IMG/VR virus record: IMGVR_UViG_2896054739_000007 | Coordinates: 1-64,000 of that record | DNA from: a virus | Taxonomy: Duplodnaviria > Caudoviricetes | DNA length: 64,000 nt | Direction: 5' to 3' (one strand) | Shown here: positions 1 through 64,000 of the stretch, one piece after another | How the letters are laid out: each line of letters opens with the position of its first letter | How positions within the stretch are numbered: the stretch's first letter is position 1 | Notes under the pieces: generated by a model | Database searches by the model: none | Seen by the model: only the letters and a program-made list of their open reading frames with translations | Told to the model about the DNA's origin: nothing | Position numbers and translations under genes: made by a program

Positions 1-1206
1 TTATGTTGCTTTAAATTCTGGAATACTGCTAATAATCTGACTTTTTGTTTCTATATTTCTGCGATTTCTGTGATAGTGATTTTCTGTACAAGAGATATCT
101 GTATGTCCCATCTGTTCCATAATAAGACGACGATCTATATTATGATCTAATAATATAGTACCATATGTTTTACGAATCTTATGTGGAGACTTCTTGTATA
201 TTTCAAGTTTTTGACAATTTCTTTCTAACCTTCTTCTGATACAGTTGGTAGTCATTCTGTCTCCCTTATCATTTGTAAAGACATATTCTCCAAATGGATT
301 CAATGTCTTTATCTTAGAACATAGCCATACATAGTCATCAGGTATTACTACTGTTCTGACACCTGCCTCACTCTTTGGAAACTCTTTGACCGAATATACA
401 TATTTTCCATCTTCTCCAAGATATCTGGTTTCTGTCCGGCGAATTTTAAAAGTATTTCCATCAAAGACATCATGTTTGAGTGCAACAAGTTCACCTACTC
501 TTATTCCTGTAGCAAACATTAACAAAATCCCAATATTTTTACTATCAAGATTTTCTTTTAAATAATTAATCATTGAAGACATCTCTTCATCGTTGAAAAC
601 TTCTTCATAATCTTCCTTTATCGTTTTTTTAAAATCTGTTTCAGAAGTATCCAAATCTTGTAGCATTTCTTCTACATTGAATGATATAAGTTTTCGCTTT
701 TTTGCTCTTTTTAACATTCCACGTGTGATAGTTTTTAGATTTGAAAATGATTTTGCTGTTAATTCTTTTTCTGCAATTTGTTCTTCTAAAAACTCTTCAT
801 ATTCCTCTTCACAAACAGATTTTATTTTTCTGTTTCCAAATTCATTATAATGCCTGTAAAAAATTTGTTTGTTTCTCAAATGGGTAGCCATTGATATCTT
901 TTTTAGTTCTAATCTTCTATCATTCCATTCATGAAACACTTCTGATATGCAAGGATTGTCAATTTCTGATTTCCAGTATTCGATAACATCGTTTTCAATA
1001 GCTTCTCTTGTTATTCTTTTTTTTAATATCCTTCCTCTCTTCTTATCTGGTATATAAGTATACCATTTCCCATCTTTTCCTTCCCATATTTTATATGGAT
1101 GTTTCTCTAATAATTCCTTTCTTTTTTTCATTTTAATTTGCTCTTGCACGTATGATACATTAATCATACCATTCTCAACAGCATATTTCAATAATTCATT
1201 ATCCAT
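1..1206 (-). CDS. Tyrosine recombinase/phage integrase
   Basis: GIRVGE (catalytic R), HKIRKT (HxxR), MGH...HY C-terminal motifs. Start uncertain (ORF open to 1359). Confidence 0.9.
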   Translation of the reverse strand: MDNELLKYAVENGMINVSYVQEQIKMKKRKELLEKHPYKIWEGKDGKWYTYIPDKKRGRILKKRITREAIENDVIEYWKSEIDNPCISEVFHEWNDRRLELKKISMATHLRNKQIFYRHYNEFGNRKIKSVCEEEYEEFLEEQIAEKELTAKSFSNLKTITRGMLKRAKKRKLISFNVEEMLQDLDTSETDFKKTIKEDYEEVFNDEEMSSMINYLKENLDSKNIGILLMFATGIRVGELVALKHDVFDGNTFKIRRTETRYLGEDGKYVYSVKEFPKSEAGVRTVVIPDDYVWLCSKIKTLNPFGEYVFTNDKGDRMTTNCIRRRLERNCQKLEIYKKSPHKIRKTYGTILLDHNIDRRLIMEQMGHTDISCTENHYHRNRRNIETKSQIISSIPEFKAT

Positions 1207-1253
1207 CAAATACCAAAATAGGTTGGATAAAAAAATACTCCAACCCATCCTTT

Positions 1254-1691
1254 CTATGTAATTGTTATTTGTTTGACAAGAGACATTACAGCTAATAAAA
1301 TTAATACTATCGGGGAAATATACACGATTATAAAAGCTATAATATAAACAAATATACATATAGTCATTGCTACAACTGTAGTGAAAAACTCATATAAATC
1401 CTTCCAAGTGATTTTATTATAAGTTTTATCCCATAATTTGTACTGCTTTATATAATCATGTCTTATTTTGTTACAAGATTTATCACAAGAAAATAATTCT
1501 CCACAATTCCAATTTCTATATTTATGTTTGTCATGATGCTTCCAGATAGGAGGATAACAGCATTCTGCATTACATTTGTGCTTTTCCTGTATTTTTTCAA
1601 TATCATCAAAAAATTTCTCATTTAATTCATTTAGAAAAATATACTTGTTTTCAACAATACTATCTTGTCCCAGTACTTCCAAATCCTCCAT
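1254..1691 (-). CDS. Hypothetical protein with C-terminal hydrophobic helices
   Basis: ORF track; hydrophobic C-terminus; start uncertain. Confidence 0.5.
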   Translation of the reverse strand: MEDLEVLGQDSIVENKYIFLNELNEKFFDDIEKIQEKHKCNAECCYPPIWKHHDKHKYRNWNCGELFSCDKSCNKIRHDYIKQYKLWDKTYNKITWKDLYEFFTTVVAMTICIFVYIIAFIIVYISPIVLILLAVMSLVKQITIT

Positions 1692-2097
1692 CCCCTCGCT
1701 CTGTACCTAATAAGTCATCCGTTTCAACAAATTCAGGTACTATGAAATCTGTAAAAATAACCTGTGCAATTCTTTCTCCCGGAGAAATTTTTTGTTCACT
1801 GTTTGAATCATTATGTATTGGTATAAACCATTCACCTCTATAGTCACTGTCAATAACAGCAGTGCCCTGGCATACTACTAAACTTCGTTTAGTTGCCATA
1901 CCACTTCTTGAATATACTAAGGCAACTGTTCTATCTAGCATTTCTGTGGCAAAACCTGTTGGAATTTTTACTGTTTCATGAGGCTTGATTTTTATTTCTT
2001 CTTCAATGCAAGCAAATATATCACTTCCTGCCGCTTCTTTACTTCCTCTTGTTGGTATTGTTACATTTTGTCTTATTTTCTTTATTTTTACTTCCAT
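1660..2097 (-). CDS. dut: Trimeric dUTPase
   Basis: AGSD, SRSG, VIDSDYRGE, RIAQ, RGDGGFGSTG motifs. Confidence 0.96.
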   Translation of the reverse strand: MEVKIKKIRQNVTIPTRGSKEAAGSDIFACIEEEIKIKPHETVKIPTGFATEMLDRTVALVYSRSGMATKRSLVVCQGTAVIDSDYRGEWFIPIHNDSNSEQKISPGERIAQVIFTDFIVPEFVETDDLLGTERGDGGFGSTGTR

Positions 2098-2443
2098 ATG
2101 TTTTTTCCTCCATAATTTCTAATCGTTTAAGTTCTATTTGTATCTTTTCATTAATTTGATTAACCATATTACTATAATTACCATATTTTACACAATAAAA
2201 TGGCGCATATTTATTTCTGGTGCTATAGTCATAAACATCAATGTTTACTCTTCCACTTTGTAACACGATTGATAATTCACATTCTAATGTACATGTATCT
2301 CCATATCTATATACTGGGAATCGATACGTGTATAGATCAATCTCATTATTGCTGAATATTCTATTGCGTCTAAATCCATTTGATTGTAACCATTCTTTTG
2401 ATACATTTTCTTTTATATACATGTTTTCTACTAAATCGCTCAC
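2039..2443 (-). CDS. Hypothetical phage protein
   Basis: ORF with upstream AGGAG. Confidence 0.6.
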   Translation of the reverse strand: MSDLVENMYIKENVSKEWLQSNGFRRNRIFSNNEIDLYTYRFPVYRYGDTCTLECELSIVLQSGRVNIDVYDYSTRNKYAPFYCVKYGNYSNMVNQINEKIQIELKRLEIMEEKTYGSKNKENKTKCNNTNKRK

Positions 2444-2598
2444 AATTTATTCTTCTCCTTTATTTTCTTTATAATCACATGGAATACATTGTCCGAAATA
2501 ATATGTTTTGTCTTTTACATTGCAGTACACCTTTACTCTTGCCTTATCCTCTTCGTTAATTGTTGAGTGAATGCATTGTTCACATTCGCTTGTTATAA

Positions 2599-2965
2599 TC
2601 ATGTTTGCCATAGTACTATCCCACCTTTTTGTAATGATTGTTTTACATCAATGAGCCTTTGATTTTGGCTTCCTCTATAAGAAAGTGATATATTGCGTTG
2701 CGAATCAACGTATCTTCCATCTACAATTACATCGCACATTGATGCTATATTTATCCGTTTATTATGATTAATAACAGATTTATAAGTAAATTGTTTAATA
2801 ATATCCTCATTATCTCTATCAAATATAATACTACCGTATTCACTGTCTACAGATATTACTTTATATCCCGTATAAAGCCATATAGATTTTTGTGGACTTG
2901 AAAGACGGATTTCATTGACTAAATAAAGAGTTTTGTCCAAATTATTTTCTGATAATGGATCATTT
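2599..2965 (-). pseudogene. nrdG: C-terminal fragment of an NrdG activase
   Basis: IWLYTGY, DVIVDGRY, RGSQNQRLID present; radical-SAM CxxxCxxC N-terminus missing. Confidence 0.8.
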
Positions 2966-2998
2966 TCTATATAATCATTAATTACAATTCTTTCGTCA

Positions 2999-3178
2999 TT
3001 ACTCTTTAACATATAATCCACAATGACATTCACCACCTTCTTGTTCCCTAAACTCTTTACACATACACTTTGTATCATCTGTTTTTTCAATTTTGCATGG
3101 ACAATAACCGCCATTCTCTTTTATCTTTTCTCTAATTTCTTGTACTAATTCCTTATCTTCAGACAACTTAATTGACAT
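2999..3178 (-). CDS. Ferredoxin-thioredoxin reductase catalytic-subunit-like protein (59 aa, not in ORF track)
   Basis: MSIKLSEDKELVQEIREKIKENGGYCPCKIEKTDDTKCMCKEFREQEGGECHCGLYVKE: CPC/CMC/CHC motifs. Confidence 0.75.
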   Translation of the reverse strand: MSIKLSEDKELVQEIREKIKENGGYCPCKIEKTDDTKCMCKEFREQEGGECHCGLYVKE

Positions 3179-3179
3179 A

Positions 3180-3653
3180 TCAACTTATCCTTTCTGCATA
3201 CTGGTTGTCAGATGCTAAATAAATTCCTAATACTTCATCAAAATGTTTTTCATGATTTAGAATATATCTGCCAAACTTAACGATCAAATTAGGGAACATC
3301 TTTAGTTTATCTATATATTCTTCAATTTCTTCTTTATAATATCCTGTATAAATCACAATATCATCTTGTGTTGACACTCTTAAATATGCTATCAATCCGT
3401 ATAAGTCATCCCACGTATCAAATGGTTCAAGTCCTCCGCATACTACTGAAGATGTTATTGGATTATTTATATATCTGTTCACTATTGTCTTAAATCTAAT
3501 ATCTTTTATTGGAGAAGAAGCAAGTGCGCTGTTTTGACACACTTGCATTCCACATTCTTTATCACATTTCCAAGAACACGATGGAAAACCTATAAACATC
3601 GAAGGTTTCTTGTAGTTTATAAAATCTTCATCTAACAACTGCTTAATTATCAT
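3180..3653 (-). CDS. nrdG: Anaerobic RNR activating radical-SAM protein
   Basis: CSWKCDKEC, GGLEP, IYTGY; adjacent to nrdD. Confidence 0.88.
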   Translation of the reverse strand: MIIKQLLDEDFINYKKPSMFIGFPSCSWKCDKECGMQVCQNSALASSPIKDIRFKTIVNRYINNPITSSVVCGGLEPFDTWDDLYGLIAYLRVSTQDDIVIYTGYYKEEIEEYIDKLKMFPNLIVKFGRYILNHEKHFDEVLGIYLASDNQYAERIS

Positions 3654-5572
3654 TAGACTTCACCTTTCATATCTGCATAGGAATACCATTGGCGTGTATT
3701 GAATTCTCGTTTCCGATCCTTAGAATACGACCTTACAGGTTCCAGAAAACCTACAATTCTTTGATATGTGTCCATTACACCATGTCCACATTCAGGACAA
3801 ATATCAGTTCCTACAAACCCATGATGATTGTCACATTCGTTAATTCTTGTATTAAAAGCAAAATAAATCACGCCAGACTCAGCAATTTTATTCAACATAT
3901 CCCATGCCATATCTGTATTAGGAAAATTATGCTCTAAGTTGATATGTGCGATTGCTCCACCAGAGCATTTAGTATCAAGAATAGAACTCAACCTTAACTT
4001 TTCTTGTACTGTACATTTTTCTGAAAGAGGTATCCATTGGTTAGAATAGATAAACTTATCCTTCTTCTCATATAATAAATTATCTTTCTGGCACAAAATA
4101 ACCGCTGCTCTTTCTGCTGGAACAGATTCGACATTGTAACTAAATTCATCTGTAAAATGGTCTTTTACATCATTCAAGACCTCAAAAATTTTAGATGCAA
4201 AATCAATTCCCTGTTCTGTGTAATATACATTTCCAAAATCATCTCTCTGCGTGTATCCAAATGCCTCAATAACTTCATACAATCCCAAAATGCCGCAAGT
4301 GCAATATTGCTTATCCATTTCGATGCCACCATCACAGTAGTTAGGTAATAATCCCTTTTCGACATTCCTTGAAATAATATGACGGATAACATCAAGTGAC
4401 TTGCAACACAGTTCAGTTCTTTTCCTTAATAAATTTAGATATTTCTTTTCGTTAAAATCTGTCTCATATGCAATTCTCATAAGATTAATCGTATTAACTT
4501 TGACTGAGCCAATAGATAATGCTGTACCACCAATAGAATTGATGAAACCATCAAGCTTCGATGTATCTGAGAGTAAACGACAGCAATTACTAAGAACACC
4601 AACATTGTCACTCATAAAAAAGTTGCTATCATTCCAAGTTGTGTTATGATCTGAACACCATCTTGCAAATTCTTTATCTTGAAATTCTCCATCTTTATAA
4701 AGTAATGAATATGTAAGTACAGGGAATGTAAACATATTACTGCTACGGATATCAGATACTACTTCCATGAATATTTTCTGATGTTTAATCAGTTCATCAA
4801 TATAATCAATCGCAAAACTTCCATCAGGAAATTCTACACCACCAAATAATGCTTCAAGATAATGTCTATCAAAAATTGATACATTTACAAAAGCTGACTG
4901 ATCCACTCTTAAAAATGGCTGATTCAATCTGTAAATAAATTTTTGAAATGACTGTCTGATGTAATAATCTTTATCTCGCAAGAAATATCCTTCATCACAA
5001 TCTTTCTTCCAAAAGTAGAACGTCCATAATAATACATTCGGTAAACCACACGCTCCTGAACTTCTATTACTCATAAAAGACACAAATTCGATTACATCAT
5101 CTAAGAATGTTGTTAAATGACCCGGTGATTTATTGTTGTAGTCTTCCAAGAAAAACAGGCCTTCTTTTGCAAGTCTGGTTAGATCGTAAGCGTAACAGTA
5201 GGGTTTATATGTCGCACTTGGAGCATCATGCAAATAGAACCCACCATTATATTCTGTTTCCAACCATTCTTTTGCTGTCCTTAATCCATACTTCTTTTTT
5301 AGTTCGTAGAAAATCTTATTAAATGCAAATAATTTATCTTCTGACTTTCCTTTTTCACCTAACATGCTACAAATATCTTTATGATGTGCATTTGCATTTC
5401 CATCAATAGTAACGTCTGCAACATTTTTATCTACAAATCCGTCTATAAAATCAGAAAAATTAAGTTGTGACTCATTGAAACCATTCAAAATTTCGAAATC
5501 CTCACCATATTTTGCATCAATTGTAGATAATGCTCTCTCAAAATCTTTGTTCATTTTAATAGGAATATTCAT
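3653..5572 (-). CDS. nrdD: Class III anaerobic ribonucleotide reductase
   Basis: SNCCRL, PAE, SGG, CxxH...CxxC Zn site, RIVGF glycyl-radical loop. Confidence 0.93.
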   Translation of the reverse strand: MNIPIKMNKDFERALSTIDAKYGEDFEILNGFNESQLNFSDFIDGFVDKNVADVTIDGNANAHHKDICSMLGEKGKSEDKLFAFNKIFYELKKKYGLRTAKEWLETEYNGGFYLHDAPSATYKPYCYAYDLTRLAKEGLFFLEDYNNKSPGHLTTFLDDVIEFVSFMSNRSSGACGLPNVLLWTFYFWKKDCDEGYFLRDKDYYIRQSFQKFIYRLNQPFLRVDQSAFVNVSIFDRHYLEALFGGVEFPDGSFAIDYIDELIKHQKIFMEVVSDIRSSNMFTFPVLTYSLLYKDGEFQDKEFARWCSDHNTTWNDSNFFMSDNVGVLSNCCRLLSDTSKLDGFINSIGGTALSIGSVKVNTINLMRIAYETDFNEKKYLNLLRKRTELCCKSLDVIRHIISRNVEKGLLPNYCDGGIEMDKQYCTCGILGLYEVIEAFGYTQRDDFGNVYYTEQGIDFASKIFEVLNDVKDHFTDEFSYNVESVPAERAAVILCQKDNLLYEKKDKFIYSNQWIPLSEKCTVQEKLRLSSILDTKCSGGAIAHINLEHNFPNTDMAWDMLNKIAESGVIYFAFNTRINECDNHHGFVGTDICPECGHGVMDTYQRIVGFLEPVRSYSKDRKREFNTRQWYSYADMKGEV

Positions 5573-5590
5573 GTACCTTATCAGTCCTCC

Positions 5591-5791
5591 CTAATTGTTA
5601 TTAATCCAATCACTTGCTGTTTTGAAATCCATACTCACACCATCCACTTCAAGAATTGGCACAGATAAATAACCTTTTTCTTTCATAGTCTCAATATCAT
5701 TTACTTCTTCATATGATATATTTTTCTGTTTTAACTTTTTCTCTAATACACTGCATTTAGGACAGTGCGTAGAATACAAAATTACTGTCAA
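5591..5791 (-). CDS. Glutaredoxin/NrdH-like redoxin
   Basis: CPKC active site and SVP motif. Confidence 0.88.
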   Translation of the reverse strand: MTVILYSTHCPKCSVLEKKLKQKNISYEEVNDIETMKEKGYLSVPILEVDGVSMDFKTASDWINNN

Positions 5792-6481
5792 TAACCATTC
5801 CCCTCCTCACATCGTTAATAAAGCACATCCCAAAATAATAATTCCAATACCTACAACTGCTTTCCAGTCAATCTCAAATTTCCAAAGACCATCCCATAAA
5901 TTAATCTTCATATAATTTCACCTACTTTCTCATCCTTTGAAACAGGCATCTCAACTTTTAAAATTTCTAGTCAACGCATGTAATTTTTATCTAATGTCTC
6001 GTATTTTTCAATGATACTTTCATTATTTTTACTGCCTGTTTGCCCTATTCTACCGCCAATAGTTCCAACAACATATTTATTTCTTCTACTGTAAAACCCA
6101 TATCTTATAATTCTGTATATATCCAAAACATTTTTTTTATTTCTTCGCTGCAAAACGCTTCATCAACTGTACACCCGTTATTGTTACAGTATTCATCAAC
6201 GAATTTTCTAAAATTTGAATTATATCTGTATTCATTTTTCATTAAATTTGTCATGTCCTACCTCTTCAAATTTCCATTACCGCCATCACGCAAATTTAAT
6301 GCCCAATGTGTTACAGAATCATTAAAATTTGCGTGTGTAACGACTCTTTGTGTATTACTAATTATATATTCTTCATCGCCAAGCATAGCTGTGATGAAAC
6401 CGACTGGTTTACTTAACAGTTCTTTGGCTAATGCATGGCTCGTACTAATTACTTCTAAAATTTCTAATATCTCATTTCGCT

Positions 6482-6937
6482 TTAATTGTACCTATCTACA
6501 TAATATCTGTAGATGTAATCTATTGCACGTTTCATAGCATCTTTGCCAATCTCGAATCTATCAATCTGCTCAATCTTCCAAGGATGAATATTTTTTACTT
6601 CTGAATCATCATCAATAAATCCAATAACAGGTTTACCACTGATAAACGCATATAAAATTTCATCGCTTGTTCCAAGTGAACTATGTAAATCTCTAAGGTT
6701 GCATAATACTATATCTGCTTCTCTAACCATTCTTAAATCAAATCGCATAACTTCTGTTTCAGAATGGTGATAGTTCTTACCTATCTCATAAAAATCTGTT
6801 GGCGATACAAGTGATATATCTTCATAAAGTTGCTTTACATATTTCTTTGCATCTTCTCTCCACTTTTTAGGATAGTCGTGCTGATCCGTATTAAAATAAC
6901 AACTCATAGCACCTGCAAGGTAAATTGTTTTATTCAC
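6482..6937 (-). CDS. Nucleoside 2-deoxyribosyltransferase-like protein
   Basis: IYLAGAM, D..MVREADIVL, SLGTSDE, GKPVIG. Confidence 0.82.
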   Translation of the reverse strand: MNKTIYLAGAMSCYFNTDQHDYPKKWREDAKKYVKQLYEDISLVSPTDFYEIGKNYHHSETEVMRFDLRMVREADIVLCNLRDLHSSLGTSDEILYAFISGKPVIGFIDDDSEVKNIHPWKIEQIDRFEIGKDAMKRAIDYIYRYYVDRYN

Positions 6938-7457
6938 TATCAATAACCTCCTGAACAAAATCTTTTGCTTTACCATTCAATTCTTCTTTTGTGCCACTAT
7001 TATCAATAATGAAGTCATAGTTATAATTAAATACATTTTCATCTGCCATATTAGAAGTAATATGTTTTACTGAATTTCTAATGATTAATAATGTCTTTGC
7101 ATCAAATTCTTTTACTGCTCTGGCAATTTCTTTCGGCTCTCTGATATGTAAGAATAGAAATCTACTTTCTTCGTCTTTCATAAATTCAGCAACTTTACTT
7201 TTCATACTTTCAAATGGCATATCACAATATTCACTTGTTAAAATTTTCAAATCAGATAGAAATTTTCTATCTTTTTCGGACTTTTTACCATTCCATCCTA
7301 TTTCTCTAGCTATCTCTTTTACTTTATCAACAGAAGAAAAATTAATTACTGTATGAAATTTTTTAAACAAATCATTTAATTCTGTAGATACAAATTCTAC
7401 AAATGTATCTTTACCAACTCCTCCAGAACCATTAATTATAAAAATCTGTTTATCCAA
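6930..7457 (-). CDS. P-loop nucleotide (dNMP-type) kinase
   Basis: INGSGGVGKDT Walker A; YDFIIDNSGT C-terminal motif. Confidence 0.72.
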   Translation of the reverse strand: MDKQIFIINGSGGVGKDTFVEFVSTELNDLFKKFHTVINFSSVDKVKEIAREIGWNGKKSEKDRKFLSDLKILTSEYCDMPFESMKSKVAEFMKDEESRFLFLHIREPKEIARAVKEFDAKTLLIIRNSVKHITSNMADENVFNYNYDFIIDNSGTKEELNGKAKDFVQEVIDSE

Positions 7458-7478
7458 ATGCTACCTCCTGTATTTATA

Positions 7479-7574
7479 TCATGAAATAATCTTTTCAAAG
7501 CCATGATGTGTTGCCAGTTCGTTTTCGATTGTGGACTTCCCTGATCCGGAAGCCCCTAGTAAGACAATAATCAT
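7479..7574 (-). pseudogene. gmk: Guanylate-kinase-like N-terminal fragment (31 aa)
   Basis: MIIVLLGASGSGKSTIENELATHHGFEKIIS-stop; ends just before the expected S-x-TTR motif. Confidence 0.78.
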
Positions 7575-8074
7575 ATATGTATCTTCTCCATTCTCTTATA
7601 TGTGCAAAAATTATATTCAATATTGGAATAAGTTTCCTTTTCACTTTCATATATAATTTCCCACTTTGTATTATTATCAAGATTTGGGAAAAAAGAATCT
7701 GCTTCAAAATTACTATATATTTTAGTCACATAAGCAGTATCACATTTATCTAACAGTTGCTTATAAATTGATTCTCCACCGATAACATAAATATCCTTAG
7801 TCTCATATTTTTTCAATTCGTCATATAAATCATCCAAACAATTTAATACAACTGCATTACAAACTTGATAATTAATATCATTAGTTAATATAATATTTAA
7901 TCTGCCTTTTAATGGTAGTCCATTCGGAAAACTCTCAAAAGTCTTACGACCCATAACAACAGTCTTGCCAAATGTTGAATCTTTGAAAAATCTTTGATCT
8001 TTTGGAATACGAATTAGTAATTCGTTTTTATTTCCAATTGCCCAATTTTTATCTACTGCTACAATTAAATTCAT
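7571..8074 (-). CDS. folA: Dihydrofolate reductase
   Basis: IVAVDKNWAIG, VVMGRKT, PLKGRLN, IGG, DSFFP. Confidence 0.96.
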   Translation of the reverse strand: MNLIVAVDKNWAIGNKNELLIRIPKDQRFFKDSTFGKTVVMGRKTFESFPNGLPLKGRLNIILTNDINYQVCNAVVLNCLDDLYDELKKYETKDIYVIGGESIYKQLLDKCDTAYVTKIYSNFEADSFFPNLDNNTKWEIIYESEKETYSNIEYNFCTYKRMEKIHI

Positions 8075-8084
8075 AATATTTTCC

Positions 8085-8924
8085 TTATATTCCTAATTCA
8101 AATTTTAACTGAGGTTTATTTGACTCATATCCTTTCAAAACAAAGTCATCAACAGTAATAGAATAAAAATCTTTTTTATCTGGATTTAGTTCTAATATTG
8201 GATGACAGTCGATTGGTTCTCTCTTTAACATTTCTAATGCATTATCTACATGCCTGTCATAGATTTGCTGGTTAGCAATAAAGTGTGTAAACACCCCTGG
8301 TTTATATCCACAATGTCTTGCTACCATCATCATTAACGCCACATATTGCATCTGATTTATGTTACCTGCTGTCAACCAATCAGAACTGCGCTGATACATA
8401 ATCATATCAATATATTCTCCACGAACTAAGAACTGTGTCTGATAGCAACATGGTTTTAATCCATGAGGTCTATTAAAATCTTCTTTCTGCCATAAATTAA
8501 TAATGTGCCTTCTTCCATATGGATCATTAACAATTTCATCTAAAATAGGTTTTACAAGATTATGCTTTCTTACTGTTTCTCCATAACATGAGCCGATTGT
8601 TCTGTCGCCAATATCCCATGAGTCCCACCAGTCAACATTATACTTATCTCTAAGCAAATCAAGATTATTGCTCTCATCCTGATATATCCAAAGAATTTCA
8701 CCAATAGCTTTCTTAAAATAAATTGGTCTTAATGTAGTAATTGGAAACTCATTTTTGCTAATATCATATGTATGAACCACGCTATTTACTGATAAGGTAT
8801 GTGCTGGTGTTCCATCCTCATAATGTGGTCTTGGATTTACATCTTTATATCCATCATTTAAAATATGGCTTATAGATTTAATCATATATTTATCTGCTTT
8901 TATCATTCTACTTTTACACCTCAA
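8085..8924 (-). CDS. thyA: Thymidylate synthase
   Basis: RRHI, PCC catalytic Cys, YQRSSD, N...Y, QIYDRH. Confidence 0.95.
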   Translation of the reverse strand: MRCKSRMIKADKYMIKSISHILNDGYKDVNPRPHYEDGTPAHTLSVNSVVHTYDISKNEFPITTLRPIYFKKAIGEILWIYQDESNNLDLLRDKYNVDWWDSWDIGDRTIGSCYGETVRKHNLVKPILDEIVNDPYGRRHIINLWQKEDFNRPHGLKPCCYQTQFLVRGEYIDMIMYQRSSDWLTAGNINQMQYVALMMMVARHCGYKPGVFTHFIANQQIYDRHVDNALEMLKREPIDCHPILELNPDKKDFYSITVDDFVLKGYESNKPQLKFELGI

Positions 8925-8965
8925 ACTTTCTCATATCTTCAATAAACGATGAAATAACACTTTTA

Positions 8966-9202
8966 TTATAAAAATTGTTCCATATGTTCATTAAACCTTG
9001 CAATTTCAGCACGATCATCACTAATAATTCTAATTGTTACTGGCTTTGATAAATCTATGGTATAAATTCCAAGTGTTGATTTTGCATCTATCACATATCT
9101 ATCTCTTAAAATATCAATATCACTGTTAAATTTATTCGCTTCATTCGTAAATTCTCTTACCTTTTCAAAATCATTTAAATTTAATGTTAATTCTGTATTC
9201 AT
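8966..9202 (-). CDS. HPr-family protein
   Basis: NKFNSDI...VIDAKSTLGI (Ser46 motif); no His15 equivalent. Confidence 0.78.
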   Translation of the reverse strand: MNTELTLNLNDFEKVREFTNEANKFNSDIDILRDRYVIDAKSTLGIYTIDLSKPVTIRIISDDRAEIARFNEHMEQFL

Positions 9203-9205
9203 TTT

Positions 9206-10021
9206 TTATTCTCCTTGTTTTAAAATATTTTTATCATATACAATCAATGAATTCACAGGGCTGTCCCATCCCACATTACATGAAGAAATATCGCCATCAC
9301 GTTTTATATCTGATTCCAAAAAATTAATATCAACGATAAATTCTGATACACAACCATTCTCTGCTGTTGTAATATTATCTTCCAATGTGTCATTTGGTGA
9401 TTTTATATCTCCTACTATGCACTGTATTATATTTCCATTCTCTAATATCAAGTCTATATATGTTCCAACATCTACATTAAACGCACTGCCTACAGCAACG
9501 CAATATCTATCGCCTACTTGTCTAATCCCAAAATTCCCAGTATGGGCTAAACTAATCTGAAGCTCATATTGCATTGAAGAGATATCTGTAATTGCTGTAT
9601 ATGGCATAAATGATTTAAAGCCATTATTTGTTGGGAAATTATACATTACACTTTTACAAGTTTCATTTGAAATATATTTCTTACTAATATATGCAATATC
9701 ATTTTTTGAATCATTATTATGATATTTGCAGAATACGATTTCCCAATTATCGTTATAATCACATATTAAAATTTCACTGTTAAATGGAATTATATATAAT
9801 ATTTCTGCTTCCAAATTAGGCTCACTTCTCATATTTAAATTATCAGTAGTATATGCTATATAACATTGATTACTTCTATTTTCTTTAACATGCAATACTT
9901 CACGAATATCATTTGTTACACCTGCATATGCACCACTATTTTCTTCTCCATATGCTGAAATATTAGGCAAACTTAAACAAACTATCATTGCTAATAGAAA
10001 AATCTTTATTATCTTATACAT
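9206..10021 (-). CDS. Secreted SH3b-domain cell-wall-associated protein
   Basis: N-terminal signal-like segment; LNMRSEP...YISKKYI SH3b pattern. Confidence 0.65.
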   Translation of the reverse strand: MYKIIKIFLLAMIVCLSLPNISAYGEENSGAYAGVTNDIREVLHVKENRSNQCYIAYTTDNLNMRSEPNLEAEILYIIPFNSEILICDYNDNWEIVFCKYHNNDSKNDIAYISKKYISNETCKSVMYNFPTNNGFKSFMPYTAITDISSMQYELQISLAHTGNFGIRQVGDRYCVAVGSAFNVDVGTYIDLILENGNIIQCIVGDIKSPNDTLEDNITTAENGCVSEFIVDINFLESDIKRDGDISSCNVGWDSPVNSLIVYDKNILKQGE

Positions 10022-10088
10022 TTATTTTCCTACAAATTTTGAATTCTATTTGATATATGTTTACGAGTTACATTTATTACTTCTCTAT

Positions 10089-12023
10089 TTAAGATGTGAT
10101 CATCTGAACAAATTCACCTTCGCTTATAATTGGTATCCCCAAATCATGAGCCTTTTTATTCTTTCCTGATGTACTTGCAACATCATTGTTTATCAAGTAT
10201 GATGTTTTAGCCGACACAGAACCAGATACTTTTCCTCCATTTCTCTCAATTGTAGTAACCAATTCTTCACGATTTTTGTAAAACTTTAAACTTCCTGTAA
10301 TCACAAACAACTGACCTTCTAATACTTGTTTTACATTGCCATTATTCTCTGCCTCTCTAAAATTAAATTCCCCAATCAACTCAGCAATCCATCTATAATG
10401 CTCTCTGATGAAAGCCTTCATTGAGTTATTCATTGCATCTCCAAAATCATCTAATTTAGTAAAGTCATAACCATGGTACCAAATATCATAAAATTCTTCT
10501 GCTTGATTATTAAATTCTTTTGCAATAACTTTGCTTGCTGTTCTACCAATCAGAGGAATACACAGTCCATAAATGAATCTATCCAATGTAGTATTTCTAC
10601 TTTTTTCAATGTTTTCTAATAGTTTGCCTACTAATTTCTTACCAAAGCCATCAAGTTTATAAATTTCTTCTTTGTGATCTGATAAGTAATAAATATCTCT
10701 AAATGAATTTAACCATCCTAAATTAATAAATTTCTGTAGTCTCTGCTCTGATAATCCATCTATATTAATTGCATTTTTGCTTACAAAATGTGATAGTTTA
10801 CCAAGTAATTTCCCCTTACAGTCTGGATTAGTACATATAAGAACTTCCGTACCATTTTCTTTAACAATCTTTGTACTACCACTACATATAGGACAAATGT
10901 TTGGAATATTAAAACTATTACTCTTAGTAAGATTATCTCTTATCTGAGGAATTATTTGGTTAGCCTTATATACTGTAATCTCATCACCTATACCAAGTTG
11001 TAAATCCTTGCATATACTAATATTGTGCAATGATGCTCTACTTACTGTAGTTCCTTCTAATTCAACCTCATTAAAAATTGCCACTGGTGTAAGTTCGCCT
11101 GTTTTCCCCATACTCCATTCAATATCTTTAAGTGTAGATGTTACTTCTTCATCATAAAACTTATATGCTAATGAATGTTTTGGGTGGTGCCCTGTTTTTC
11201 CAAGAGATTTACCATATTCAATATTGTCGTAAGTAATCACAAGACCATCAATCGGATATGATTTATCTCTTGCAATGATTTTTAGTTCCTCAATCTTTTC
11301 TTCAATATTATCTGTCAAACTATTGTATCTTACATAAGGAACGACCTCAAATCCCCATTTTTCAGCTAATTCAAATCCTAATGAATATGTTGTTAATTCA
11401 AATGGTATTTTCCAAGCAATAAACTTAACATGTCTTTTTTTTGTAATATTATTATCTAGTTGTCTAACAGATCCGCTTGCCAAGTTTCTGCAATTTTTAT
11501 ATTCTCCATTTGTATTAATCTTTTCAAAATCTGATTGAGTAATAATTGCTTCTCCCTCAATTTCAAATTTATTATTAAATGGAATATTTAATGGAAGGTT
11601 AGAAAATACTTTTGCATTATGTGTTACAATTTCTCCCTCTTCACCATTACCTCTTGTTTCACTTTGATACAAACATCCGCTATTATAAGTATTCAGAATC
11701 GTAAGCCCATCCATTTTCAAAGATAAAATGCATTCTCTACCATTTGAAAATTTAATTAAATCATCCATTGACTTTGTTTTATCAAGTGAAAGCATAGGAT
11801 GACTATGCTTCACCTTTTCAAGTTTTGACTTGACTTCATATCCAACCGTATGTGTTGGTGAATTAGTCATTACTATATTTGTTTTATCTTCTAAATTCTT
11901 TAACTCATCAAATAAATCATCGTATTCCTGGTCTGATATTTCTGATAAAGAATTGTTGTAATATGAATCTCTATATTGATTAAGTTGCTGTGTTAATTCC
12001 TTTATTCTTTTTACCTTATCCAA
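10089..12023 (-). CDS. ligA: NAD-dependent DNA ligase
   Basis: KMDG adenylation motif, TRGNGEEGE, RNLASG, Zn finger, HhH, C-terminal BRCT. Confidence 0.97.
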   Translation of the reverse strand: MDKVKRIKELTQQLNQYRDSYYNNSLSEISDQEYDDLFDELKNLEDKTNIVMTNSPTHTVGYEVKSKLEKVKHSHPMLSLDKTKSMDDLIKFSNGRECILSLKMDGLTILNTYNSGCLYQSETRGNGEEGEIVTHNAKVFSNLPLNIPFNNKFEIEGEAIITQSDFEKINTNGEYKNCRNLASGSVRQLDNNITKKRHVKFIAWKIPFELTTYSLGFELAEKWGFEVVPYVRYNSLTDNIEEKIEELKIIARDKSYPIDGLVITYDNIEYGKSLGKTGHHPKHSLAYKFYDEEVTSTLKDIEWSMGKTGELTPVAIFNEVELEGTTVSRASLHNISICKDLQLGIGDEITVYKANQIIPQIRDNLTKSNSFNIPNICPICSGSTKIVKENGTEVLICTNPDCKGKLLGKLSHFVSKNAINIDGLSEQRLQKFINLGWLNSFRDIYYLSDHKEEIYKLDGFGKKLVGKLLENIEKSRNTTLDRFIYGLCIPLIGRTASKVIAKEFNNQAEEFYDIWYHGYDFTKLDDFGDAMNNSMKAFIREHYRWIAELIGEFNFREAENNGNVKQVLEGQLFVITGSLKFYKNREELVTTIERNGGKVSGSVSAKTSYLINNDVASTSGKNKKAHDLGIPIISEGEFVQMITS

Positions 12024-12091
12024 CCACATTCCTCCTTTGAAACACACATTTAATTAGTAACCCATATTTCTAATTGGGGTAAAAGACTTTT

Positions 12092-14691
12092 TTATTTATC
12101 CATACCTATAATCCGTTCACCTAAATAATTCCAATCTTCTATATCATATATAACTTTCTCTTTCTTCATTTTTGTTATTACTTTAGAAACTTTCGATTTA
12201 GGGACATCAATATTAGTAATAACTTTCTCAATAAGTTCATTTTTACTCATTTGATCACCCCTAAGAATATGACATACCATATCTCTGATTTGTCCATCAT
12301 TGATTAGTTCCGAAGGATCTATAGGAGACAAGTTATAAATTTTGTATTTGTCAAGTTGAAATCCTCCCATTTCTAGTTCTTGCACCGTATCAAGGATTAT
12401 TTTATCCTTATCGCTTAATAATAAATACATCTGTTACCTCCGTTAAAATTGCGATTTAATAGTCATCTGTAAATTCACCACGTTCAATGCATTCAGCTAT
12501 TTCTTTAAATAACTTCTTTGCACATGATATGTTGATTCCGATACTTTGTTTTTCAACCCAATGTTTATCATTATCAATTTCCATATATTTGATATTGATA
12601 TTTACATCATCTTGTTCTACAACATATTTCCATGAATTATATAACTCTTGAAAATTTTATGAGTATTCTTTAATTGTATTTGTTACTGCTTTTATCTCTT
12701 CCATTTTTTTCTCCTTAAAAGACTTGTTTTATCTGTTTACAACCTTCCCATTTTCAATAACATCATTAAAGAACTCTATAACCTCTTCTTCTCCGTTGAA
12801 AGCATATTTATTACCCCAGAATGAAATATGTTTTTTGAGAAACTTTACAATATATTTTTTAAAAATATCTGTTGAGTATTCATATGTTATCTTTTCTATA
12901 TTACCACCAAGATTCTGTTCAACTTCCATTGTGGATGTTGTCATTCCAAAATAACTAAATTTAACATTTAGAATACCGAGAGATTCTGTCTTAAACCTTG
13001 TGGAAAGATTGTAGTCCATCCAGTCATAATCATATAAGTGTAAATATGTATTTGTCCTATCATCTTCAATATTGTCACTAAAAATCAAATCATTGCTATT
13101 TATTTTCTCTAAGTACACTCTACATTTTCCTCCTTTAAAAGCGTGGTTTTAAGACTTTGTTACTATATCATTTACAACAACCACCTTATACGAAGATACT
13201 TTCATCTCATCATATAATCCCCATTCACTTTCTACATTTTCAATTTTTCCTATAACAACAAATTGACCTTTAAATCCTATTACTTCCCCTTTATATAAAA
13301 AGGAAGAAGTTCCTCTATGCCTCATTGCTACAACTTTATCTCCGATTTTTATTTCATTATTTAAGAAATCTTTCATCTAAACTGCTCCTTGATAATCATT
13401 CAAATTAACTTTTTCTATAGAAACAACACTGAACCATCCAGGATTCAAACCAATCTTCTGATGAAACTCAAACATCAATTCTGATAACTTGTCCTCTAAC
13501 CATTTTCTCTCTTCATCTGTTACACCTTCATAAATGTATGTATCACAACCAGAATCATCACAATACGCTTCAGCTAATTCTTCCATAATCCTATCTGGAT
13601 CAGGATCAGTTCTCAAAGGAACAAGTTCACACTCACCAACATAAATTGTTGGATTATTTGTAGATAAACTTCTTTCAATCCATTTTTTACAACCTAAAGC
13701 ATCCTGTATTGCTTCTTCTTTTGTATTAAATGTGCCATGTGTCCAATTTTCATTATCTGTTTCGTTCCATGACCATAACATTTATTTTCACCTCTCAATC
13801 ATTTCAAATGCTTTTCTCATGCCTTCCATGAAGTCAGTCCCATCCAAATTATCGTCTATATACTTCTCCAATTTATCTATCTGTTCATTTAAATAATCTA
13901 AACTTTCTGATATATCACCATAATCATTATATCTTTGTTCTAATTCATTTTTCTCGTTTTCTAATTTCTGATATGCTGCATATAATTCTTCGCTTGGTTC
14001 TCCACATATCTCTTCTACTTTCTGAGAAAATTCATTACCAATATTTTCAGATACAATTCTGAGAACATCTGATAAATCTTTGGCTTGCTCCCAATTCTCA
14101 TTTATCATTATCATAAATTTATTTTCTCCTTTTAATCGAATAACGAAATGTGTTTTAACCCCTCTTCCAAATCATTCGCCTTACGAAATTGTTTAATATC
14201 TTCTTCCGTTTTTGCAATTAGTAGTTGATTTTTTGCTTTTTTAATTCTACTCTGTAAAAGTAACATCTCATTCTGTAACTCACTCAATGTGTTAAAATAT
14301 TCTTGCTTAACTTTTTCAATATCCATTTTTATATCCTTTCCTACTACTTAAAACCTATCTTTCATGGTTTTGTTTCAATCCAATAAGAAACAAATCTTTT
14401 CCTAAAATTACTTTCCTTAATATATTCATAGGCAGGATAACAAGACATACTAGCTATCCCTTTTTCGTAAAGATAATTAACAAATAATTCTGTAAATCTA
14501 TGGTTACAATCTGTCCAAATTATTCCTATGTCTTCTTTTATATCATTTAAAAATCCGACACAGCCATCAATATATCCTTCATACAATTTTTCTACTTTTC
14601 CTCTGCCAAAATATTCATAAATGATTATTGGATAGGGTCTACCACTTGAAAATTGATAATTTTCATCAGTATCTATAATTATTTCTCTCAT
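12092..14691 (-). other. Block of small hypothetical phage ORFs (12092-12430, 12729-13118, 13149-13376, 13377-13781, 13788-14114, 14132-14326, 14362-14691)
   Basis: ORF track, most with SD sequences; no recognisable motifs. Confidence 0.7.
12456..12704 (-). pseudogene. Small ORF with an in-frame premature TAA
   Basis: AAGGAG + ATG GAA GAG...TAC TCA TAA AAT TTT..., same frame continues to the stop at 12456. Confidence 0.55.
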
Positions 14692-14765
14692 TAATCAATT
14701 CCTCACTTTATTTTTACAAATGTTTGATATATAATATTTTCATAAATAGTTTGGAGGTTACATAT

Positions 14766-15457
14766 ATGTCTGAAGATAAAAAGTCGTTAATCAACTTAAT
14801 TCCTGATTCCATTGATAATGCTGTTAAAAATATTACTGATAAACCAACACAAAATATTGGAACCACTCTTGCTGATATTTGGTATCTTGTTTTTGGTGGT
14901 ATTTCACAAGCTGCAGAAAAACGTAAATTAGAATATGCACATGCTCTTCAAGAATTTAAAAATGAGTTAGAAGAAAAAATTTATAAAATTCCAGAAGATA
15001 AATTAGTTGAGCCTGATATACAAATTGTCGCTCAGGCTTTAGAAGCTGCTAAATATTGTATTGAAAAAAATCTCTACGAAGAATGTTTAGTAATTTAATA
15101 GCTAAATCAATGAATAAAGAAACATCCTTATATTCACATCCTTCATTCGTTAATATAATTAAACAATTATCTACTTATGATGCAAGAATATTAGCATATA
15201 TATATGAATGCCAAATTGAATCTAATATAAATATTATTATTGATGATAACGACTTGCTTTTTCCATTATCTTCATTAGAAAAACAGGGATTAATTCATGT
15301 ACATATGCAACAATCTGCTCAAACATTATCCATTGATAAAAACTTATTAAAATTACATACAAATTTTGATGTTAATATTCCTATCAAAACAGCCTATATT
15401 ACTTTGACTAAATTAGGTGATACTTTTTGTGATATTTGTTTAAATTCAGAAATTTAA
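14766..15457 (+). pseudogene. DUF4393/Abi-alpha-like protein split by a frameshift in an A7 run
   Basis: IG.TLADIW.LVFGG, P...I...ALEAAKY, MFSNLIA.SM, HPSFV.IIKQLS..DA; A7 at 15064-15070, A8 would fuse the two ORFs. Confidence 0.75.
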
Positions 15458-15501
15458 CTTTATACATTATTCCATGAAAGTCCTATTTCATCACCTTGTT
15501 C

Positions 15502-15549
15502 AGTCTATATATAGTAGTTTGCAAAATTCAAAACCGCTATATATAGACT
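15502..15549. promoter_or_regulatory. Tandem NrdR-box pair
   Basis: agtCTATATATAGtag (15502) and ccgCTATATATAGact (15534), 32 bp apart. Confidence 0.65.
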
Positions 15550-15553
15550 ATTT

Positions 15554-17824
15554 TTATGCTACTTTTCCCTCTAACATCATCCATGTGTTCCGTTTATTAT
15601 GACTTGTACGAATACATTGCAAAAATGCTTGTGGTTCTGCCAACAGTAGACATCTTTTCTTTGCTCTTGTAAGCAGCGTATACAACATACAGTTATCCAA
15701 AAGTTGATGATGTGTGTTATCAATAATTCCAATCACAATCTTCCTACCGGCTCCCTGTAACTTATGTACGGTCATTGCATAAGCAAGATCCAAAGCTGTC
15801 AGTTCTTTCTTTGTATACTCAATCAATTTTTCTTTTCCAAAAATATCAGTATAGGTTACTACACAATATTCCTCTTTCTTTTTGCCATTCTGTCTCTCAC
15901 TGATTTCTGTTATATATCCTATTTCTCCGTTGAACACATTCTTATCGTAATCATTTACTGTCTGCATCACTTTCGCACCCAATTTAAATGTCATCTCAAA
16001 ACCAGATATACTTTGCAATACATCTCCTAGCAACTTCTCCTGAATTGTTTTATTCAGTTCATTTGTACTATTCAAGCAATCTTTTCTTCGTGGTACTGTA
16101 ATAACAACATTATCAATCCCATCAGACTCTACCGATTTTAGAAATGTCTTAACTGCAATATCAAATAATGATTGCCTATTTGTACGGAACATATAATACA
16201 TATCCTGTAACTCACCATGAATAATTCTCGGTTGTAACTTTTCAGTTATAGGGTTGATGTTTTCACGGATCAGATTTGCGTCTACAAGAATGCCAGACTT
16301 TTCAGCTTGTCTCATTGGCTTAACCAGTTTACTTACTACTGTATCATCAAACATTTCTATTAAATCAGAAAATACATTACCAAATCCTATTGGTGGCAAC
16401 TGCTTATGATCTCCAGAAATAATAATTCTTGTATTATCATCAATGGCTTCTAACCAGTGTAGAAATAAACTGGCATTTACCATACTTCCCTCGTCAAGAA
16501 ACGCAACGCTTGTAATCAAGTGATTATCCTTATTAAAATCAAACTTATTCAAACCTTTACATCCCAATGTCCTATGAATCGTCATAGCAGGAAATGATGT
16601 TGCTTCAGTGATTCTCTGTGCTGCCATAGCCGATAAAGCAGATGCCGTTAATGTAAATTGGTTTTCTGTATATGCTTTCACAATCGCTCTCATAATGGAT
16701 GTCTTACCAGTACCAGCCTTCCCAGTTATTAAGCTGATTGTTCTATGCAGACTTTTATTGATTGTATCAAGCTGTTCTACTACATATTGGAATCCTTGTT
16801 CTTCTTCTGCATGTCTGATCGCCTGTTCTATTTTTTCATCAGAAATATTAATGTCCGTCTGTTTCTTAGACTTTTCAAGCAGTATATTATAAATCTGCAT
16901 TTCGATATCGTGATAATATTTCAGCCCTACTCTATCTTCTGATATGTGTAAAAACTCATTGTTTTCCAATAACCAATCCGTTTTATCGGCACACTCAGGA
17001 ACACTATTACTTATTGCCGACTTTAGAATTTTAACTGAACACCAAGTATGACCACTACTTTCTCCCAAATCTGTGAAATAGTATTTTATAAACGCAACCA
17101 ATCTTTCAGTTGTATTTATGAGTTCTGGCTTCAATTTTAATGCCAAGTCATCGACTTTCTTAAACCCAAGCCCATTAATTTTTGTAAGTATATAAGGATT
17201 TTCTTCTAATTGCTGTTTTAACAATGCCGGATTAGGTTCATCTGTTAGAAGTTTTTTAATCATCGTATATGTAACTCCTAATGGCTTTAACATTGTGATA
17301 ATGTCTGAAATCAGATAATTATTGATGATCTTGTCCTTAATCCTGTTCCAAGTAAGTTCTCTAACTCCCTTTACTAAATCATAATCAATTTCTTTTAACG
17401 TGCCATTTGCCACATCATTTACTACATTTGGGTACACACTTATTAAATTCTCCGCAATCCAAGGTGAAATAATGGATTGCAGAAACATTAACTGTGACTC
17501 TTTTGTTTGTGGTATAAGAGCATATATGGCTATTGGTGTATACTGATGACCATATGTTTTGTCATACTTATACCTAGCCTTTATCATATATTCTCCACCG
17601 ACAACCAATTCCTGCATTTTGCCAGCCAAAGAACTAAACTTTTTATCTGGATCGACTTCTTTACTATCTTCAAATGGTAAATCCATTTTTGTTTCTTTTG
17701 TATATTGAGGAATATCATCGTTTGTGTAAAAACCATATACGCCCCAAGTGGTATCTGAATTGTAGTATCGTTCATAAGTTATTACTGCTTTAAATTTCAA
17801 AATATCTTCATCGTTTTCAAACAA
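15554..17824 (-). CDS. recD2: RecD2-like SF1B helicase
   Basis: TGKAGTGKT, DEGSM, GDHKQLP, RQA, FNGEIG, AYAMTVHKLQG, YTLLTRAK. Confidence 0.93.
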   Translation of the reverse strand: MFENDEDILKFKAVITYERYYNSDTTWGVYGFYTNDDIPQYTKETKMDLPFEDSKEVDPDKKFSSLAGKMQELVVGGEYMIKARYKYDKTYGHQYTPIAIYALIPQTKESQLMFLQSIISPWIAENLISVYPNVVNDVANGTLKEIDYDLVKGVRELTWNRIKDKIINNYLISDIITMLKPLGVTYTMIKKLLTDEPNPALLKQQLEENPYILTKINGLGFKKVDDLALKLKPELINTTERLVAFIKYYFTDLGESSGHTWCSVKILKSAISNSVPECADKTDWLLENNEFLHISEDRVGLKYYHDIEMQIYNILLEKSKKQTDINISDEKIEQAIRHAEEEQGFQYVVEQLDTINKSLHRTISLITGKAGTGKTSIMRAIVKAYTENQFTLTASALSAMAAQRITEATSFPAMTIHRTLGCKGLNKFDFNKDNHLITSVAFLDEGSMVNASLFLHWLEAIDDNTRIIISGDHKQLPPIGFGNVFSDLIEMFDDTVVSKLVKPMRQAEKSGILVDANLIRENINPITEKLQPRIIHGELQDMYYMFRTNRQSLFDIAVKTFLKSVESDGIDNVVITVPRRKDCLNSTNELNKTIQEKLLGDVLQSISGFEMTFKLGAKVMQTVNDYDKNVFNGEIGYITEISERQNGKKKEEYCVVTYTDIFGKEKLIEYTKKELTALDLAYAMTVHKLQGAGRKIVIGIIDNTHHQLLDNCMLYTLLTRAKKRCLLLAEPQAFLQCIRTSHNKRNTWMMLEGKVA

Positions 17825-17826
17825 AT

Positions 17827-20800
17827 TTATACTGCCACTCCTTTCTTCCTCATCTGATCCAACCAAGTATTATATGGTTTTACCTTCTCTACAAAAAAAT
17901 GTTCTTCTCTCTTTCTTCCAAGTATTGCAAGACAATTTCCTTTCTTAATATCATCGCTATACTGTTTTAACTGGCTTGACCATATAGTTGCTTCAACAAT
18001 ACCAAATGGCGTATATAGGTCTAAATATGCAAATTGATTCCCGTTTTTATCTTTCTTCCTTTTAATATCAACTATGACACAAAATAATGTAGTCTTATCT
18101 CCGTCCTCTACCATATCCCAATCTGTTTTTGTATATTTGTAAGCATCTTTTAACGGGTCATTCGTCAGGAACATAGACAATGTATCAAATTCCCACATAT
18201 ATTCATCTTTTGCATATTTTTCTTGAAACTCTATCATGTGATTCTTATATTTTTGGTTCTGTTCTTCTATAAATAATTTCTCTTTTGCTTTGTTATAATC
18301 TATCAGTAATGCTTCCTTATTTACTTTTTTACCGTCCCTGTAATCATCAACATTCAATCCAAAAGGTATAAGTTTTGAATATGGAGATGGCAATGTAGTT
18401 ACTGGCTTATATTCTTTTCTTTCAAAAAGTCTATTTGCATATTTCTTCAAAGAAAGCATTTTATCTTTTGTTGGAATAGCACCAGCTTTAATTAGTGTAA
18501 TGATTGCTGTCTTATCAGCAACTTTCTCAATAAAAACATTCATACTCTGATATGGTCTATTTTCAATAATCTTATCAACAATAGACTCGCCAAGACCTTT
18601 TACAGCCAATAATCCAAACAAAATCTCATTATTTTCTGGTAGGGCAGTAAACTCAATATCTGATTTATTAACATTTGGTGGAGACACTTTGATACCCAAT
18701 CTCTTGCAGTCGTTGATTACGATACTAATTTTCTGTACCTTGTCGCTTTTAGATGTAAGTAGTGCTGCCATAAAATAAATTGTGTAGTGAGTTTTCAAAT
18801 ATGCAGTAAGATAAGATAATAGACCATATGCAACAGCGTGACCACGATTAAAACAATATTCTGCCTGTTTTAGCATTAACTGCCAAATCTCAATCAACTG
18901 TTCATTGTTCCATCCTTTTTGAGTAAGACCAGCTCTGAAATCTACTTCAAGCTGTTCCATTACTTCTTTCTTTTTCTTACCGATAGCTCTTCTTGCATTA
19001 TCAACCTGTTCTTCTGGGAACCCTGCGTGTCTGAATAATTGCAATGCCTGTTCCTGATACAGCAATATATAATGTGTTTTTCCAAACAACTCTCTTAAAT
19101 CTTCATGCAAAACGCTTACATTTTCTGGATTTAGTTTATTTTGACAATATGTTGGAAAACTCTCTTTTGTTCCTGGACGATTGGCTGCATTGACAACAAT
19201 AACATCCTCTACGTTATCCGCTTTTGCTTCAATACACATTCGTCTTCCTTCTGCCGATTCCATCTGAAAGATACCAACTGTATTGCCATTCTTATATACT
19301 TTTTCAAAAACTTCTTTATCTTCTAAATTCAAATGGTTAATATCAACATCATCCCATGTAATACCAGCCATTTTTAGCGTGTCATCAACAATATCAAGAG
19401 TCTCCAGACCAAGATAGTCCATCTTGACAAGCCCCAAATCATCCATAGCATTATGCATCTCTAACTCGATCATAATATTTTTTTCAGAATCATAACATAA
19501 TGGACAATAATCTGTAACTGGAGTAGGTGTTATAAGTGTTCCTGCTGCGTGTCTTCCCATTGACTTAGGTAAACCCTCAACATCCATGACATACTTGAAC
19601 CAAAGTGGGAACTTTTCATATACTTCTTTCAACTTTTCATTCTTATTGAGAATATCTTTGAGCAGAACGTCTTTCTCTTCCTCTTCTCCTAAATCATTTA
19701 GCGTCATGATTGTAGGGATCATCTTTGCAACTTCGTCACGCAATTTATACGGAATCTGTTTGTAGTATGGGGAATAGTCTTTCTCATCCAATACCTTTCC
19801 AATATCACGAATTGCAACTTTTGTACTTAGTGTATTGAATGTAGCAATAGGAGCCACGTTTTCTTTCCCAAATAACTCCTCAGATATTTCAACCATTTCT
19901 TTTCTTCTTCGCTTTGATATGTCCCAGTCGAAATCTGCCATAGATTTTCTGCCAAGATTTGCGAAACGTGAAAAGTCTAAATCCCATCTAACACTGTCTA
20001 TCTGTGTCACATTCAACATAAATAGGCATAAACAGTTTGCTCCTGAACCTCTGGAATACCCCAATGGTATTTTTCTTTTTCTTGCCTCTTTTGCAAGCAT
20101 ATACAGCATAATAAAATAATCCGTATAGTCAACTGCATATAATACTGGCAGTTCTGTTTCAAGCCTTTGTCTTCTTATCTCCTGATCTTCCTTAGACATA
20201 TGACCAAATTTTTCATCAAAGGTTTTGAATACCAAATATCTCAAATATTCTTCGTGATTATCATAGCCATTTTCAATATTTATTTTTGGCATGATGTTAC
20301 CTTTATTCAGACCAATATCAATGTTTTCAATAATGTCTGTTATATTTACAGACTCTTCAATGCCTTTTCTTATAATGTCTTCAGAAAATTGGTCAGATAA
20401 CTTTTCGTATATCTCATTCTCAGTCTGTAAATAGCAGTCTGTATAACTTTCTCCTACTTCTCTCCCTTCCCCTATTTCAACAAACATTGCGTGTGATTCT
20501 TTGAAGGAATCACTTAACATATGTGCGTCTGTCGTAATCGTATATGGCAGATTGTGTTTCTGTGAGAAATCATAAATCAGTTGATTTGCATTTGCCTGAT
20601 CTTCTGTATTATGTGATTGAAGTTCGCAAACGACATAATCAAATGTATTTTTCAGTTTATTAATATATTGTTCTGATTCTTCATATTTGTCATTTACAAG
20701 GTATCTACTCAACCGCCCAGCTTGACAAGCTGTTAAGCAGATAATACCTTTCCCAAGACCATTTTCTTGTATATACTTAATATCAATTCTTGGTTTCTTA

Positions 20801-21144
20801 TAAAGACCTTCTGTTCTTGATGCAGATGTGATTTTGATAAGGTTTTTATATCCTTCCTGAGTCCTTGCAAGTAAAATTAAATGATAGCGTGGCTGAGTGT
20901 ACTCTTTTGTATCTGCCTTTTCCCACATATCATCTACTTCATAAATCTCATTTCCGATTATGGGTTTGATATTATATTTATTGCACTCTTTAACAAAATC
21001 TACAAATGAAGCCATACTTCCATGATCCGTTATAGCCACAGCCTTCATACCATTTTCACTTGCAAATTTAACTGCTTCTTCAACAGTCAATATAGAATCT
21101 AACAAAGAACCTTTAGTTGTATGTATATGTAAATGTGTAAACAA
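17827..21144 (-). CDS. dnaE: DNA polymerase III alpha subunit
   Basis: PHP domain (HLHIHT, AITDHG), SRGSG, DFDWD, GRHAAG, KMDYLGL, FNRGHA, OB fold. Confidence 0.96.
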   Translation of the reverse strand: MFTHLHIHTTKGSLLDSILTVEEAVKFASENGMKAVAITDHGSMASFVDFVKECNKYNIKPIIGNEIYEVDDMWEKADTKEYTQPRYHLILLARTQEGYKNLIKITSASRTEGLYKKPRIDIKYIQENGLGKGIICLTACQAGRLSRYLVNDKYEESEQYINKLKNTFDYVVCELQSHNTEDQANANQLIYDFSQKHNLPYTITTDAHMLSDSFKESHAMFVEIGEGREVGESYTDCYLQTENEIYEKLSDQFSEDIIRKGIEESVNITDIIENIDIGLNKGNIMPKINIENGYDNHEEYLRYLVFKTFDEKFGHMSKEDQEIRRQRLETELPVLYAVDYTDYFIMLYMLAKEARKRKIPLGYSRGSGANCLCLFMLNVTQIDSVRWDLDFSRFANLGRKSMADFDWDISKRRRKEMVEISEELFGKENVAPIATFNTLSTKVAIRDIGKVLDEKDYSPYYKQIPYKLRDEVAKMIPTIMTLNDLGEEEEKDVLLKDILNKNEKLKEVYEKFPLWFKYVMDVEGLPKSMGRHAAGTLITPTPVTDYCPLCYDSEKNIMIELEMHNAMDDLGLVKMDYLGLETLDIVDDTLKMAGITWDDVDINHLNLEDKEVFEKVYKNGNTVGIFQMESAEGRRMCIEAKADNVEDVIVVNAANRPGTKESFPTYCQNKLNPENVSVLHEDLRELFGKTHYILLYQEQALQLFRHAGFPEEQVDNARRAIGKKKKEVMEQLEVDFRAGLTQKGWNNEQLIEIWQLMLKQAEYCFNRGHAVAYGLLSYLTAYLKTHYTIYFMAALLTSKSDKVQKISIVINDCKRLGIKVSPPNVNKSDIEFTALPENNEILFGLLAVKGLGESIVDKIIENRPYQSMNVFIEKVADKTAIITLIKAGAIPTKDKMLSLKKYANRLFERKEYKPVTTLPSPYSKLIPFGLNVDDYRDGKKVNKEALLIDYNKAKEKLFIEEQNQKYKNHMIEFQEKYAKDEYMWEFDTLSMFLTNDPLKDAYKYTKTDWDMVEDGDKTTLFCVIVDIKRKKDKNGNQFAYLDLYTPFGIVEATIWSSQLKQYSDDIKKGNCLAILGRKREEHFFVEKVKPYNTWLDQMRKKGVAV

Positions 21145-21152
21145 TCAATCAC

Positions 21153-22922
21153 CTACCATTCTTCATCGTCATCTGAATTATTTGTGCTAACTACAACCAC
21201 ATCTTCAATAATTATTTGTGGTGTTCTAACTCCTTTATATTCGTTAATTGATGGTTTTCCTACAATGTCAAAGACAACACTATCATTCTCATCCCATGCA
21301 TTTTGTAGCCAGTCATACAGTTGATTTCCTTCTTTACACTTAAACTGAATATATTTAATCTCATCAATCAAAAAACTGATAGTGTCTTCATTCTTGCCGA
21401 ATATCTCAAATTGTTCTTTTGTAAGGCTGATATTTTCAATGGCAAGCATCGGCTCTTCGATACCTTGTCCAATAATATCTTCAAACCTAGCCAAATCAGT
21501 AATAATTTTTATAGAAACATCATCAATATCCATAATAAAATCAACTCGATAAGTAGAATCATATTCAACATCTTGCAGGATATCATTTAATCTGTTCAAT
21601 GCTTCTTCTTTCTTATCTATTTCTAAGTCAACAATGCCAAAAGCATTAGCATGACCTCTTCCGTCTAAAATGTTAGTGCTGTTTACAATATCTTTAAAAC
21701 TGTCAATAGGACTGTGATCAATATTTCTAGCACTCCCACCATATGTAATCTTTCCTGTTTTTTTATCTAAAAACTTGTTCAGTAAAATACATGGTTTATT
21801 AAACATTTCTGCAATTTTAATAGCAACAACGCCTGTCAAGCCATTATCCAGAATATCAGAAGTATCAATCATAACTACCTTGTCTTCTTTTGAAATGTTC
21901 TGCGCAATCTCTGCAATTTGTGATACACATTTTTCTTTTTGCTTATCTTGTCTACTTTTTGCATTCTTGCAAAGTCTGGCTGCTCTATCATATATACTTT
22001 CCTGTATTGTTTCAGCAGGTTTATCTTTAGTGGCACGTTTCTTATATTCAAAAAACTCATCCTGTTCAATAAATGCTCTAAATAGTAATTCTTTTTCCTC
22101 TGGGGAACCGATTCTAATCATCCCATTTAAGATAGGTGTAATATACCACTGTACGTTATGCACATTGATTTTGCCACTCATACTATAATCCTGTGCATCT
22201 ATAAGAGCTTTAAAACACTTATTTTGAATATTTAATAACCCCATGTCTGTTAAATAGCATGTTTCAAAAGAACGCATATCCATTACATCACTGATATTCG
22301 CCAATGCGCACAAATCTAAATAATCATCTGCAAATTCATTCCAATTTTCTTCATCCAATGCTTGAAGGAAACGATATACAACTCCAGCTCCGCACAAATT
22401 TTTATTGGAATAATCATTGCTCATTTGATTATTGACAATCAGTGCATATGGATTATTTTCTTCCTTTTCATGGTGATCTAAAATCAAAATATCAATACCA
22501 CTCCCAGATAATTCTTTACACCGCTCATTATCATTTGTTCCTGCATCTGGAATAATCAATAACTGTATATCTTTAGGAATGACTACATCGTCTGATAACC
22601 CATGTGCCTTTGCTCTTCCATGCAATATATAACCAACAGGATATTTACTATCCATTTGTTTGATGTATAAATACATCATTGCTGCAGAACAAAATCCGTC
22701 TGGATCTTCATCCACCAATATTCCAATTTTATCTTTTTGATTAAAATGTTTCATAAAGAGATTAACTGCTTCTTCAATATTGTCTAAGTTTTGATATGGC
22801 TCAACGACATTCTCGTCTAAATTCAAATATCTATTATAATCATTTATCCCTCTATTTTTAAGAACTTCCTTTAAAACATTGGAAGTATCATTGTTTCCGT
22901 TTTCATATAATTTGTACTGCAA
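21153..22922 (-). CDS. RecJ-like DHH ssDNA exonuclease
   Basis: DEDPDG, HG, ILDHH, GSAR, GHANAFG. Confidence 0.9.
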   Translation of the reverse strand: MQYKLYENGNNDTSNVLKEVLKNRGINDYNRYLNLDENVVEPYQNLDNIEEAVNLFMKHFNQKDKIGILVDEDPDGFCSAAMMYLYIKQMDSKYPVGYILHGRAKAHGLSDDVVIPKDIQLLIIPDAGTNDNERCKELSGSGIDILILDHHEKEENNPYALIVNNQMSNDYSNKNLCGAGVVYRFLQALDEENWNEFADDYLDLCALANISDVMDMRSFETCYLTDMGLLNIQNKCFKALIDAQDYSMSGKINVHNVQWYITPILNGMIRIGSPEEKELLFRAFIEQDEFFEYKKRATKDKPAETIQESIYDRAARLCKNAKSRQDKQKEKCVSQIAEIAQNISKEDKVVMIDTSDILDNGLTGVVAIKIAEMFNKPCILLNKFLDKKTGKITYGGSARNIDHSPIDSFKDIVNSTNILDGRGHANAFGIVDLEIDKKEEALNRLNDILQDVEYDSTYRVDFIMDIDDVSIKIITDLARFEDIIGQGIEEPMLAIENISLTKEQFEIFGKNEDTISFLIDEIKYIQFKCKEGNQLYDWLQNAWDENDSVVFDIVGKPSINEYKGVRTPQIIIEDVVVVSTNNSDDDEEW

Positions 22923-22934
22923 GTTTGTACCTCT

Positions 22935-23960
22935 CTATCTTAATTTATAAATATTATGTTCTACCATATACTGCCATTTTGTAGGTTTATCCGAAGGTGA
23001 CTCATGATCACCTAAAATATTGTCTTCATCAAACATATAAAAAAGCGGTACTCCATCTGGAAACCTGTCTGCCAATTTCTCTAATTCTTCTTTAGTCACA
23101 TCCTTGTCAAAACAAAGTATAATGTCAATGCCAAGCCTAACCAACATATCAATTTGACATTGTGATAATTCCTTTCCTCCGGTTCCTCCACTATTTCTAT
23201 AACCATAACTCCATAACTGATGTGTAAATTTTTCTGATTCTCCTACATAAATTTTTCCTGATGATTTTATATAATCAATAGTTTTGTATAATCCATAAAT
23301 AATCTTTGATTTTGCACATGGTTCTAAATAAATATATTTGTTCTCACTATCAGGAACCTCTCTATAAAAATACCTACCTTTTATACCAACTAAGTCTCCT
23401 AATTCCGAGCGGATGGGAATTGTGTATCTATTGCTTTCTTCATCAAAACCTATTTCAAATTCTTTTTGGGTAGAATAATCTATGTTGTCTTCACAAAACA
23501 AATCATTGACATATCCCTTATAATAAGAAAGTACATTCTCATTAATTGGTTTTAATGGTTTTTCTTTTTCTATACTTGTATTAGAACACATGTCATCAAT
23601 CATCTTTAAGATTTTAAAACTTTCTGGAATATCTTCTTCAAAATCATGATAATAAGACATTCCAATTTCGTCACATATAAACTGTAGTCCTTTAGGAAAA
23701 GTTAAATCCTTCGTATAGCAAACCAAATCAATAATATCCGTTTTTCTATTGGTTTTAACCATTTGCCTTGTGTAGTTCTGACACATTAAATATTCGCTGT
23801 TATATAGAACAACTGCTCCATTGTTATCTCCTGTTGCGTTTGCACAAGTCCAATAATCATTTGAAGCATGATATTTGATATGGTGGCAACCAATGGATTC
23901 TAGGATTTGCTCAACATATCGGTTTTCATATATGTAATTTTTTAATTCTTTTACATCCAA
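22935..23960 (-). CDS. DNA primase (TOPRIM)
   Basis: TIPIR, GIKGR, KYIY, YGL, GESEK, CFDKD; between helicase and RecJ-like gene. Confidence 0.85.
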   Translation of the reverse strand: MDVKELKNYIYENRYVEQILESIGCHHIKYHASNDYWTCANATGDNNGAVVLYNSEYLMCQNYTRQMVKTNRKTDIIDLVCYTKDLTFPKGLQFICDEIGMSYYHDFEEDIPESFKILKMIDDMCSNTSIEKEKPLKPINENVLSYYKGYVNDLFCEDNIDYSTQKEFEIGFDEESNRYTIPIRSELGDLVGIKGRYFYREVPDSENKYIYLEPCAKSKIIYGLYKTIDYIKSSGKIYVGESEKFTHQLWSYGYRNSGGTGGKELSQCQIDMLVRLGIDIILCFDKDVTKEELEKLADRFPDGVPLFYMFDEDNILGDHESPSDKPTKWQYMVEHNIYKLR

Positions 23961-23975
23961 GTGCCACCCTCCAAA

Positions 23976-25523
23976 TTATTCTGTACTTTTATGTTTTTTA
24001 ATGATATAACCTACATTTCTCCAAATATTAAAATTGAGATCTATTTCAAATAACATAACTTTGTCTTTACTGCCAGCCCTGTTTTTATCAGGTTTAATAC
24101 AAAAATATTGCTTTTTTAAGTCTAAATCTTCTGTAATTGGTTCTCCCCAGCTATCATTTTCTGCGACCATTTGATATTTGTGATATTCATCTTTATTCAG
24201 CTTTTTCCCAATATTTAAGATGTCAGCAACGTGCTTTATCTGTTTAGCATTTGCAATATTGTTACTGCTTAGACTAAAAATATCTGTAAACACAGTATCA
24301 TCACTTAACTGGAACACTGCATAACCACTCATTCTTAATTCTTTTGTCAATTCTTTCAGTCTAGTAGCAAACTGTTTTATTTGTGACCAATCATCTGTGT
24401 TATATCCTTTTAATGTGTCATATCCATAATATTTGATGTTTTGAACCATCTTTGCTTTACGCAATTCAAACTCAATCTGCTCTGGACTGTAATCATTACC
24501 AACATCTTTAAATAGCACTTTACCTTTGCGGTCAGAACTGTCAATCCATTCCGTTACAGTTTTTACTTGCCAATATTCATCTGATTCTGCCTGGACTCTT
24601 TTTATATATTCTTCATTAGATTCTGTGTAGATACCAAAATCATCTATTTTTCTTCTGATGATTTCTCCCTTTTTGTCGTGATATACACCAAGAACAATTT
24701 CCTTTTCTGGCTTTTCAAGCACTACACCATGTAAATCCTGAAATTCCTTATTGTTAATAACAGTAGTAATCAAACAACTACGCAAATCTTCCTCATCCAT
24801 TTCATTACTCATAAGGAAAAAGTTTTCGTTCTGCACAAGTGCAACATATGCTGCCAATAATACCAGTTTTCTTGTTTTACCTTCATTCGATAAGAAACCC
24901 TCAAATAATAATTTTGTATCTCTCATACCAAGAAAATACTCATTATACATGTACCACGGGAAAGGTAACCCGAAATTAGGTTTTTCAAGATACTTATCAA
25001 TCTGTACTGTATTATTATCTGTAAGCTCTACTGCCTCCTCTCCTGCGTTTATAACTGTATGAATCTTGTCTGCTTTTGTACGGATGATCCTATATATATC
25101 ATTTGGTGACATCTTATCGAAATTTTTATGAGCTAATATCTTTTCGACAGGAAAACCATTTCTTCCATATTCCCTTACAAGAGAATACTTTTTAACTGTA
25201 TCAAAATAGTTTTTACAGTCATTTTCATCAGCCAAATTCATATATTGCTGTATAGTTTTCCAGCCTTTATATTGCTTATATGTACTTAATCTTTCTGGAT
25301 TTTGGCTCATGAAGACATTCATCTTTGTCTCATCTACTGTCTGTGAAAAAGTCAGATAATACGTTTCAAAACAATCATAAAAGAACTTTACTGCTGGATC
25401 AGAGAAGTCATATTTACTTCTCATAAAATTGCCATAATTAACAAATGAATCAGGGTCTTTTAGTAGTGCGCCCACGAAGCATATCTCAGCTTGGATATTT
25501 GCAGCACTATGTTCTTCTGCCAA
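23976..25523 (-). CDS. DnaB-like replicative helicase
   Basis: SNEGKTR Walker A variant, SNEM, YDTLK, FQL, KNRAG. Confidence 0.85.
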   Translation of the reverse strand: MAEEHSAANIQAEICFVGALLKDPDSFVNYGNFMRSKYDFSDPAVKFFYDCFETYYLTFSQTVDETKMNVFMSQNPERLSTYKQYKGWKTIQQYMNLADENDCKNYFDTVKKYSLVREYGRNGFPVEKILAHKNFDKMSPNDIYRIIRTKADKIHTVINAGEEAVELTDNNTVQIDKYLEKPNFGLPFPWYMYNEYFLGMRDTKLLFEGFLSNEGKTRKLVLLAAYVALVQNENFFLMSNEMDEEDLRSCLITTVINNKEFQDLHGVVLEKPEKEIVLGVYHDKKGEIIRRKIDDFGIYTESNEEYIKRVQAESDEYWQVKTVTEWIDSSDRKGKVLFKDVGNDYSPEQIEFELRKAKMVQNIKYYGYDTLKGYNTDDWSQIKQFATRLKELTKELRMSGYAVFQLSDDTVFTDIFSLSSNNIANAKQIKHVADILNIGKKLNKDEYHKYQMVAENDSWGEPITEDLDLKKQYFCIKPDKNRAGSKDKVMLFEIDLNFNIWRNVGYIIKKHKSTE

Positions 25524-25540
25524 TCAATTATCACCACCAA

Positions 25541-26230
25541 TCATCCGAAAATATCATCAACTAAAGCAGATATATCATCTGGATCATTTTTTTCTGGTTT
25601 ATTTGATGTATATCCAATACTTTTACCAACAATATTTTCGCTTTTTTCTATTTCTTTTTCTGCCTCTATAATTCTTTGCTTTTCAAGCCATCTTAAATAG
25701 CTATCATATTTATTAATCAAAATTGACAAGTCATAATTGATACGTTTATCAGAACTCATTACAAGTCCTTTTGTTTTGTTCCTATCTGCAATACCATTTA
25801 ACATATCAATCTTTCTTTTCCACATATCAAGTAAATGCTCTGGTGGTATTCCAACAGACATGCCTTTAAATGTACCATTATATATATCACTTAACTTTTG
25901 CCATACGGTTGTTGGTACAATCGTGACATCATACGAATCCTTTATAAACTCAAATACATTTTCTTTTGTAATAGCTAAGCTTAAATGTTTATAAGATTCT
26001 TTTCTTATTTGATCTAAATGATCCAGAACCCATGTCCATTTCTGCGAAACATCTTCTCTCTTCATTTGTGAGCGTTTGTTGCACATATTGATAAAGCAAC
26101 TACTATGATATGTTTTTTTATCATAGTAGATTGCATCGTCAATATCATTATGGCTTATGTAAAAGTATTCCTCGCAACATCCGCATTTTCTTCTTATTCC
26201 AACATGTTGATTATCTTTTATATACCGCAT
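25541..26230 (-). CDS. Replication protein (Zn-binding N-terminus, possible helicase loader)
   Basis: CGCC...HSSC; position in the SPbeta-like replisome. Confidence 0.55.
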   Translation of the reverse strand: MRYIKDNQHVGIRRKCGCCEEYFYISHNDIDDAIYYDKKTYHSSCFINMCNKRSQMKREDVSQKWTWVLDHLDQIRKESYKHLSLAITKENVFEFIKDSYDVTIVPTTVWQKLSDIYNGTFKGMSVGIPPEHLLDMWKRKIDMLNGIADRNKTKGLVMSSDKRINYDLSILINKYDSYLRWLEKQRIIEAEKEIEKSENIVGKSIGYTSNKPEKNDPDDISALVDDIFG

Positions 26231-26257
26231 TAGTCCACCTTTACATAAGAAAATTGA

Positions 26258-27418
26258 TTACTGAAACATATCGAGAACTTTCTGCAAAACAACCGCATCC
26301 GTAACATTCTTAAATGCCGTAGGAAGTCCTGCCGCTTTCAACTTATCTCCCATCTCCTTCTTATCAACAGGTGACAGCGCATTTTTCTTTGCAATGATTT
26401 CTTTCTTCATTACCTCGATATCGACACCAGAACCATTTTCTTCAGCAGATTCTTCATTTGCTGGTTCACCAACCTTACCAAGAATCTCTTTACTATAAAT
26501 GTCCTGTTCAACATCAACAGCCTTAGTTAAGTCATTCTTAACAACAAATGCCTTTTTATCTGCCGTCTTATCAATGACTGCTTGCCAATCAACAAGAGTA
26601 GGATCTTCAATGATAATATTGTCCTCATGGGTATGTGTCCTATCCTTCTTGACATGGGCGCATACAACACCATCTTCATTTCTAAACATACGAACTTCTG
26701 TCTTGACATTATAGGTCATACCCTTGAATCCATCAGGAATCTTTCTGCCCGTTGTAACACTCATGGTAGAACCATCTGCCTGTTTAATCGTTTCTTTCTC
26801 ATCCGTTTCTCTTGCGGTCACAATGTAATGAACGCCAGATGCCATCAAATCAAGAATCAAGTCCTGTCCCTTAAAGTTGATAGTCTGATAGTCCTTCAGC
26901 TCCATACCGGCTCCCTCGATCTTTACAAGCCGAGCATCACCTACAAGACCATCCTTATCAGCTTTTACCTTATTTCTTTTCTTAGAGAACTCAATCAATC
27001 CCTGTTTTGTTGTCAAGTTCAAAATGCTTGTACCATCAACAACAATTGCGTCTGCCCTAAAAGGCTCACCATCTGCATCTAACAGAACTTCATCGGTTTC
27101 ATCACCAGTCTCTTCATCAAGAACGTATAAGTCTTCATTATTCTTAACCCTTGCAATATACTCTCTTACTTCTCCAAGAGACTGTGTATATACGATATAA
27201 ATATTTTCAAGGTCTACACCGTTTGCTTCCAATTCACCCAAATAATCATCAATAGAACCAGTCTCAGGATCAAGATACAATACCCTAAAGGGCTTACCAT
27301 CTGGGCGTTTGAAATATGCTAACTGCATAGCCATAGTAGATTTACCTGTAAATTGTTCTCCATATAAAATCATTCCTAACTTACTCTGTGTTACTGACGC
27401 TTTTCTTGCCTTTGCCAT
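26258..27418 (-). CDS. AAA ATPase (Sak4/YorG-like)
   Basis: YGEQFTGKST, YLDPETG, IVVDG, KKDRT. Confidence 0.8.
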   Translation of the reverse strand: MAKARKASVTQSKLGMILYGEQFTGKSTMAMQLAYFKRPDGKPFRVLYLDPETGSIDDYLGELEANGVDLENIYIVYTQSLGEVREYIARVKNNEDLYVLDEETGDETDEVLLDADGEPFRADAIVVDGTSILNLTTKQGLIEFSKKRNKVKADKDGLVGDARLVKIEGAGMELKDYQTINFKGQDLILDLMASGVHYIVTARETDEKETIKQADGSTMSVTTGRKIPDGFKGMTYNVKTEVRMFRNEDGVVCAHVKKDRTHTHEDNIIIEDPTLVDWQAVIDKTADKKAFVVKNDLTKAVDVEQDIYSKEILGKVGEPANEESAEENGSGVDIEVMKKEIIAKKNALSPVDKKEMGDKLKAAGLPTAFKNVTDAVVLQKVLDMFQ

Positions 27419-27491
27419 TAAATTACCTCCGAAATTGTAATATTATTAAGTATTGTGGAACGCCATTTCTGACGTTCCGAAGTATTTATCT

Positions 27492-28565
27492 TTACCATGC
27501 CTCATCTTCATCATTTCCAGAGTCCAAATCAGCTTCTCCCCAATTATCACCATCAACATCGCCACCGAAATCATTTTCAGCTTTGTTTGCCTGTACAATC
27601 TTTGACACAGCTTCTGTAACATTTGCTTCCGTATAAAGTTCTTTATCAACAGTAGAACCCTTTGCGTTTGTAATGATAAATTCTCTCTTTGTAGGTGCAA
27701 GAACCTTCTCCATAGATACTTCTTCACCCCAGTTGTCATCATCATCTTCAATCGTTTCTGTCTGTGTAGATGCGACCATATGACCACTAACCTGAATTGC
27801 ATTATATGGCTTTAAGGATTTCTTGAACTTATTTGCCAAATCCTTATTTTCAATAATGAATTCAACATCTTCAATGTTGCTGTATGTAATAACCTTTGCT
27901 GATACAACAAATCTTCCAGTCGGCTTATCATTTCCCTTTTCCTGATCAATACCCATGAATACAATTACCTGGATAAAGTCATTTTGCTGAGTAAAGTTCC
28001 CATCACTGAAATCAATATCTGAGCAAAGTGAAATCTGGTTAGGCACTAACTTAGTAGAAGTCTTCTTGTTGCCGTTATTATCCAAGAAACTACTATAATC
28101 AAGACCACCTCTGATAAATACGCTTGCACCATCTTTCAGATTTTCACTTACTTCTTTACAAGCATCAAAATCTGTCATAACCTTCTTGTCATTCATGGTC
28201 TTACCATTCTCATCTACCTTCTTCTTTACGCCAATGTTCTTACCGATAAGACGAAATCCTTCACGATTATAAGAAAACCTATCTGCCCAAGGAACCTTTG
28301 CAGTTTCAGGCTTATCGCCCTTCTTTTCAGCTTTCTTTGAGAAATACACATTTTCCTGTTCCATACCCTGTAAATTAACATAGAGTGTGCTACCTTCAGC
28401 GTATCCGACTCCAAAGTTAATCATTCTCATATCCTTGTTGCTCTTGGTTTTAATTTCCTTATAAAAGTTCTCCTTCTCTACACCACTAACAACGCCCTTT
28501 AACTGGAATGATCCTTTTGTCTCAGGTAAATCGAATAGTCTTCCTTTTTTCTTTGTTTCTGCCAT
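27492..28565 (-). CDS. Single-stranded DNA-binding protein (YorF-like)
   Basis: Very acidic tail ending DEDEAW; first gene of the replication block. Confidence 0.65.
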   Translation of the reverse strand: MAETKKKGRLFDLPETKGSFQLKGVVSGVEKENFYKEIKTKSNKDMRMINFGVGYAEGSTLYVNLQGMEQENVYFSKKAEKKGDKPETAKVPWADRFSYNREGFRLIGKNIGVKKKVDENGKTMNDKKVMTDFDACKEVSENLKDGASVFIRGGLDYSSFLDNNGNKKTSTKLVPNQISLCSDIDFSDGNFTQQNDFIQVIVFMGIDQEKGNDKPTGRFVVSAKVITYSNIEDVEFIIENKDLANKFKKSLKPYNAIQVSGHMVASTQTETIEDDDDNWGEEVSMEKVLAPTKREFIITNAKGSTVDKELYTEANVTEAVSKIVQANKAENDFGGDVDGDNWGEADLDSGNDEDEAW

Positions 28566-28619
28566 TAAATAAAAATCCTCCTGTAAAATAAAATTATTTA
28601 AATATTTTTGCATCTTATA

Positions 28620-28745
28620 TAACATCAACAGCCTTTTCAGACTGGAACATAGAGATTAAATCCATATAAAATCTATGCTAATCAGTGGTTTATGGCTAAA
28701 TTTGACGTAATTTAACCAAGGGTATGCTGTTCACCACCCAAAACG
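28620..28745 (-). ncRNA. Structured 5' leader of the ssb-like gene
   Basis: Consecutive hairpins GGGTGGTG/CATACCC, TGGTTAAATT/AATTTAGCCA, CATAGA/TCTATG, CAGTCT/AGGCTG. Confidence 0.5.
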
Positions 28746-29587
28746 AATATAACTGTTCAGTTGTTAATATTGGATTTTCTACGGATAACCGTGCGAATTG
28801 TTTACTTGTTACTGTGTGTATTTGATTTATTATTCTATATTTTATCAATTGTAATGCTTATAATAGCTATCTTAATTGACATTTATAAGCTAATTTCTTT
28901 TCTGTCCATCCATCTTTATATTTTATATCACAAGATAAATGAAACTCGTCATATTGTAAATTAGAAATTTCCGCATTCTTTTGAATTGAATTACCAAGCA
29001 TATTAGTTATTGCATGGAAACCTCCAACTGCCAATCCATCATATTCTACAAATGCTTTTATGTAATCTTCCCAGTTATCTACAGAAACCATTCTTGATTG
29101 ATGATCAAACATTTCACCATTCTTGATACTTAAATTTGTTTCTATAACATTTACTTCTATTTTATTTCTGTCAGGATACAAACCTTTATAATATGGTCGA
29201 ATGACTTTCAAAATCAAATCATATAGTTGATTGGTACACATATAAAACTGAAATCTTCTACAATCTGTGTCTCTCAATAATGTTCCAACAATTTCTTGAA
29301 TTAGCCAATCTTTCATCGTCCCTCTATCAAAGAATGAATTGCTTTCCAAATAAATATCAACTAAATTCGGGAAATTTTTTTCTCTTTCCGCAAGTTCATA
29401 TTTATATACTTCTTTGTAAGGAACTCCATATTCATCAACTGAAGAACCAGTTAGAAGTTTAAATACATTGTCCCAACTATTATGTAATATTTGAGACAAT
29501 TTATCCTTATCGTCTTGATTAAGTTTCTCCAATGTCCCACCTCCTCTAAACTCATCCCAATGAAATAAGAATTTCAACCGCTTTTCG

Positions 29588-29635
29588 CATCAATATATAG
29601 TAGTTGTTCTTCCTTTAAATATCTATATATTGTAT
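29588..29635. promoter_or_regulatory. Tandem NrdR-box pair
   Basis: catCAATATATAGtag (29588) and tatCTATATATTGtat (29620), 32 bp apart. Confidence 0.65.
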
Positions 29636-30494
29636 ATATCTTAGATATATGAAAACTGACATTCAGTTCCTCGTAAATACCTGCCGTTGTCCAGTTTAAT
29701 GATAGTTTCGTAGGGTTCTTCTAAATCATCCCTGACAACTGTTCCTAAATGTTTCTTGCTGGTATCATAGTGATAACAAACTGCAACCCTACTTCCTACA
29801 GCTAATTCAGGAAATTTATAATTTTCATCTTTCTGCTTCGGAAATTTATCATAAGTAATTGTACTTACACACCCCATATATTTATTCTCATTTCCTTATG
29901 CCATTTTTACATCATTACAATACCCATCTGTAAACAATTTATCTAAAACAATATTCGGATCTTCATTGGCAGCTTTTACTCTTCTTATAAGTTCTTCAAT
30001 AGATATTTTTTCTTTAATAATTAAATTATTTTTATCATCAATCTCAAACTCTTTGCTGTTTTCAGATACTATCTTTACTGGTTTGTTATTTTCAACCGGA
30101 ATAATGATTATTTTATCTTCCATAAAAACTCCTACTAACAAGTGTGCTTTCTATAACTTTCCTCAATATATATTGGTTGTGCGTCACCATATACAGAACT
30201 TGGCAATTCATTCTTTGCTAATTCATAATGACAAAACCATTTACCATTAACACACTTTAAATCTTCTGATAAATCTACTCCATAAATTATTTTACATTGC
30301 TCAATCCAATCATTATATATTTCTTCTTCTGTAGATCCATGTGCAACTGCATAATAATCCCAACCAGACCATCCTTCAGAACCCATTTCGCAACTTGTAA
30401 CAAGATATACTAAATACGATTTTCTCTGTTTACATCTTTTTTGAAATAAATTTTCGTTTATTACCATTATATTTTCTCCTATGAAAGAACGCTT

Positions 30495-31076
30495 TCAATG
30501 CTCATCAAAATCTACATTATTCAAAATTTGATATAATTCTCTGATTACTTTTGCATCATACAAAGAATTATGCTTGTCACCACTAACTGAACCATCTTTC
30601 CATCTATCCCACAATATTTCTTCTCTTGATTTATCAAATGCTTCAGATTGACTAATTTTATAATACCTTGCAATATCCTGATTTATATCATAGCAGCTTG
30701 CACTCACATTATCTGGTAAATCGAACGCTGTTCCAAATAAATCAATAAGCAAAACCATGTCATAATGACATACATCAGATACTAATTCCACTTTATCAAA
30801 CTGACTAAACCAATTCCCGAGAGCCAATGCAATATCATCCTTTGTTCCAATATGATAGTTAGGAATATATTTTCTATCATTTTCACTTTTTGATTTATAA
30901 AGATTTGCAATGACATTTTCTTCTATCCAATTCCAATTATCTGCATCTGACAATGTTCTTTTATAATCTGTCAACTCTGCATAAAAACATCTTCTATCTT
31001 CTGAAATTAATCCAATACTGATTAATGTTGTATCTTTATGTAGTCCTGTAAATTCTGTATCAAAAAATATTTTCAT
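30495..31076 (-). CDS. DEDDh 3'-5' exonuclease (Rv2179c-like)
   Basis: FFDTEFTG, LISIG, YD, HNSLYDA. Confidence 0.85.
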   Translation of the reverse strand: MKIFFDTEFTGLHKDTTLISIGLISEDRRCFYAELTDYKRTLSDADNWNWIEENVIANLYKSKSENDRKYIPNYHIGTKDDIALALGNWFSQFDKVELVSDVCHYDMVLLIDLFGTAFDLPDNVSASCYDINQDIARYYKISQSEAFDKSREEILWDRWKDGSVSGDKHNSLYDAKVIRELYQILNNVDFDEH

Positions 31077-33713
31077 TAGTTAGTTTTATACCTTACCTTT
31101 CCACACTTTTTACATTCACAATGATATAACTTAGCCATTCCTCCGTTAATCATGTGAAGATAAGTATATGTATAATCATGTTTACAAAATAGTCTTTTTA
31201 AAAATTTCTTCATAAGATAACTTTCCCTTCTTAATCTCAATTTCTATTTCATATTCAACACATTCCGTATAATTAGGACAATCTGTACATTGAATACAAT
31301 TACAACTTTTTGCTGGTTTCATATAGTCATCTCCTTCTTTCAATGAAATTTCGGTTTTATTCTGCTATTAAGTTTCCATTTTTATCTTTATAGATTTTCA
31401 TGTCATCTCTCCAAAGACCTTTTTCTCTAAGGTATTGTGCAAACTCTAATACCTCATCTAATTGTTCTTTGAGATCTTCTGGCCATAAGTCCATATTTCT
31501 TTCAATTATACCTTTCATTATAATCATCATATTCCGTAAATGTTACTGTATCAACATTAGTTTCAAGGACTTGTCCCAATACAAATAATGCTTCATCTAC
31601 TAATACTTTATCTGGCTTCTTCTTTGACTTTGTATTAATATAATCTCTAACATATTCTGAAGCGGTAATCGGGTCAGGAATAGAAATGTCTAATCTGTTT
31701 GCAGTATCTTTAATTGTTTTTGCATGAATTTGATTCATACACAATATAGGAGTGCGTGTTATATGACTTCTATATACAAGATATGTAGTTTTTCCACGAC
31801 CTCTTGGTAAATTACATACTTCCATTTACATATTCTCCTTCCAATATTTCTTGATTATTTTAATTGCCTTTTGGAGTCCATAATTTTCTCCGATTTCATA
31901 TTTCCACTTATTTTCATATCCCTCAGTACCACCAACCAAAACATTATTACCTTTTTCATCAATATTCATTTCTCCAAGCAGATCAGAAATAATCATATTA
32001 ATTTGGTCATAACATAAACCATTTAGCATGAATGGAAGCCTTACCATATCATCATTAATGAAAAAATACTTTTTTATGTCTGTGTTCCGTGTTCTCAAAA
32101 CATATTCACATACTACTTCATCCATATCCAATAATTCATCTTGTGAAATTGGATATTTTTCAATTAGTTTATTAAATTTTTTACCTGTTTCAATGTGATA
32201 CTTATCTTCTTCTGATAATCTGTTATAATAATCAAGCTGTTTGTTCAAAACTTCAATTTCTTTACTTATACATTCTCCAAGTAATTTGAATAAATTTATA
32301 TTTTTCACCTCACTTCAAACCTTGAAATCGTGCTTTCAATGCCTCTATAATTTATTGGCTTTTATGCGACTCCATAATCTTTTAATACGGGGGCTTCATT
32401 CTTAATTTCATGTAATACAACCGTAATCATTCCATCCTCAATATGTACCTCATAACCATCATAAATATTGGTATCAATAAACAGATGAATATTTATATCA
32501 TTTTCAAATCCCAAATCTGGCATTTCATATTTACCAATAACATTTAAGTAAGTCTGTTTTGTCCTGTTCACAAACTCGGTAGAATATGTAATCAAGTCCT
32601 TTGGTATACCCCATGCCTCGTAAAGCATTACTTTATCACCATTTAATTCCTTCTCCACTACTGGTCTGTCATAATCGTTTTCATAAAACATACACTTATA
32701 CTCCTTTTCAAAAATATTTTCATCATAATTGACACTTCTAATACTATAACCACAAGAAACTGCATCTAACATTTCTTTAAATTGTTTCATCGTCTTCCCA
32801 CTTCCTCTTGCGGAAGTAACAAATAAAATTGGTCTATATTTTGCTGACTCAATCACATCATCTTTTGTAATATCACAAAAATACATTCTGTCTGTTGGAT
32901 CGTCATTATTATCGTATCTATTTTCTACAAATAGAGATTTTAGACACGGAAGAATAACTGTATTTACAACTTCTTTGTTCACTATCGAATCAACAATCAT
33001 TCCATTAAATCTATTCCCTCTTGCTGTGCTACTTGCTCTAACAACTTTTATGAGATTACCATTAGGAAATCTTACACTAGATTCACATTGATTATTTCTT
33101 ATTTCTGTTTTCTTTTGATCCCAAATCAAATTTGAAATAACATTTATTACAATATCACTTTTAGCTTTTGATGTTACCCAAACTCCACACTTATAATTTT
33201 CATTTGTGTTACAAAATTCTATTTGCTTTTTTAGTGCTTCAATTAAGTTTATTTTTATCACTCCTCTTTTATTTATATTCTCCATTCATCCGCTGTTCTA
33301 ATATCTTTGCCTCTCTCCTTAATCCTCTATCAATTTTCAGCAAACTGTTAGTATATTTCACCCATTCTTCTGCTTCTATCTTTTGAATATGATCTGACAC
33401 TTCTCTATGTATCATATCTTGCATTTTTAAATAATCTTGTAGAGATTTAGGTATTCTAATATATTTACTGTAACTTCCAGATTCTAAGACTCGTTTTATA
33501 TCTTCTCCAATATTATGTTCGTGTCCATCAGTTTCAAATAATTCTTGAAGTTCTTTTTGCTTAAAATCTGTAAACGTTTTATCAATACATTTGCCCATTT
33601 CTTCAAGTAAAGAATCATGTATTTCTTTTTCATGTTCTTTGAAGAATTGAAAAAGTTCATATTTTTGTTTTGGAATTATTGATTATCACCTCCCACCAAA
33701 TGAAACCAAGATT

Positions 33714-34406
33714 TTATTGAACTAAAATACTATTCAATTTACTATCCGCTATATCAAAATACTCTTTGTCAATTTCATACCCCAGATATTTTCTATCTAA
33801 TTCTTTTGCAGCTACTAACGTAGAGCCTGTACCACAAAAAGGATCAAATACAATATCTCCTTCTCTACTCGAATTACTAATATAGAATTTCAATAGATCT
33901 ACAGGTTTTTCACATGGGTGAGTTTTGTTACCAATGATATTATCAAATTGATGAACTGTCTTACTTCCACCTATATCATTAATCCATTTTGCTTTTCCTT
34001 TTCTAAGAAATAATATATACTCACAATTCTTCATATAAAATTGTGAACACACACAATTATTCTTTTCCCAACATAAAAGATTATGTAATTTAAAACCTGC
34101 TTTCTGTGATTCATTCAACATTTCAGTCAAGTTTAGAACATTTGTAAATATATAAGCATGACTTCCATATTTCAAAATTCTATATACTTCTGGCATCCAA
34201 TCATATATATTTACATTTTGATGTGCGAATAATGTACCAGAATTTCTTTTTAATATACCTTTTGGACGCTTTGTGCGTTTTCCATCTTTACATCCACCAG
34301 AGATTGTCTTATAGGGAGGATCGGTAACTAACAAATCTATACATTCAGATTCCATATTTTTCATTGCCTTAATAGAATCTATATTGAAAATTTTGTTTAT
34401 TTCTAT
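33714..34406 (-). CDS. N4/N6 DNA methyltransferase (beta class); probable ATA start
   Basis: TDPPY, HPCEKP, DPFCGTGST, GYEID; family-typical EINKIFNID lies upstream of the first ATG (34364). Confidence 0.9.
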   Translation of the reverse strand: MEINKIFNIDSIKAMKNMESECIDLLVTDPPYKTISGGCKDGKRTKRPKGILKRNSGTLFAHQNVNIYDWMPEVYRILKYGSHAYIFTNVLNLTEMLNESQKAGFKLHNLLCWEKNNCVCSQFYMKNCEYILFLRKGKAKWINDIGGSKTVHQFDNIIGNKTHPCEKPVDLLKFYISNSSREGDIVFDPFCGTGSTLVAAKELDRKYLGYEIDKEYFDIADSKLNSILVQ

Positions 34407-34471
34407 TTTTTCTTCACCAGAAAGTCCATATGGTTCACAGTAGCTACACTTTGTTTTTCCTTTCTGATTTT

Positions 34472-35212
34472 TTATATCAAATAATTTCTATCGTTGTGAA
34501 TATCAAACTCATATCTCAACAAAGCATCATGTACTTTTTGCGGAATTATACTCTTATATTCATTCGCTATCTTTACTATTTCTTCTTCCTTTTTCTGCGA
34601 ATATACTTTGTACGCTTTTTCGATTGTGTCAAACGAACCTAAATCTTTACCAGAATATCGTGCTGAGTATCCTTTATTAAGTTTATCAATACCATTAGGT
34701 AAATTTCTTTGATTTGGTTTATTTACAAAAAGCATATTGATTCTTTGAGGAACTAACAGACATTTATTTGGCTCATAGATTTTGTTTCCTGGATATAAAA
34801 TATCTTTATCTAAATGTAACCTCCCTTTTACTTCGTATTTATTATTTTCATACCATTCTGCAAAATTTTGATAACATAACCATTCTTCACATACTGTACT
34901 CTCTTTATAATAAACAGTTGATTCATCACAATAACATCTATATAGCATCGTAACCCATGTATTATAAGCATCCGTATGTCTTTGTGGAGATTTCTTAGTT
35001 TTATATTTTCCTTCCCCAATATACCCAATGCCGTTTACTGTAATATCATATGGATTGCTGACTTGTCCTCTTTTGAAATTTGAATAAGTTGTATTTGTTA
35101 TATAATGATGTTGGTCTAAAAATTCAACTTGCATATTATCATGTGAATGATATACAAGAATCATCATATCAGTTCCTTTATTATTCTTACGAATTTCACC
35201 AGTTCTATCTAT
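34472..35212 (-). CDS. HNH-like phage endonuclease with C-terminal AP2-like region
   Basis: W..ML.RCY, VCEEW..YQNFAEW, LDKDIL, C.LVPQRIN, LPNGI, LG.F.T.E.A. Confidence 0.72.
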   Translation of the reverse strand: MDRTGEIRKNNKGTDMMILVYHSHDNMQVEFLDQHHYITNTTYSNFKRGQVSNPYDITVNGIGYIGEGKYKTKKSPQRHTDAYNTWVTMLYRCYCDESTVYYKESTVCEEWLCYQNFAEWYENNKYEVKGRLHLDKDILYPGNKIYEPNKCLLVPQRINMLFVNKPNQRNLPNGIDKLNKGYSARYSGKDLGSFDTIEKAYKVYSQKKEEEIVKIANEYKSIIPQKVHDALLRYEFDIHNDRNYLI

Positions 35213-36082
35213 ATTTTCACCTCCATATGCCAAGGAAATTAACCTTTCAAGGCAACATTTTCTTATAGAAATGATTATCTCTATATACTCTTTTCTTTAA
35301 AATTTTAAGAATACTTATCAAATTTTCTAACCCATCAACATTGTCAAAAACAATTTCTCCAATAGGCACGCCAACATCATTTTCTATTTTTTCTCCTAAT
35401 CTTCCAACTGTATCTAATTGAGAAAAGATGAGACTGACTTTATCAAGCTCTGGATCAACTGTTTGTGTTATAGCAATATCTCCATTTCCTAAATAAATAA
35501 TTGGAATTTCTTTTTTATTTGACATATTTCACTTCTCCAATCCAAACAACATCTTACAGTCATTTTCATTATTCTCTATAATATCCATAAGTGTATGGCT
35601 ACAATAACTGCCATTCAGATAATACTTTTGATAATCATGTTTGATCCTCTCAAAAGTCCAATCATAATTGTGACAATCTATGTAACACTGTAAACGCTGC
35701 CAAGCATATTCTTCAACTATACACCTATCACAATTTTTGTGTTCTTCATTACAGTAATCACCGATAAGAGGACATACCTTTTCTTTTCTGGTATATTCGT
35801 TATCCATCTTTTCTTTCCTTGAACTTTTTGACAATTTGAGGAATACATCCGTAAAATCCCCAACATGTTTGAACCTTTTCAACTTCTTTAACTTCATAAT
35901 CGTTAGCAATACCATTAAACTCCAACCATGAAACAATAGATGATATTAAATTTTCTTCATTCATATTATAACTGCCACCCCCATCAGAACCATGTACAAT
36001 GGCTTCTACAATTATTCTATTAATTATTTCAATTTCTTTTTCTAACATAATTTTCCTCCCTTGAAACTCTGGTTTTAAGTCC

Positions 36083-36829
36083 TTACTCTAACCACTTATT
36101 ATCCAAATAATAAAACCCAAACACACAGCCGCCGATTAACACAATCCAGAATATCCAGAATATGATTAATCCTCCACCGGCTTCTAAATACTCGACTGTT
36201 TCATTTATATTTTTGTCAATATAAAACTTTGTATTATCCGAAATTGTTTGATTTCTTAAATCTGTAAAGATTGTTCCTGTGTATTTTGTTCCTATTCCAT
36301 AATATTTGTACCTGATATGACTTGATTCTTTGATGGTGTCAATATAATTTGTGTTTGGCAAATCAATCTTATTGCTACCAAAAGTAATTCCACAAAAGGA
36401 TATTTCTTGGCATTTCTTATCCTCGCTACCTACTCTATCCCAAGTCCAATAAACTTTTGTACGATAGTGTTTTCCTGACTTTACTCGTTTAGTATGTCTT
36501 GTATATTTCTCTTTTACTTTTTCAACATATATGTACTCGCCGCCAATCTCTGGATAAGTAACTGTATCAACAGCCACTAAATCGCCATACACAAAGGCAT
36601 TTCCAACATTCGTGTCCATGCCATACTGAAATAAATCTGTATTATCTATTTTTACTGCCTTGTTATAAACCTCATTTGCGTCTAGTTGGTGTTCTGAAAT
36701 CTTGCTAGAAATCAGAACACCAATTAGTAACATTACAGCCACAATAGAAATACTTGCTAAAATTTCTCTCTTGGTAATTTCAAAATCACCAAAATCAAAT
36801 CCATTCTTTCTATAACTGTATCTACTCAT
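36083..36829 (-). CDS. Membrane protein partnered with LemA
   Basis: N- and C-terminal hydrophobic helices; directly follows lemA. Confidence 0.65.
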   Translation of the reverse strand: MSRYSYRKNGFDFGDFEITKREILASISIVAVMLLIGVLISSKISEHQLDANEVYNKAVKIDNTDLFQYGMDTNVGNAFVYGDLVAVDTVTYPEIGGEYIYVEKVKEKYTRHTKRVKSGKHYRTKVYWTWDRVGSEDKKCQEISFCGITFGSNKIDLPNTNYIDTIKESSHIRYKYYGIGTKYTGTIFTDLRNQTISDNTKFYIDKNINETVEYLEAGGGLIIFWIFWIVLIGGCVFGFYYLDNKWLE

Positions 36830-36831
36830 AT

Positions 36832-37383
36832 TTATTCTCCAAACAAATTCTGAGGTGCTGTCTCAGGTGCGTCATAATCCAAATATGTATAATCCTGCGC
36901 TTCATAACCAAGCATATTTAAAAATATTCTTGTTGGAAACTTGCGAACATATCTGCTGTACTCTTTTACCTGTTTATTATAATTACTTCTATATTCCGCA
37001 ATCAGATTTTCAGTCATTACCAATTCATTCATAAGCTGCTTATAGTTTTCATTTGACTTCAGCTCTGGATATGCTTCTGAAACTGCTGTAATGGCTGTTG
37101 TCACATTTTCAATATCACCTGCTGATCCACGCCCCTCAGCGATAGCTGTGAGAGTTTCAAATTCATGTTTGTCATATTGCTTCACGCAATCAGCAAGGTT
37201 ATACACCAAATCTACTCTTCTTTTCTCCTGAACTTTAATATCTGATTGTGCTGTGTTTACCTGTTCTTCCAAAGCAAACGCTCTATTCTGAGAACTCTGT
37301 ACACCAAATACACAAAGTAGGATAACAGCTACAATACCTACTCCAATGATTAACGGTAACTTCCAATTTGTTTTCTTGTTCAT
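36832..37383 (-). CDS. lemA: LemA family protein
   Basis: N-terminal TM helix, RR.DLV.NL, EAYPELKSNENY, YN..V..Y...FP. Confidence 0.9.
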   Translation of the reverse strand: MNKKTNWKLPLIIGVGIVAVILLCVFGVQSSQNRAFALEEQVNTAQSDIKVQEKRRVDLVYNLADCVKQYDKHEFETLTAIAEGRGSAGDIENVTTAITAVSEAYPELKSNENYKQLMNELVMTENLIAEYRSNYNKQVKEYSRYVRKFPTRIFLNMLGYEAQDYTYLDYDAPETAPQNLFGE

Positions 37384-37581
37384 AATTTTCTTTCTCCTTT
37401 TAATTTTATTTTTTATCTGATTGAGTAATCAGAATTTTATTGATTTCTTAACGGCAAAATATTATTGACAAACATTTCCATTTTTGTTACAATATTTTCA
37501 AATAAACGATAGATTAAGACTTAAGACTATTAACGTACAAAAGATAAACATACATCGCCAAAATGAAAGGGGTACAGCCGT

Positions 37582-37740
37582 ATGATTTATTTTTGTGTAA
37601 CTTTAATAGTTTTTTTATTTTTCCTTTGCTTTGTAATTTACAAAAAGAAAAACGATAATCTTGATCTTAACCTGAAAATTAATTTTCTACATATTTTACA
37701 GATTGAATTGGGTTGTAAATCTTCCAAAAAGAAAAAGTAA
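37582..37740 (+). CDS. 52-aa hydrophobic protein with basic tail (type I toxin-like; not in ORF track)
   Basis: AAAGGGG SD; MIYFCVTLIVFLFFLCFVIYKKKND...SSKKKK. Confidence 0.6.
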   Translation: MIYFCVTLIVFLFFLCFVIYKKKNDNLDLNLKINFLHILQIELGCKSSKKKK

Positions 37741-38433
37741 TAACGTGCCAATGAAAGCAAAATTTCAACAAATCGTCCTTAAATAATTTTGATAATCTTC
37801 CTTTGTATATTCATATTTATTTGCTATGTTTACACATTTTTCTGTTTTCCAAGGTTCACATCCTTCATCTTCTAATGTAGAAAACCAATATCCAATTAAA
37901 TCTTTAATATCACTATACATCTCATTAATTCTATTCTTTATACTTTCTGCTTCATGAAAACTAAATTTTCTAACAGCAACTAATGAATTTAAATAATCCC
38001 ATGCTACTTGAAAATCATCCCTGCTTTCTTTATAAAAATAACACTCACCATACTTATCTGTAGCCGATTCTGCTGGAATATCAAAATTAGTATGATTATC
38101 ACTATCTATATGATGATGTCCACAATCGCCTGTATAATTTTTACATGTTTTACAATTCATAAATCCTCCAATTTTCCCAATGAAAGAGTTGTTTTCTGGC
38201 ATCAATCTAACACTGGTTTACATGTATCTGACCATCTTTTATCTTTATGTTTTTCTATGAATTTTTCACACTCATCCCAATCTTTATGTAACGAAAAAAG
38301 TATTTTCCACAATATTTACATTTTAATTCTATTTCTAAAAAACGGATATCATTATCGTTATATCCGTGAGTCCAATGCCAGCAAACCACCTCACTATTTT
38401 TATGTCTGCAAAACAAATCCATAATCCTTTTAA

Positions 38434-38811
38434 TCATTTTCTTCTCCATTCCTCACACTGAAATCCGTTCTGATTTAACCACTCAGCTACCAAATATCTG
38501 TGACAAAAATCTGATGGTTTCTCATAACAAATCAGTGCAATGTCTTTGCCATTTACATTCGGAACTAAATAATTTAATTCCTTAATTACAGTGGCAGCAT
38601 CTAAAACATCCAGAACCTCAACTTTAAAACGCTCTATATAATAGTCATTATCATGATTCTTTTTCCATTCCATGAAGAATCCATACTTTGGAGCCAACTT
38701 TTTATACTGTAATCCCTTATACCAGTCAGGTGCTTTACCACAGATTGAGATTGGTATAATGTTATGATTTTCTAACTCTTTTAGCTTTGCAAAATAACTC
38801 GTGTATATCAT
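38434..38811 (-). CDS. DUF488-family protein
   Basis: IYTSYF, KKLAP, ALICYEKP..CHR..VAEWL. Confidence 0.8.
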   Translation of the reverse strand: MIYTSYFAKLKELENHNIIPISICGKAPDWYKGLQYKKLAPKYGFFMEWKKNHDNDYYIERFKVEVLDVLDAATVIKELNYLVPNVNGKDIALICYEKPSDFCHRYLVAEWLNQNGFQCEEWRRK

Positions 38812-39578
38812 TTACTATTCATTTCATCCCCCACATAATTTTTATCATGAACAATAGATACTTCATATTTCAACAGTGCTTGATACACTTCGTCTGGAAT
38901 AATCTCTTTGTACTCATTTGCAATATTTATAATATCTTTTTTCTTTTTACTGGCGTATACGGAATATGCTTCCTCAACAGAGTTATATACTCCTAATTCC
39001 ATTTGATTATACTTTGCCAAATATCCACAAGAATTTTTTCTAATTCCATTTGGAAGACCACGTTTATTTGGTTTATTTAAGAAAAGCATATTAATTCGTT
39101 GTGGAACTAATAAACATTTTTCTGGTGCATAAACAGTATTCCCAGGACATTTTATATCTTTGTCTAAGTGTAGTCTCCCATCACATTCATATTCTCTTTC
39201 CTTATACCAATCTGCAAATAGCTGATAATTTAACCATTCATTACATACAGTACATTTATCATAATATGAAGGATGAAGTTCCTGATTTTTGTCGTAGTAA
39301 CACCTTTCGATCATGTGCATCCAACATAAATAAACTCTTGAAAATTTACCATTATGTTTAACTTTCCACTTACCATCACCAATATAACCAATACCAAATA
39401 CAGATCTATCATATGGATTTTTAATAGTACCTTTTACAAAATTTGAATATGCACTATGCCTTTTCACATAATGAAAATCATCTAAAAATTCCACATCCAT
39501 GTCATTTCGTTTACGATAAGCGATAATTTTCATTTTTGTTCCCTGGTTATTGATTCTTATTTCTCCTAATCTATCCGT
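38808..39578 (-). CDS. HNH-like endonuclease, paralogue of 34472-35212; probable ACG start
   Basis: Same motifs (GRLHLDKDI, KCLLVPQRINMLF, LPNGI). Confidence 0.72.
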   Translation of the reverse strand, partial: TDRLGEIRINNQGTKMKIIAYRKRNDMDVEFLDDFHYVKRHSAYSNFVKGTIKNPYDRSVFGIGYIGDGKWKVKHNGKFSRVYLCWMHMIERCYYDKNQELHPSYYDKCTVCNEWLNYQLFADWYKEREYECDGRLHLDKDIKCPGNTVYAPEKCLLVPQRINMLFLNKPNKRGLPNGIRKNSCGYLAKYNQMELGVYNSVEEAYSVYASKKKKDIINIANEYKEIIPDEVYQALLKYEVSIVHDKNYVGDEMNSK

Positions 39579-40369
39579 TTTATCACCTCTTTCTAAATGG
39601 CAAGGAAATGAAAAATTCATTCGTACTTATTCTTAAATCCTGATGAATACTCTGCTTCATCATCTTGATATACTGTGATTTCTCTATCACTCATTCCTAC
39701 ATACTCAAGTTCATACTTTTTAATATAAGCATCCATTGACTTAGGTTTCATCTCACCCCAAGAAGGATATGGAAATGTTGTTTTATCTCTAAAATCCATT
39801 CGCCCATATTCTCTTGGATCATAATCATAACCTTTTCTTCTACATACGAATTTGTCAAACTCAATACCATTCGCTCTATGCCAGTCAATAATCGAATATG
39901 TATTGAACTCATAAGAATTTTCAGCCATACGATTATAACTAACATAATCGATTATAATGTCTGCCCAGGGGTATTTCTTACTTCTGAAGATCATTCCTGT
40001 TTTATATTTCTCTTTGTATTTTTTTATTACAATGCTAACCTTTTTGTCTGTATAAAATATCATTCATATTAATTCCAACAGATTTTTTACTCCACTTTTT
40101 ACAATCAATATGAGTCCTGATAAATACGTTAGCCCTACTTTCAATATCTAAAATATCTTTTACTGCTTTCATACACTCTTCTTTGTACATACACACGTCT
40201 TCTTTATCACAGTTCTCACAAATTTTTTCACCAGTGTTTTTAATATTTGGCATTGGAATATTGCAGTTTGTTTGTGGTAATTTACTATTACTTTCATAAG
40301 TTCTTGATACTTTCTGCATATCATACTCAGATGCAACACCGTTAATAATACTACTCATTCTATTTCTCC

Positions 40370-41143
40370 TCACAAAACAATATTGTTCCATTTCTTGTTC
40401 TTTTCATATTTCCACTGAATATTTCCAAAACTGATTCTCGTTTCAATTTCTTCTACATTTTTCATAGAAAGTAACCATTCACGATACGCATTCACTTCCT
40501 CATCTGTAGCATCCTGAAATACTTTCCAATGATTAAGAGTTTTGTCAATCTCCTCTACTGCCCATTCATAATCAGACAATGTAGCTTGTCTTCTAAATTC
40601 TGCAAGATACTCTTCTACTTCAGCCTTTGCCTCTTGATATGTAAAATACACTTTATCTGGCCTGATGCTCACATGAGTTATATGATGTTGCCACATAGGG
40701 TATTTCTTAATGATGCGAAATCCTTCTTTGGTAATATCAGTTTCAATATTTCCATGAAAAATCTTATTGGATTTAACAAGCAAACCTGATTCATATGCTT
40801 TCTTAATTGACTCTGGATCATCTATTCGCACACATAATTCTTTAAATAATTTTTCATCTTCAGAATCAGTTTTCCATTCCAAATCAAACAATTTTGTATT
40901 ATGTGTCCAGCCTTTAGGAAGTTTTCTATATTTTTGGTTATCCTTAAATTCATCAATTGGAACTCCATTTATATATCTTGTTTCTTTTGGTTCCAATAGA
41001 TCTATACATACAGCATCAGAAAATTGTTCGTCTACTCTGCCATATTGAACACTATATTCATTTCTACTTTTATTACACCAATAAACAATATCTCCATGTT
41101 TAAATCTTTTTCCAAAACCTTTTTTGATATTTATCACCACCAT
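40370..41143 (-). CDS. Hypothetical phage protein
   Basis: 257-aa ORF; start uncertain. Confidence 0.6.
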   Translation of the reverse strand: MVVINIKKGFGKRFKHGDIVYWCNKSRNEYSVQYGRVDEQFSDAVCIDLLEPKETRYINGVPIDEFKDNQKYRKLPKGWTHNTKLFDLEWKTDSEDEKLFKELCVRIDDPESIKKAYESGLLVKSNKIFHGNIETDITKEGFRIIKKYPMWQHHITHVSIRPDKVYFTYQEAKAEVEEYLAEFRRQATLSDYEWAVEEIDKTLNHWKVFQDATDEEVNAYREWLLSMKNVEEIETRISFGNIQWKYEKNKKWNNIVL

Positions 41144-41278
41144 TCCTTTTTTTAGTGTAATTCTCCCCTCGTTATATACAAGGAAGTATCTACACTACTG
41201 CTTGTCATAAACATCATTCCTATCATCTATAGGAAATCGTTAGAATTGTTAAGGTGATTATCTGCCGAATGGAAGAAA

Positions 41279-41869
41279 TCAATTATGAGCTGGTAAATCT
41301 ATTAAATCTTTATTATTTAATATCCAAATCGCTCTTCTCATATGTTTTCTCTTTAATCCTCTATTTTTAAACCAAGGACACATAATCAGTTTTCCTTTTT
41401 TCACCGATGACGTTTGTACTAAGTGTGTGTCTTTAAAACACTCTAAATCAAAGCACTCATCATCAAGAATTACAAAGTTATCTACTTCGTTTTGGTGTTT
41501 TGATAGCCAAGATAATATTTCTTTATCACGCCTACCATCGGATGATTTTGGTGTAATATCAATAACTTCAATATTGTATTTATTTAGCAAATCTGTTAGC
41601 AACTTCTGATCATCTGTTTTCTCTTCATATGGTACATTCCAAAATCCACCACGCCAACTACTTGACATTACAACTTTTGAATCTGTTGCAGCCACAATCT
41701 TAGATAAGTACTTAATCTTTTCTTTATGAATGGTAAATGAATTTCTTATATGTTTTCTATACCAATCTTGTATGTGCAACAAACAAGACACATTCCAGCC
41801 TAATAAAGACCAAAAATCATACCCATTTAATACACCATCAACATCAAGAAATATAATTTTTTGTTTTAT
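41279..41869 (-). CDS. HAD-family phosphatase (Swiss-Army-knife RNA repair type); ATA start
   Basis: IIFLDVDGVLN lies in frame upstream of the annotated GTG; VVMSSSWR, FVILDD. Confidence 0.85.
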   Translation of the reverse strand: MKQKIIFLDVDGVLNGYDFWSLLGWNVSCLLHIQDWYRKHIRNSFTIHKEKIKYLSKIVAATDSKVVMSSSWRGGFWNVPYEEKTDDQKLLTDLLNKYNIEVIDITPKSSDGRRDKEILSWLSKHQNEVDNFVILDDECFDLECFKDTHLVQTSSVKKGKLIMCPWFKNRGLKRKHMRRAIWILNNKDLIDLPAHN

Positions 41870-41915
41870 AAATCACACCTCCTACCATGAAACCGATGAT
41901 TTAAGTCTATATGTA

Positions 41916-42797
41916 CTATTCCTCTTTTGCAAAATTCAACATTTCATCTTTTGCTCTCTGGTAGAAATTACGGTCAATTTCAAAACCATAAGCACTTCTA
42001 CCAAGTTCATAAGCAGCTCTTAATGTAGTTCCACTTCCGCAACACGGATCAATAACTACATCACCAGGATCAGTAAATATTTCAATCAATCGTTTCAGAA
42101 CTGCTACTGGCTTCTGAGCTGGATGAATCTTAGGTATCTCTTTCCCCTTATCTTTTTCCCACATCATATATGTACTGTTGTTATAATAAGTTCTTCCCCA
42201 TTCATCTTCATTCCCACCATCAAACCAATTAAAAATCATATGTCCTGTACCTGGAATATTCTTGCCATTCTCGTCAATTTGAAGTCCATTTCTGAATTTA
42301 GGCAATTTATCTCTGTATAACAGAAGTGCATACTCAGCGGCTCCTACAACACGCATATTCGCTTTAAGCACCTGTGGACTATAATTCTTACAAAAGATCA
42401 GCGGAATGTAATGAACAAATTCATGCTTCTCTGCTGCTTTGATGAGTGTCTGAATCTGTTCAAATGAGCAAAATACAATCATACAAGGTGAATTACTGCT
42501 CCGACCTCTTGGAACGGGTCTAGTATCATCCTTTTTCAGCATCTTGGAACAAAAATGAAAATACTCATATAGATTAAAATTGAAATCAGAGTTGAACGCT
42601 GCTTTACCAGCTAATTTGCTTTCACCTTTTTTATTGTCTCCTCCGTTGTACCACATCGGATTTGAACCGTAAAAATTATTTCCTACATTATATGGAACAT
42701 CTGCAATAATTAACTGAGCAGGTGGAATTGCATACTTCTTATAATTTTGCATAGAGTCCCTATATAATTCACATTTGATTTTCTTTTGATATTCCAT
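41916..42797 (-). CDS. N4/N6 DNA methyltransferase
   Basis: IADVPY, HPAQKP, DPCCGSGT, GFEID. Confidence 0.88.
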   Translation of the reverse strand: MEYQKKIKCELYRDSMQNYKKYAIPPAQLIIADVPYNVGNNFYGSNPMWYNGGDNKKGESKLAGKAAFNSDFNFNLYEYFHFCSKMLKKDDTRPVPRGRSSNSPCMIVFCSFEQIQTLIKAAEKHEFVHYIPLIFCKNYSPQVLKANMRVVGAAEYALLLYRDKLPKFRNGLQIDENGKNIPGTGHMIFNWFDGGNEDEWGRTYYNNSTYMMWEKDKGKEIPKIHPAQKPVAVLKRLIEIFTDPGDVVIDPCCGSGTTLRAAYELGRSAYGFEIDRNFYQRAKDEMLNFAKEE

Positions 42798-43710
42798 TCT
42801 TATTTAGGAGTAAATCCGGATTTATTCTGCGCAGAAACCTCATTTCCTCCTAATCTTTTTCTTTATTTGCTTTGCATTTGCTTATTTGTTACTTCTACTT
42901 CTCAACTATCAATGAATCGAAATTTTTATTGCTTAATATTCTTCTTCTGGCTCGTCAGGTTCCTCTAGTTCCATTCCTAAAATACAACCAATCTGATATG
43001 CTGCCCAACTTGTTCCAGATTCATATCCATCATTAAAGCAATCATCATAATTTCCCGCTGATCTCTCTGATGTCCACCCAGTAGAATATTGTTTATAATG
43101 ATCTTTCACCCATTCCTCTAATTTCTTTTTGATATTACTATCCATACTCTTTCTCCTTTAATTAAATTTTTTGCTTTGAAATTGGCTTTTCAACTGCTAA
43201 TCTTGATATCCATTTACTAGGACATTTTCATATAATTTTATTGTTTGTTTTGTACCAAAAATCTTCTTATTCAAGTCTTCGATACATTGTCTACAATACT
43301 GTTCATCAATACTTTTTACTTCTTTTTCTAATCCCCTACTTACTAATTCTTCTCTAACAATAGGAACAGAATCAAATGCTTCATTATCTGTATAATATTT
43401 GAGTAGTTCATCATTAGTTATTTCAGAAATAACTTCCTTGCAATTTTCTTCTTCTCCAAAATTCGAACAATGAAAACCACATCCACCATTTATCCCTTGA
43501 CTAAAACATGAATCTCCACCACTCAATATGTAACGATCATATGCATTTCTTTCAGATTGAATCCTCGGTTCTAACTCATGTTTTATTCGAAAATTAGCAC
43601 TATATAATTTATCATCTGTTTTTCTATATTCTCTTTGCAAATCCCCATATTCTTTTTGTAATTTTTCATACTTATATTTCAGATTTTCATATTTTTCTTC
43701 TATGGTGTCA

Positions 43711-44662
43711 CTATACAATATTTACATCACACCTTCCTTTTACACATTCCAAAATTCTATTTTTACCAATATTAAATATCTCTTCATCATTCTCAATACA
43801 AATACATTTCCTGGCTGTCCTAATAGTAGCTACGCAAGTTGTCATACTACCAGCCGTTGAATCAAGCACAGTATCGCCCTCATCAGTATAAGTTTTAATA
43901 ATTTCTTCTACTAATGCTACTGGCTTTTGAGTTGGAGTTAATGCACACTTTTGGGTATCTTTGGCGAATAGCCAAACTGACTTAGGAAATCTCTCTGTAC
44001 TGTCATATGTATGATTTTTGATTTCGTTGTAATTTGTTGACTGCTTACTATTTCTTTTGTGGGACGCTGTACTTACTTTCCTGATGTATCCACTTGTTTT
44101 CTGAGGATTATACGTTGGTTGTTTCTTATAGAAAACACACATATCCTCATGGTTTCTCATTGGCATTCTATTAGCATTCTGGAACCCTGTAGGTTGTGTT
44201 TTCTCCCAAATGAGATTGTATTTTCTCCCAAATGAGATTGTATTTCCACATCTCACGATTGCTCTCCATAAGATCAGCGGTAAACATTCCGTTTGCAAAT
44301 AGAATAATTGCGCCATTATCTTTAATAATTCTTTTATATTGAGTCCATAACCCTATAGACTTATTTTCTTCAAAATACGCAAGCGCACCATTATAATTAG
44401 TTTCTCCTTGCTTATAACACCACAAAAGAAAATCATCTTTATAAAATACCTTTGGTTTCTTTCTCACTTCTAAAGTTATATAGTCATTAAATGGAATTAC
44501 TATATCCCAAGCATTCCTGGCGGTCTGCCCAAACGGAAGATCTGTGATAATTGCATCTATAGATCTATCAGGAATATCATCCATCAGTTTTAGACAATCA
44601 CCTTGCCATAATTCATAATTATTATTCTCAAATATTTTCTTTTCCCAGAAAGGCATGATCAT
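43711..44662 (-). pseudogene. N4/N6 DNA methyltransferase frameshifted by a 22-bp tandem duplication
   Basis: GDCL, TDLPF in the 5' ORF; PTQKP, DSTAGS in the 3' ORF; TTTTCTCCCAAATGAGATTGTA twice at 44199-44242. Confidence 0.88.
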
Positions 44663-45353
44663 CTTACGGTTGCAACACCTTTGTTCCTTTCTGTGTTATT
44701 TTTCTTAAACTTCCTTGATTTTATCTGCTAACAAATTTATTAATCTTGCACCATGCGGATATAACGCATTTTCCATTACTATGTAATCTAATTGCATCAT
44801 TCCTCTACCTTGATTTTCTTCAATAATATCTGCTAATATATTGAAAAAATCTGCTTGTTGCGCTGAATCCATATTCCAGAACTCTTCAGCTAATTCCTGT
44901 GGATTCATTTCTATATTAACCTCTCTTGTTACTATTTCTTTTCACCTCCTCTTGATGAAACAGATTTTTCATGGTTATTCATTATAGTTAATTACACCAC
45001 ATTCCTTTAAAATATCCATTGCAAATTTACCGACATCTTCAAATTTACTATGCTGAGTAGAAAATTTTGCAATCTGATCTACCATGTAAATTGTTTTTGA
45101 TACCTTTACTTGATCTTTCAGTCCGCCATGTTGAGTAATAGCATAAACGATATATGCCAAATCTTCTGGATTATACTCCTTTACTTCGTACCCAAAATCT
45201 TTCAACATTTTCTTGGTCATTTTTTCATCACTCAAGACTGTTTTCACCATCTTGTCAAGCTGTTCATCTGTTATCTTATTATCTTCCATATAATTTCTCC
45301 TTTACTATTTTACACTTGACTACCTATCAGCTTTTGTATTATGTTTAATTAAC

Positions 45354-45401
45354 ATAATTTTGTTGAGTACAATATCTCTCAACTTTCAGATGCAAAATCA
45401 C
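45354..45401 (-). ncRNA. Putative guide-RNA scaffold element downstream of the Cas12f/TnpB gene
   Basis: GTGATTTT-gcatctgaaa-GTTGAG-loop-CTCAAC-AAAATTAT. Confidence 0.55.
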
Positions 45402-45423
45402 CTGATTACTTACAACAGATTTA

Positions 45424-46698
45424 TTAAACAAAATCCGTTGACATAGCAATATTTCTACTTGCATTAAAGTCTGCATTTAACTCTGCACCACAAGATTTAC
45501 ATTTAAAATGTGCCTGATCAATCCTCTGTCCCTCCTCCCAATGTCCACAACAACTACAAATCTGTGAAGTATGATATGGATTTATCTTCCTTACTTCTAT
45601 TCCATATTTGGCAGCTTTATATGTAATAAACTGTTGAAGTTCATAAAAACTCCAATTTCTTAATATAAATTGATTTGAATCAAAACCGCTTAAATCTTCT
45701 ACATTTATGTATTTTGCTTTGTTCTTAACTGCAAAATCTACAACATTTTTACTGACATAATGGTTATATGTTTTTACAAAATTTCTTTCTCTGTCTTTTA
45801 ATTTCTCTAATGGTTTTAATTTCTTTTGTCTACCGTGCCCACCAGATGTTGATGCTAGGGATTTTTGTAATCTTCTTCTCTGTGACTGTAATTGTGTTCT
45901 AATTCTTAAAAAATCATCTTTAGAACCAATAGATTGTCTTATATAATCATTTGTATTCAATCCACACATAGCAGGTATAGCAAGTCCTAAATCTACACCA
46001 ACAACTATATTTTCATCCAATTCTAGTTCTTGCTTGGGGATATCCATACTAAGATTTAAAATAATTTTCTTACCATCAATTTGAATAGAAGATCCGCACA
46101 CCTTATAGTTCTCTTCAAATATCTGCTGAATTTCGCTTCGTAAATATGCTGATTTATGTGGATTACCGAAAATCATTTTGAATGTAATATTGTTTGCAAA
46201 TTTAATAAATACTTCTAAATCTTTTGAGTACAGATGATCTAAGAAATCTGTATGTGATTCATAATTATGATACATTCCATTGTCTTGGTGATAATTTGTA
46301 CTTCGTAATCTCACAAAATTAACATGGACTAATAATGGATTATTTTTTCTATATGTTGGCAGAGAGACTTTCCCACATAGCAACCCATTTTTACATGAAT
46401 TTGCAAAGTCTTGTTTTACTTGTTTCACTACATATCCTAAATTCATATTTTTTGCAAATTCTATTGATTTATCATAAGCACTCCCTTTTTTACTATTACT
46501 TACTCTTGAATATAATCTATTTAATTCTTTTCTGTCTTCTTTAGAAATATCTTTTATTGCAGCAATGTATAACGCACTCATATATTGATTCATCGCTTTA
46601 TTCTGATAGAAAATACCATCTCTAAGATATTTATAAACCCTATCTATTTCTTCTTTTTCTCCTAATGGAATTATTTGAATTTTTCTTGTTAATATCAA
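45424..46698 (-). CDS. tnpB: Cas12f1/TnpB-family RNA-guided RuvC nuclease (about 424 aa, TTG start)
   Basis: RuvC D (GVDLG), E (INVEDLS), D (NADFNA) all intact; CSCC/CKSC Zn ribbon; GGHGR.KKL and ERNFVKTYNH resemble clostridial Cas12f1 (from memory). Confidence 0.9.
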   Translation of the reverse strand: MILTRKIQIIPLGEKEEIDRVYKYLRDGIFYQNKAMNQYMSALYIAAIKDISKEDRKELNRLYSRVSNSKKGSAYDKSIEFAKNMNLGYVVKQVKQDFANSCKNGLLCGKVSLPTYRKNNPLLVHVNFVRLRSTNYHQDNGMYHNYESHTDFLDHLYSKDLEVFIKFANNITFKMIFGNPHKSAYLRSEIQQIFEENYKVCGSSIQIDGKKIILNLSMDIPKQELELDENIVVGVDLGLAIPAMCGLNTNDYIRQSIGSKDDFLRIRTQLQSQRRRLQKSLASTSGGHGRQKKLKPLEKLKDRERNFVKTYNHYVSKNVVDFAVKNKAKYINVEDLSGFDSNQFILRNWSFYELQQFITYKAAKYGIEVRKINPYHTSQICSCCGHWEEGQRIDQAHFKCKSCGAELNADFNASRNIAMSTDFV

Positions 46699-46837
46699 TC
46701 TATTTTGCCTCCTGTTTTGTATCATAAGCAATTTTGACTTTGTATCTATATAATTTTATAAAAAATACAAAGTCCGTTACATCAAATTAGACTATAGCAA
46801 CTTTGTATCAATGCAATATTATATATATAAAATTACA

Positions 46838-46887
46838 TAGATTTTAGTGATTAGAATATATCTATCACCTTTCGGCAGCAAAATCTA
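46838..46887 (-). ncRNA. Second copy of the scaffold element, upstream of the nuclease gene
   Basis: TAGATTTT-gctgccgaaa-GGTGATAGA-loop-TCTAATCACT-AAAATCTA. Confidence 0.55.
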
Positions 46888-46958
46888 CCGTAGTTTATAC
46901 TAATTGTTGGTGGATTTTTTCCACCATTTTTCCAATAAAATCTCGAATTTATTGCTTA

Positions 46959-47870
46959 TTAATGTGACATTTTATCTGCTCTATGTAACTTCATTACTTT
47001 ATCATACAACCATTCGCCCCAAAATCGCTCATATTTTGACATTGTATCTTCTCCATGTTCTTTATCTTTTTCCCAAAAGTACGGAAACATATGTAAATTA
47101 ATCAAAATTGATACATCTAATTTATCTACACCAGACGGATATAAATAAAACAGACTGTCATATGCACCTACACAATGATGCTGATAGTAATGTGCTATAT
47201 TCGTTGTTTCTCCTTTTGAATTTACAAAAGTCTTTGTAAACGGTTTCCCACAATCATGTAAAAAACCAGCACATTCCAATAGTTTATCTTGTGCTAAAAA
47301 TGCACTTACTTTTCTACAATGTAATCCAAGAGTCATTGAATGATGTGGATTATCCTGCTCATAATTTAAATGATTATTTACCCAACATCCCATCACCTTA
47401 CGAATATCATCTTTAAATTCAATTGAAATATCATCCCACCCTTCAAACCAATAGGGTGTATTCCAATTCATATACATTCTTTTGATCACATCATATGGAA
47501 CATTTCTATCTCTTGAATCATTCCTATTACAACATTCAGCAAACGGTGTTGCCATAATAACGCACTTTTTATAACAAGGAATATTTTTTAATTCAGATAA
47601 AAATGCTCTACGCCTTTTTGAATTGATGTTGGTAGCATCATAAATAACATTTTTACCTTCTTTTAAATTCCCCTTGATTCTATCATGTAAAACTTTAAAA
47701 ACTTCTTCATTTTTATCCTGCGAATTTATATCACCACACAATTCTTTTCTAATTGTGTCTGAACTACAAATTATTGCTTCTAAATCATTTGATAATTCTT
47801 TTGCATAGGTAGATTTACCAGAGCCAGGCAAACCTACCATCATAACAAAAGTTGGTTTTGTATTATTCAT
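46959..47870 (-). CDS. Polynucleotide-kinase-like P-loop domain fused to an HD domain
   Basis: GLPGSGKST, SSD.IR, YDATN, HH...H, LHDCGKP. Confidence 0.85.
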   Translation of the reverse strand: MNNTKPTFVMMVGLPGSGKSTYAKELSNDLEAIICSSDTIRKELCGDINSQDKNEEVFKVLHDRIKGNLKEGKNVIYDATNINSKRRRAFLSELKNIPCYKKCVIMATPFAECCNRNDSRDRNVPYDVIKRMYMNWNTPYWFEGWDDISIEFKDDIRKVMGCWVNNHLNYEQDNPHHSMTLGLHCRKVSAFLAQDKLLECAGFLHDCGKPFTKTFVNSKGETTNIAHYYQHHCVGAYDSLFYLYPSGVDKLDVSILINLHMFPYFWEKDKEHGEDTMSKYERFWGEWLYDKVMKLHRADKMSH

Positions 47871-49194
47871 TTATAACTAACTCCTCTGCTTCCTCCATAT
47901 CTGGAGTATCCGCTTTATCCTTAATAATCCCTTCAAGTACCTTAAAACTGAAATTCTTATGTTTATATGCCGTAAATTTCTCTCGATTGTCAATTCTCAC
48001 TACAACTCCTTCTCTTACATGGGTCTTGCCAATCGGATCAGCACCATCATAATACTTCTCCACTCTCTCCATCAGATCTTCCCATGTAGTAAATACAAAT
48101 TTCTCAAAAGTAGGAACACACTTAATCCCTAGCTTCTCACATTCAATCTGTACCTGCTCCCAAGGAAGTTCTACAGCAAATCCATCCTCATTTGTCATAG
48201 TCATTCGATATACATAAATATCATTTTCGCCTGGTTTACACCCATATGAGAATACAGTTTCCTTACCATACTGTTTTTCAAATTCCTTATCTTTGACAAG
48301 TTTATTTGAACATCTTCCCATAATTGTCTGATCGCCTTCTGTATATCCAACAATCTCATAGAATACTTCTACACCTTTTGGAAGTTTATCTTTAAAAAAG
48401 TCCTGATATTTCTGTCTGAACGCATTACTACCATAATAGCCACCTTCATAATTTCTTAATGTGGTTCTTCTTGTCCCACTAACAACTGCAAATCGCTTAA
48501 TCTCTTTATCCCTAATTTTGAATACCTTCTTTAAAATAAAATGTCTCTTCTTTTTTACAATCTCAATAGCATTTGCAGTTCTAGCAGATGTACCATGCAT
48601 TTTAAGTGTTATGTAACAGGTATCGCCCTCTCTAAAAGCATTCTGATTATATGCAAGCTGCGCAGTATCAATATGCTCTACAAAAAATGGATAAGAAACT
48701 TTTTCCTTCTCTTCTTTCCTATTTCTATTTTTATTACCAGTGGAATTGTTTTCACATCTTCTCCGATTAGAATGCGGAATATATTTTCTACAAATTTCAT
48801 GTCCATCCAACATAGAAATCTGGTCACCATCTGATAATGTTTTTACATCTACATATTTACTTAATACTTCGATTGGCAATACAAGCCCGTCTGACTTTTC
48901 ACCTCTAAGTTTAAGAGCTGTGATATTTCTCTTATCAGGATCAAGATATCCTCCAACATTATTTCCGTTTTCGTCCTTTAAACGAACAAGATTATTATCA
49001 CATGCAAACTCTTCACTTAATTGTCCATCCACAGGGAAATAAATTACTCTCTGTCCTTCTGTATAATTCAAATCTACAATTACATTATTTCCAAAGATTG
49101 TTGCACACTGCAATCTATCAGCATTACTATGTTTTCTAAGCTGCTTAATCGTTGTTATATATCCACAATATCCATTTACTCTATTCTGTTCCAA
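47863..49194 (-). CDS. RNA ligase (DRB0094/Rnl2-like)
   Basis: HSNADRL N-terminal OB domain, TLKMHGTS adenylation motif, EGVV, YK.K. Confidence 0.82.
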   Translation of the reverse strand: MEQNRVNGYCGYITTIKQLRKHSNADRLQCATIFGNNVIVDLNYTEGQRVIYFPVDGQLSEEFACDNNLVRLKDENGNNVGGYLDPDKRNITALKLRGEKSDGLVLPIEVLSKYVDVKTLSDGDQISMLDGHEICRKYIPHSNRRRCENNSTGNKNRNRKEEKEKVSYPFFVEHIDTAQLAYNQNAFREGDTCYITLKMHGTSARTANAIEIVKKKRHFILKKVFKIRDKEIKRFAVVSGTRRTTLRNYEGGYYGSNAFRQKYQDFFKDKLPKGVEVFYEIVGYTEGDQTIMGRCSNKLVKDKEFEKQYGKETVFSYGCKPGENDIYVYRMTMTNEDGFAVELPWEQVQIECEKLGIKCVPTFEKFVFTTWEDLMERVEKYYDGADPIGKTHVREGVVVRIDNREKFTAYKHKNFSFKVLEGIIKDKADTPDMEEAEELVINE

Positions 49195-50711
49195 ATTTGC
49201 TTACCGTCATAAGCTGTGCGCACTTTTCACCTATAGGAACTTCTGATTTTATCCTTTCTTTTATTTAATATGAATTTACAAATCTAATCTTTGTTACATC
49301 AGATGGGATTTTAGTTAAGTCCACTTCAAAAAAATCTCTACAACAATCATCTGCATATTCTCTTATTGCATCTTTAGGTAATTCTGTTACAATTCCATCT
49401 TCACATATTTCTCCATCAAAAAATTTCAGTATTTCATCTGGAGGTGATATATTAATTTCTTTACAGGCATTATAAATGTGTAATTTCTTTTCATACTCTT
49501 CTGTTTTTGGTTTCAATCCCTGTATATAAGAATACATGCTCATATTTTTCTCCTTTTCTCCCAATGAAATGCAAGTTTAATTGACTCCACCTTTTCTAAT
49601 AATACTCTCACATGCTCGTGTTCCTATTGCTCTATAATACTTATGTGGAACACTAACAGTATCCATTTTCCTTGATTTTGCTTTCATTTCGGCTACGACA
49701 TTTTCTATGTCATAAGCAGTTTTTTCTTTATCCAATAAAGAAATTACATCATCATAAGGCGCACCAGCTTTTACCAATGCTTGTAAAAAATTTTTAAACC
49801 CATCTGCATCAATTAACCTCACTTAAACACCTCATCAAATTATCCCAATGCTTATCTATACATTCTCTAAATTCTTTACCACATCTCTTATAACTCTTCT
49901 TTGATTTGATTTTAATATCAGAACCATAATATCCACTTGACTGCCCCTTATGTATATAACTCTTCTCTTTTTTGCTATCGAAGCAATAACAAATATATGG
50001 ATCATACATATATGATGGTTCCATACCAAATAAAATTCTAAATCTGTTATCTTCTAATTCTATTTTGAAATCGAAACCGCCAATATCATCAATAATTTCA
50101 TCTTTTAATGAATTTAGAGCATCTTCAAAAAATAGTTTTGCAGTCTCATTGAACTTTTCATTATCTGTCCATTCGTTATCAAAAATTACTGGCGATGGAT
50201 TCCCAATACCAATGCAAACATTTCCTATTAATCTTCTACGCATTAGTCACCATCCTGTTCCTGTGGTTCCAATCCCATTCTCATTCGCAAAACATCTTCC
50301 TCAATCTGATCTGTGTTGGTTTTGATTTCTCTGCCAAAAGCGTCTTTGATAATAATATTAACATCTTCCATATTCACTTACTCCTTAATCAAAATCGCCA
50401 TCCAGTATTCGCAATCGTATACATTTCCACCAACTTCTCCAGCATAACCACAATTGGTAGAAGAAATTTTATATCCTTGTAAAATTAGCCTATCTACTTT
50501 TTCTTTAAATACCTTATGGTCATTTTCACTAACAGTTTCTATCATGTATTTATCACCTCTCTCCATATGAATCGCAGATTTCAACAATTGTATTTTTGCA
50601 AACGTCATGATATAATTTTTATAAGTTGATAGATATGTATATCATTTGCTATTTATGACTTCGAACTTGATTAACTTAAGTTACCAAAATCTTTAGTCGG
50701 AGGTAGCTGAT

Positions 50712-50891
50712 ATGATTGCATATTTGTGTATAATTTTTTTAACAATTATTCCTATTATTACTATTGGAATTTTTATAATTTCAATTCTCAATAAGATCAA
50801 TAAACTAGAGCCAACAGAATTTGATTTAGAAACTTCTTATAGAAAATCCAAAATTAAGTTACACCTCAAGTTTAATAGGAAGAAAAAGTAA
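50712..50891 (+). CDS. 59-aa hydrophobic protein with basic tail (type I toxin-like; not in ORF track)
   Basis: GGAGGT SD; MIAYLCIIFLTIIPIITIGIFIISILNK...FNRKKK. Confidence 0.65.
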   Translation: MIAYLCIIFLTIIPIITIGIFIISILNKINKLEPTEFDLETSYRKSKIKLHLKFNRKKK

Positions 50892-50963
50892 CTATCAGCT
50901 ATATACATATCATTACAATATCAACCCACTACCACACAAAGAATGTGCTACTATTCTTTGTAT

Positions 50964-51000
50964 TGAGGTCAAAGTTAGCGATGCTTTGACCTCATCTTTT
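50964..51000 (+). terminator. Intrinsic terminator
   Basis: TGAGGTCAAAG/CTTTGACCTCA 11-bp stem followed by TCTTTT. Confidence 0.75.
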
Positions 51001-51005
51001 AACAT

Positions 51006-51785
51006 TCATAACCTTACAATTCTATACAAGTCCCCATCCAAATAATTTTTCAACAACCATTCTTCATCAAATCCAGTGCCATGATAGAATTCCTCTGCAA
51101 TACCTCCACCAATAGCACACAATGTATCCATGTCACAAGGAAGTGAATAAACATTTCTCAAAAACGACTCATAATCTTCACTATCCAAAAAACATCTGAT
51201 TGCCACTGGCACACTTCCTTGACAAGTAACATCCCACCTATATGTATCTCTATACTCATCCAGTTCATATTCGACACTGTACTTATAGAAATCCATCGGA
51301 TATTGTATTTTTGTATAATTGAATATTTCAGCTTTAGACGCTCCTGTCCTTGCCATATAAATACACATGGATGTTACAACTGCACCTTTGATTCCTTCAT
51401 GGTGATTGTGTGTACAATCTGCTGATTTTGTCGCCCATTCTATTACTTCTTTTTCTGTATTGAAATATTCTCCAATATATGAACACCGCATTGCTGATCC
51501 GTTGCCAAAGCTGTTATATGGTTTCTCATCATCCCATCTTAGCCAAGAATCAAACATTCCTCCATATCCTGCATTTGGATATTGTCTACCTAACTTTCTA
51601 TAGGAATCAGCAAACGGAATATTATTTTTGACTGCTAATTTAGCAGCCAGTGTCATAACCGTATCATCCGTAAAATAACAGTTATCAGTGAACAGTTCAC
51701 ATTTCTTCCAATTCAAATTTTTAGGACGCTGGAACTCATATTGAGAACCAGCTATATCACCTAAAATTGCTCCAACTATCGCCAT
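51006..51785 (-). CDS. ADP-ribosylglycohydrolase (DraG/ARH)
   Basis: GAILGDIAGS, FTDDT, SFGNGSAMR, THNH, DMDT. Confidence 0.92.
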   Translation of the reverse strand: MAIVGAILGDIAGSQYEFQRPKNLNWKKCELFTDNCYFTDDTVMTLAAKLAVKNNIPFADSYRKLGRQYPNAGYGGMFDSWLRWDDEKPYNSFGNGSAMRCSYIGEYFNTEKEVIEWATKSADCTHNHHEGIKGAVVTSMCIYMARTGASKAEIFNYTKIQYPMDFYKYSVEYELDEYRDTYRWDVTCQGSVPVAIRCFLDSEDYESFLRNVYSLPCDMDTLCAIGGGIAEEFYHGTGFDEEWLLKNYLDGDLYRIVRL

Positions 51786-53635
51786 TTAATTATTCTCCTC
51801 ATTTACAACCACGTTCTTAGAGTCATCCATCGCTTTCATAGCCCTCAGATATGCTTCTGTCTGAATCGCAATCTGTTCTTCACGTTTCTTAACTGTTCTA
51901 CGTTCCTTATAAGCAAGTCTCTTGGCACGTTTCTTCTCAATTCGCTCTTGTTCTTCCTTCTGATGCTTCTCAAACTCTAACTTCTTCTCATAGACCTTCA
52001 TACCACGTTTAATCGCATTATTATAAGCTGAAGATCCACCCATAATTTTCTTTGAAATGCAGATAGAAATTGCAGACTCCAAACTGAATGTATCAGGTTC
52101 TCTACATACAGATTTCTCTTTTGTTCCATCTGCAAAAGTTACTTCTACAACCTTGTTTGGCACAATTGGATTGACATCTACAATTTTAATATCTTTCTCT
52201 CTACATGCTAAAATTTTTTCAATTGGTAACATTTCTGTATTAAATGCTCTAACATAATAATCCATCATATTCTCTCCTCCATAACTTGAACATTTTTTAT
52301 TTTCTAAATAGTTATAAATTATTTCTCTTAATGGTATTCCGGCCAATAATGCTTGATTTACTTTATCTAAACATGCAATATAATCACCCCAACTCAAAGA
52401 ATGCCTTTGTAAAGTCATGCAAAAATTATCAACAACACAATCTTCTTCATTAGTAATTGTTTTCATAATAGTTTTTTGTTCGTCAATTTTCCTTCGTATT
52501 TCTAATTCTCTTTGTTTACTTTCTCTTATAAAGTTTCTATCCAATCATATACAATATTTATATTAGTCACCTTCCTTTGAAACGGAAATTTTATTAAATA
52601 CTCTAATTTTCTGTGTTATATTTTTCTTGTAACATTTTAAAATGATCTTTACAGTTCTCCAAAGCTTCAAATTCAGTATTTCCATATCCTATTACAGATA
52701 TAGAAATCCCCTCGTAATCAACAATAGAATATTCACATTTCCAAACGGGTTCATTTTCTTTCATCTGCATATATGCATCTTTACAATTACATTTAATTTC
52801 ATATTTTTCATGTACTTGTGACCAAGGACTATTAATCCAAACAGCCCATTCTTCCATATCGTCTTTTGTTAATTCTTCATCATTCTCTTTATAAAAACTA
52901 ATAAAATCATCTGTATAATAAACAATTTCTTCATTATAACAAAAACTACCTGCTTTATATTTCTTCATTTTGTCACCTATTTAAACAGAAAATCAATGCT
53001 TTCTTTTTGAATCTTTAATCTTTTTATGTCTTTGTATTTGATAATCAAACTCTTGTAAAGTTTTATCTGTACATTCTAAAATTTCCAAATAAGGAGTAGA
53101 TAAGGTGCCAAAAAGTTCAATCCAATGAACTATAACAATACGGTTTTCTTTATCAATTTTGGGAATTGTATAACCAACGATACTATATTTATATTCATCA
53201 ATAATTTTATCTATTTGTTTCCATATCTTATAATAATCTTGGTTACAATTTATCTCAAAAAGTTTATCACGTTTATTATTCGTATCTACTAAATGTAATT
53301 TCATAAATTTTTCCCTCCTTAAAACTCGTGCTTCAACTACTTAACAATATAGTTTTTATAATTGCTAATATTTTTCTTTTCTGCCATCTCTACAGATATA
53401 ACACGAACACACCAATCTACAAATAAACAATACTGATTGGGTAATTTATCATGCAGATATTTTCTAATTCTTTCAGATAATAATATATGTCCTCTATCAA
53501 TCGCACTGTGAGAATATTCATCTTCGTACTCGTCTTCTCTTAAATATAATTCGTGAGAAAGTAAACCTGTTTCTACATCTTTGACAAAAATGTTATACTG
53601 ATCTTCTACCTCGTAATTCATAATAAACCTCTCTT

Positions 53636-54673
53636 TTATTTTCCAAACAACTCTTCTACACATCTATCCATCTCATATCCCAATTTCACACAATTACCAT
53701 GCGATATATGATTCTTCCATACATTATAGCTTTCATAAAATTTCTCTTTGCCCAATTTTCCACACTTTACTAATCCAACCATTTTCTTAAATTTCTTCTT
53801 AGCAGCACGCTTATTCTCATTCTTCAACTTACGAATCACTTTTCCATTAGAAGTCACATATGTATGAAAACCACAAAACTTAATTCCATTCTTAAATGGA
53901 ATAATCTGAGTTTTTCCATTCAATTCAAGACCTAGTGTATATACAAACTCATAAATTACAGACAAACACCATTTAGCATACTCTCTGTCCTGGACTATCA
54001 AATAAAAATCATCCATGTATCTACCATAGTATTTGACACCAAGCTCTCCTGTGATGAAGTGATCCAACCCTGATAAATATAGAAGTGCATAAACCTGACT
54101 AATCTGATTGCCTAAAGGAAGCCCTACTCCCTCAGTACTATCAATAAACTTCTCACACAGCCAATACACTTCTTTATCTTCTATAAAATATTTCAAAATA
54201 TCCTTCAAAATATCGTGATTGATATTATAAAAGAACTTACTGATATCAGCTTTCACAATCCAACAATCATAACCATACTTCTGATATGCCAAATACATTT
54301 GTGCTTTCAGACAATCTAAGCCAAATAATGTACCTTTGCCAATTTGCCCAGCGTAGTTTGTTTGAATAAACTCATTACTCAACCTTGGAATCAATACATT
54401 ATCACATAGACTATGCTGTACAATTTTATCTACAAATGAGCACGACTTAATGACCCTTTCTTTTGGCTCATATATCGTAAATTCATTGTATTTTGATACT
54501 TGATATGTCTTTGTTTTTAATCTTCTCTTTATTTGATGGATTCCATCAAGAGCTGCTACTTGAAATTTCTGACTGCTTTTTGAAAAACCTTTACCTGATT
54601 TAGATTTTAAAAATGCTTGATACAAATTGCCGAAATCTACTACTTTTTCAAAATCTGATTTATCTTCTATCAT
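53636..54673 (-). CDS. DGR reverse transcriptase
   Basis: KADISKFF, GLPLGNQISQ (GxxxSQ), YGRYMDD, FCGF. Confidence 0.95.
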   Translation of the reverse strand: MIEDKSDFEKVVDFGNLYQAFLKSKSGKGFSKSSQKFQVAALDGIHQIKRRLKTKTYQVSKYNEFTIYEPKERVIKSCSFVDKIVQHSLCDNVLIPRLSNEFIQTNYAGQIGKGTLFGLDCLKAQMYLAYQKYGYDCWIVKADISKFFYNINHDILKDILKYFIEDKEVYWLCEKFIDSTEGVGLPLGNQISQVYALLYLSGLDHFITGELGVKYYGRYMDDFYLIVQDREYAKWCLSVIYEFVYTLGLELNGKTQIIPFKNGIKFCGFHTYVTSNGKVIRKLKNENKRAAKKKFKKMVGLVKCGKLGKEKFYESYNVWKNHISHGNCVKLGYEMDRCVEELFGK

Positions 54674-54792
54674 AATATTTTGTTCCTTTATATTTATCCT
54701 GACATCTTCGTGTTAGGAAAGGTTGTTTATTCTTTTGATATCGGGACTCTAATTTCAGTGTTTCTCTTACTTTCATTCGTCTTCCGATCCAG

Positions 54793-54875
54793 AACGGACG
54801 CACGCCTTTGTCATTCCAGTTGCAGTCGTTATAGTTCACATTGCCATTGGAGTTAACGTATTGAACATAGTGGGT
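54793..54875 (-). repeat. DGR template repeat (TR)
   Basis: AAC/AAT-rich 83-bp copy of the VR, between avd and RT. Confidence 0.93.
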
Positions 54876-54896
54876 CATACAACAAACAACCTAAAA

Positions 54897-55265
54897 TTAT
54901 CTCTCTTTATCTTTTGAACGCCATGCAATACTCATATATTTCACATCATTTATTTGTTTCTGCCAATATCCTACTGTATCACTTCCAATTAATTTCAATT
55001 TCATAGAAAGTTCCACATAACAAGACAACTTATCACAACATGAAATTGCTTTTGTTTGTAATTCTTGGCGTTCCGATTTTGAAGTATCCAATTTCAGCCT
55101 ATTTGCATCAAGCAAATATTCATATATATCCATACAGCGATTTTGGATGCGTTTTACCAATGTTAAATGCTTAACTGGATACCTCTTTCGGTTTGATGTA
55201 ATTGTCATAGTATATTCCATAAGATTTATTGCTTTTACAATAACATCCAGTTTCGCTTCGCTCAC
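54897..55265 (-). CDS. avd: Avd accessory protein
   Basis: 122-aa basic helical protein (YP..H..L..RI; W...I..V....AW) between VR and TR. Confidence 0.85.
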   Translation of the reverse strand: MSEAKLDVIVKAINLMEYTMTITSNRKRYPVKHLTLVKRIQNRCMDIYEYLLDANRLKLDTSKSERQELQTKAISCCDKLSCYVELSMKLKLIGSDTVGYWQKQINDVKYMSIAWRSKDKER

Positions 55266-55306
55266 TGGTTTTCCCTGCTCCTTTCAGTTGCTCATCGGCT
55301 ACCTAC

Positions 55307-55324
55307 GGAATGCTGACGCATTCC
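55307..55324. promoter_or_regulatory. DGR target-recognition hairpin downstream of the VR
   Basis: GGAATGC-TGAC-GCATTCC, about 45 bp after the target stop codon. Confidence 0.6.
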
Positions 55325-55366
55325 TAGTTACTGGCTACCCGATAGTTTTTTGCAAGATTCAAAGAT

Positions 55367-56137
55367 TTAAGATTGAAGGATGAAAAACGGACGCACACCC
55401 TTGTCATTCCAGAAACAGCCGTTGTAGCCCACATTGCCACAGGAGCCAACGTACTGAACACAGAGGGCATCGTTTCTCTTCGGTGTCTGATTAGGATTAG
55501 CAAGCCAATACCAATTATCAATCAACGGAATACTTTCACCAAACTTCATAAGCAACTGAATATTTGGGATTGCTAAAATATCGCCTTCAACACTTCCATA
55601 ATCTTTAAATCCATCCATAGAAGTCAAATCAAGAGAAATCGGAACAAGTTTATCTCCAAATTCTTTCTTTAAATCCTCAGACAATTCACTATTAATAAGA
55701 TCATTTCGTACATAAGATTCTACATAATTATTTGTTTTACCAAACTCTGACTTTTTAAGAATTCCATTCATGAAGTAATATGTACAATCTCCATCCTGTA
55801 CACTTGTCCAATAATGCCCGCAAATAAATTTGAACTGTTTTCTCCACTCATTCATATATTCTTCAACTGCATTTCTAAAATCCTGCTCATATCTCTCTGG
55901 GTCTCTTTCGTACCAATCAGGTACAATATCCTGATCGACCTTATATCTCCAGTCTTTTACATTGGTCATTTTATCATTATTTTTAGGAATTAACTCTGCT
56001 CTTACAAATGTTTTAGATGCATTCATGTGAGTATCCTCAATCCCAAGATTCTCTAACAAATCCGAATGACTTTCATTTCCTTCTGGTGCTAAAACAACCC
56101 TGTTCTTCAAAATAATTCCACTTTTAAAATTACACAT
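55367..56137 (-). CDS. DGR target protein with C-terminal CLec-like (DUF6273-type) domain
   Basis: WYWLANP...V.YV...G.V.Y......GVRPFF C-terminus containing the VR. Confidence 0.88.
   Translation of the reverse strand: MCNFKSGIILKNRVVLAPEGNESHSDLLENLGIEDTHMNASKTFVRAELIPKNNDKMTNVKDWRYKVDQDIVPDWYERDPERYEQDFRNAVEEYMNEWRKQFKFICGHYWTSVQDGDCTYYFMNGILKKSEFGKTNNYVESYVRNDLINSELSEDLKKEFGDKLVPISLDLTSMDGFKDYGSVEGDILAIPNIQLLMKFGESIPLIDNWYWLANPNQTPKRNDALCVQYVGSCGNVGYNGCFWNDKGVRPFFILQS
55386..55468 (-). repeat. DGR variable repeat (VR)
   Basis: 83 bp; 14 mismatches at TR adenines and 3 synonymous non-A mismatches. Confidence 0.93.
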
Positions 56138-57086
56138 AATATCTCTCCTTTTCTATTTGTGTGTTTAATATATACTTCTCTTTTTGCACTTGAAAGTTTC
56201 ATTTTATTGACTTCTTGACTAAATTTCCGCAACAATATGTACCAACCATGTCAAAAGTCTGTTTACATTTACATTGTTTCTTCTTTACATCATCATCAGA
56301 CATCCAAACCTGATGTAGTCTGCACCAATATGTAGGATTTTTGCAGATTTTATTGTCAAGCCCCATGAATGGGTGTCTTTGGTCTGCTATTTGGTAGGTC
56401 ATTGGGTATCACTCCAATCTCTGACCGCATTTGTGGCAATAATTACTCCCACCGACCGGTTCTGTGCCGCAAACGGGGCATTCATAACTATTAAAACCGC
56501 AATATGAATCTAAAACCCTTTTCTTCCCCCTCTGCCTTTCCCTTGCCTCCCAGCATTCTTCGACTGTGCCGATTGCTCGGTATTGCTGGATTTCTTCAAG
56601 AGAAGATATGGAAAGAGTTAGTGCATCCGAAAATTTGCAGAAATCCTTCAATTCTTTATCGCTCATATCCTTTCCCCTAGCAAAATTCATTCTATCTTCA
56701 CAAAACTTTGCAATTAGTTTCTTTGCTTCATTCTCCGTCATCCTATCACCTCACACCACAAAATCAAATTTTCATTGACAAAACATACTAATAAAGCATT
56801 TGTCCGCAACCACAATATCCTGGATATTTCATCAAGTTGTGACACTTTGGACAAAAATATTTTCCTTCAATTATTTCTCTTGAAATTGCGACTTGTTTTT
56901 CCAGAGCAATAATCGCTACAGAAATTGCTTGCCCCAATTCACATTCAGTATCGTCAAAACCGCCTACATATCTTCCATCAATCATTTTTGCAGTTTTTGG
57001 ATAATTTTTCTTTAATATTTCTATTGCATCTCTAGCTTCCATATAATTCTCCAACCTTTCCACGAAATGAATTTTTCATCGCCTTA

Positions 57087-57662
57087 TTAATTAATCAATT
57101 CCATATCTTTTTCTATTAAACTGTTAATATATTGAGTTATATTTAACCCATATTTTCCACGTTTATCTATTACTTGCTCATACAATCGAATAGGAACAGC
57201 AACATTAATTAATTTTGATGGTTCTTTTGTTTTCGGTCTTCCTGGTCGTCTTTTTGTATTTTGGCATTCAATCCATTTTAATACATCTTTATAAGACTTT
57301 TTACCGCCACTATTTTGTTTTTCAAATGTTGTAAATTTATGTTGCAAGATAGGCTTTAACATTTCTATGTATTTTTGTTCTTCTGAATTTACTTCATTTC
57401 TATCATTTGTTTTCAATTGCTTCATTTTTACAGTATCAAACATCAAATTGTCTATATGTATTTTTAGTCTTGTAATAGGATTAACATTTGTTTGTCCAAC
57501 ATATAAACACTTTTGTTCTTCCATATCATGAGTTTCAAGAACATAAATTATACTTTTATTCAAGTCCCCATCTCTATTACAAGATAAATCAAAATCTAAC
57601 TGAATATGACTATTTAGATTTTCATCAACCTTATAAACTCTTAAATCCTGCACTACATTCAC
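57087..57662 (-). CDS. GIY-YIG-like domain with C-terminal ribbon-helix-helix-like region
   Basis: IIYVL...LYVGQT...RLKIH; GRPK...INVAVP...NITQYINSLIEKD. Confidence 0.6.
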   Translation of the reverse strand: MNVVQDLRVYKVDENLNSHIQLDFDLSCNRDGDLNKSIIYVLETHDMEEQKCLYVGQTNVNPITRLKIHIDNLMFDTVKMKQLKTNDRNEVNSEEQKYIEMLKPILQHKFTTFEKQNSGGKKSYKDVLKWIECQNTKRRPGRPKTKEPSKLINVAVPIRLYEQVIDKRGKYGLNITQYINSLIEKDMELIN

Positions 57663-57843
57663 TCCTTTACAAGTTCCTTTTCTACAGAATATTTTAAATT
57701 TTCACATACATATCCTTTGTTTAATTCTTCTTCAACCAGCTCTGAAATATCATCGGTAGAATTGTCTGTGATATCTATTTCCACATCTGTATAAAATGAA
57801 CACTTCACCCTAAATCGTCTTTTCATAAATCCTCCGTTTAAAC

Positions 57844-57891
57844 ACACTATATACTGTATTTTCTGTGTTTGCTATATACTATATATAGTAC
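57844..57891. promoter_or_regulatory. Tandem NrdR-box pair
   Basis: acaCTATATACTGtat (57844) and ataCTATATATAGtac (57876), 32 bp apart. Confidence 0.65.
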
Positions 57892-58507
57892 ATGAGTTGC
57901 CATAAAATGTTAGATTCATTGGGTATCAAATTACATCTTCTGTGTAATCTGATACATCAATTAACCAATTCCCTTCATCATCTTTAACATTAAGTAATAT
58001 TAGCCATGAAACAATTCGATGATATAGAACTTCATAAAATTCTGTACAACCATCCGCATTTAACCATCGTTTTTCCTGAAATGCTTCATCAACAATTACA
58101 TTCTGCCAAAAACTCCTAATTCTATCTGGTGTAAGAAACACTTCTACACATCTGTTAAACCATAAATGAAGCATAAACTTATATGATAAAACAGGAAGTT
58201 TTTCTTTTGGAATACAATAATATTTTCTATAATATGCGTCTAAAGCATCTTCTAATGTTTTATATTTATCCTGATCATAAAGACCTTTACATATCATAAG
58301 AATATCGTTTTCTGTAGTTTTCACTGTAACTCTCCTCAAATATTCATTAATGCAATTACATCTGCTACTGAAATATGTTTTTCTTTTGCTTTGCTAATAA
58401 TTTTATCATGATCAGGATCAAATCCAGATTTATCATCACATCCACATTCGCATCCATCGTATTCATCATAACATGTACAGAAATAACACTTATCAAATTC
58501 ATTCATA

Positions 58508-59350
58508 TTACACCTCTCCTACATTCACAAACCGTTCAATATATTCTCTGCCATCACCTTTGAAAATTGGAATATCATAATCAACAATCCAATTATTCTC
58601 ACCCTGTTTCGGATCACGCAATATACACTTTTCCTTTACGCCATCTGATTCAAGAATAATTCGATTTCTAACCACACAGCTCCCACGCTTCTGATATGTA
58701 GGAAAGTCATTCCAATTAATACCTTTCTGAGTCATGAGCATATCCTGAATGTCATTACAAGATTTAAACTGTAACTCCTTATGACTGAAATTTGCTTGTC
58801 CTACCATCTGAATACTATTTCTGGATGCGTCAAGTTGCCGCCAGTAGAAGTAATTTGTCGCTTCTTCTCGTGGAATATTAAAGACTCTGGCATCAAACAT
58901 GGCTCCTGAATAAGCAACCTCAAAATATCTATCCATTGTTTTTGTATTATCAACCTTCAAATCAGACACAGTTTCACTGAATATCCGATTAAAAGCCATA
59001 GTCGCCATACTTGCAGAAATACTACACATTTTCTGTATTTCATAATCAAACCATGCCGACGTTTCAAATCTCTGATAATCAATTAGTAACAAAGAAATTT
59101 CATCTGACTGTGTATAGGCTAATGAGCAACCTTGTATATTCTCGCAAAGATATTTCGCTGTTTCCTGCATTGTCATAATAAGAACATCATCAAAAGGTCT
59201 TTTGAATCCTCTGGTGAATGTATGAAACGCCTTACCATCAATCCGAATCACAACTGGCGTTCTTCTCATTAATTTTGTCTTAGGGATTTCTTCATAAAAT
59301 GTTTTCATTCGATTTCCTAAATCATCTCTCTTCATTTTCTTATCACTCAT
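58508..59350 (-). CDS. tRNA(His) guanylyltransferase Thg1-like
   Basis: RIDGKAFHTFT, YTQSDEISL, FDARVF, WRQLDASRNS, KRG. Confidence 0.93.
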   Translation of the reverse strand: MSDKKMKRDDLGNRMKTFYEEIPKTKLMRRTPVVIRIDGKAFHTFTRGFKRPFDDVLIMTMQETAKYLCENIQGCSLAYTQSDEISLLLIDYQRFETSAWFDYEIQKMCSISASMATMAFNRIFSETVSDLKVDNTKTMDRYFEVAYSGAMFDARVFNIPREEATNYFYWRQLDASRNSIQMVGQANFSHKELQFKSCNDIQDMLMTQKGINWNDFPTYQKRGSCVVRNRIILESDGVKEKCILRDPKQGENNWIVDYDIPIFKGDGREYIERFVNVGEV

Positions 59351-60029
59351 GACTATTTCTCCTACAGTTCATCAACCTTTTTGTGCATCAAATCCAACAG
59401 TTCCTTTTTCTGTTCCTGTAACTCCTTAATTGCAAGTGCAGTAACCTCAACACTTAATCCACAATTCGATATATAATTCTGCTTCTTGGTAATTTCAAAT
59501 ACTGCACTTTCCAACTCAGCTAATGACATTGGTAGAGTTTTCTTACACTCCTTATCACCAAAAATAATACATCTGCCATAATTCATAATATTTTTCTCCT
59601 TTTCTCTTCAATTTTCCCTTTGAAATGCGGCTTCTATTACATGCATAACATATTCATCAATTCACAGACTGGTGCAAAATAAGGTTTCTGTCTCACCACG
59701 AAATCTTTTTCAAATTCGGAAATCAACTTTTGTAATTCTTCATATTTTTTATTGATTTCGCAAATCCTTTTCTGTCTTTCTTTCTCAAGTTTTTCTTTCA
59801 TTGCTTTACCATCCCGCATTTTCTGCTCATGTTCACAACATTCCTGCTCTGTATTAAATACCTTATTATCATCACTTATATATCTCACTGTTCAATAGCC
59901 TCCTTATTGAAATAAATAATTTGTCCGTTTTCTGTCGAAACGTTTTTTCTTGTTATATTATTCTCCTTCCTCGTTTTGGAATTAACATACTCCTGAAAAT
60001 TAATAATAATTGCCATCTTCTTATCCTCT

Positions 60030-61400
60030 TTATGCACATTTTTTAATATACTGTTCGAAATCATTTTTCATATGTAAGAAATTTCTTTTTTGATCCACAA
60101 AATATGTATTGTTTTTACTTGCGTAATCTGCCATCCATTTATCCAAATCTTTATCTTCTTTATATGAATAAATCATCATTGCCAGTAATGATAATCTATT
60201 TTGTTTATCCAACAATTTGGAACCGATCTTTACCGTATTATCCAGCAACTTATCAAGTGTATCGTTGTAGTCCTCTAAATCATCACTGAATTCATCAACA
60301 TCTATATCAAGATTCTCTACGATAAATTTTTCTACATTGACAGAAGAACAATCTTCACCTGCATTATCTAAAAATTCATTCATAAGAGCATCAATTAATT
60401 CCAATTTATCTGTAATGACTTGTTTAGCCTTAGTACTGCTACTCTGCTTGATCTCGTCAAAAATAAGTCCATTTCTATTTCTACGATTTCCTCTATAGTT
60501 TGTTTTAAATTCTCTTAAGAAATCTGCAAATTTTGTATCACTGACTCCAAGTTTTGTAAATCTATCAAATACTGTCAAAAAGATAAAGGAATCCTTTTTA
60601 TTGAAAATATCTTTAATATCATCTGTAATGATATTCTCTAATCTATGTAAATTCTTTTCCAATATATCAAATTCATTTTCAGTTGCATTATCATTGATAT
60701 ATTTAAACAGTCGCTTTGCCTCCTTAGTCCATGCTTCAAAATGATTCATACACATAATTGTTTCAACAATAATTCTCTCAACAACACCTTTTTCATTATC
60801 GTTATCAGAATAAACATTACATTCTAAGAAAAATCTACTATCCATCATTTTACGAATACGATTAGCAAATTTATCAATATATGTAAACGCCTTCTGATTT
60901 GTATTCATTGAAGAGTGCTCATTGTAACGCTTGATATATGTTGCTATTCTATTTTTGTCACAGTTTTCGTGGATAACTGTCTCAATCTGATAAGCATTAA
61001 ACTTCTTCTTCAATTCTTCTGGAAGCTGATCATAAGTTTTTCCTTTTATATCAAAAGTGGCATCTTCCCAAATAATATTGCCATTTTCATCCTTTACTTT
61101 CTTCTTATATGAAATTAATGAGTTTTCGACAGAAGATGTAATCTTATAATTACCATATCTATACATCATAAAAGCGGCAGTCCTACTACCTCCATCAACA
61201 ATATCTAACTGACTATTATCTTCTTCCGCTAAAATAATAGGAGGAATATAATCATCCGTGAGAATTGTTACAATAAGTCCATTAATTATTGCTTTCCATG
61301 CCGGTTTTCTCTGAGTGTCGGCATTATTTGAAATATCTCCATCTTTATTACCATTTAAATAAGTTTCTAAAGGATATGTTTGTTTTCTAGGTCTTGCCAT
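60030..61400 (-). CDS. DUF262/ParB-like domain protein
   Basis: QR...W, IPPIILAE, IVDGGSR. Confidence 0.65.
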   Translation of the reverse strand: MARPRKQTYPLETYLNGNKDGDISNNADTQRKPAWKAIINGLIVTILTDDYIPPIILAEEDNSQLDIVDGGSRTAAFMMYRYGNYKITSSVENSLISYKKKVKDENGNIIWEDATFDIKGKTYDQLPEELKKKFNAYQIETVIHENCDKNRIATYIKRYNEHSSMNTNQKAFTYIDKFANRIRKMMDSRFFLECNVYSDNDNEKGVVERIIVETIMCMNHFEAWTKEAKRLFKYINDNATENEFDILEKNLHRLENIITDDIKDIFNKKDSFIFLTVFDRFTKLGVSDTKFADFLREFKTNYRGNRRNRNGLIFDEIKQSSSTKAKQVITDKLELIDALMNEFLDNAGEDCSSVNVEKFIVENLDIDVDEFSDDLEDYNDTLDKLLDNTVKIGSKLLDKQNRLSLLAMMIYSYKEDKDLDKWMADYASKNNTYFVDQKRNFLHMKNDFEQYIKKCA

Positions 61401-61440
61401 TTTAAATTTCCTCCTATTATTTTCAACAATATACTGTCTC

Positions 61441-61998
61441 TTAAAATAAAACTGAAACATTTCTATATGAATGAATAGCAGCATAACAATCTGCATATTC
61501 TTTTTCACTTAATTGTAATTCTTCTCGAATCTCATTTGGAAGATAACCCACTATATTAAGCCTTAATACCTCTTTCTGAAGAGTTGAAAGTCGACTGAGA
61601 TATTGCAACATTCGTTGACTATATCCTTCTTCATTACCTTCAAATAATTCTTTCTCAATAGAGAAATCAGATGCAATCATATCTCCAATAGTACAATTCT
61701 CATCATCCCCAATCGGTGTATCAATTGAAATCGACATTCTATCTGCTTTACGTTTTTCACAATTTCTTCTTGTCATTTCTGTCTTAATTTTATTTAACAA
61801 ACATGAATACAGAAATGCATCAAATGATTGAGAATCATCGTATCTTGCCATTACATCTACAAATACTTCATTAGACAATGAATAAAAGTCATCTACATCT
61901 TTATCTGATAAACCTCCAAATCTCTTTAAAATCTTATCAACTACCTTATGAAGTTTTTTTGCATTATCTGCATAATATTTATTTAATATCTGTTCCAT
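61441..61998 (-). CDS. Sigma-70-family sigma factor
   Basis: DD.......F......YD....F.AFLY region 2; SIDTPIGDD; region-4-like C-terminus. Confidence 0.75.
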   Translation of the reverse strand: MEQILNKYYADNAKKLHKVVDKILKRFGGLSDKDVDDFYSLSNEVFVDVMARYDDSQSFDAFLYSCLLNKIKTEMTRRNCEKRKADRMSISIDTPIGDDENCTIGDMIASDFSIEKELFEGNEEGYSQRMLQYLSRLSTLQKEVLRLNIVGYLPNEIREELQLSEKEYADCYAAIHSYRNVSVLF

Positions 61999-62113
61999 AT
62001 TGATACACCCTCTTGAAAATTTTATGTACTATTTATTTCTACATTTCTCTGATGCTCTACTCATGCACTCCTGAAAATTCGGTTCTTTTGTATAAACTTT
62101 GTCATGACATTTT

Positions 62114-62743
62114 TTACACAACACTCTCTGTTTCCTCCTCTTCAACCACTCGATATGTAAATTTTCTTTTTGTTAAGCCTGTAACTACTTTATCAATTGT
62201 ATTTCGATCAAGATTTCTAAAATCCATCTTTAGCACACTTGATAGAACAAGCATCTCATTCTTTATATATCTTCTCTTTTCTCTATTTTCTTTTACCCTA
62301 TTTCTCTCTTGCCACCCTCCATATAAATCAATTTTTCCTTCAAATTCAATTTCATGAATTATATTAATAAATTCTTTGTCTATTTCGGACAATGCTTTGT
62401 TTAGTTCTTTTTTTCGTTTTTGTGCTTCTTTTAAGATATCATCACAAATTCCGAACTTTTCTACCCATTGCTTAATTTGATCCGATACTATATAATTTCC
62501 TCCTTCTATTACACACTTTTCAGCGTTACTATTTAAAATTTCTTTTGGCTGTATATCTGGAATAGCCTCAACTATAAAATTTAATTTTTTTAATGTTTTA
62601 GGCAAATTACTCAGAATATTTTTTGCTTTTGACTGTTCAAATAATGTCTTTTCATGTTCTGCACATGTAACAGGTGTTCCATTTTTATTGAGTCGAATGT
62701 ACAGATTCTTATGATTTTTAATTACATAGTCCATTTTTTTCAT
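62114..62743 (-). CDS. Hypothetical phage protein
   Basis: 209-aa ORF with AAAGGA SD. Confidence 0.6.
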   Translation of the reverse strand: MKKMDYVIKNHKNLYIRLNKNGTPVTCAEHEKTLFEQSKAKNILSNLPKTLKKLNFIVEAIPDIQPKEILNSNAEKCVIEGGNYIVSDQIKQWVEKFGICDDILKEAQKRKKELNKALSEIDKEFINIIHEIEFEGKIDLYGGWQERNRVKENREKRRYIKNEMLVLSSVLKMDFRNLDRNTIDKVVTGLTKRKFTYRVVEEEETESVV

Positions 62744-62808
62744 CCTTTCTTATAAAATTCCCTAAAAATGGGTATAAAAAATACAGTGTACTTAAAACAC
62801 TGATTTAA

Positions 62809-62882
62809 TGGATTCTCTGGGGCTCAACCCCGGGACTGCTCGGTTACGAGCCAAGTTTTCTAACCGACTGAAATAAGAACCC
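62809..62882 (-). tRNA. Atypical or pseudo tRNA, anticodon CGT (Thr)
   Basis: GGGTTCT/AGAATCC acceptor stem, TTTC/GAAA D stem, CTTGG-CTCGTAA-CCGAG anticodon arm; T loop degenerate. Confidence 0.6.
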
Positions 62883-62886
62883 ATAA

Positions 62887-62958
62887 CTGGGCTAACCAGA
62901 TTCGAACTGGTGAATGCAGGAGTCAAAGTCCTGTGCCTTACCGCTTGGCGATAGCCCA
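62887..62958 (-). tRNA. tRNA-Gln(TTG)
   Basis: TGGGCTA/TAGCCCA acceptor stem, CAGGA-CTTTGAC-TCCTG anticodon arm, TTCGAAT T loop. Confidence 0.93.
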
Positions 62959-63164
62959 TTAATATCTATATTCAACTATTCTCTTTTTGAAACATTTGCA
63001 GAATCGCTTGAAAACACTTGACTTACAACTTGAGTATATGTAATAATATAGTCAACATAGCGTTTCTGCTGTGTGTATGTATTCAGAAGACTCATTCAAT
63101 TCAGAGGTGCTCCAACACCGTTTGTATGATTGAATGGGTCTTCTTATATTTCCTAACAACGATA

Positions 63165-63206
63165 AGTATAGAACATATGTTTCTTTTTGTCAAGAACGTT
63201 TGTTCG
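63165..63206 (-). promoter_or_regulatory. SigmaA promoter overlapped by two LexA (SOS) boxes
   Basis: -35 TTGACA (63188-63193), 17 bp, -10 TATACT (63165-63170); AGAAC-gttt-GTTCG (63193-63206) and AGAAC-atat-GTTTC (63170-63183). Confidence 0.82.
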
Positions 63207-63309
63207 GTTATTCATTCCATTTGAGGAAACAAAATGTTATGAATAATATTTTTTTCTTTTAATACTACATATAAAGATAAAGTTCCGAAAAAATCATTAT
63301 TTTGATAAA

Positions 63310-63507
63310 GGATACCCTGCTGCATGTGCTTTATACGATGGAACAACTACAAGAATATCTTTTGAAACTCTTGAAAACATTTGCAAAGTACTTAATTGCA
63401 CACCAAACGAAATATTAATATCAGACGATCCTCAATTACAACGTATGCTTATGTATACATCAAAGCTTAATGAATTGCAAAATACTAAAAAGGATACTGC
63501 TCTTTAA
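63310..63507 (+). pseudogene. 5'-truncated Cro/C1-type HTH regulator
   Basis: GYPAACALYDGTTTRISFETLENICKVLNCTPNEIL; no canonical in-frame start after the TAA at 63244. Confidence 0.65.
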
Positions 63508-63564
63508 TAATATCTCATTTAGTGTCCAATATACAGGACATTTAAATATTTAACTCATTTAAGG

Positions 63565-63745
63565 TATAGAAACCATAATTTCATCTTATTTTCATATGCA
63601 GAAATGCCTATTTTACACGCTTTTACACTTATAGATGGTTGATCATATTACAGTTTTATCCATTGATTCCATATTTTTAGTATAGAAATAAGGATTTTTC
63701 TATGCTAAACTGGCTAATATCAAAGATAAAATTATGGTTTCTATA
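63565..63745. repeat. 23-bp inverted repeat (22/23 identical) within a cluster of junction-motif-like sites
   Basis: TATAGAAACCATAATTTCATCTT (63565-63587) and AAGATAAAATTATGGTTTCTATA (63723-63745). Confidence 0.8.
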
Positions 63746-64000
63746 TTGGTCAGTATGCTTTTATACATACTGACCATATGTAATTTTAAACACTTATCCG
63801 CCTTGCTTTTAAATCATTCAAAGCTGCCATACCCTTTAGCTTATCATTTTGCTTTAAATTCTGTAATGGTGTACTCTGTTGTAACATCTCTGTTGGCGAC
63901 TGTTCATATGCTTCACACATAGCACAAAATGTTTTCATTACATCAGCCCACTCAGACTCGTCAATCCACTGTATATATGGAGTACCTCCTCTCTGCTTTA

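Follow-up and report, generated by a model that had tools for sequence, protein, structure and literature searches.

In a large prophage of a bacterium from the mouse gut, a short, symmetric DNA motif recurs about 50 times at the gene junctions of the early arm. Most likely, with a probability of about one half, this motif serves a phage protein as binding site and also marks points of gene exchange, i.e., it is an operator- or stoperator-like boundary element with shuffling of the kind described for the PeSL motif of T4-type phages as a by-product. An earlier note had described the motif and had interpreted it as part of an integron-like array; its observation was confirmed, its interpretation is partly supported.

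A dyad motif at gene junctions of the prophage early arm

The prophage is integrated and comprises at least 160 kb, and the motif is located in its early minus-strand arm. The phage is temperate, as indicated by an integrase gene at a sharp host/phage GC step and by a CI-like HTH+S24 gene. The consensus has 18 bp and is dyad-symmetric, W-T-R-A-A-A-(not A)-N4-(not T)-T-T-T-Y-A-W. The form scored was the core TRAAA-N6-TTTYA, i.e., T(G/A)AAA-N6-TTT(C/T)A, which the consensus extends by a W on each side; the half-site centres are 11 bp apart, which is one helical turn. The window, i.e., the whole stretch of 64,000 nucleotides that was analysed, contains 18 exact copies, compared to 3.36 +/- 1.67 and a maximum of 7 in dinucleotide shuffles. 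The 17 exact copies counted earlier between 5938 and 59636 were recovered, together with one outside this range, and 16 junction copies with one mismatch were also found, including those listed in the earlier note at 5938, 46936, 49565, 53320 and 59621. The sites, given without strand and in window coordinates, are:

2899-2914, exact copy from the motif scan, outside the range of the earlier note
5938-5953, 1-mismatch junction copy, TGAGATGCCTGTTTCA in mRNA sense
6209-6224, 1-mismatch junction copy
7482-7497, exact copy abutting the called stop of a 70-aa ORF (7495-7707)
8950-8965, exact copy; G001 homology starts at its 5' edge
12038-12053, 1-mismatch junction copy; G001 block boundary
12444-12459, 1-mismatch junction copy
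12716-12731, exact copy that supplies the stop codon (TAA)
13136-13151, exact copy that supplies the stop codon (TAA), SD 2 nt later
14349-14364, exact copy that supplies the stop codon (TGA)
15475-15490, exact copy downstream of a RecD2-like helicase, end of the replisome module; four differing downstream contexts from its 3' edge in relatives
29561-29576, exact copy, upstream side of the replisome module
30482-30497, exact copy that supplies the stop codon (TGA)
31344-31359, exact copy
32323-32338, exact copy; next start codon 14 nt on
33701-33716, exact copy that supplies the stop codon (TAA)
35234-35249, 1-mismatch copy; its TGA is the stop codon
36062-36077, exact copy following the LemA pair; G002 homology stops just beyond its 3' edge
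37752-37767, exact copy
38181-38196, 1-mismatch junction copy
41888-41903, 1-mismatch copy; G001 block boundary, N6 identical in both
42913-42928, 1-mismatch copy; G001 block boundary, N6 identical in both
43177-43192, exact copy
44956-44971, exact copy, downstream side (mRNA sense) of the TnpB/Cas12f-like region, past a 104-aa ORF (44975-45289)
46936-46951, 1-mismatch junction copy
49565-49580, 1-mismatch junction copy
50568-50583, 1-mismatch junction copy; next start codon 22 nt on
52578-52593, exact copy; the sole case of relatives' homology breaking within N6 (TTTC|CG versus CCCA|CG)
53320-53335, 1-mismatch junction copy adjoining the reverse-transcriptase (DGR) region
56191-56206, exact copy
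56759-56774, 1-mismatch copy; G001 homology starts exactly at its 5' edge
57063-57078, 1-mismatch junction copy
57903-57918, 1-mismatch junction copy
59621-59636, 1-mismatch junction copy; exact in G002, N6 identical

The 70-aa ORF at 7495-7707 is perhaps not real, because it shares bases with the DHFR gene (7571-8074) and matches no Pfam family.

Contig C112 has 44 exact copies, 32 of them within 30.5-119 kb (third-order Markov simulations: 5.2), and 127 copies with at most one mismatch versus 77 expected; from this excess we take about 50 sites of the contig to be real. When all 5-mer inverted repeats with spacers of 0-10 were ranked, TGAAA-N6-TTTCA came first (16 versus 0.6), and thus the motif is the most over-represented dyad of the prophage early arm. 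Outside the prophage, the 4.5-Mb genome contains 1.8 copies per 64 kb without any cluster; within the host genome the motif is therefore specific to the prophage.

All genes of the window, as called with a simple in-house ORF caller, are on the minus strand. In mRNA sense the motif starts 0-17 nt past the upstream stop codon, 0 being the mode, its own T(G/A)A serves as the stop codon in 14 of 36 sites, and the next SD usually lies 1-6 nt beyond it, so that the described placement, overlapping or abutting the upstream stop and just before the next SD, holds. N6 can itself contain the SD, e.g., TAAAAGGAGAGTTTTAttATG. The distance to the upstream stop is tight, but anywhere from 11 to more than 100 nt separate the motif from the next start codon. 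Junction windows make up 13% of the bases of the 30.5-119 kb block of C112 and harbor 26 of its 32 exact copies, and at stop-to-SD junctions copies are about 13-fold concentrated. Within the junction windows (11.6 kb), 146 left half-sites were found, with a right half-site at a spacer of 6 in 26 cases and at other spacers in 0-4 cases each, and the reversed half-site control yielded 0-3 pairs. The junction enrichment thus persists with stop-codon and AT bias controlled, and it is restricted to spacer 6. At the replisome junctions (15554-28565) no copy with up to one mismatch was found, as had been noted for the core replisome, and the module is flanked by exact copies at 15475 and 29561.

Conservation in the phage family

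The top dyad is TGAAA in C112, G001 and G002, and TAAAA in G004 (28 versus 4.2) and in the 42%-GC genome G005 (23 versus 0.8); close relatives use TGAAA, the 82% and 63% clades TAAAA. The junction after the helicase has retained a motif in the clades from 99% down to 82%, but with differing N6. Selection thus maintains the motif throughout the family, whereas N6 is free to change. In the sister clades G008 and G009 there are instead about 40 copies of CAATAC(A/G)AAATTAT(T/A)G, some of them between the -35 and -10 of TTGACA/TATAAT promoters (sigma-A) in variable register, others directly before SDs without a promoter. This twofold occurrence at promoters and SD junctions fits an operator-plus-stoperator reading. 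Two other relatives have no such motif.

Gene swaps at motif edges

Junctions with a motif were broken between relatives in a ratio of 35:4, motif-less junctions in a ratio of 63:30, and for gap-length-matched junctions the ratios were 28:3 and 18:13, respectively; the comparisons with G001 and G002 are not independent, and the p-values are therefore optimistic. The motifs thus bound separately inherited units, which supports the earlier statement that the sites bracket modules. Several swaps begin 0-2 nt from a motif edge, and one motif is followed by four different downstream contexts that start 0-2 nt after it. In the comparison of relatives' breakpoints with the motif, which had been proposed as a check, breakpoints often fall exactly at an edge, but only about one third are at motifs and about two thirds elsewhere, and a single one is inside N6, where they had been expected (52578). 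Otherwise N6 stays whole with the retained neighbor, nine times with the downstream gene and six times with the upstream gene. Among 37 replacement events, a single one begins and ends at motifs, with shared centres.

Given how sharp the breakpoints are, recombination could be the primary role of the motif, which would then act as a PeSL-like linker at which relaxed homologous or microhomology exchange by phage or host enzymes joins modules in register, without a dedicated site-specific enzyme. This is a possible but tentative alternative. It accounts for homology blocks that end a few nucleotides from motif edges, for an N6 that travels with either neighbor, for the four downstream contexts past the same motif and for the excess of broken junctions, also after gap matching, and it has precedents in PeSL (PMC2839356, PMC4122927) and in the inter-repeat deletions of Cluster O mycobacteriophages (PMC4351075). 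However, an identity of 5-6 bp per half-site is very short for homology-driven exchange, and second-order selection for evolvability is unlikely to fix half-sites from the 99% to the 63% clades while N6 drifts. Furthermore, the majority of breakpoints lies away from motifs, and junctions with exact motifs, taken alone, show no excess of breaks (14:4 versus 84:30).

Tyrosine recombinases and the 6-bp centre

Three tyrosine recombinases with apparently intact catalytic residues are encoded in the prophage:

Window 1-1359, Yrec1, a 452-aa integrase at the host/prophage border
C112 100508-101503, Yrec2, in the motif-rich arm
C112 143853-144806, Yrec3

In the model of the earlier note, such an enzyme would bind the inverted arms and cut at the flanks of the 6-bp centre, and accessory genes would thereby be inserted, deleted or swapped, comparable to integrons, pdif modules or Tn916. 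The inverted 5-N6-5 geometry and the three recombinases are in agreement with this, with identical arms, breakpoints at motif edges cannot be distinguished from cuts between arm and spacer, either parental N6 could result if the enzyme tolerated heterology in the overlap, and the one event with motifs at both ends has shared centres. Nevertheless, we regard a cassette system as unlikely. Tyrosine recombinases are present in all 10 genomes compared, motif-less relatives included, and none of their ortholog groups tracks the motif; Yrec2 has a partial 31% match in G004 and none in G005, and Yrec3 has 23% identity in G004 and 51% in G005, although both genomes carry the TAAAA form. The recombinase proposed as one candidate enzyme (given as 1-1206) lies at the prophage/host border, a position typical of an integrase. 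The conserved arms span only 6-7 bp and are weakest next to the spacer, and thus an HTH operator fits better than the 11-13-bp arm of a recombinase core site. In addition, array polarity is inconsistent and an attI-like site beside a recombinase gene is missing, and the small share of breakpoints at motifs and the single both-ended event also argue against an integron-like array.

Exchange by Cre, Xer and lambda Int requires matching centres. The motif centres all differ within the genome, which blocks ordinary tyrosine-recombinase exchange, and they drift at an orthologous junction (TAGGAC to TGACCA). That all centres differ is correct (18 of 18 exact copies in the window), but it is no signal, because 33 random draws from 4096 hexamers would all be different with a probability of about 0.88 (our own arithmetic), and therefore unique centres carry no information. 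N6 is thus a free spacer and not the slot address that had been suggested, as it drifts, can hold an SD and is unique by chance. Known site families also differ. Integron attC sites have 57-141 bp, fold as single strands, have a fixed polarity and lie beside intI/attI, and pdif sites have 11-bp arms recognized by XerC and XerD. The motif resembles both in its inverted conserved arms around a variable centre that flank accessory genes, but it has none of their length, folding, polarity, intI/attI or 11-bp-arm features.

A double-stranded DNA site

Positions 2 and 15 vary independently (G..C 16, A..C 9, G..T 4, A..T 3), positions 5 and 12 deviate one-sidedly, with 17-22 cases of (A,A) plus (T,T) per genome and one compensating (T,A), and the flanking W positions are not mutually complementary. 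Free energies of RNA hairpins range from 0 to -3.8 kcal/mol, with z values of -1.35 to +0.65 versus shuffles. The independent halves, the lack of compensating changes and a hairpin stability equal to that of shuffled sequence argue for a double-stranded DNA site of a symmetric dimer, as the earlier note had favored over an RNA hairpin. A is avoided at position 6 and, symmetrically, T at position 11, and, in the manner of HTH operators, the outer positions are strict and the inner ones, 5 and 12, relaxed.

Even less probable than a cassette system is a signal in the polycistronic early mRNAs, i.e., a small hairpin or a single-stranded motif pair between stop and SD for processing, e.g., by a phage PemK/MazF-like endoribonuclease, for mRNA stability or for termination-reinitiation coupling. 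The tight fit between stop codon (offset 0 as the mode) and SD would suit it, and the PemK/MazF-like RNase is the only gene family that matches the presence of the motif among 39 related records: the 99-91%, 82% and 63% clades have it, whereas the 80%, 73%, 59% and 53% clades lack it. However, a common origin of the early arm would account equally well for this profile, and the LemA pair has nearly the same one. Reverse-complement symmetry at seven or more constrained positions would be meaningless for recognition of single-stranded RNA, two variable pairs lack compensatory changes, hairpins are no more stable than shuffled sequence, the motif has no Rfam match, and the analogous 16-mer of G008 and G009 also occurs upstream of transcription starts, within promoters. 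The motif shares its 5-N6-5 frame with the sigma-54 consensus TGGCA-N6-TTGCA (-24/-12 promoter) and lies upstream of many genes, as would suit a promoter recognized by an alternative or phage-specific sigma factor. This reading is very improbable, because transcripts starting about 10 nt downstream would lack the SD, which lies 1-6 nt after the motif, the distance is tight to the upstream stop and not to the start codon, perfect two-fold degeneracy is unexpected for an asymmetric sigma contact, and some copies are followed, at no fixed distance, by ordinary TTGACA/TATAAT-like promoters.

A probable boundary element for a phage DNA-binding protein

Under the preferred reading, a docking site at module boundaries, a symmetric dimer of a putative phage-encoded DNA-binding protein would most likely bind the two half-sites and leave the centre uncontacted. 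The approximately 50 copies would lie between transcription or inheritance modules, packed into minimal junctions where they overlap the stop and abut or contain the SD. They may serve genome-wide control of transcription across module boundaries, as operators and roadblocks comparable to Cluster A mycobacteriophage stoperators. At the same time, half-sites that are identical at many junctions would offer crossover points, and modules would thereby be swapped exactly at motif edges, as with PeSL. RNA contigs from one metatranscriptome span the sites 36062 and 37752, which suggests that these two are not absolute blocks. The lysis-lysogeny switch region (C112 119-128 kb) has no motif copy and uses other operators, namely promoter-overlapping repeats of GTAATACCTAG. 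Relatives that carry the motif lack a homolog of the CI-like S24 repressor. A Crp-type HTH is not encoded on C112. None of the copies on C112 is embedded in a recognizable promoter, and scans for promoters and terminators gave no more hits than shuffled sequence.

Several phages have comparable elements. Cluster A stoperators (L5 gp71 type) are asymmetric repressor sites of 13-14 bp that a monomer binds and that follow the direction of transcription; dozens of copies of one short site are spread over a temperate genome, mainly in tiny intergenic gaps overlapping stop or start codons, and the same sequence is the promoter operator (PMC9283540, PMC6550527). Shared features are the many copies and the short gaps overlapping codons, and operator use is seen in the sister clades G008 and G009; in contrast, the present motif is symmetric and bipartite with a free 6-bp spacer and is missing from the switch region. 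Cluster O mycobacteriophages have more than 30 copies of the 17-bp dyad TGTTCGG-N3-CCGAACA, denser in one long same-strand operon, many in short intergenic gaps and one third within genes, which were interpreted as sites for a dimeric regulator and between which deletions occurred among relatives (PMC4351075). The numerous dyads, the same-strand arm, the short gaps and the breaks among relatives are alike, whereas arms (7 bp) and spacer (3 bp), host phylum and phage type differ, and 26 of 32 exact copies are here in junction windows, hugging stop and SD. PeSL is a conserved regulatory motif that flanks small accessory genes in variable early regions, and insertions, deletions and replacements between relatives break at it (PMC2839356, PMC4122927). 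An early-region motif beside accessory genes with breaks between relatives is common to both; however, PeSL is a longer composite of promoter and terminator stem-loop with tens of bp of homology, while the present motif has 16-18 bp with 10-12 fixed positions and neither promoter nor stable hairpin.

The SPBRE repeats of SPbeta, a temperate 134-kb Bacillus prophage (Firmicutes), are intergenic, had been proposed in silico as repressor sites and were later confirmed by ChAP-seq to be bound by MrpR (YopR), a protein with a tyrosine-recombinase fold that has lost catalysis (PMC10516654). Both are repeated intergenic elements of a large temperate phage, but SPBRE has about 10 copies in promoter regions, compared to about 50 at junctions here, and the two Xer-like proteins of the present phage are probably not MrpR-like, because the catalytic R, K, H-x-x-R, H and Y are kept. 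MrpR exemplifies that recombinase-like site geometry can serve repression (PMC10516654). Most likely, therefore, the junction motif belongs to a type of element that other phages also have and is no new integron-like system.

Prophage Setting and Gene Content

The window corresponds to positions 27646-91645 of C112, a contig of 190 kb in a genome of 4.7 Mb and 282 contigs. The first 27 kb of C112 have the host GC content, 0.42-0.45; at about 27.3 kb the GC content drops to 0.27-0.33 and stays there until at least 189 kb, and this step reveals that the contig carries an integrated prophage of 160 kb or more. Neither att repeats nor a tRNA were found at the prophage ends, and the right end may lie past the contig. 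Every gene of the window is carried by the minus strand; this early arm extends to about 126 kb of C112, where the plus-strand late arm starts. The stretch is contained in mouse-gut metagenomes of at least ten studies. No near-identical phage record was found in INPHARED; for PolIII, Clostridium phage Amboise matches best, with 50%. The gene content of the window is as follows.

Genes of the window (window coordinates where noted; all minus strand)
1-1359: tyrosine recombinase of 452 aa at the left host/prophage border (Yrec1)
Replication genes: DnaE-type PolIII alpha, RecD2-like helicase, RecJ-like protein, NAD-dependent ligase
Other genes: NrdD and its activase, a TnpB/Cas12f-like gene, a reverse transcriptase
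6930-7457: P-loop protein, after the ORF of the next line
7495-7707: ORF of 70 aa without a Pfam match, overlapping the end of the DHFR gene (7571-8074) in another frame
62809-62958: a pair of adjacent tRNA genes carried by the phage (Rfam, 44.6 and 62.9 bits)

RNA contigs of one metatranscriptome run (X17) cover 33853-38079 including the LemA pair, with several adjoining bins uncovered, and on this contig evidence of a single run, expression of the block as a module in lysogeny seems possible.

A Dyad Is Enriched Between Stop Codon and Shine-Dalgarno Sequence

The motif TRAAA-N6-TTTYA consists of two 5-bp half-sites around a 6-bp centre (N6), with a flanking W. Its over-representation at gene junctions, claimed in the earlier note, was confirmed: the window contains 18 exact copies versus 3.36 +/- 1.67 in shuffles, and TGAAA-N6-TTTCA ranks first (16 versus 0.6) among all 5-mer inverted repeats with spacers of 0-10 in an unbiased scan. 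Between 30.5 and 119 kb of C112 there are 32 exact copies, with 5.2 expected from third-order Markov simulations, and 127 copies with at most one mismatch versus 77 expected. Junction windows, which make up 13% of the bases, contain 26 of the 32 exact sites. Of the 146 left half-sites within these windows (11.6 kb), 26 have a right half-site at spacer 6, versus 0-4 at each other spacer; the junction excess is thus specific for spacer 6, and it persists after the control for stop codons and AT bias that had been proposed. Sixteen one-mismatch junction copies agree with the list compiled previously. The replisome block (15554-28565), in which no convincing junction copy had been seen, indeed has none with at most one mismatch, and exact copies flank it at 15475 and 29561. 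The plus-strand late arm carries about six junction-type copies, and the rest of the genome shows neither enrichment nor a cluster of the motif.

In mRNA orientation the motif starts 0-17 nt past the upstream stop codon. The mode is offset 0, at which the stop codon is the motif's own TGA or TAA, and the Shine-Dalgarno sequence (SD) typically follows 1-6 nt after the motif. In long junctions the motif lies more often near the stop than near the following start. A scan of 28501-48500 for sigma-70 promoters and intrinsic terminators was uninformative, with 102 promoter-like sequences versus 122.6 in shuffles, and 5 versus 5.0 terminator-like ones. Apart from the motif, a box was observed at the borders of the replisome block:

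15502-15518 and 29588-29604, minus strand: ACTACTATATAT(A/T)G, the only two copies on the contig

Each copy begins about 28 nt upstream of a replisome-flanking motif copy and is kept in the 91-99% relatives; possible readings of the box are a module-specific promoter and a flanking repeat.

The Symmetry Is That of a Double-Stranded DNA Site

The earlier note had preferred a protein site on double-stranded DNA over an RNA hairpin, and this preference proved well founded, as there is no compensatory change and hairpins remain at the level of shuffles. Positions 2 and 15 vary independently (G..C 16, A..C 9, G..T 4, A..T 3). In copies with one mismatch, the deviation is mostly at position 5 or 12, and it is one-sided: (A,A) and (T,T) together occur 17-22 times per genome, the compensating (T,A) once. 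The W at -1 and +1 is symmetric, yet not mutually complementary, and A is avoided at position 6 and T at position 11. Folding predictions give RNA hairpins of 0 to -3.8 kcal/mol, which are not more stable than those of shuffled sequence, and the Rfam search returned the two tRNAs and no match to the motif. The two-fold symmetry without compensatory pairing and the weak hairpins therefore argue for a double-stranded DNA site of about 18 bp. Its conserved part is W+5 bp per arm, with random sequence beyond and with positions 5 and 12 as the most degenerate ones. The half-site centres are 11 bp apart, the outer positions are strict, the inner ones loose, and the centre is free; judged from sequence, this layout is typical of the footprint of dimeric HTH-type proteins. 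The arms of recombinase sites are 11-13 bp long and best conserved beside the spacer, and the arms of the motif differ from this.

Related Phages Carry Variants of the Dyad, Another Element, or None

A query with PolIII alpha retrieved 80 related IMG/VR loci with 53-99% identity, and nine whole related records were fetched for comparison.

Junction elements in clades of related phage records
Clade 99% (G001, G002): TGAAA-N6-TTTCA as top dyad
Clade 91% (G003): TGAAA-N6-TTTCA, weaker signal
Clade 82% (G004, 217 kb): TAAAA-N6-TTTTA, 28 versus 4.2 expected
Clade 63% (G005, 136 kb, 42% GC): TAAAA-N6-TTTTA, 23 versus 0.8 expected
Clades 80% and 73% (G006, G010): no motif enrichment and no other dyad
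Clades 59% and 53% (G008, G009): about 40 copies of CAATAC(A/G)AAATTAT(T/A)G (for example G009 13212, 27674, 39086, 42039 and 121995; related loci L135-L150)

The change from TGAAA to TAAAA shows that both half-sites have shifted jointly between clades, yet they vary independently within a genome. Where junctions of G004 and G005 are compact, the N6 doubles as the SD, and in one case the right half-site and the start codon overlap.

The 5-N6-5 frame recurs in the 16-mer of G008 and G009, which is found in two contexts, namely between the -35 and -10 boxes of TTGACA/TATAAT promoters, with a register shifting by 2 nt, and immediately before SDs with no promoter nearby. Since it is present inside promoters, from which it is not transcribed, as well as at junctions, a DNA-binding regulator is argued for. 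By its placement in the sequence, the 16-mer resembles an operator-plus-stoperator system that takes the place of the TRAAA dyad in these clades; such an arrangement is described for Cluster A mycobacteriophages (PMC9283540).

Candidate Binders and Recombinases

The following genes and repeats outside the window were considered.

Features of C112
100508-101503 (L125:8863-9858), minus: Xer-like tyrosine recombinase Yrec2, catalytic residues apparently intact
120366-121167 (L123:2367-3168): PemK/MazF-like gene (157 aa, Pfam E 4.5e-13) and a divergent 66-aa Cro/C1-type HTH gene
126284-126556 (L123 about 8285-8557): 3-4 copies of GTAATACCTAG or its complement in the divergent early/late control region
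143853-144806 (L122:3853-4806), plus: Xer-like tyrosine recombinase Yrec3, catalytic residues apparently intact
183694-184443: CI-like HTH+S24 gene

Phyletic profiling of all ORFs in ten genomes found only a MazF-like family and the LemA pair to be specific to motif-bearing genomes, and across 39 related records the PemK/MazF-like family was the sole one to match motif presence, occurring in exactly the motif-bearing clades. In close relatives the MazF-like gene adjoins the divergent 66-aa HTH_26 gene. The symmetry of the site disfavors a role of this protein at the RNA level, and the profile of the LemA pair is nearly equal; the match is therefore read as common ancestry of the early arm. The divergent HTH_26/MazF-like pair was rejected as binder because its intergenic region has only a near-miss site, TAAAA-N7-TTTTC. 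The CI-like HTH+S24 gene has no homolog in the motif-bearing relatives G001-G005, and a Crp-type HTH protein is not encoded on the contig. The lysis-lysogeny region (C112 119-128 kb) contains several small XRE-type HTH genes and operators of its own, and no motif copy. The GTAATACCTAG repeats there overlap promoters of the TTGACA...TAAAAT type and, going by their position, are probably operators of the lysis-lysogeny switch that are distinct from the junction motif.

The prophage encodes three tyrosine recombinases, Yrec1 to Yrec3. Tyrosine recombinases are encoded in all ten genomes compared, the motif-less ones included, and no ortholog group tracks the motif. The recombinase at 1-1359, which the earlier note had called as 1-1206 and named as a candidate enzyme, lies at the prophage border, and this speaks against it in the same way as the missing ortholog pattern. 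Aligned with XerH and XerD, Yrec2 and Yrec3 retain R, K, H-x-x-R, H and Y; they may serve in dimer resolution or inversion.

Mosaic Breakpoints at the Edges of the Motif

The early arms of close relatives are strongly mosaic: 220 ORFs called in the early arm of C112 have only 52 counterparts in G001 and 62 in G002, with PolIII 99% identical. Blastn yielded 104 block ends, and for 19 of them a motif with at most one mismatch is no more than 12 nt away. At these 19 ends homology stops sharply, at the 5' edge of the motif if the downstream gene is common and at the 3' edge if the upstream gene is; the N6 accompanies the retained neighbour (downstream in 9 cases, upstream in 6) and differs in 3. 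Crossover within the N6 had been anticipated, but a single breakpoint, at 52578, falls there, and the others are at outer motif edges. In 37 collinear replacement or indel events about one third of the breakpoints are at motifs and the remainder elsewhere.

With the replisome excluded, the ratio of broken to intact junctions is 35:4 with a motif and 63:30 without (odds ratio 4.2, p = 0.009), and 28:3 versus 18:13 for junctions matched in gap length; these tests use our own ORF calls and two relatives that are not independent. Exact motifs alone show no excess of breaks (14:4 versus 84:30). For the mouse-gut reads, assembled contigs were used; their joints have short sides of about 20-60 nt and resemble cross-matches between related phages or motifs, and none of the loose ends listed for them coincides with a motif. 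They yield no clean deletion or circle of a cassette.

The junction after the helicase gene is particularly instructive. The upstream sequence, the motif and its N6, TAGGAC, are common to five lineages at 91-99%, and four unrelated downstream sequences start 0-2 nt past the motif. The 82% clade keeps the motif at this junction with TGACCA as N6, so that the proposal that unique centres serve as slot addresses did not hold. The sharp ends of homology and this junction indicate that crossovers at or within the half-sites are real, and that the N6 is not a conserved address.

A Proposed Regulatory Site Versus a Possible Dedicated Exchange System

We favor, with a probability of about 0.5, the reading that the motif is a phage-specific site for a candidate dimeric DNA-binding protein at the module boundaries of the early arm, most plausibly acting on transcription across them, and that its half-sites are crossover points. 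A dimeric protein would dock at the half-sites of the boundary dyads and, once docked, control transcription across the boundaries; the repeated half-sites would double as crossover points between modules, and this would explain the precise module junctions.

A true exchange site, at which a phage enzyme, be it a Xer-like recombinase that tolerates mismatches between centres or some unknown nuclease or annealase, recognizes the half-sites and precisely there joins modules of different phages, seems unlikely to us. The integron-like cassette system of tyrosine-recombinase type envisaged at the outset is quite improbable: identical footprints would result if the arm/spacer boundary were cut, but polarity, an attI-adjacent integrase and maintained pairing are absent. 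Integron cassettes combine one ORF and one site with fixed polarity and crossover, whereas here the N6 may stay with either neighbour, and only one of the 37 events is bounded on both sides by motifs, with the same centres. IntI recognizes folded single-strand attC sites, and the integrase and attI are conserved with the array beside them. The motif also differs from the pdif sites of the Xer/dif system, which have two 11-bp arms best conserved beside a 6-8-bp centre, precisely where the motif is most degenerate. Module boundaries coincide with pdif sites; of the breakpoints here, about one third are at motifs, many of them exactly at the edge, and the others elsewhere.

By analogy, we group the motif with four known cases. 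With stoperators it shares many dispersed copies (here about 50) in short gaps of a temperate phage with an integrase; a stoperator site doubles as early-promoter operator, which is seen for the 16-mer of G008 and G009, but not in C112 with its other switch operators. Stoperators are bound by the immunity repressor, which halts elongation there. The second case is the 17-bp dyad repeats of Cluster O phages, for which deletions between repeats have been noted (PMC4351075), and the third is SPBRE, the SPbeta repeat bound by MrpR (PMC10516654). MrpR has a tyrosine-recombinase fold and is catalytically dead, in contrast to Yrec2 and Yrec3, the two candidates compared. The fourth, for the shuffling aspect, is the promoter-early stem-loop (PeSL; PMC2839356). 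As at PeSLs, a subset of the indels and replacements between close relatives breaks at the motif; however, a PeSL combines an early promoter with a terminator stem-loop, and the motif lacks -35/-10 boxes at a fixed register, a stable stem and a U-tract.

Significance for Large Temperate Gut Phages

To our knowledge, almost none of the dispersed junction palindromes of uncultivated phages has a known binder or function, and the motif is a well-documented instance of this known, yet unexplained, kind of feature. If it were a true exchange site, it would represent a dedicated "plug-and-socket" system for accessory genes in large temperate gut phages, and an enzyme-driven process would explain the clean shuffling of defence and accessory genes in them. 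The family itself is a comparative series of related genomes of 110-220 kb with TGAAA, TAAAA, another 16-mer, or nothing, and this series should enable experimenters to pin down the cognate protein, and to test insulation or repression as well as mosaic exchange by one and the same element.

Follow-up and report, generated by a model that had tools for sequence, protein, structure and literature searches.

The 31-codon open reading frame at positions 7479-7574 (minus strand) of the window, the 64,000-nucleotide stretch of Caudoviricetes DNA analysed here, which comes from a phage of a gut bacterium, is a stub, the 5' remnant of a phage guanylate kinase gene (gmk). Comparison with related loci makes it likely that the rest of the gene was replaced at a palindrome within the stub, and that this palindrome belongs to a family of sites that serve as position-specific crossover points, with exchange taking place at centres that the partners share. 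Phage genomes are mosaics in which the crossover points are rarely visible; here the comparison of a broken gene with its intact alleles and with a dozen alternative junctions narrows one of them down to a few bases.

Every gene in this region of the window is encoded on the minus strand, and the order of reading is an HPr-like gene (8966-9202, 78 aa, PF00381), thyA (8085-8924, Pfam 216 bits), the dihydrofolate reductase gene folA (7571-8074, Pfam 159 bits), the 31-codon ORF, a P-loop kinase gene and a nucleoside 2-deoxyribosyltransferase-like gene (6482-6937, PF05014 6.7e-10, with its GTG start at 6937 placed by homology). The kinase gene (6930-7457) starts with a TTG at 7457 and encodes a 175-aa product matching phrog_139, deoxynucleoside monophosphate (dNMP) kinase, at 1.3e-8. 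It stands in place of gmk codons 32-188, and orthologues of 64-90% identity were found behind the same gmk head. Ahead of it lies a replacement spacer (7458-7478, minus strand), which differs between junction classes and contains the AGGAGG (7464-7469) that serves the kinase gene. Upstream, the thymidylate synthase position is variable in relatives, being occupied by a thyX-type or another gene: thyA alone, thyA with folA, several types of thyX, or thyX with an HNH gene. Between thyA and the head, folA was seen in the window and in locus L066 only and is absent from L033, L052 and L064; its last five codons and stop come from a conserved linker that elsewhere forms the SD region of the head. 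The HNH-like gene, of 149 aa, lies between thyX and the gmk head (L035:4166-4700 and its equivalents in L038), and this insert is flanked on both sides by a diverged copy of the linker (TTGAAGT-GAGGA), as for a free-standing homing endonuclease cassette.

The translation of the stub runs M-I-I-V-L-L-G-A-S-G-S-G-K-S ... G-F-E-K-I-I-S and then meets a TGA, as an earlier note on this DNA had described for a gmk-like ORF. A Walker A P-loop is present (G-A-S-G-S-G-K-S, residues 7-14) and aligns to positions 5-26 of the PF00625 model. Alone, the stub scored 16.4 bits against Guanylate_kin (PF00625), below the cut-off of 25.2 and corresponding to a generic P-loop only; the ORF does not span the full domain, with its GMP-binding S-x-T-T-R region and lid, and when the whole assembly was searched with Guanylate_kin, no C-terminal gmk fragment turned up on the window's contig. 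We ran a degenerate DNA pattern for residues 7-21, with the downstream sequence left unconstrained, on three collections. This yielded 35 loci, mainly from Lachnospiraceae genomes and mouse-gut metagenomes, and one extra locus came from a same-genus genome. At 14 loci the same first 31 residues begin an intact gene of 186-196 aa that continues Y-T-T-R-Q-P-R-x-G-E, and the two intact alleles that were tested matched Guanylate_kin with 74-75 bits over positions 5-181; the other loci are truncated like the window. Thus, the S-x-TTR continuation that the earlier note had expected of Gmk is real, as it is found in relatives with identical heads, and the low score of the window ORF, its missing C-terminal part and the full scores of same-head relatives mark it as a remnant and not as a member of PF00625. 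Recent descent from the host gmk was ruled out, only 11 of 20 residues being common to the host gene and the head. In gmk genes of lower identity (40-73%) the heads have diverged in the ordinary way, and the palindrome is absent from most of these genes; among phage GenBank records we found no close relative of the region.

The small size of the ORF, and nothing beyond it, might suggest an assembly or sequencing artefact or a frameshift in an otherwise intact gmk. Continuation of the gene in another frame was ruled out by the downstream gene, which has its own P-loop. Together with the layout of head, stop, SD and kinase, which recurs in many independent assemblies, and the lack of the C-terminal part from the contig, this makes an artefact extremely improbable.

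The last codons of the stub contain TGAAAAGATTATTTCA, an exact copy of the palindromic 16-bp motif at 7482-7497 (TGAAA-AGATTA-TTTCA on the coding strand, codons 26-31), and another kinase gene with an SD of its own follows, both in agreement with the earlier note. The centre AGATTA is also found in genomes G061, G063 and G064. When the window was compared by blastn with the intact-allele loci, identity stopped at 7481-7483, at or one base past the last base of the palindrome, which puts the junction at the gene-distal edge of the site. The prediction that identity with intact alleles would end within or right after the palindrome was thus borne out. It had also been predicted that identity would resume at another copy of the motif, and this was not seen: identity restarts at 6936, where in the intact-allele loci the gmk stop meets the beginning of the deoxyribosyltransferase-like gene, a boundary without a motif copy (the best match has three mismatches). 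The next downstream site with a shared centre is at 5938-5953 (centre TGCCTG, one arm mismatch; the same centre occurs in G063, L059 and L061). As identity restarts without a site and the next one lies this far downstream, the exchanged unit may be the whole stretch from site to site, and the deoxyribosyltransferase gene may be common to both versions of it. In the course of events that we propose, the remaining 157 codons of gmk would have been replaced, from the downstream edge of the palindrome onwards, by the dNMP-kinase-like gene, which would have brought along its own stop, spacer and SD.

The junction recurs in many other sequences. These are identical through GATTATTT and then split into about 14 junction sequences, and every truncated form diverges 0-4 nt from the site. 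There are at least five unrelated followers, namely the dNMP-kinase-like gene, a second gmk-like kinase that is only 31% identical to the first, a 72-aa ORF, a DUF3310-like gene and a 33-aa ORF. At all gmk junctions the left arm and the centre stay the same, with a right arm of TTTCA, TTTTA, TTTGA or TTTCG according to the downstream sequence. Alleles broken elsewhere downstream in gmk were not found by a search pattern that would have detected them. Furthermore, truncated and intact heads were fully interspersed on the tree (10 changes, the same as in shuffles), a single truncated clade was rejected by the AU test (p=0.015), and one of the truncated heads matches an intact head exactly. These data support the main point of the earlier note, that the gene is broken at a palindrome used as a crossover point, and suggest that behind one conserved head alternative segments may circulate: the gmk tail, the dNMP kinase, the second gmk-like kinase and small ORFs.

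The number of independent breaks inside gmk is a separate matter. Heavily decayed heads precede two more distant kinases (64-68% identity) on the viral contigs L096 and L098, which indicates that the head-kinase junction is old; the gene may then have been broken independently only once, with later swaps at the existing junction. In addition, the sequence common to some junction classes extends a few bases past the site (TTTGATTGG in L037 and L066, TTTTATAG in L039 and L042), which suggests secondary swaps from stop to SD. Both observations are also what would be expected if gmk had undergone one old illegitimate truncation, followed by exchange at the gene boundary between stop and SD and by homologous recombination in the head. 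The palindromes would in that case be regulatory, as operators or leaders ahead of SDs, and would sit at mosaic edges because both lie at gene boundaries. We regard this explanation as unlikely, though not negligible, in the light of the intact alleles and of the site family described below. As for a donor, a site was not found upstream of the donor kinase or gmk2 genes, and kinase homologues of 61% identity or less in other phages have no motif upstream. The L096 and L098 heads have a destroyed P-loop, and one of them has a 4-nt deletion in the site; they provide a time series of remnant decay.

A further explanation is that the 31-residue peptide is itself a selected small gene, such as a leader coupling translation of folA or thymidylate synthase to that of the kinase. 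In a collection of 15 billion proteins the peptide is found unchanged on 130 contigs, pairwise pN/pS among truncated heads is low (0.08), the ATG overlaps the folA stop (ATGA), and the stop of the stub is 21 nt ahead of the kinase start, all of which would suit such a leader. However, the C-terminus varies: the 90% cluster of the peptide consists of variants of 30-36 aa with different ends, all of which split after E-K-I-I-(S/L). Private changes in truncated heads were seven non-synonymous to five synonymous, compared to two to eight in intact ones (Fisher p=0.10, a trend only), and those private to truncated heads include G7V, G10V and L5S, in or beside the P-loop. Moreover, one allele has a +1 frameshift, one lacks the first six codons and two are heavily decayed. 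The low pN/pS does not require selection on the stub, since most of the polymorphism is common to intact alleles. The earlier note had named conservation of the peptide as a complete gene as a finding that would speak against its reading; with its variable end and its P-loop changes, the peptide resembles such a gene only superficially, in spite of the 130 contigs. A coupled leader is thus improbable, and the stub is probably not a gene. For annotation, the P-loop ORFs of 30-36 aa called on hundreds of contigs would then be gene remnants and not small proteins. In L054:1-820 (OFGF01000136.1), an IS605-type tnpB/OrfB gene ends just upstream and replaces the first six codons of the head; the same remnant is here broken in another way.

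We also analyzed the site within the intact gmk alleles. The palindrome is present in 14 of 14, with at most one arm mismatch. Synonymous variants were found at 21 of codons 1-25, compared to none in codons 26-30, and synonymous diversity rose from 0.20 in codons 1-31 to 0.55-0.62 after the site. Ascertainment is not the cause of this step, as codons 22-31 are outside the search pattern and yet equally low in diversity. In pairwise max-chi-square scans, limited to nt 1-450 since a whole-gene scan is dominated by the variable 3' end, the commonest breakpoint was at nt 92-94, and 13 of 45 significant pairs had theirs at nt 92-101. Other breakpoints lie near nt 159, 400 and 428 and have no motif, showing that ordinary homologous recombination also acts. 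Furthermore, L046 and L061 have identical tails and identical upstream DNA, and the head differs at five positions. The diversity step, the breakpoints and this pair together indicate that head and tail have separate histories even in intact genes; a step at nt 93 in an intact, in-frame gmk is left unexplained by a single old truncation. The earlier note had taken the palindrome for a chance site inside the gene. Its presence in every intact allele, the lack of synonymous change in codons 26-30 and its own centre do not support this, and the palindrome is probably an established site embedded in the gene; judged from the pattern of variation, it is not neutral. At the 3' end of gmk in the intact alleles (aligned nt 506-546, the last ~15 codons) there is another sharp mosaic boundary, which is the dominant max-chi-square breakpoint of the whole gene.

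The gmk palindrome is one of many in the window. TGAAA-N6-TTTCA occurs in nine exact copies compared to 0.56 expected, a count that none of 100 shuffles reached, and the degenerate form TRAAA-N6-TTTYA occurs in 18 copies compared to 3.4 expected. A census of sites with no more than one arm mismatch, which avoids the bias of BLAST towards conserved centres, gave 28 sites in the window, each with 5-bp arms and a 6-bp centre, and every centre was different. Partners with the same centre were found for 14-16 of the 28 sites in every one of three relatives, all of them collinear, where chance would give about 0.2. We then compared the 60-nt flanks of the 46 same-centre pairs: both were homologous in 11 pairs, one in 12, and neither was recognisable as such in 23. 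When only one flank was homologous, the arm beside it was identical in 12 of 12 pairs, compared to 3 of 12 for the arm beside the replaced flank (p=0.0003). The arm thus usually changes with the replaced flank, which places the crossover inside the 16 bp, between centre and arm, and the centre is what both parents have in common. Exchange would then occur between two phages at sites with the same centre, with each arm travelling with its own flank and gene order being kept. Consistent with this, a homology block ended within 5 nt of each of the nine exact copies in comparisons with five relatives, compared to 6.6% of random sites and 33% of motif-less gene junctions, although the relatives share ancestry, so that the comparisons are not independent, and some of the small conserved islands came from BLAST, a method biased towards conserved centres.

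Some properties of the family are those expected of regulatory elements that merely coincide with gene boundaries after one old truncation of gmk: the sites are mostly 10-35 nt ahead of start codons, the gene-proximal arm is the better conserved, and a third of the motif-less junctions also have a block end. That explanation does not account, however, for 6-bp centres that are kept where both flanks are unalignable (23 of the 46 pairs), nor for a replaced-flank arm that changes along with its flank. Furthermore, an operator bound by a single regulator should constrain the arms and not a different centre at each site. We accordingly favour crossover at the sites themselves. An exact copy at 2899-2914 lies inside an nrdG-like (Fer4_12) gene (ORF 2599-3114, minus strand) and is a possible third case of a site within a gene; in three relatives its centre TCCGTC is kept, the 35 nt downstream are 74-89% identical and the 35 nt upstream 37-63%. 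Boxes of the form CTATATAT were seen 15-50 nt upstream of site copies and are kept in relatives (15514, 15546, 29600 and 57888, minus strand). A literature text search for the motif strings returned no relevant paper on the motif.

The converse of the gmk junction was found 1.4 kb upstream at a second conserved linker, 8913-8966 (minus strand), which consists of an untranslated 3'-tail remnant of another HPr-like allele and the SD of the thymidylate synthase gene. It is 85-100% identical in nearly all loci even though the flanking genes differ; in some relatives it encodes the C-terminal residues of the HPr-like protein, and in the window it falls after the HPr-like stop. At its upstream edge lies a site at 8950-8965 (centre GTGTTA), which has one arm mismatch in the window and none in four loci; its left arm is met by at least eight different left flanks. 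The break being at the right arm in gmk and at the left arm here, we rejected a crossover fixed at one edge of the site; the two cases are reconciled if exchange is placed in the shared centre.

Two mechanisms of exchange would suit this topology. Exchange may be catalysed by a recombinase of the tyrosine type, for which the two centres would have to be identical, or it may proceed by annealing of the short identical core; conservation of the arms across all sites favours recognition by a protein. In Cre, FLP, lambda Int and XerCD, strand exchange takes place in a centre that must match in both partners. A candidate enzyme, and a candidate only, is encoded by the tyrosine recombinase gene at 1-1359 (minus strand, PF00589 69.6 bits), which has syntenic matches in G063 and G064, and two further PF00589 genes lie on the contig outside the window. 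No match to a serine recombinase was found in the four phage records searched. The PF00589 genes may simply be integrases, as commonly carried by temperate phages; one of the relatives has been classed as a provirus. As a broader and more tentative idea, which we hold to be possible but less than probable, these Lachnospiraceae phages may possess heterospecific site-specific recombination sites as a natural set, in which the unique 6-bp centres would act as addresses. A putative phage recombinase would then swap the segments between addresses with those of a co-infecting relative and leave their order undisturbed, even where the sites are inside genes (gmk, HPr-like and nrdG-like).

The nearest described system to the sites of the window is that of the PeSLs (promoter-early stem-loops) of T4-type phages, short junction repeats in variable regions of large phage genomes that have been proposed as points of modular exchange (Arbiol et al. 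2010, PMC2839356; Comeau et al. 2014, PMC4122927). A PeSL is a composite of a sigma-70 promoter and a terminator stem-loop, lies where insertions, deletions or replacements between relatives end, and recombines by homology between copies (PMC2839356, PMC4122927). Like PeSLs, copies of the window's site stand at the ends of replacements between related phages (all nine exact copies); unlike PeSLs, the sites are only 16 bp long, have position-specific centres and in some cases lie inside coding sequence. Given these centres, copies within one genome share only the 10 arm bases. We found no promoter-like site on the minus strand of 7479-7600, no terminator-like site in 6800-9300 and no known RNA family or RNA structure in the gmk head, and the fold of 7440-7600 had a z of -1.18.

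The sites also resemble the core sites of tyrosine recombinases (loxP and FRT variants, XerCD dif), which have inverted arms around a centre of 6-8 bp; the window's sites have 5-bp arms and a 6-bp centre, and the arms are short compared to the 11-13 bp of known core sites. In the loxP and FRT variants with heterospecific spacers that are used for cassette exchange, recombination takes place within the centre and requires identical centres, so that each arm remains attached to its flank and sites with unlike centres are not joined. The invariant centres, segregating arms and conserved order of the window's sites match this behaviour. Such heterospecific sets are engineered and are not known as a natural genome-wide array. 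If exchange in these phages depends on the centres, it would be the natural equivalent of recombinase-mediated cassette exchange and would explain how accessory genes are swapped in large phages with synteny kept.

Two other systems share part of this pattern. Integron gene cassettes (attC x attI, IntI) are likewise small promoter-less genes bounded by imperfect palindromes and exchanged between elements. However, attC sites are 57-141 bp long and recombine as folded single strands, and cassettes can be reordered, whereas the window's sites are 16 bp long, have unique centres and keep their order between relatives. A cassette array is defined by attC sites with paired R and L boxes and by an intI-attI-Pc platform beside them, and the window's sites do not fit this pattern in length or in order. 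In lambdoid phages, the Susskind-Botstein model has short conserved linkers between interchangeable modules, which act by ordinary homologous recombination. The 93-nt gmk head and the 54-nt tail remnant are like such linkers, but the window's sites differ from them in forming a repeated palindrome family with position-specific centres.

Other features of the window were noted in passing. A TnpB-like ORF (45424-46731, minus strand) lies in the phage arm, with a Cas12f1-like TNB domain (85 bits) and an OrfB_IS605 match. A polynucleotide kinase/HD-phosphatase-like gene adjoins an RNA ligase gene (46959-49194, minus strand), an arrangement that resembles a tRNA-repair pair, and two tRNA genes are found at 62809-62958 (minus strand; Rfam 62.9 and 44.6 bits).

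What the first reader, a model, noticed from the sequence alone, without database searches (positions are those of the whole stretch)
34404..44693. All three methyltransferase genes share a leader: SD/anti-SD stem enclosing two palindromes
Seen on the - strand. (A, 34466-34418) CAGAAAGGA..GTAGCTAC..CCATATGG.aCTTTCTG. (B, 44693-44646) CAGAAAGGA..GTTGCAAC..ATGATCAT.gCCTTTCTG. (C, 42853-42804) TTAGGAGGA..TTCTGCGCAGAA.TAAATCCGGATTTA.CTCCTAA. The strong SD is about 50 nt from the probable gene start and pairs with a downstream anti-SD. The stem covaries between A/B and C. Each loop holds two self-complementary sequences that differ in sequence but not in position. A and B also have tiny uORFs (GTG TAG; GTG TTG CAA CCG TAA). 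Inference: an undescribed cis-regulator. Options are mRNA-mRNA dimerisation through the palindromes (copy-number sensing), SAM sensing, or autoregulation through methylatable sites (AGCT, TGCA, GCGC, GATC, CCGG).
Basis: partly seen in the sequence, partly recalled or inferred. Interest (0 to 1): 0.75.

Follow-up and report, generated by a model that had tools for sequence, protein, structure and literature searches.

The report
Twin-palindrome leader locking methyltransferase ribosome site
All three DNA-methylase genes of this gut-bacterium prophage are preceded by a short folded RNA stretch that pairs the gene's ribosome-binding sequence with a copy of the ribosome's own RNA tail and holds two perfectly self-complementary motifs; the same device precedes four different methylase families (Pfam/PHROG) in hundreds of related phages and matches no Rfam family.

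Summary
Taken alone they are statistically weak, but comparison with other genomes settles it. The same 45-55-nt architecture recurs in more than 150 viral contigs and at least 33 Clostridia genomes, mostly Lachnospiraceae. It consists of an SD arm, two perfect palindromes and an anti-SD arm, with the start codon 0-10 nt later. It precedes DNA methyltransferases of four families (PF01555, PF00145, PF02086, phrog_757).

In this genome, 3 of 3 prophage methylase genes have it and 0 of 5 elsewhere do. The outer helix covaries, with 23 arm pairs; 7 of its 9 internal mismatches are G·U and none is A·C, so it acts as sense RNA. The centre of palindrome 1 stays self-complementary in 143 of 144 independent copies, including adjacent bases that cannot pair within a hairpin.

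My best reading is a portable translational lock on the SD. The palindromes suggest RNA self-pairing, which is unproven. Autoregulation through methylation sites, SAM sensing and conserved uORFs are not supported. There is no Rfam match, although an automated phage-RNA catalogue may list the element unnamed.

This scan noted what sounds like the same element earlier on other DNA (e1-5351336). Genes A and B appear damaged here.

The parts
34418..34466 (-). Leader A. Outer helix arms are 34460-34466 (SD side) and 34418-34424. Palindrome 1 is 34440-34447 (AGCT centre). Palindrome 2 is 34426-34433 (ATAT centre).
   Evidence: same subtype as L001
33714..34406 (-). Methyltransferase A (PF01555). Its frame has no canonical start. 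ATA 34406-34404 aligns with the ATG/TTG of relatives. The GTG at 34417-34415, which is in frame in the closest relative L001, is 1 nt out of frame here beside an A6 run (34406-34411).
44646..44693 (-). Leader B. Arms are 44686-44693 and 44646-44653. Palindrome 1 is 44669-44676 (TGCA centre). Palindrome 2 is 44655-44662 (GATC centre) and contains the ORF's ATG (44662-44660).
   Evidence: relatives L002, L280, L281
43711..44662 (-). Methyltransferase B (PF01555), split into two frames (44662-44171 and 44316-43711) by a 22-nt tandem duplication.
44194..44245 (-). The 22-nt tandem duplication (2.4 copies, 96% identical) that breaks B's reading frame.
42804..42853 (-). Leader C. Arms are 42847-42853 and 42804-42810. 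Palindrome 1 is 42825-42836 (GCGC centre). Palindrome 2 is 42811-42824 (CCGG centre). The start ATG is 6 nt after the 3' arm.
   Evidence: 52.4 bits with model R1
41916..42797 (-). Methyltransferase C (PF01555), intact, 293 aa.
   Evidence: relatives

Best explanation
This is a cis-acting mRNA leader of 45-55 nt. It belongs to a widespread family in phages and prophages of gut Clostridia, mainly Lachnospiraceae, and that family matches no Rfam entry. The RNA folds as a three-way junction. The outer helix pairs the gene's only strong Shine-Dalgarno sequence with a downstream copy of the 16S rRNA 3' tail. That copy sits where an ordinary SD would be, ending 0-10 nt before the start codon. In the B subtype the ATG lies inside the second hairpin instead. 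Two short hairpins built from perfect palindromes fill the junction.

The ribosome must compete with the in-cis anti-SD for the SD. The leader therefore most likely holds translation of the DNA methyltransferase at a low or conditional level. It behaves as a portable expression module that travels between methylase genes of different families.

Shown here: the architecture, its conservation, covariation of the outer helix and hairpins, RNA-type G·U tolerance, the link to methylase genes, and the lack of any other SD.
Inferred: that the fold represses translation, and what opens it.

The perfect self-complementarity of the hairpin centres cannot be explained by a monomer hairpin. It probably reflects pairing between two RNA copies. 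That step is inference only.
For: - Architecture in the window.
- Relatives keep the frame but swap the palindromes.
- Outer helix: 23 distinct arm pairs among 30 distinct leaders. Internal mismatches are G·U 7, G·G 1, G·A 1 and A·C 0.
- Hairpins: 92% of cells paired against 72% in shuffles (0 of 500 shuffles reach the observed value), and 35-54% when the partner columns are slid.
- The 3' arms repeat 5-7 bases of the 16S 3' tail of a same-order relative.
- The start codon lies 4-10 nt after the 3' arm in C-type leaders, with no strong SD in between.
- Downstream genes belong to PF01555, PF00145, PF02086 and phrog_757. The HNH cases are insertions into a C5 methylase locus.
- Same-genome control: 3 of 3 prophage methylase genes have the leader. 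The 5 methylase genes elsewhere have an ordinary SD 4-10 nt from the ATG and no leader.
- Predicted SD accessibility is 0.13-0.26 in the leaders against a median of 0.61 in the controls.
- No promoter- or terminator-like site adjoins the leaders.
Against: - No expression data exist, so the direction of the effect (repression or activation) is not known.
- Single-sequence folds are not exceptional (z -0.8 to -3.1).
- SD accessibility overlaps the control range; one control scores 0.16.
- In C-type leaders the SD is about 45 nt from the start, so it is unclear how a freed SD could place the ribosome on that start codon.
- Some spacers hold weak GGA or GAG motifs that might act as a proximal SD.
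- A plain SD lock does not need perfect palindromes, so part of the design remains unexplained.
- The 16S tail was read from a same-order relative, because this assembly lacks a 16S gene.
Confidence: 0.6

Rival explanations
1. Self-recognising RNA switch. The palindromes make two copies of the same mRNA pair with each other, first by kissing loops and then as an extended duplex. Translation would then respond to the concentration of that mRNA, and so to phage genome copy number. Different palindromes on each methylase mRNA would keep the messages from cross-pairing.
For: - The centre of palindrome 1 is self-complementary in 143 of 144 independent copies.
- Both central pairs, including the pair between adjacent bases, are Watson-Crick in 38 of 38 distinct leaders, with 18 and 15 double changes.
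- All 16 self-complementary tetramers occur among 100 distinct palindromes.
- Other hairpins in this window have palindromic loops only at background rate: 5% overall and 0-2% for GC-containing loops. Palindromes are depleted genome-wide. A general mutational drive is therefore unlikely.
- Predicted dimer gain is -16 to -20 kcal/mol for C-type leaders, matched by 0-3 of 100 shuffles.
- Leaders within one genome always carry different palindromes.
- Precedents exist in HIV-1 DIS, oskar mRNA and the hatchet ribozyme (PMC7357161).
Against: - No experiment shows dimers.
- The cofold gain follows by construction from the palindromes.
- A and B are not unusual in this measure (6 and 92 of 100 shuffles).
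- In the large L085 subfamily hairpin 2 has a non-palindromic loop.
- In the predicted dimers the SD is still paired, so no switch logic follows from them.
- The within-genome difference rests on about 6 genomes and is expected by chance.
Confidence: 0.2
2. DNA-level element. The leader would be a recombination or cassette-exchange signal whose palindromes act in DNA, as hairpins or cruciforms or as targets of structure-specific nucleases. This would explain why methylase genes are shuffled behind it.
For: - One identical leader precedes at least 8 different first genes in otherwise similar phages of about 55 kb.
- HNH and endonuclease-VII-like genes sit next to leaders.
- Stops in all three frames lie just upstream in that phage family.
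- The palindromes are perfectly Watson-Crick, as a duplex-DNA signal would be.
- PeSL cassettes of T4-type phages are a precedent for short regulatory motifs that mediate shuffling.
Against: - The element always has the orientation of the gene, with fixed spacing to its start codon.
- Its arms are an SD and a copy of the 16S tail.
- Mismatches are G·U and never A·C, which is strand-specific. G·U extensions of the palindromes outnumber A·C 20 to 9.
- The palindromes are only 8-14 bp, which by general knowledge is short for cruciform extrusion.
- Shuffling by ordinary homologous recombination needs no palindromes.
Confidence: 0.1
3. The fold activates rather than represses, like the split ribosome-binding sites of T4 genes 38 and 25. 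The inner hairpins would shorten the effective SD-to-start distance.
For: In B the layout is SD, 5 nt, a 12-nt hairpin, 5 nt, then ATG. This matches the geometry described for T4 genes 38 and 25 (PMC3014915).
Against: - The SD itself is paired in the outer helix in every subtype.
- In A- and C-type leaders the anti-SD arm and a spacer still separate the hairpins from the start, leaving more than 20 unpaired nt.
Confidence: 0.08
4. Autoregulation through methylatable sites. The palindromes would be recognition sites of the encoded enzymes, so that methylation of the leader DNA feeds back on expression.
For: The palindrome cores are typical 4-6-bp restriction-modification sites and lie in front of methylase genes.
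Against: - Enzymes 71-81% identical to A, or 87% identical to C, carry unrelated palindromes.
- The same leader precedes N6/N4, C5 and phrog_757 enzymes.
- GCGC and CGCG leaders occur with the same downstream genes and in phages with equal densities of both sites.
- All 16 centres are used.
- Every palindromic hexamer resembles some restriction site, so the resemblance carries no information.
Confidence: 0.03
5. A SAM- or SAH-sensing riboswitch.
For: The downstream enzymes use SAM. This rests on knowledge of the families, not on a test.
Against: - No Rfam family, SAM classes included, matches at E<=1.
- The only well-conserved positions outside the helices are the SD and a short A-rich linker; loops, junction lengths and hairpin sequences vary freely.
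Confidence: 0.02

Closest known systems
SD-sequestering mRNA structures of phage genes (T4 genes e, soc, 49, I-TevI; PMC3014915), and Mu com-mom translational control (recalled from memory)
   Same: In both, a local helix hides the SD and/or the start codon of a phage gene whose untimely expression is harmful. Mu mom is also a DNA-modification gene.
   Different: Here the helix is closed by a copy of the 16S tail placed at the normal SD position. It encloses two perfect palindromes. It is shared by four different methylase families. No trans-activator such as Com is known. No zinc-finger ORF adjoins the leaders in this window.
Split ribosome-binding sites of T4 genes 38 and 25 (PMC3014915)
   Same: A hairpin lies between a distant SD and the start codon. 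The B-type geometry (5 nt, hairpin, 5 nt) matches.
   Different: In T4 the SD is unpaired and the structure enhances translation. Here the SD is one strand of the outer helix, and A- and C-type starts lie beyond the anti-SD arm.
Palindromic dimerisation loops (HIV-1 DIS, oskar 3'UTR, hatchet ribozyme; PMC7357161)
   Same: GC-rich self-complementary loop sequences differ between lineages yet stay self-complementary through paired changes.
   Different: Dimer formation is not shown here. These palindromes span the whole short hairpin (8-14 nt). They lie in a bacterial-phage mRNA leader, and there are two per RNA.
PeSL mobile regulatory cassettes of T4-type phages (PMC2839356, PMC4122927)
   Same: A short conserved regulatory motif with a stem-loop flanks variable genes, and alternative genes are found behind the same motif.
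   Different: PeSLs combine a promoter with a terminator. This element has neither and acts at the ribosome-binding site.
Unnamed candidate structured RNAs upstream of N6-adenine methyltransferase genes in IMG/VR (PMC10690425)
   Same: They come from the same data source and have the same gene association. One of the four candidates might be this element.
   Different: The paper gives no sequence, structure or mechanism in its text. Its supplements were not available, so identity could not be checked.

Membership tests
Any Rfam 15 family (including SAM-I to SAM-VI and SAM/SAH riboswitches) | Covariance-model match | tested here: not met
   cmscan of 30000-48000 on both strands, at E<=1, gave 0 matches.
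SD-sequestering translational operator | The SD is one strand of a helix that is conserved and covaries | tested here: met
   23 distinct arm pairs among 30 leaders. Mismatches are G·U 7 and A·C 0. See also the parses.
SD-sequestering translational operator | No alternative SD next to the start codon | tested here: inconclusive
   No strong SD lies between the 3' arm and the start. Some spacers do hold weak GGA or GAG motifs, and A has a GGTGA-like motif 6 nt before its ATA.
SD-sequestering translational operator | Disrupting the helix raises translation | not testable with these tools
   This needs reporter assays. Only predicted accessibility is available.
Split RBS (T4 gene 38/25 type) | A hairpin between SD and AUG brings the spacing to about 5-11 nt | tested here: inconclusive
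   Met for B, where the layout is 5 nt, a 12-nt hairpin and 5 nt. Not met for A or C.
Split RBS (T4 gene 38/25 type) | The SD itself is unpaired | tested here: not met
   The SD is the 5' arm of the outer helix in all subtypes.
Palindromic RNA dimerisation site (DIS-like) | The loop sequence is self-complementary and kept so by paired changes | tested here: met
   143 of 144 copies. 38 of 38 distinct leaders, with 18 and 15 double changes.
Palindromic RNA dimerisation site (DIS-like) | The RNA forms homodimers | not testable with these tools
   Only RNAcofold predictions are available.
PeSL-type mobile regulatory cassette | An early promoter plus a terminator stem-loop | tested here: not met
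   No promoter- or terminator-like site lies at or next to the leaders.
PeSL-type mobile regulatory cassette | Alternative genes are found behind the same motif | tested here: met
   At least 8 different first genes follow one near-identical leader.
Methylation-site autoregulation (CfrBI-type, recalled from memory) | The site in the leader matches the specificity of the encoded enzyme | tested here: not met
   Palindromes are uncoupled from enzyme identity. Enzyme specificities themselves were not determined.

The most novel reading that the evidence does not exclude
The leader is a self-recognising RNA. Its ever-changing but always self-complementary motifs would make copies of the same methylase mRNA pair with one another and with no other message. 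Each methylase gene of a phage would then read out its own transcript concentration, and so the phage genome copy number, and set translation accordingly. This would be a bacterial-phage counterpart of retroviral dimerisation sites, used for gene dosage control.
Probability: 0.2. Interest if true: 0.85.

Novelty: new variant of a known kind. Interest (0 to 1): 0.66.

Why it matters
Phage DNA methyltransferases decide whether a phage survives host restriction. How phages control them in the dominant gut Clostridia is essentially unknown. This leader is a compact, portable control module shared by four enzyme families, which points to a common regulatory need.

Its palindromes show an unusual evolutionary signature: bases that cannot pair within one hairpin still covary. 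That makes a concrete and cheap hypothesis testable, namely that a bacterial-phage mRNA regulates itself by self-pairing. The element could also serve as a marker for methylase islands in phage genomes and as a small tunable translation part for Firmicutes.

Tried and rejected
- **uORF coupling as the common mechanism.** uORFs exist in A and B, but across 24 leaders they are absent, out of register or overlapping in no consistent way.
- **Centre choice as restriction-site avoidance.** GCGC- and CGCG-type phages have equal densities of both sites elsewhere. The cores used in this window also occur elsewhere in it.
- **A general mutational drive making hairpins into palindromes.** Other inverted repeats here have palindromic loops only at background rate, and palindromes are depleted overall.
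- **In-window statistics.** Counts of palindrome pairs and fold z-scores alone are not significant.
- **Model R1.** It is narrow. It finds C-type leaders only, missing A and B and 58 of the 73 species-level loci, so a sequence-independent parser was used instead. Its one weak hit in front of a TrpC-like gene (L278) is a false positive.
- **The SD-plus-two-palindromes stretch before the RNA-ligase gene (49216-49259).** It lacks the anti-SD arm and folds no better than shuffles, so it is not a member.
- **Com-like activator.** No zinc-finger ORF lies next to the leaders in this window.
- **16S tail of this genome.** It is not assembled, so a same-order relative was used.
- **Near-identical phage in INPHARED.** None found.
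- **Literature.** Four searches found no description. One search was malformed. The supplements of PMC10690425 are not held.
- It was redone from coordinates.
- **My first reading of A.** I first read it as a simple frameshift of a GTG start. I revised this after alignment: both explanations (a 1-nt loss, or ATG changed to ATA) remain possible.


Full report
**What is in the window**

Genes in this part of the window run on the - strand, and the region looks like a prophage. It holds an RNA ligase, a kinase/HD protein, a TnpB-like gene and many ORFs of unknown function. It holds exactly three DNA methyltransferase genes, all of Pfam family PF01555:
- A, 33714-34406
- B, 43711-44662
- C, 41916-42797

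A strong SD forms the 5' arm of a 7-8 bp stem. Its complement forms the 3' arm. Two perfect palindromes of 8-14 nt lie between them.

**Is it more than chance?**

Within the window alone it is not. Minimum-energy folds do give the proposed three-way junction, but z-scores are only -1.6, -3.1 and -0.8. Eight-nucleotide palindromes are common in this 31% GC sequence: 256 observed against 353 in shuffles. Closely spaced GC-containing pairs occur as often in shuffles, 4 against 3.8. The case rests on comparison with other genomes.

**Conservation**

- Relatives of A in IMG/VR (71-81% identical proteins) keep the SD arm, the anti-SD arm and two palindromes at the same places. The palindromes themselves are unrelated, with centres such as CTGCAG, TCGCGA, GAATTC and CCCGGG.
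- Eighty relatives of C gave 62 distinct upstream regions with the same plan.
- Relatives of B add further variants.
- In species-representative genomes, at least 33 of 70 C-like genes show a clear leader. The hosts are mostly Lachnospiraceae and other gut Clostridia, and the closest is Lachnospiraceae bacterium MD308.
- A covariance model built on C-type leaders (R1) scores C at 52 bits. Nothing else in the window scores above 13 bits.
- R1 finds no other copy in this genome. Among 150 genomes of the family it finds one true copy, L279, and one false positive.

**Link to methylase genes**

I scanned IMG/VR for the conserved flanks of palindrome 1 in one subfamily, a scan blind to the downstream gene. 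It returned 144 independent contexts. The first genes behind them were several divergent PF01555 enzymes, C5 enzymes (PF00145), phrog_757 methyltransferases and a few HNH endonucleases.

Extra leader copies found by R1 inside already fetched loci precede D12/Dam-class enzymes (PF02086). Where an HNH gene follows the leader, the remainder of a C5 methylase lies directly behind it. These cases are therefore homing-endonuclease insertions into a methylase locus.

The same-genome control is clean. The five methylase genes outside this prophage have an ordinary SD 4-10 nt before the ATG and no leader. That is 0 of 5, against 3 of 3 inside the prophage.

**RNA or DNA?**

- The outer helix has 23 distinct arm pairs among 30 distinct leaders. 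When any mismatch is allowed, the internal mismatches are G·U seven times, G·G once, G·A once and A·C never.
- The palindromes extend outward through G·U more often than through A·C, 20 to 9.
- The element always has the orientation of its gene, and the start codon lies 0-10 nt after the 3' arm.
- The 3' arms repeat 5-7 bases of the 16S rRNA 3' tail. I read that tail from a same-order relative because this assembly lacks a 16S gene.
- No promoter- or terminator-like site adjoins the leaders.

Together these points indicate a sense-strand RNA structure at the ribosome-binding site.

**The palindromes**

In the 144 contexts, the four central bases of palindrome 1 were GCGC (82), CGCG (57), CCGG (4) and CACG (1). 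The flanks were otherwise near-identical, and both main alleles occurred with the same downstream genes.

On the Infernal alignment of 38 distinct leaders, both central pairs are Watson-Crick in every sequence. This includes the pair between adjacent bases. They show 18 and 15 double changes and four pair types each. These pairs were not part of the model.

Among 100 distinct leader palindromes, all 16 self-complementary tetramers occur as centres. Adjacent bases cannot pair within a hairpin, so something other than a monomer hairpin keeps the centres self-complementary.

A general mutational drive is unlikely. Other inverted repeats in this window have palindromic loops only at the background rate (5% overall, 0-2% for GC-containing loops). 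Palindromes as a class are depleted.

Hairpin 2 is less strict. In the largest subfamily its loop is not palindromic.

**Readings I tested and set aside**

- Methylation-site autoregulation fails. Palindromes are uncoupled from enzyme identity and from the density of the same sites elsewhere in the phage.
- The window does avoid some sites: CGCG is 0 against 13.9 expected, and GGCC is 4 against 30.7. The cores used in its leaders are not unique to them.
- SAM sensing has no support, and the junctions and loops are variable.
- uORFs are inconsistent across leaders.

**Mechanism**

The best-supported reading is a translational lock. The only strong SD is paired in cis with a mimic of the ribosome's own anti-SD, and that mimic sits where an SD normally lies.

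Predicted SD accessibility is 0.13-0.26, against a median of 0.61 for the control genes. The ranges overlap.

In B the layout is SD, 5 nt, hairpin, 5 nt, ATG. This resembles the split ribosome-binding sites of T4 genes 38 and 25.

In C-type leaders it is unclear how a freed SD about 45 nt upstream would place the ribosome on the start codon. I regard this as the main open point.

The palindromes would let two copies pair. Predicted gains are -16 to -20 kcal/mol for C-type leaders, matched by 0-3 of 100 shuffles, but A and B are unremarkable. Palindromic loops are the classic signature of RNA homodimers. Whether such pairing happens, and what it would do to translation, is not shown.

**State of the three genes here**

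- C is intact.
- B is broken by a 22-nt tandem duplication.
- A has no canonical in-frame start. ATA stands where relatives have ATG or TTG. The GTG that is in frame in its closest relative is 1 nt out of frame here, beside an A6 run.

**Novelty**

There is no Rfam match, and I found no paper describing the element. An automated catalogue of phage RNAs mentions four unnamed candidates upstream of N6-adenine methyltransferase genes. I could not check whether one of them is this element.

My independent tests agree with it. They add the test of the central bases, the four enzyme families, the same-genome control and the strand test.

Noticed in passing
44194-44245 (-): A 22-nt tandem duplication (2.4 copies) inside methyltransferase B shifts the frame. 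The gene is split into ORFs 44662-44171 and 44316-43711.
   Followed up: yes
34404-34417 (-): Methyltransferase A lacks a canonical start. ATA stands where relatives have ATG or TTG. The GTG used in frame by relative L001 is 1 nt out of frame next to an A6 run. This may be near-cognate initiation, slippage or a dead gene. Another first-reader note (e1-5758336) flags near-cognate starts in this stretch.
   Followed up: partly
49216-49259 (-): An SD-like motif followed by two GC-containing 8-nt palindromes lies upstream of an RNA-ligase gene (47863-49194). There is no anti-SD arm, and the fold is no better than shuffles (z -0.55). It is a look-alike, not a member.
   Followed up: yes
whole window: Strong avoidance of some 4-bp palindromes: CGCG 0 (13.9 expected), GGCC 4 (30.7), CTAG 29 (82) and GATC 113 (204). 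This suggests pressure from host restriction systems.
   Followed up: partly
45424-46731 (-): A TnpB / IS605 OrfB-like gene (Cas12f1-like TNB domain) lies just upstream of the methylase B region.
   Followed up: no
46959-49194 and 41279-41791 (-): An RNA-repair-type set interleaved with the methylase genes: an RNA ligase (PF09414 plus a PHA02142 OB fold), an AAA_33 kinase/HD protein, and a HAD domain of 'Swiss Army Knife' RNA-repair proteins.
   Followed up: no
L215:3214-3900 and L172:4053-4740: An HNH (NUMOD4/HNH_3) gene sits directly behind a leader and in front of the remainder of a C5 methylase, whose motif I region is out of frame with the following ORF. This looks like a homing-endonuclease invasion of the gene's 5' end.
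   Followed up: partly
L086:1410-1441 and many relatives: In the family of roughly 55-kb phages, a short run giving stop codons in all three frames lies immediately upstream of the leader. It looks like an insulated cassette boundary.
   Followed up: no
L282:2318-2491: A 58-aa ORF with a CxxC zinc-ribbon-like motif directly follows a leader in a methylase array. It could be a small nucleic-acid-binding regulator. It matches no family.
   Followed up: no
L118:1489-1500: ACG stands where related C-like methylase genes have ATG. An in-frame ATG lies inside the leader, just after the SD, and would give an N-terminal extension read through the element.
   Followed up: no

Follow-up and report, generated by a model that had tools for sequence, protein, structure and literature searches.

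The nuclease gene

The window, by which we mean the whole 64,000-nt stretch of phage DNA analyzed here, carries on its minus strand a gene for a 424-aa TnpB/Cas12f-like protein (cas12f; 45424-46698) that starts with TTG behind an AGGAGG ribosome-binding site (RBS; 46713-46708). An RNA scaffold lies on the same strand on either side of the gene, and beyond the downstream one comes orf104 (104 aa; 44975-45289, minus strand), which is outside the cassette and serves as its right-flank marker. The cassette sits amid replication and nucleotide-metabolism genes of a ~190-kb phage.

The protein matches the Pfam family Cas12f1-like_TNB at 3e-24 and, over its full length, the PADLOC profiles Cas12u3 (4.8e-120; residues 1-421) and Cas12f (2.3e-119); at 424 aa it falls within the 400-700 aa range of type V-F effectors. 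Its matches in the PDB include 8hr5 (6.7e-89), a 497-aa protein that we take to be CnCas12f1 of Clostridium novyi, as well as 9nzp (1.2e-69) and the AsCas12f1 entries (~1e-50). The three acidic RuvC residues (D236, E334 and D410) correspond in 8hr5 to the motifs GVDLG, E-L and NAD and, together with C381, C384 and C400 of the CCCC zinc finger, are invariant in an 11-sequence family alignment. Judged by sequence, the gene product is a Cas12f of the former V-U3 clade (type V-F) and, on the strength of its active-site residues, a catalytically intact nuclease, as had originally been predicted. Membership in TranC, reportedly a group of transposon-CRISPR intermediates described by Jin et al. in Cell in 2025 (PDB names 9jfo/9jfq), was considered and rejected: LaTranC chains match at E 1.2e-3 to 1.7e-3 and over the C-terminal 120 residues alone, compared with 1e-50 to 1e-89 for Cas12f chains. 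A search of the phage contig (~190 kb) for tnpA, cas1 and cas9 found none of the three.

Structure of the flanking scaffolds

The two homologous elements that had been proposed to flank the gene are present as a 28-nt direct repeat with 82% identity. A custom covariance model applied to the window and the 4.7-Mb assembly finds two scaffolds only, both at the cas12f locus, at 87.8 bits upstream (46817-46915) and 70.1 bits downstream (45340-45430); an Rfam search of 44000-48000 with E up to 10, a check put forward together with the original prediction, returned a chance snoRNA match alone. Hairpins 1 and 2 are 98% paired and show compensatory changes at 8 of 11 pairs, values that none of 500 shuffles reached. 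The hairpin CGGTAG/CTGCCG of the upstream copy, which reads CAGGTG/CATCTG in the downstream copy, is 98% paired, with compensatory changes at all six of its pairs (25 distinct sequences). These pairings change the fold that was first drawn in two places. The GCnnCYGAAA segment, taken for a bulge, is the 3' arm of this hairpin, and the proposed GATTTT/AAAATY stem is only 76% paired, its 5' half pairing instead with the 3' end of the repeat.

Other parts of that description hold: an AT-rich hairpin and ATACAAA(A)G follow each element, and GATACAAA is present three times upstream of the gene. The repeat end is complementary to the loop of hairpin 1, with a mean longest run of 5.0 compared with 4.22 +/- 0.12 in 5000 loop shuffles, none of which reached 5.0, and the variants of the two are matched (TTTGG/CCAAA, TTTGA/TCAAA, TTTTA/TAAAA, CCTTT/AAAGG, GTTCTG/CAGAAC and ATCTTA/TAAGAT). 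A partner for the anti-repeat was found across modules with 8-12 of 12 pairs. Both tests were anchored on the anti-repeat partner; periodicity-based spacer extraction was dropped as too noisy. Given the pairing with the hairpin 1 loop, ATACAAA(A)G is identified as the end of the repeat and the guide begins directly after it, which places the guide starts at 46800 (spacer 1) and 45330 (downstream unit), each give or take 1 nt. We are highly confident that the locus is a Cas12f cassette with two scaffold-repeat fusions. The central claim of the original prediction, that two natural single-guide-like RNAs serve a nuclease-intact phage Cas12f, is borne out to the extent that scaffold-half-repeat fusions lie on both sides of the gene and transposase and adaptation genes are absent from the contig.

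The upstream unit and its decayed array

All features of the upstream unit are on the minus strand. At the left edge of the cassette stands a 5' hairpin, GGTGG/CCACC (46908-46926), whose stem is kept in the related locus L033 with a different loop and which may either belong to the upstream scaffold as its first stem or mark a recombination boundary. The tracrRNA-like scaffold core (46841-46902) then runs through a small hairpin (46902-46891), hairpin 1 (46890-46873; loop ATTTTG), a linker AAAG, hairpin 2 (46868-46847) and a second linker to the anti-repeat (46827-46840), which forms 12 of 12 pairs with repeat 2 if G-U is allowed and pairs with the fused half repeat too. That half repeat is the 3' part of repeat 1 (46801-46826), which a short AT loop connects to the anti-repeat and whose end, GATACAAAG, pairs with the hairpin 1 loop; relative to L033, ~19 nt are absent, comprising the leader-repeat junction plus the repeat's 5' end.

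Spacer 1 (46773-46800; 28 nt) is the sole spacer with repeats on both sides. Repeat 2 (46738-46772) is a full repeat of 35 nt with palindromic ends (CTTTGTAT...ATACAAAG), lies at a 63-nt period from repeat 1 and shares 96% identity over 26 nt with an L033 repeat. Of the decayed array end (46715-46737), 13 nt of a spacer (46737-46725) and 10 nt of a repeat end, TGATACAAAA (46724-46715), are left, the latter immediately ahead of the RBS. What is left of an array at this locus is a vestige in which a half and a full repeat enclose one 28-nt spacer, with remnants beside them, and no exact 11-mer recurs there at array spacing. The upstream unit reads as a decayed mini-array made up of a half repeat, a 28-nt spacer, a 35-nt repeat and two remnants. 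The original prediction had listed tnpA, cas1/2 and a CRISPR array as missing; tnpA and cas1 are absent from the phage contig, but the vestige of an array is there. Its suggestion of an autoregulatory guide is not supported: what follows the last upstream remnant is the RBS of cas12f itself, without a second copy, and a terminal, usually degenerate repeat also abuts the cas12f RBS in the majority of relatives whose array is upstream (L003, L004, L005, L007, L018, L033 and L036). A promoter scan returned 14 sites where 13.2 were expected, which is chance level.

The downstream unit

The downstream scaffold (45363-45438, minus strand) consists of a hairpin across the cas12f stop codon (45438-45415), a linker, hairpin 1 (45404-45387; loop ATTTTG) and hairpin 2 (45382-45363), and differs from both the upstream copy and L033 by compensatory changes. 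It leads into a compact anti-repeat:repeat hairpin (45331-45362, minus strand) formed by TTATGTT, a loop AATTA and AACATAA, followed by the 3' end of the repeat, TACAAAAG. The compact form is also found in L033, with a loop AAA, and L037 has a compact form of its own, with a repeat end (TAAGAT) that fits the loop of its hairpin 1 (ATCTTA). The guide, of which we consider the first 20 nt (45311-45330, minus strand), is native sequence of the 5' UTR of orf104. Homologues of orf104 occur in L106-L111, L117 and L123 without cas12f upstream. The sequence is homologous to L033 as far as 45332 and to the cassette-less L111 and L123 from 45330 onward. In layout the downstream unit is omegaRNA-like: its start falls within the 3' end of the gene, its guide lies outside the element, and homology breaks off where scaffold and guide meet.

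The placement of the two units could also be read in regulatory terms, with one or both guides directing binding without cutting and repressing, for example, cas12f or orf104, as in the tracr-L of Cas9 or in nuclease-dead TnpB/Cas12f relatives. The upstream repeat remnant leads straight into the cas12f RBS, the downstream guide belongs to the orf104 5' UTR, and re-fused guides of tracr plus half repeat are known in regulatory dCas12f lineages (PMC10691335). However, the catalytic residues are intact, the guide is identical to its own template, where the repeat fills the PAM position, and a second, partly matching site was not found in the 190-kb contig; an apparent palindromic self-match consists of nothing but both ends of repeat 2. 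We consider regulation by binding very unlikely. A nuclease-dead regulator of the Cas12f or TldR type was rejected in particular, since all three acidic RuvC residues are present and invariant.

Relatives and cassette borders

Homologous loci number roughly 1,400. In relatives at 40-88% identity the same scaffold is fused to arrays in which 36-nt repeats alternate with spacers of 30 nt, and each locus has one to three units. L033, L037 and L012:7651 also contain compact single-guide units, whose sequence changes preserve the structure, and a single clade of proteins that are 80-88% identical comprises three states: arrays, decayed arrays and the omegaRNA-like unit. In the relatives the first repeat is preceded by the junction ATTTGAG|GTTT, exact or as a close variant (TTGAG, ATTTGATG), which is absent from both units of the window.

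On the left, homology to the cassette-less L106 stops at ~46922, and on the right three comparisons place the border at the scaffold/guide junction; from these alignments the cassette spans ~1.6 kb, roughly from 46926 to 45331. Seven contigs, each from a different sequencing run, agree at 100% identity in both intergenic regions, and the gene order around the cassette and its site are the same in all 24 contigs examined. Close relatives of the cassette occupy different gene neighbourhoods, and relatives with the same flanking genes have an ORF of ~200 aa in its place. An empty site was sought among 68 phage loci with the neighbouring PNK-like gene, and none of them carried cas12f or orf104; none of 50,697 phage records searched matched the locus at the DNA level.

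The same-strand direct repeats at both ends of the cassette might suggest an ordinary IS200/IS605 element (IS1341-type), whose left- and right-end subterminal hairpins would serve a TnpA acting in trans. The protein does match NCBIfam guided_TnpB (1.1e-52) and carries the PHROG label 'transposase', and tnpA is present on two bacterial contigs of the bin. However, its full-length matches are to Cas12f/V-U3 profiles, its score against NCBIfam IS200_TnpB is 66 bits where the cut-off is 425, and the supposed ends contain an anti-repeat together with a repeat end, both covarying with the real CRISPR repeats of relatives. Matches to TnpA (PF01797) fall on contigs C15 and C182 only, with none on the phage contig, C112, and the difference in GC content between the phage contig (32.9%) and the assembly (42.6%) suggests that the tnpA contigs belong to another replicon. 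The gene is single-copy in the 4.7-Mb assembly (one protein match), so that the multiple IS copies named beforehand as evidence against the original prediction are not what is found. An ordinary IS element is largely refuted by this single copy, the constant site and the lack of TnpA on the phage contig, and we regard it as extremely unlikely.

Guide matches and proposed function

The downstream guide is unique in its own 190-kb contig and matches 20/20 in the metagenome contig L124 and 19/20 in L125/L126, of which L125 is a 159-kb phage (its record 92% complete) without Cas12f. The L125 site falls within L125:7090-7170. The 20-mer is absent from IMG/VR and GTDB genomes, and an 18-mer of it matches two IMG/VR phages. 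Spacer 1 has no match in its own genome beyond itself, the phage database, IMG/VR or GTDB genomes. In the phage database, spacer 1 and both flank guides yielded nothing beyond chance AT-rich matches, and neither flank guide has an own-genome match beyond itself. The guide search proposed with the original prediction was thus productive for the downstream guide but not for spacer 1. The idea of a guide against competing elements gains support from these matches to related phages, one of them without Cas12f; that such phages are targeted is what we infer from them.

The matching sites are preceded by CATT, CACT and TATT, which do not fit the AsCas12f1 PAM NTTR. TATT and CATT also stand directly left of the cassette in the window and L033. 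The sites in L111, L123, L124 and L125 have YAYT before the match, and their left sides are not homologous to the left flank of the window. The relatives' arrays gave self matches only, whether searched against the 4.7-Mb assembly and the collected loci or, for two of them, against the phage database, and the same was true of two L004 spacers searched against IMG/VR; no PAM could therefore be derived from them. A degenerate guide-like 'junction motif' occurs at 12 sites in the 190-kb contig compared with 2-10 in shuffles, a signal too weak to use.

We favor a model in which the locus is a minimized type V-F Cas12f cassette with two natural single guides and a present-day role in cutting rival DNA. 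By homology to solved Cas12f structures, which is enough to fix its fold, the protein would work as a dimer that uses a single long guide RNA. The two putative guide-RNA genes lie on the cas12f strand and would be transcribed so that each transcript, with the scaffold joined to the 3' half of a repeat, forms a natural single guide. The distal repeat:anti-repeat duplex has shrunk to a short hairpin, and the last repeat bases (CAAAG or CAAAA) pair with the hairpin 1 loop, with the guide directly after. Upstream, the scaffold could pair in trans with the second, full repeat and serve the one true spacer, and downstream the guide would be whatever DNA adjoins the cassette on the right. The likely activity is RNA-guided cutting of rival DNA next to a PAM, with a conserved intergenic site of related cassette-less phages as the candidate biological target of the downstream guide. 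The copy in the phage itself would be spared, since scaffold sequence takes the place of what would be the PAM there. We give this whole reading about an even chance, lower than our confidence in the identity of the cassette because it includes a present-day function. Several observations weigh against it: the guide match may reflect only the common descent of a conserved intergenic element next to which the cassette landed, the upstream array deletions suggest that the system may be decaying, spacer 1 has no target match, the promoter scan is at chance, the CATT, CACT and TATT flanks do not fit NTTR, and the tested spacers of relatives' arrays matched no target.

Some of these observations would also be expected of a relic, a degenerating Cas12f locus with deleted arrays in which the fused units still fold but are followed by incidental sequence, and the nuclease lacks a present-day target. 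The loss of ~19 nt at the upstream leader-repeat junction, the truncation of a spacer and a repeat before the RBS, the absence from both units of the ATTTGAG|GTTT junction of relatives, the lack of any guide turnover among the seven contigs and the failure to find a spacer 1 target in the databases searched are all consistent with decay. However, the compact units of the window, L033 and L037 hold all pairings by compensatory changes, the active site is intact, and the guide is absent elsewhere in its own genome and exact in other phages. Decay is an alternative to be taken seriously, although we think it unlikely.

The borders and matching sites could also point to homing by a transposase-less, TnpB-like element, in which a Cas12f CRISPR system has reverted to a selfish lifestyle without spacer acquisition. 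Its omegaRNA guide would be the right flank, it would cut the cassette-free alleles of co-infecting relatives (YAYT plus a conserved hairpin-loop site), and recombinational repair would copy the cassette in. The coincidence of right border and scaffold/guide junction, the overlap of the RNA with the 3' end of the gene, the different neighbourhoods of close relatives and the ~200-aa ORF at the cassette position would fit such a cycle, as would the CATT, CACT and TATT before matching sites given that TATT and CATT recur left of the cassette in the window and L033. Conversely, an empty site with both window flanks was not found among the loci searched, homology to L106 extends ~12 nt beyond the putative left motif, and the L033 flank guide is absent from IMG/VR. 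The cassette-free alleles in L111 and L123 have a mismatch or indel in the first 12 nt, and the family otherwise relies on spacer arrays. We judge homing to be improbable.

Comparison with known systems

Engineered Cas12f single guides consist of a tracrRNA joined to a trimmed repeat, and the phage appears to have made a natural equivalent twice. Since one of the hairpin loops is just 5 nt and covariation marks the pairings that matter, the units may offer a natural template for very short Cas12f guides. Two features are new, the array-less compaction and a guide derived from flanking DNA.

In many respects the cassette resembles type V-F1 Cas12f1 (8hr5; 9nzp/9nzo/9nzq; AsCas12f1 8j12, 7wju, bioRxiv 10.1101/2023.07.03.547593), with which it shares a small effector with RuvC D/E/D and a zinc finger, a long multi-stem tracrRNA, two repeat:anti-repeat pairings, a guide 3' of the repeat and a locus free of adaptation genes. 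It differs in residing in a phage and in having the scaffold twice, each time fused to a half repeat as a natural rather than engineered single guide; furthermore, its array comprises one spacer, one guide is flank DNA, and the candidate flanks are unlike NTTR. The TnpB/omegaRNA pairs of IS200/IS605 elements (ISDra2; PMC10097598) likewise have a nuclease of ~400 aa, a long RNA from the 3' end of its gene and a scaffold that stops at the border of the mobile unit, so that the guide is flanking DNA. In contrast to those elements, TnpA and multiple copies are absent here, the scaffold includes an anti-repeat:repeat hairpin of CRISPR type, there is a second unit with array remnants on the upstream side, and the protein groups with Cas12f rather than IS605 TnpB.

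An evolutionary parallel is offered by the sigma-E-linked nuclease-dead Cas12f relatives, in which the array shrinks to a half repeat by the tracrRNA, fusion creates an omegaRNA-like guide and the unit is duplicated (Altae-Tran et al. 2023, PMC10691335; PMC13472631). The window cassette appears to have followed the same path but keeps its catalytic residues, lacks a sigma factor partner and resides in a phage, and its likely use is cutting rather than control of transcription. According to reviews such as PMC13565253, TranC are TnpB-like effectors that use both CRISPR RNA and omegaRNA-like guides and illustrate the split of one RNA into tracrRNA and crRNA; the window protein, only marginally similar to LaTranC (E ~1e-3), belongs to the established Cas12f clade. 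The three states within that clade bear on the interconversion of TnpB RNA and CRISPR RNA. If the flank guide is functional, the cassette would be a nuclease-active example of a CRISPR system back in a homing or exclusion role between competing phages.

Phage miniature type V systems with mini-arrays, among them Cas12 hacker/Cas12p (bioRxiv 10.1101/2025.01.20.633832) and CasPhi, likewise comprise a compact Cas12 without adaptation genes that is thought to target rival nucleic acids, and they share a tracrRNA pseudoknot with the 3' end of the repeat. They differ from the window cassette in Cas12 lineage and size (500-700 aa for Cas12p), and their RNAs are a separate tracrRNA plus arrays. The array-bearing relatives of the window cassette occur in large phages.

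The cassette encodes an intact Cas12f on a phage contig

The nuclease ORF, which like all cassette features described below lies on the minus strand, starts with TTG at 46698, 8 nt after AGGAGG, ends with a stop codon at 45424-45426 and encodes a 424-aa protein. This protein gave full-length matches to the PADLOC profiles Cas12u3 (4.8e-120) and Cas12f (2.3e-119), and also matched NCBIfam guided_TnpB (1.1e-52) and Pfam Cas12f1-like_TNB (3e-24), with OrfB_IS605 below the cut-off. Its best matches among solved structures were 8hr5 (6.7e-89) and 9nzp, 9nzo and 9nzr (1e-61 to 1e-69); AsCas12f1 entries matched at about 1e-50, and ISDra2 TnpB and LaTranC weakly. The original observation of intact RuvC residues was borne out, in that D236, E334 and D410, together with the zinc-finger cysteines, are invariant between the window protein and ten relatives and line up with the corresponding 8hr5 motifs. 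Taken together, the profile and structure matches and the invariant residues identify the nuclease as a Cas12f from what was formerly called the V-U3 clade, and its active site is intact.

The window sits on contig C112 (190,206 bp), whose GC content is 32.9%, versus 42.6% for the 4.7-Mb assembly, and encodes a phage-type DNA polymerase, a RecJ-like exonuclease, a DnaB-like helicase, an NAD ligase and NrdD. C112 represents a large phage, though a prophage is possible, that was placed in one bin with a bacterium. The ends of C112 lie outside the window, and its first and last 71-72 nt are identical to ends of other contigs in the bin (C92, C123, C248 and C190); these are assembly-graph branch points, and the phage may be integrated, circular or merely mis-binned. 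The lack of transposase and adaptation genes noted for the window extends to C112, where no tnpA, cas1 or cas9 was found, but not to the bin, which carries tnpA on C15 and C182 and cas1 on C203; cas9 was found nowhere in the bin.

The flanking elements have the architecture of a tracrRNA

The two homologous elements reported to flank the gene are real, sharing a direct repeat of 28 nt at 82% identity. Their fold, however, is not the bulged stem first proposed: each element folded singly into three hairpins, and in an alignment of ten copies from the window and relatives the GATTTT/AAAATY stem was 76% paired, versus 98% for hairpin 1 (CGGTAG/CTGCCG upstream, CAGGTG/CATCTG downstream; compensatory changes in 5 of 6 pairs) and 100% for hairpin 2. 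A covariance model built from this alignment matched exactly two copies in the window, and the same two in the whole assembly. Across 25 distinct matches to the model there were 98% standard pairs and compensatory changes in all six hairpin 1 pairs, values reached by none of 500 shuffles, although this alignment was fitted to the model and is therefore biased towards the modelled structure. An IS element was rejected, given the full-length Cas12f matches, the absence of tnpA from C112 and a scaffold present in only two copies in the assembly. In some relatives (L013:5355-5420, L018:3185-3260 and 5320-5440) hairpin 1 bears 30-60-nt insertions with extra hairpins, located directly behind the part of the loop that forms the pairing with the repeat end.

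Relatives at 40-65% identity occur in nineteen IMG/VR loci, most of them on phage contigs 80-200 kb long. There the same scaffold leads into a 36-nt repeat, after which 30-nt spacers and more repeats succeed one another with a 66-nt period. Past hairpin 2 comes a stretch that can pair with the middle of the repeat, which identifies it as the anti-repeat. The hairpin 1 loop is complementary to the final repeat bases, and the two vary together: TTTGG with CCAAA (L004, L002), TTTGA with TCAAA (L003, L005, L030), TTTTA with TAAAA (L012, L018), CCTTT with AAAGG (L007), GTTCTG with CAGAAC (L013) and ATCTTA with TAAGAT (L037). When each repeat was located via its anti-repeat partner and the loop then scored against the repeat tail, the mean longest pairing was 5.0, compared with 4.22 +/- 0.12 for loops shuffled among modules (0 of 5000 reached 5.0). 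Published tracrRNAs of Cas12f and other small Cas12 proteins are built alike: they combine several stems with a long repeat:anti-repeat duplex and, close to the guide, a short pairing. This architecture makes ATACAAA(A)G the 3' end of a CRISPR repeat, with the guide starting right after it.

Three (or two) tandem scaffold-array units lie downstream of cas12f at L013:5332-6110 (likewise in L014-L016) and L007:5291-5760; each has its own repeat variant with matching anti-repeat and hairpin 1 loop, and they thus form mutually distinct tracr/repeat pairs serving one nuclease.

A decayed array and a compact single guide

The upstream unit comprises the scaffold (46926/46902 to 46841), the anti-repeat (46840-46827), a short AT loop with the 3' part of repeat 1 (ending at 46801), spacer 1 (46800-46773), repeat 2 (46772-46738; 12/12 pairs with the anti-repeat), a 13-nt remnant and a 10-nt repeat-end remnant (46724-46715), next to which comes the RBS. 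In L033-L035, at 86% protein identity the nearest relatives that have flanks, this scaffold leads into three repeats with two 30-nt spacers. Judged against them, the window unit has lost most of the last spacer-repeat unit as well as about 19 nt in which the leader-repeat junction and the first repeat's 5' end lay. The three copies of GATACAAA noticed earlier are thereby accounted for. Thus the locus is nearly array-less but, contrary to the first observation, retains a vestigial array upstream.

The downstream unit consists of a hairpin over the stop codon (45438-45415), hairpins 1 and 2, an anti-repeat:repeat hairpin (7 bp, 5-nt loop) and TACAAAAG, which ends at 45331. That of L033 is equally compact; its loop measures 3 nt, and its hairpin 1 differs from that of the window by a compensatory T-A to C-G change. 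L037 (82%) and L012:7651 also possess their own compact units, and the compact single guide is thus a maintained form and not a one-off deletion. Both scaffolds are fused to a repeat 3' end, in agreement with the two natural single guides proposed.

In relatives, ATTTGAG or a close variant stands just before the first repeat of each array, and that repeat starts with GTTT (seen in L002-L020, L030 and L036; e.g. L004:3655-3670, L012:5498-5510). Type II-A arrays have the same leader-repeat junction, and spacer insertion there requires it (PMC5382924). Together with repeat and spacer lengths like those of type II-A (Cas9) arrays, the junction suggests that host II-A machinery fills the relatives' arrays. 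Both window units are without the junction and the repeat 5' half. Both intergenic regions are identical across seven contigs from seven different runs, so the guides are fixed, probably because the junction is missing.

The cassette appears to move among phages

Homology between the window and L033, where the cassette sits between other genes, spans the upstream scaffold, one repeat and the gene, and ends at 45332. L111 and L123, which share orf104 (the 104-aa gene to the right, 44975-45289) and are without the cassette, are homologous to the window from 45330 onward; the downstream guide (45330-45311) is thus native orf104 5' untranslated region. The right border of the cassette coincides with the scaffold/guide junction, as it does for TnpB omegaRNAs. 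On the left, homology to L106 (RNA ligase, kinase, 200-aa ORF, orf104) extends to about 46922. Nuclease relatives at 81-88% identity occupy four other gene neighbourhoods, and phages sharing the flanking genes have an ORF of about 200 aa in the cassette's place (L106:1924-2526, L107:1900-2514, L108:1879-2514), arguing for a cassette that moves among phages. No clean empty site with both flanks was found among the compared relatives. The 200-aa ORF overlaps the orf104 start.

Possible targets of the guides

The first 18 nt of the downstream guide are unique in the 190-kb contig, with up to three mismatches allowed. The exact 20-mer occurs in L124, a 1.1-kb metagenome contig that also has a second, inverted copy matching the first 18 nt, and 19 of 20 nt match in two IMG/VR phages (159 kb and 37.6 kb) that share 70-92% identical segments with the window phage. 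No Cas12f homologue is present in the 159-kb record, whose completeness is estimated at 92%; IMG/VR classes this record as a provirus. The matching sites lie upstream of various genes, inside a hairpin loop. The hairpin reads CTTGA-N16-TCAAG, with a compensatory change to CTTGG/CCAAG in L111, and in related phages CATT, CACT or TATT comes before the site. In the window, the scaffold takes the place of the site's left half and only the right half (45330-45313) is kept.

These observations fit a guide aimed at cassette-free relatives, with self-protection via loss of the PAM side, so that the proposed action against competing elements is plausible. They fit equally well with common descent of the conserved intergenic element beside which the cassette landed. 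Searches of relatives' arrays found no spacer-target pair for PAM derivation, and spacer 1 matched nothing in its own genome or in the phage and other genome databases searched. The autoregulatory guide also proposed is unsupported. The intergenic element (L111:2300-2430, L123:2150-2216, L124:175-310, L125:7040-7145) has a tiny divergent ORF next to it and, in many cases, a second copy in inverted orientation about 90 nt off; the cassette junction falls in its hairpin loop, and an operator, a 5'-UTR hairpin and a recombination site are candidates for what it is.

Relation to known systems and neighbouring genes

Protein and RNA place the cassette in type V-F Cas12f. Altae-Tran et al. described an array reduced to a half repeat by the tracrRNA, an omegaRNA-like fusion and duplication of the unit in nuclease-dead, sigma-E-linked Cas12f descendants (PMC10691335); the path here is the same, but the nuclease is intact and in a phage. 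Miniature Cas12 systems with a presumed role in attacking rivals have likewise been reported from phages. The present locus stands out by its nearly array-less state with two fixed natural single guides, and by an omegaRNA-like unit in which the guide, supplied by the flank, matches a related phage. We are highly confident in a Cas12f CRISPR-type cassette with two scaffold-repeat fusions; on the whole explanation, including a present-day function against rival DNA, we are evenly divided.

Directly upstream of the cassette (46959-49194, minus strand) are an RNA ligase (443 aa) and a polynucleotide-kinase type kinase/HD protein (303 aa), a pair of the tRNA/RNA repair type with which phages counter the anticodon nucleases of their hosts; a single 732-aa protein of L107 unites both with a phosphatase. 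Just downstream lie two N6/N4 DNA methyltransferase genes (41916-42797 and 43711-44316, minus strand), and such genes often adjoin the cassette's relatives too (L030, L033).
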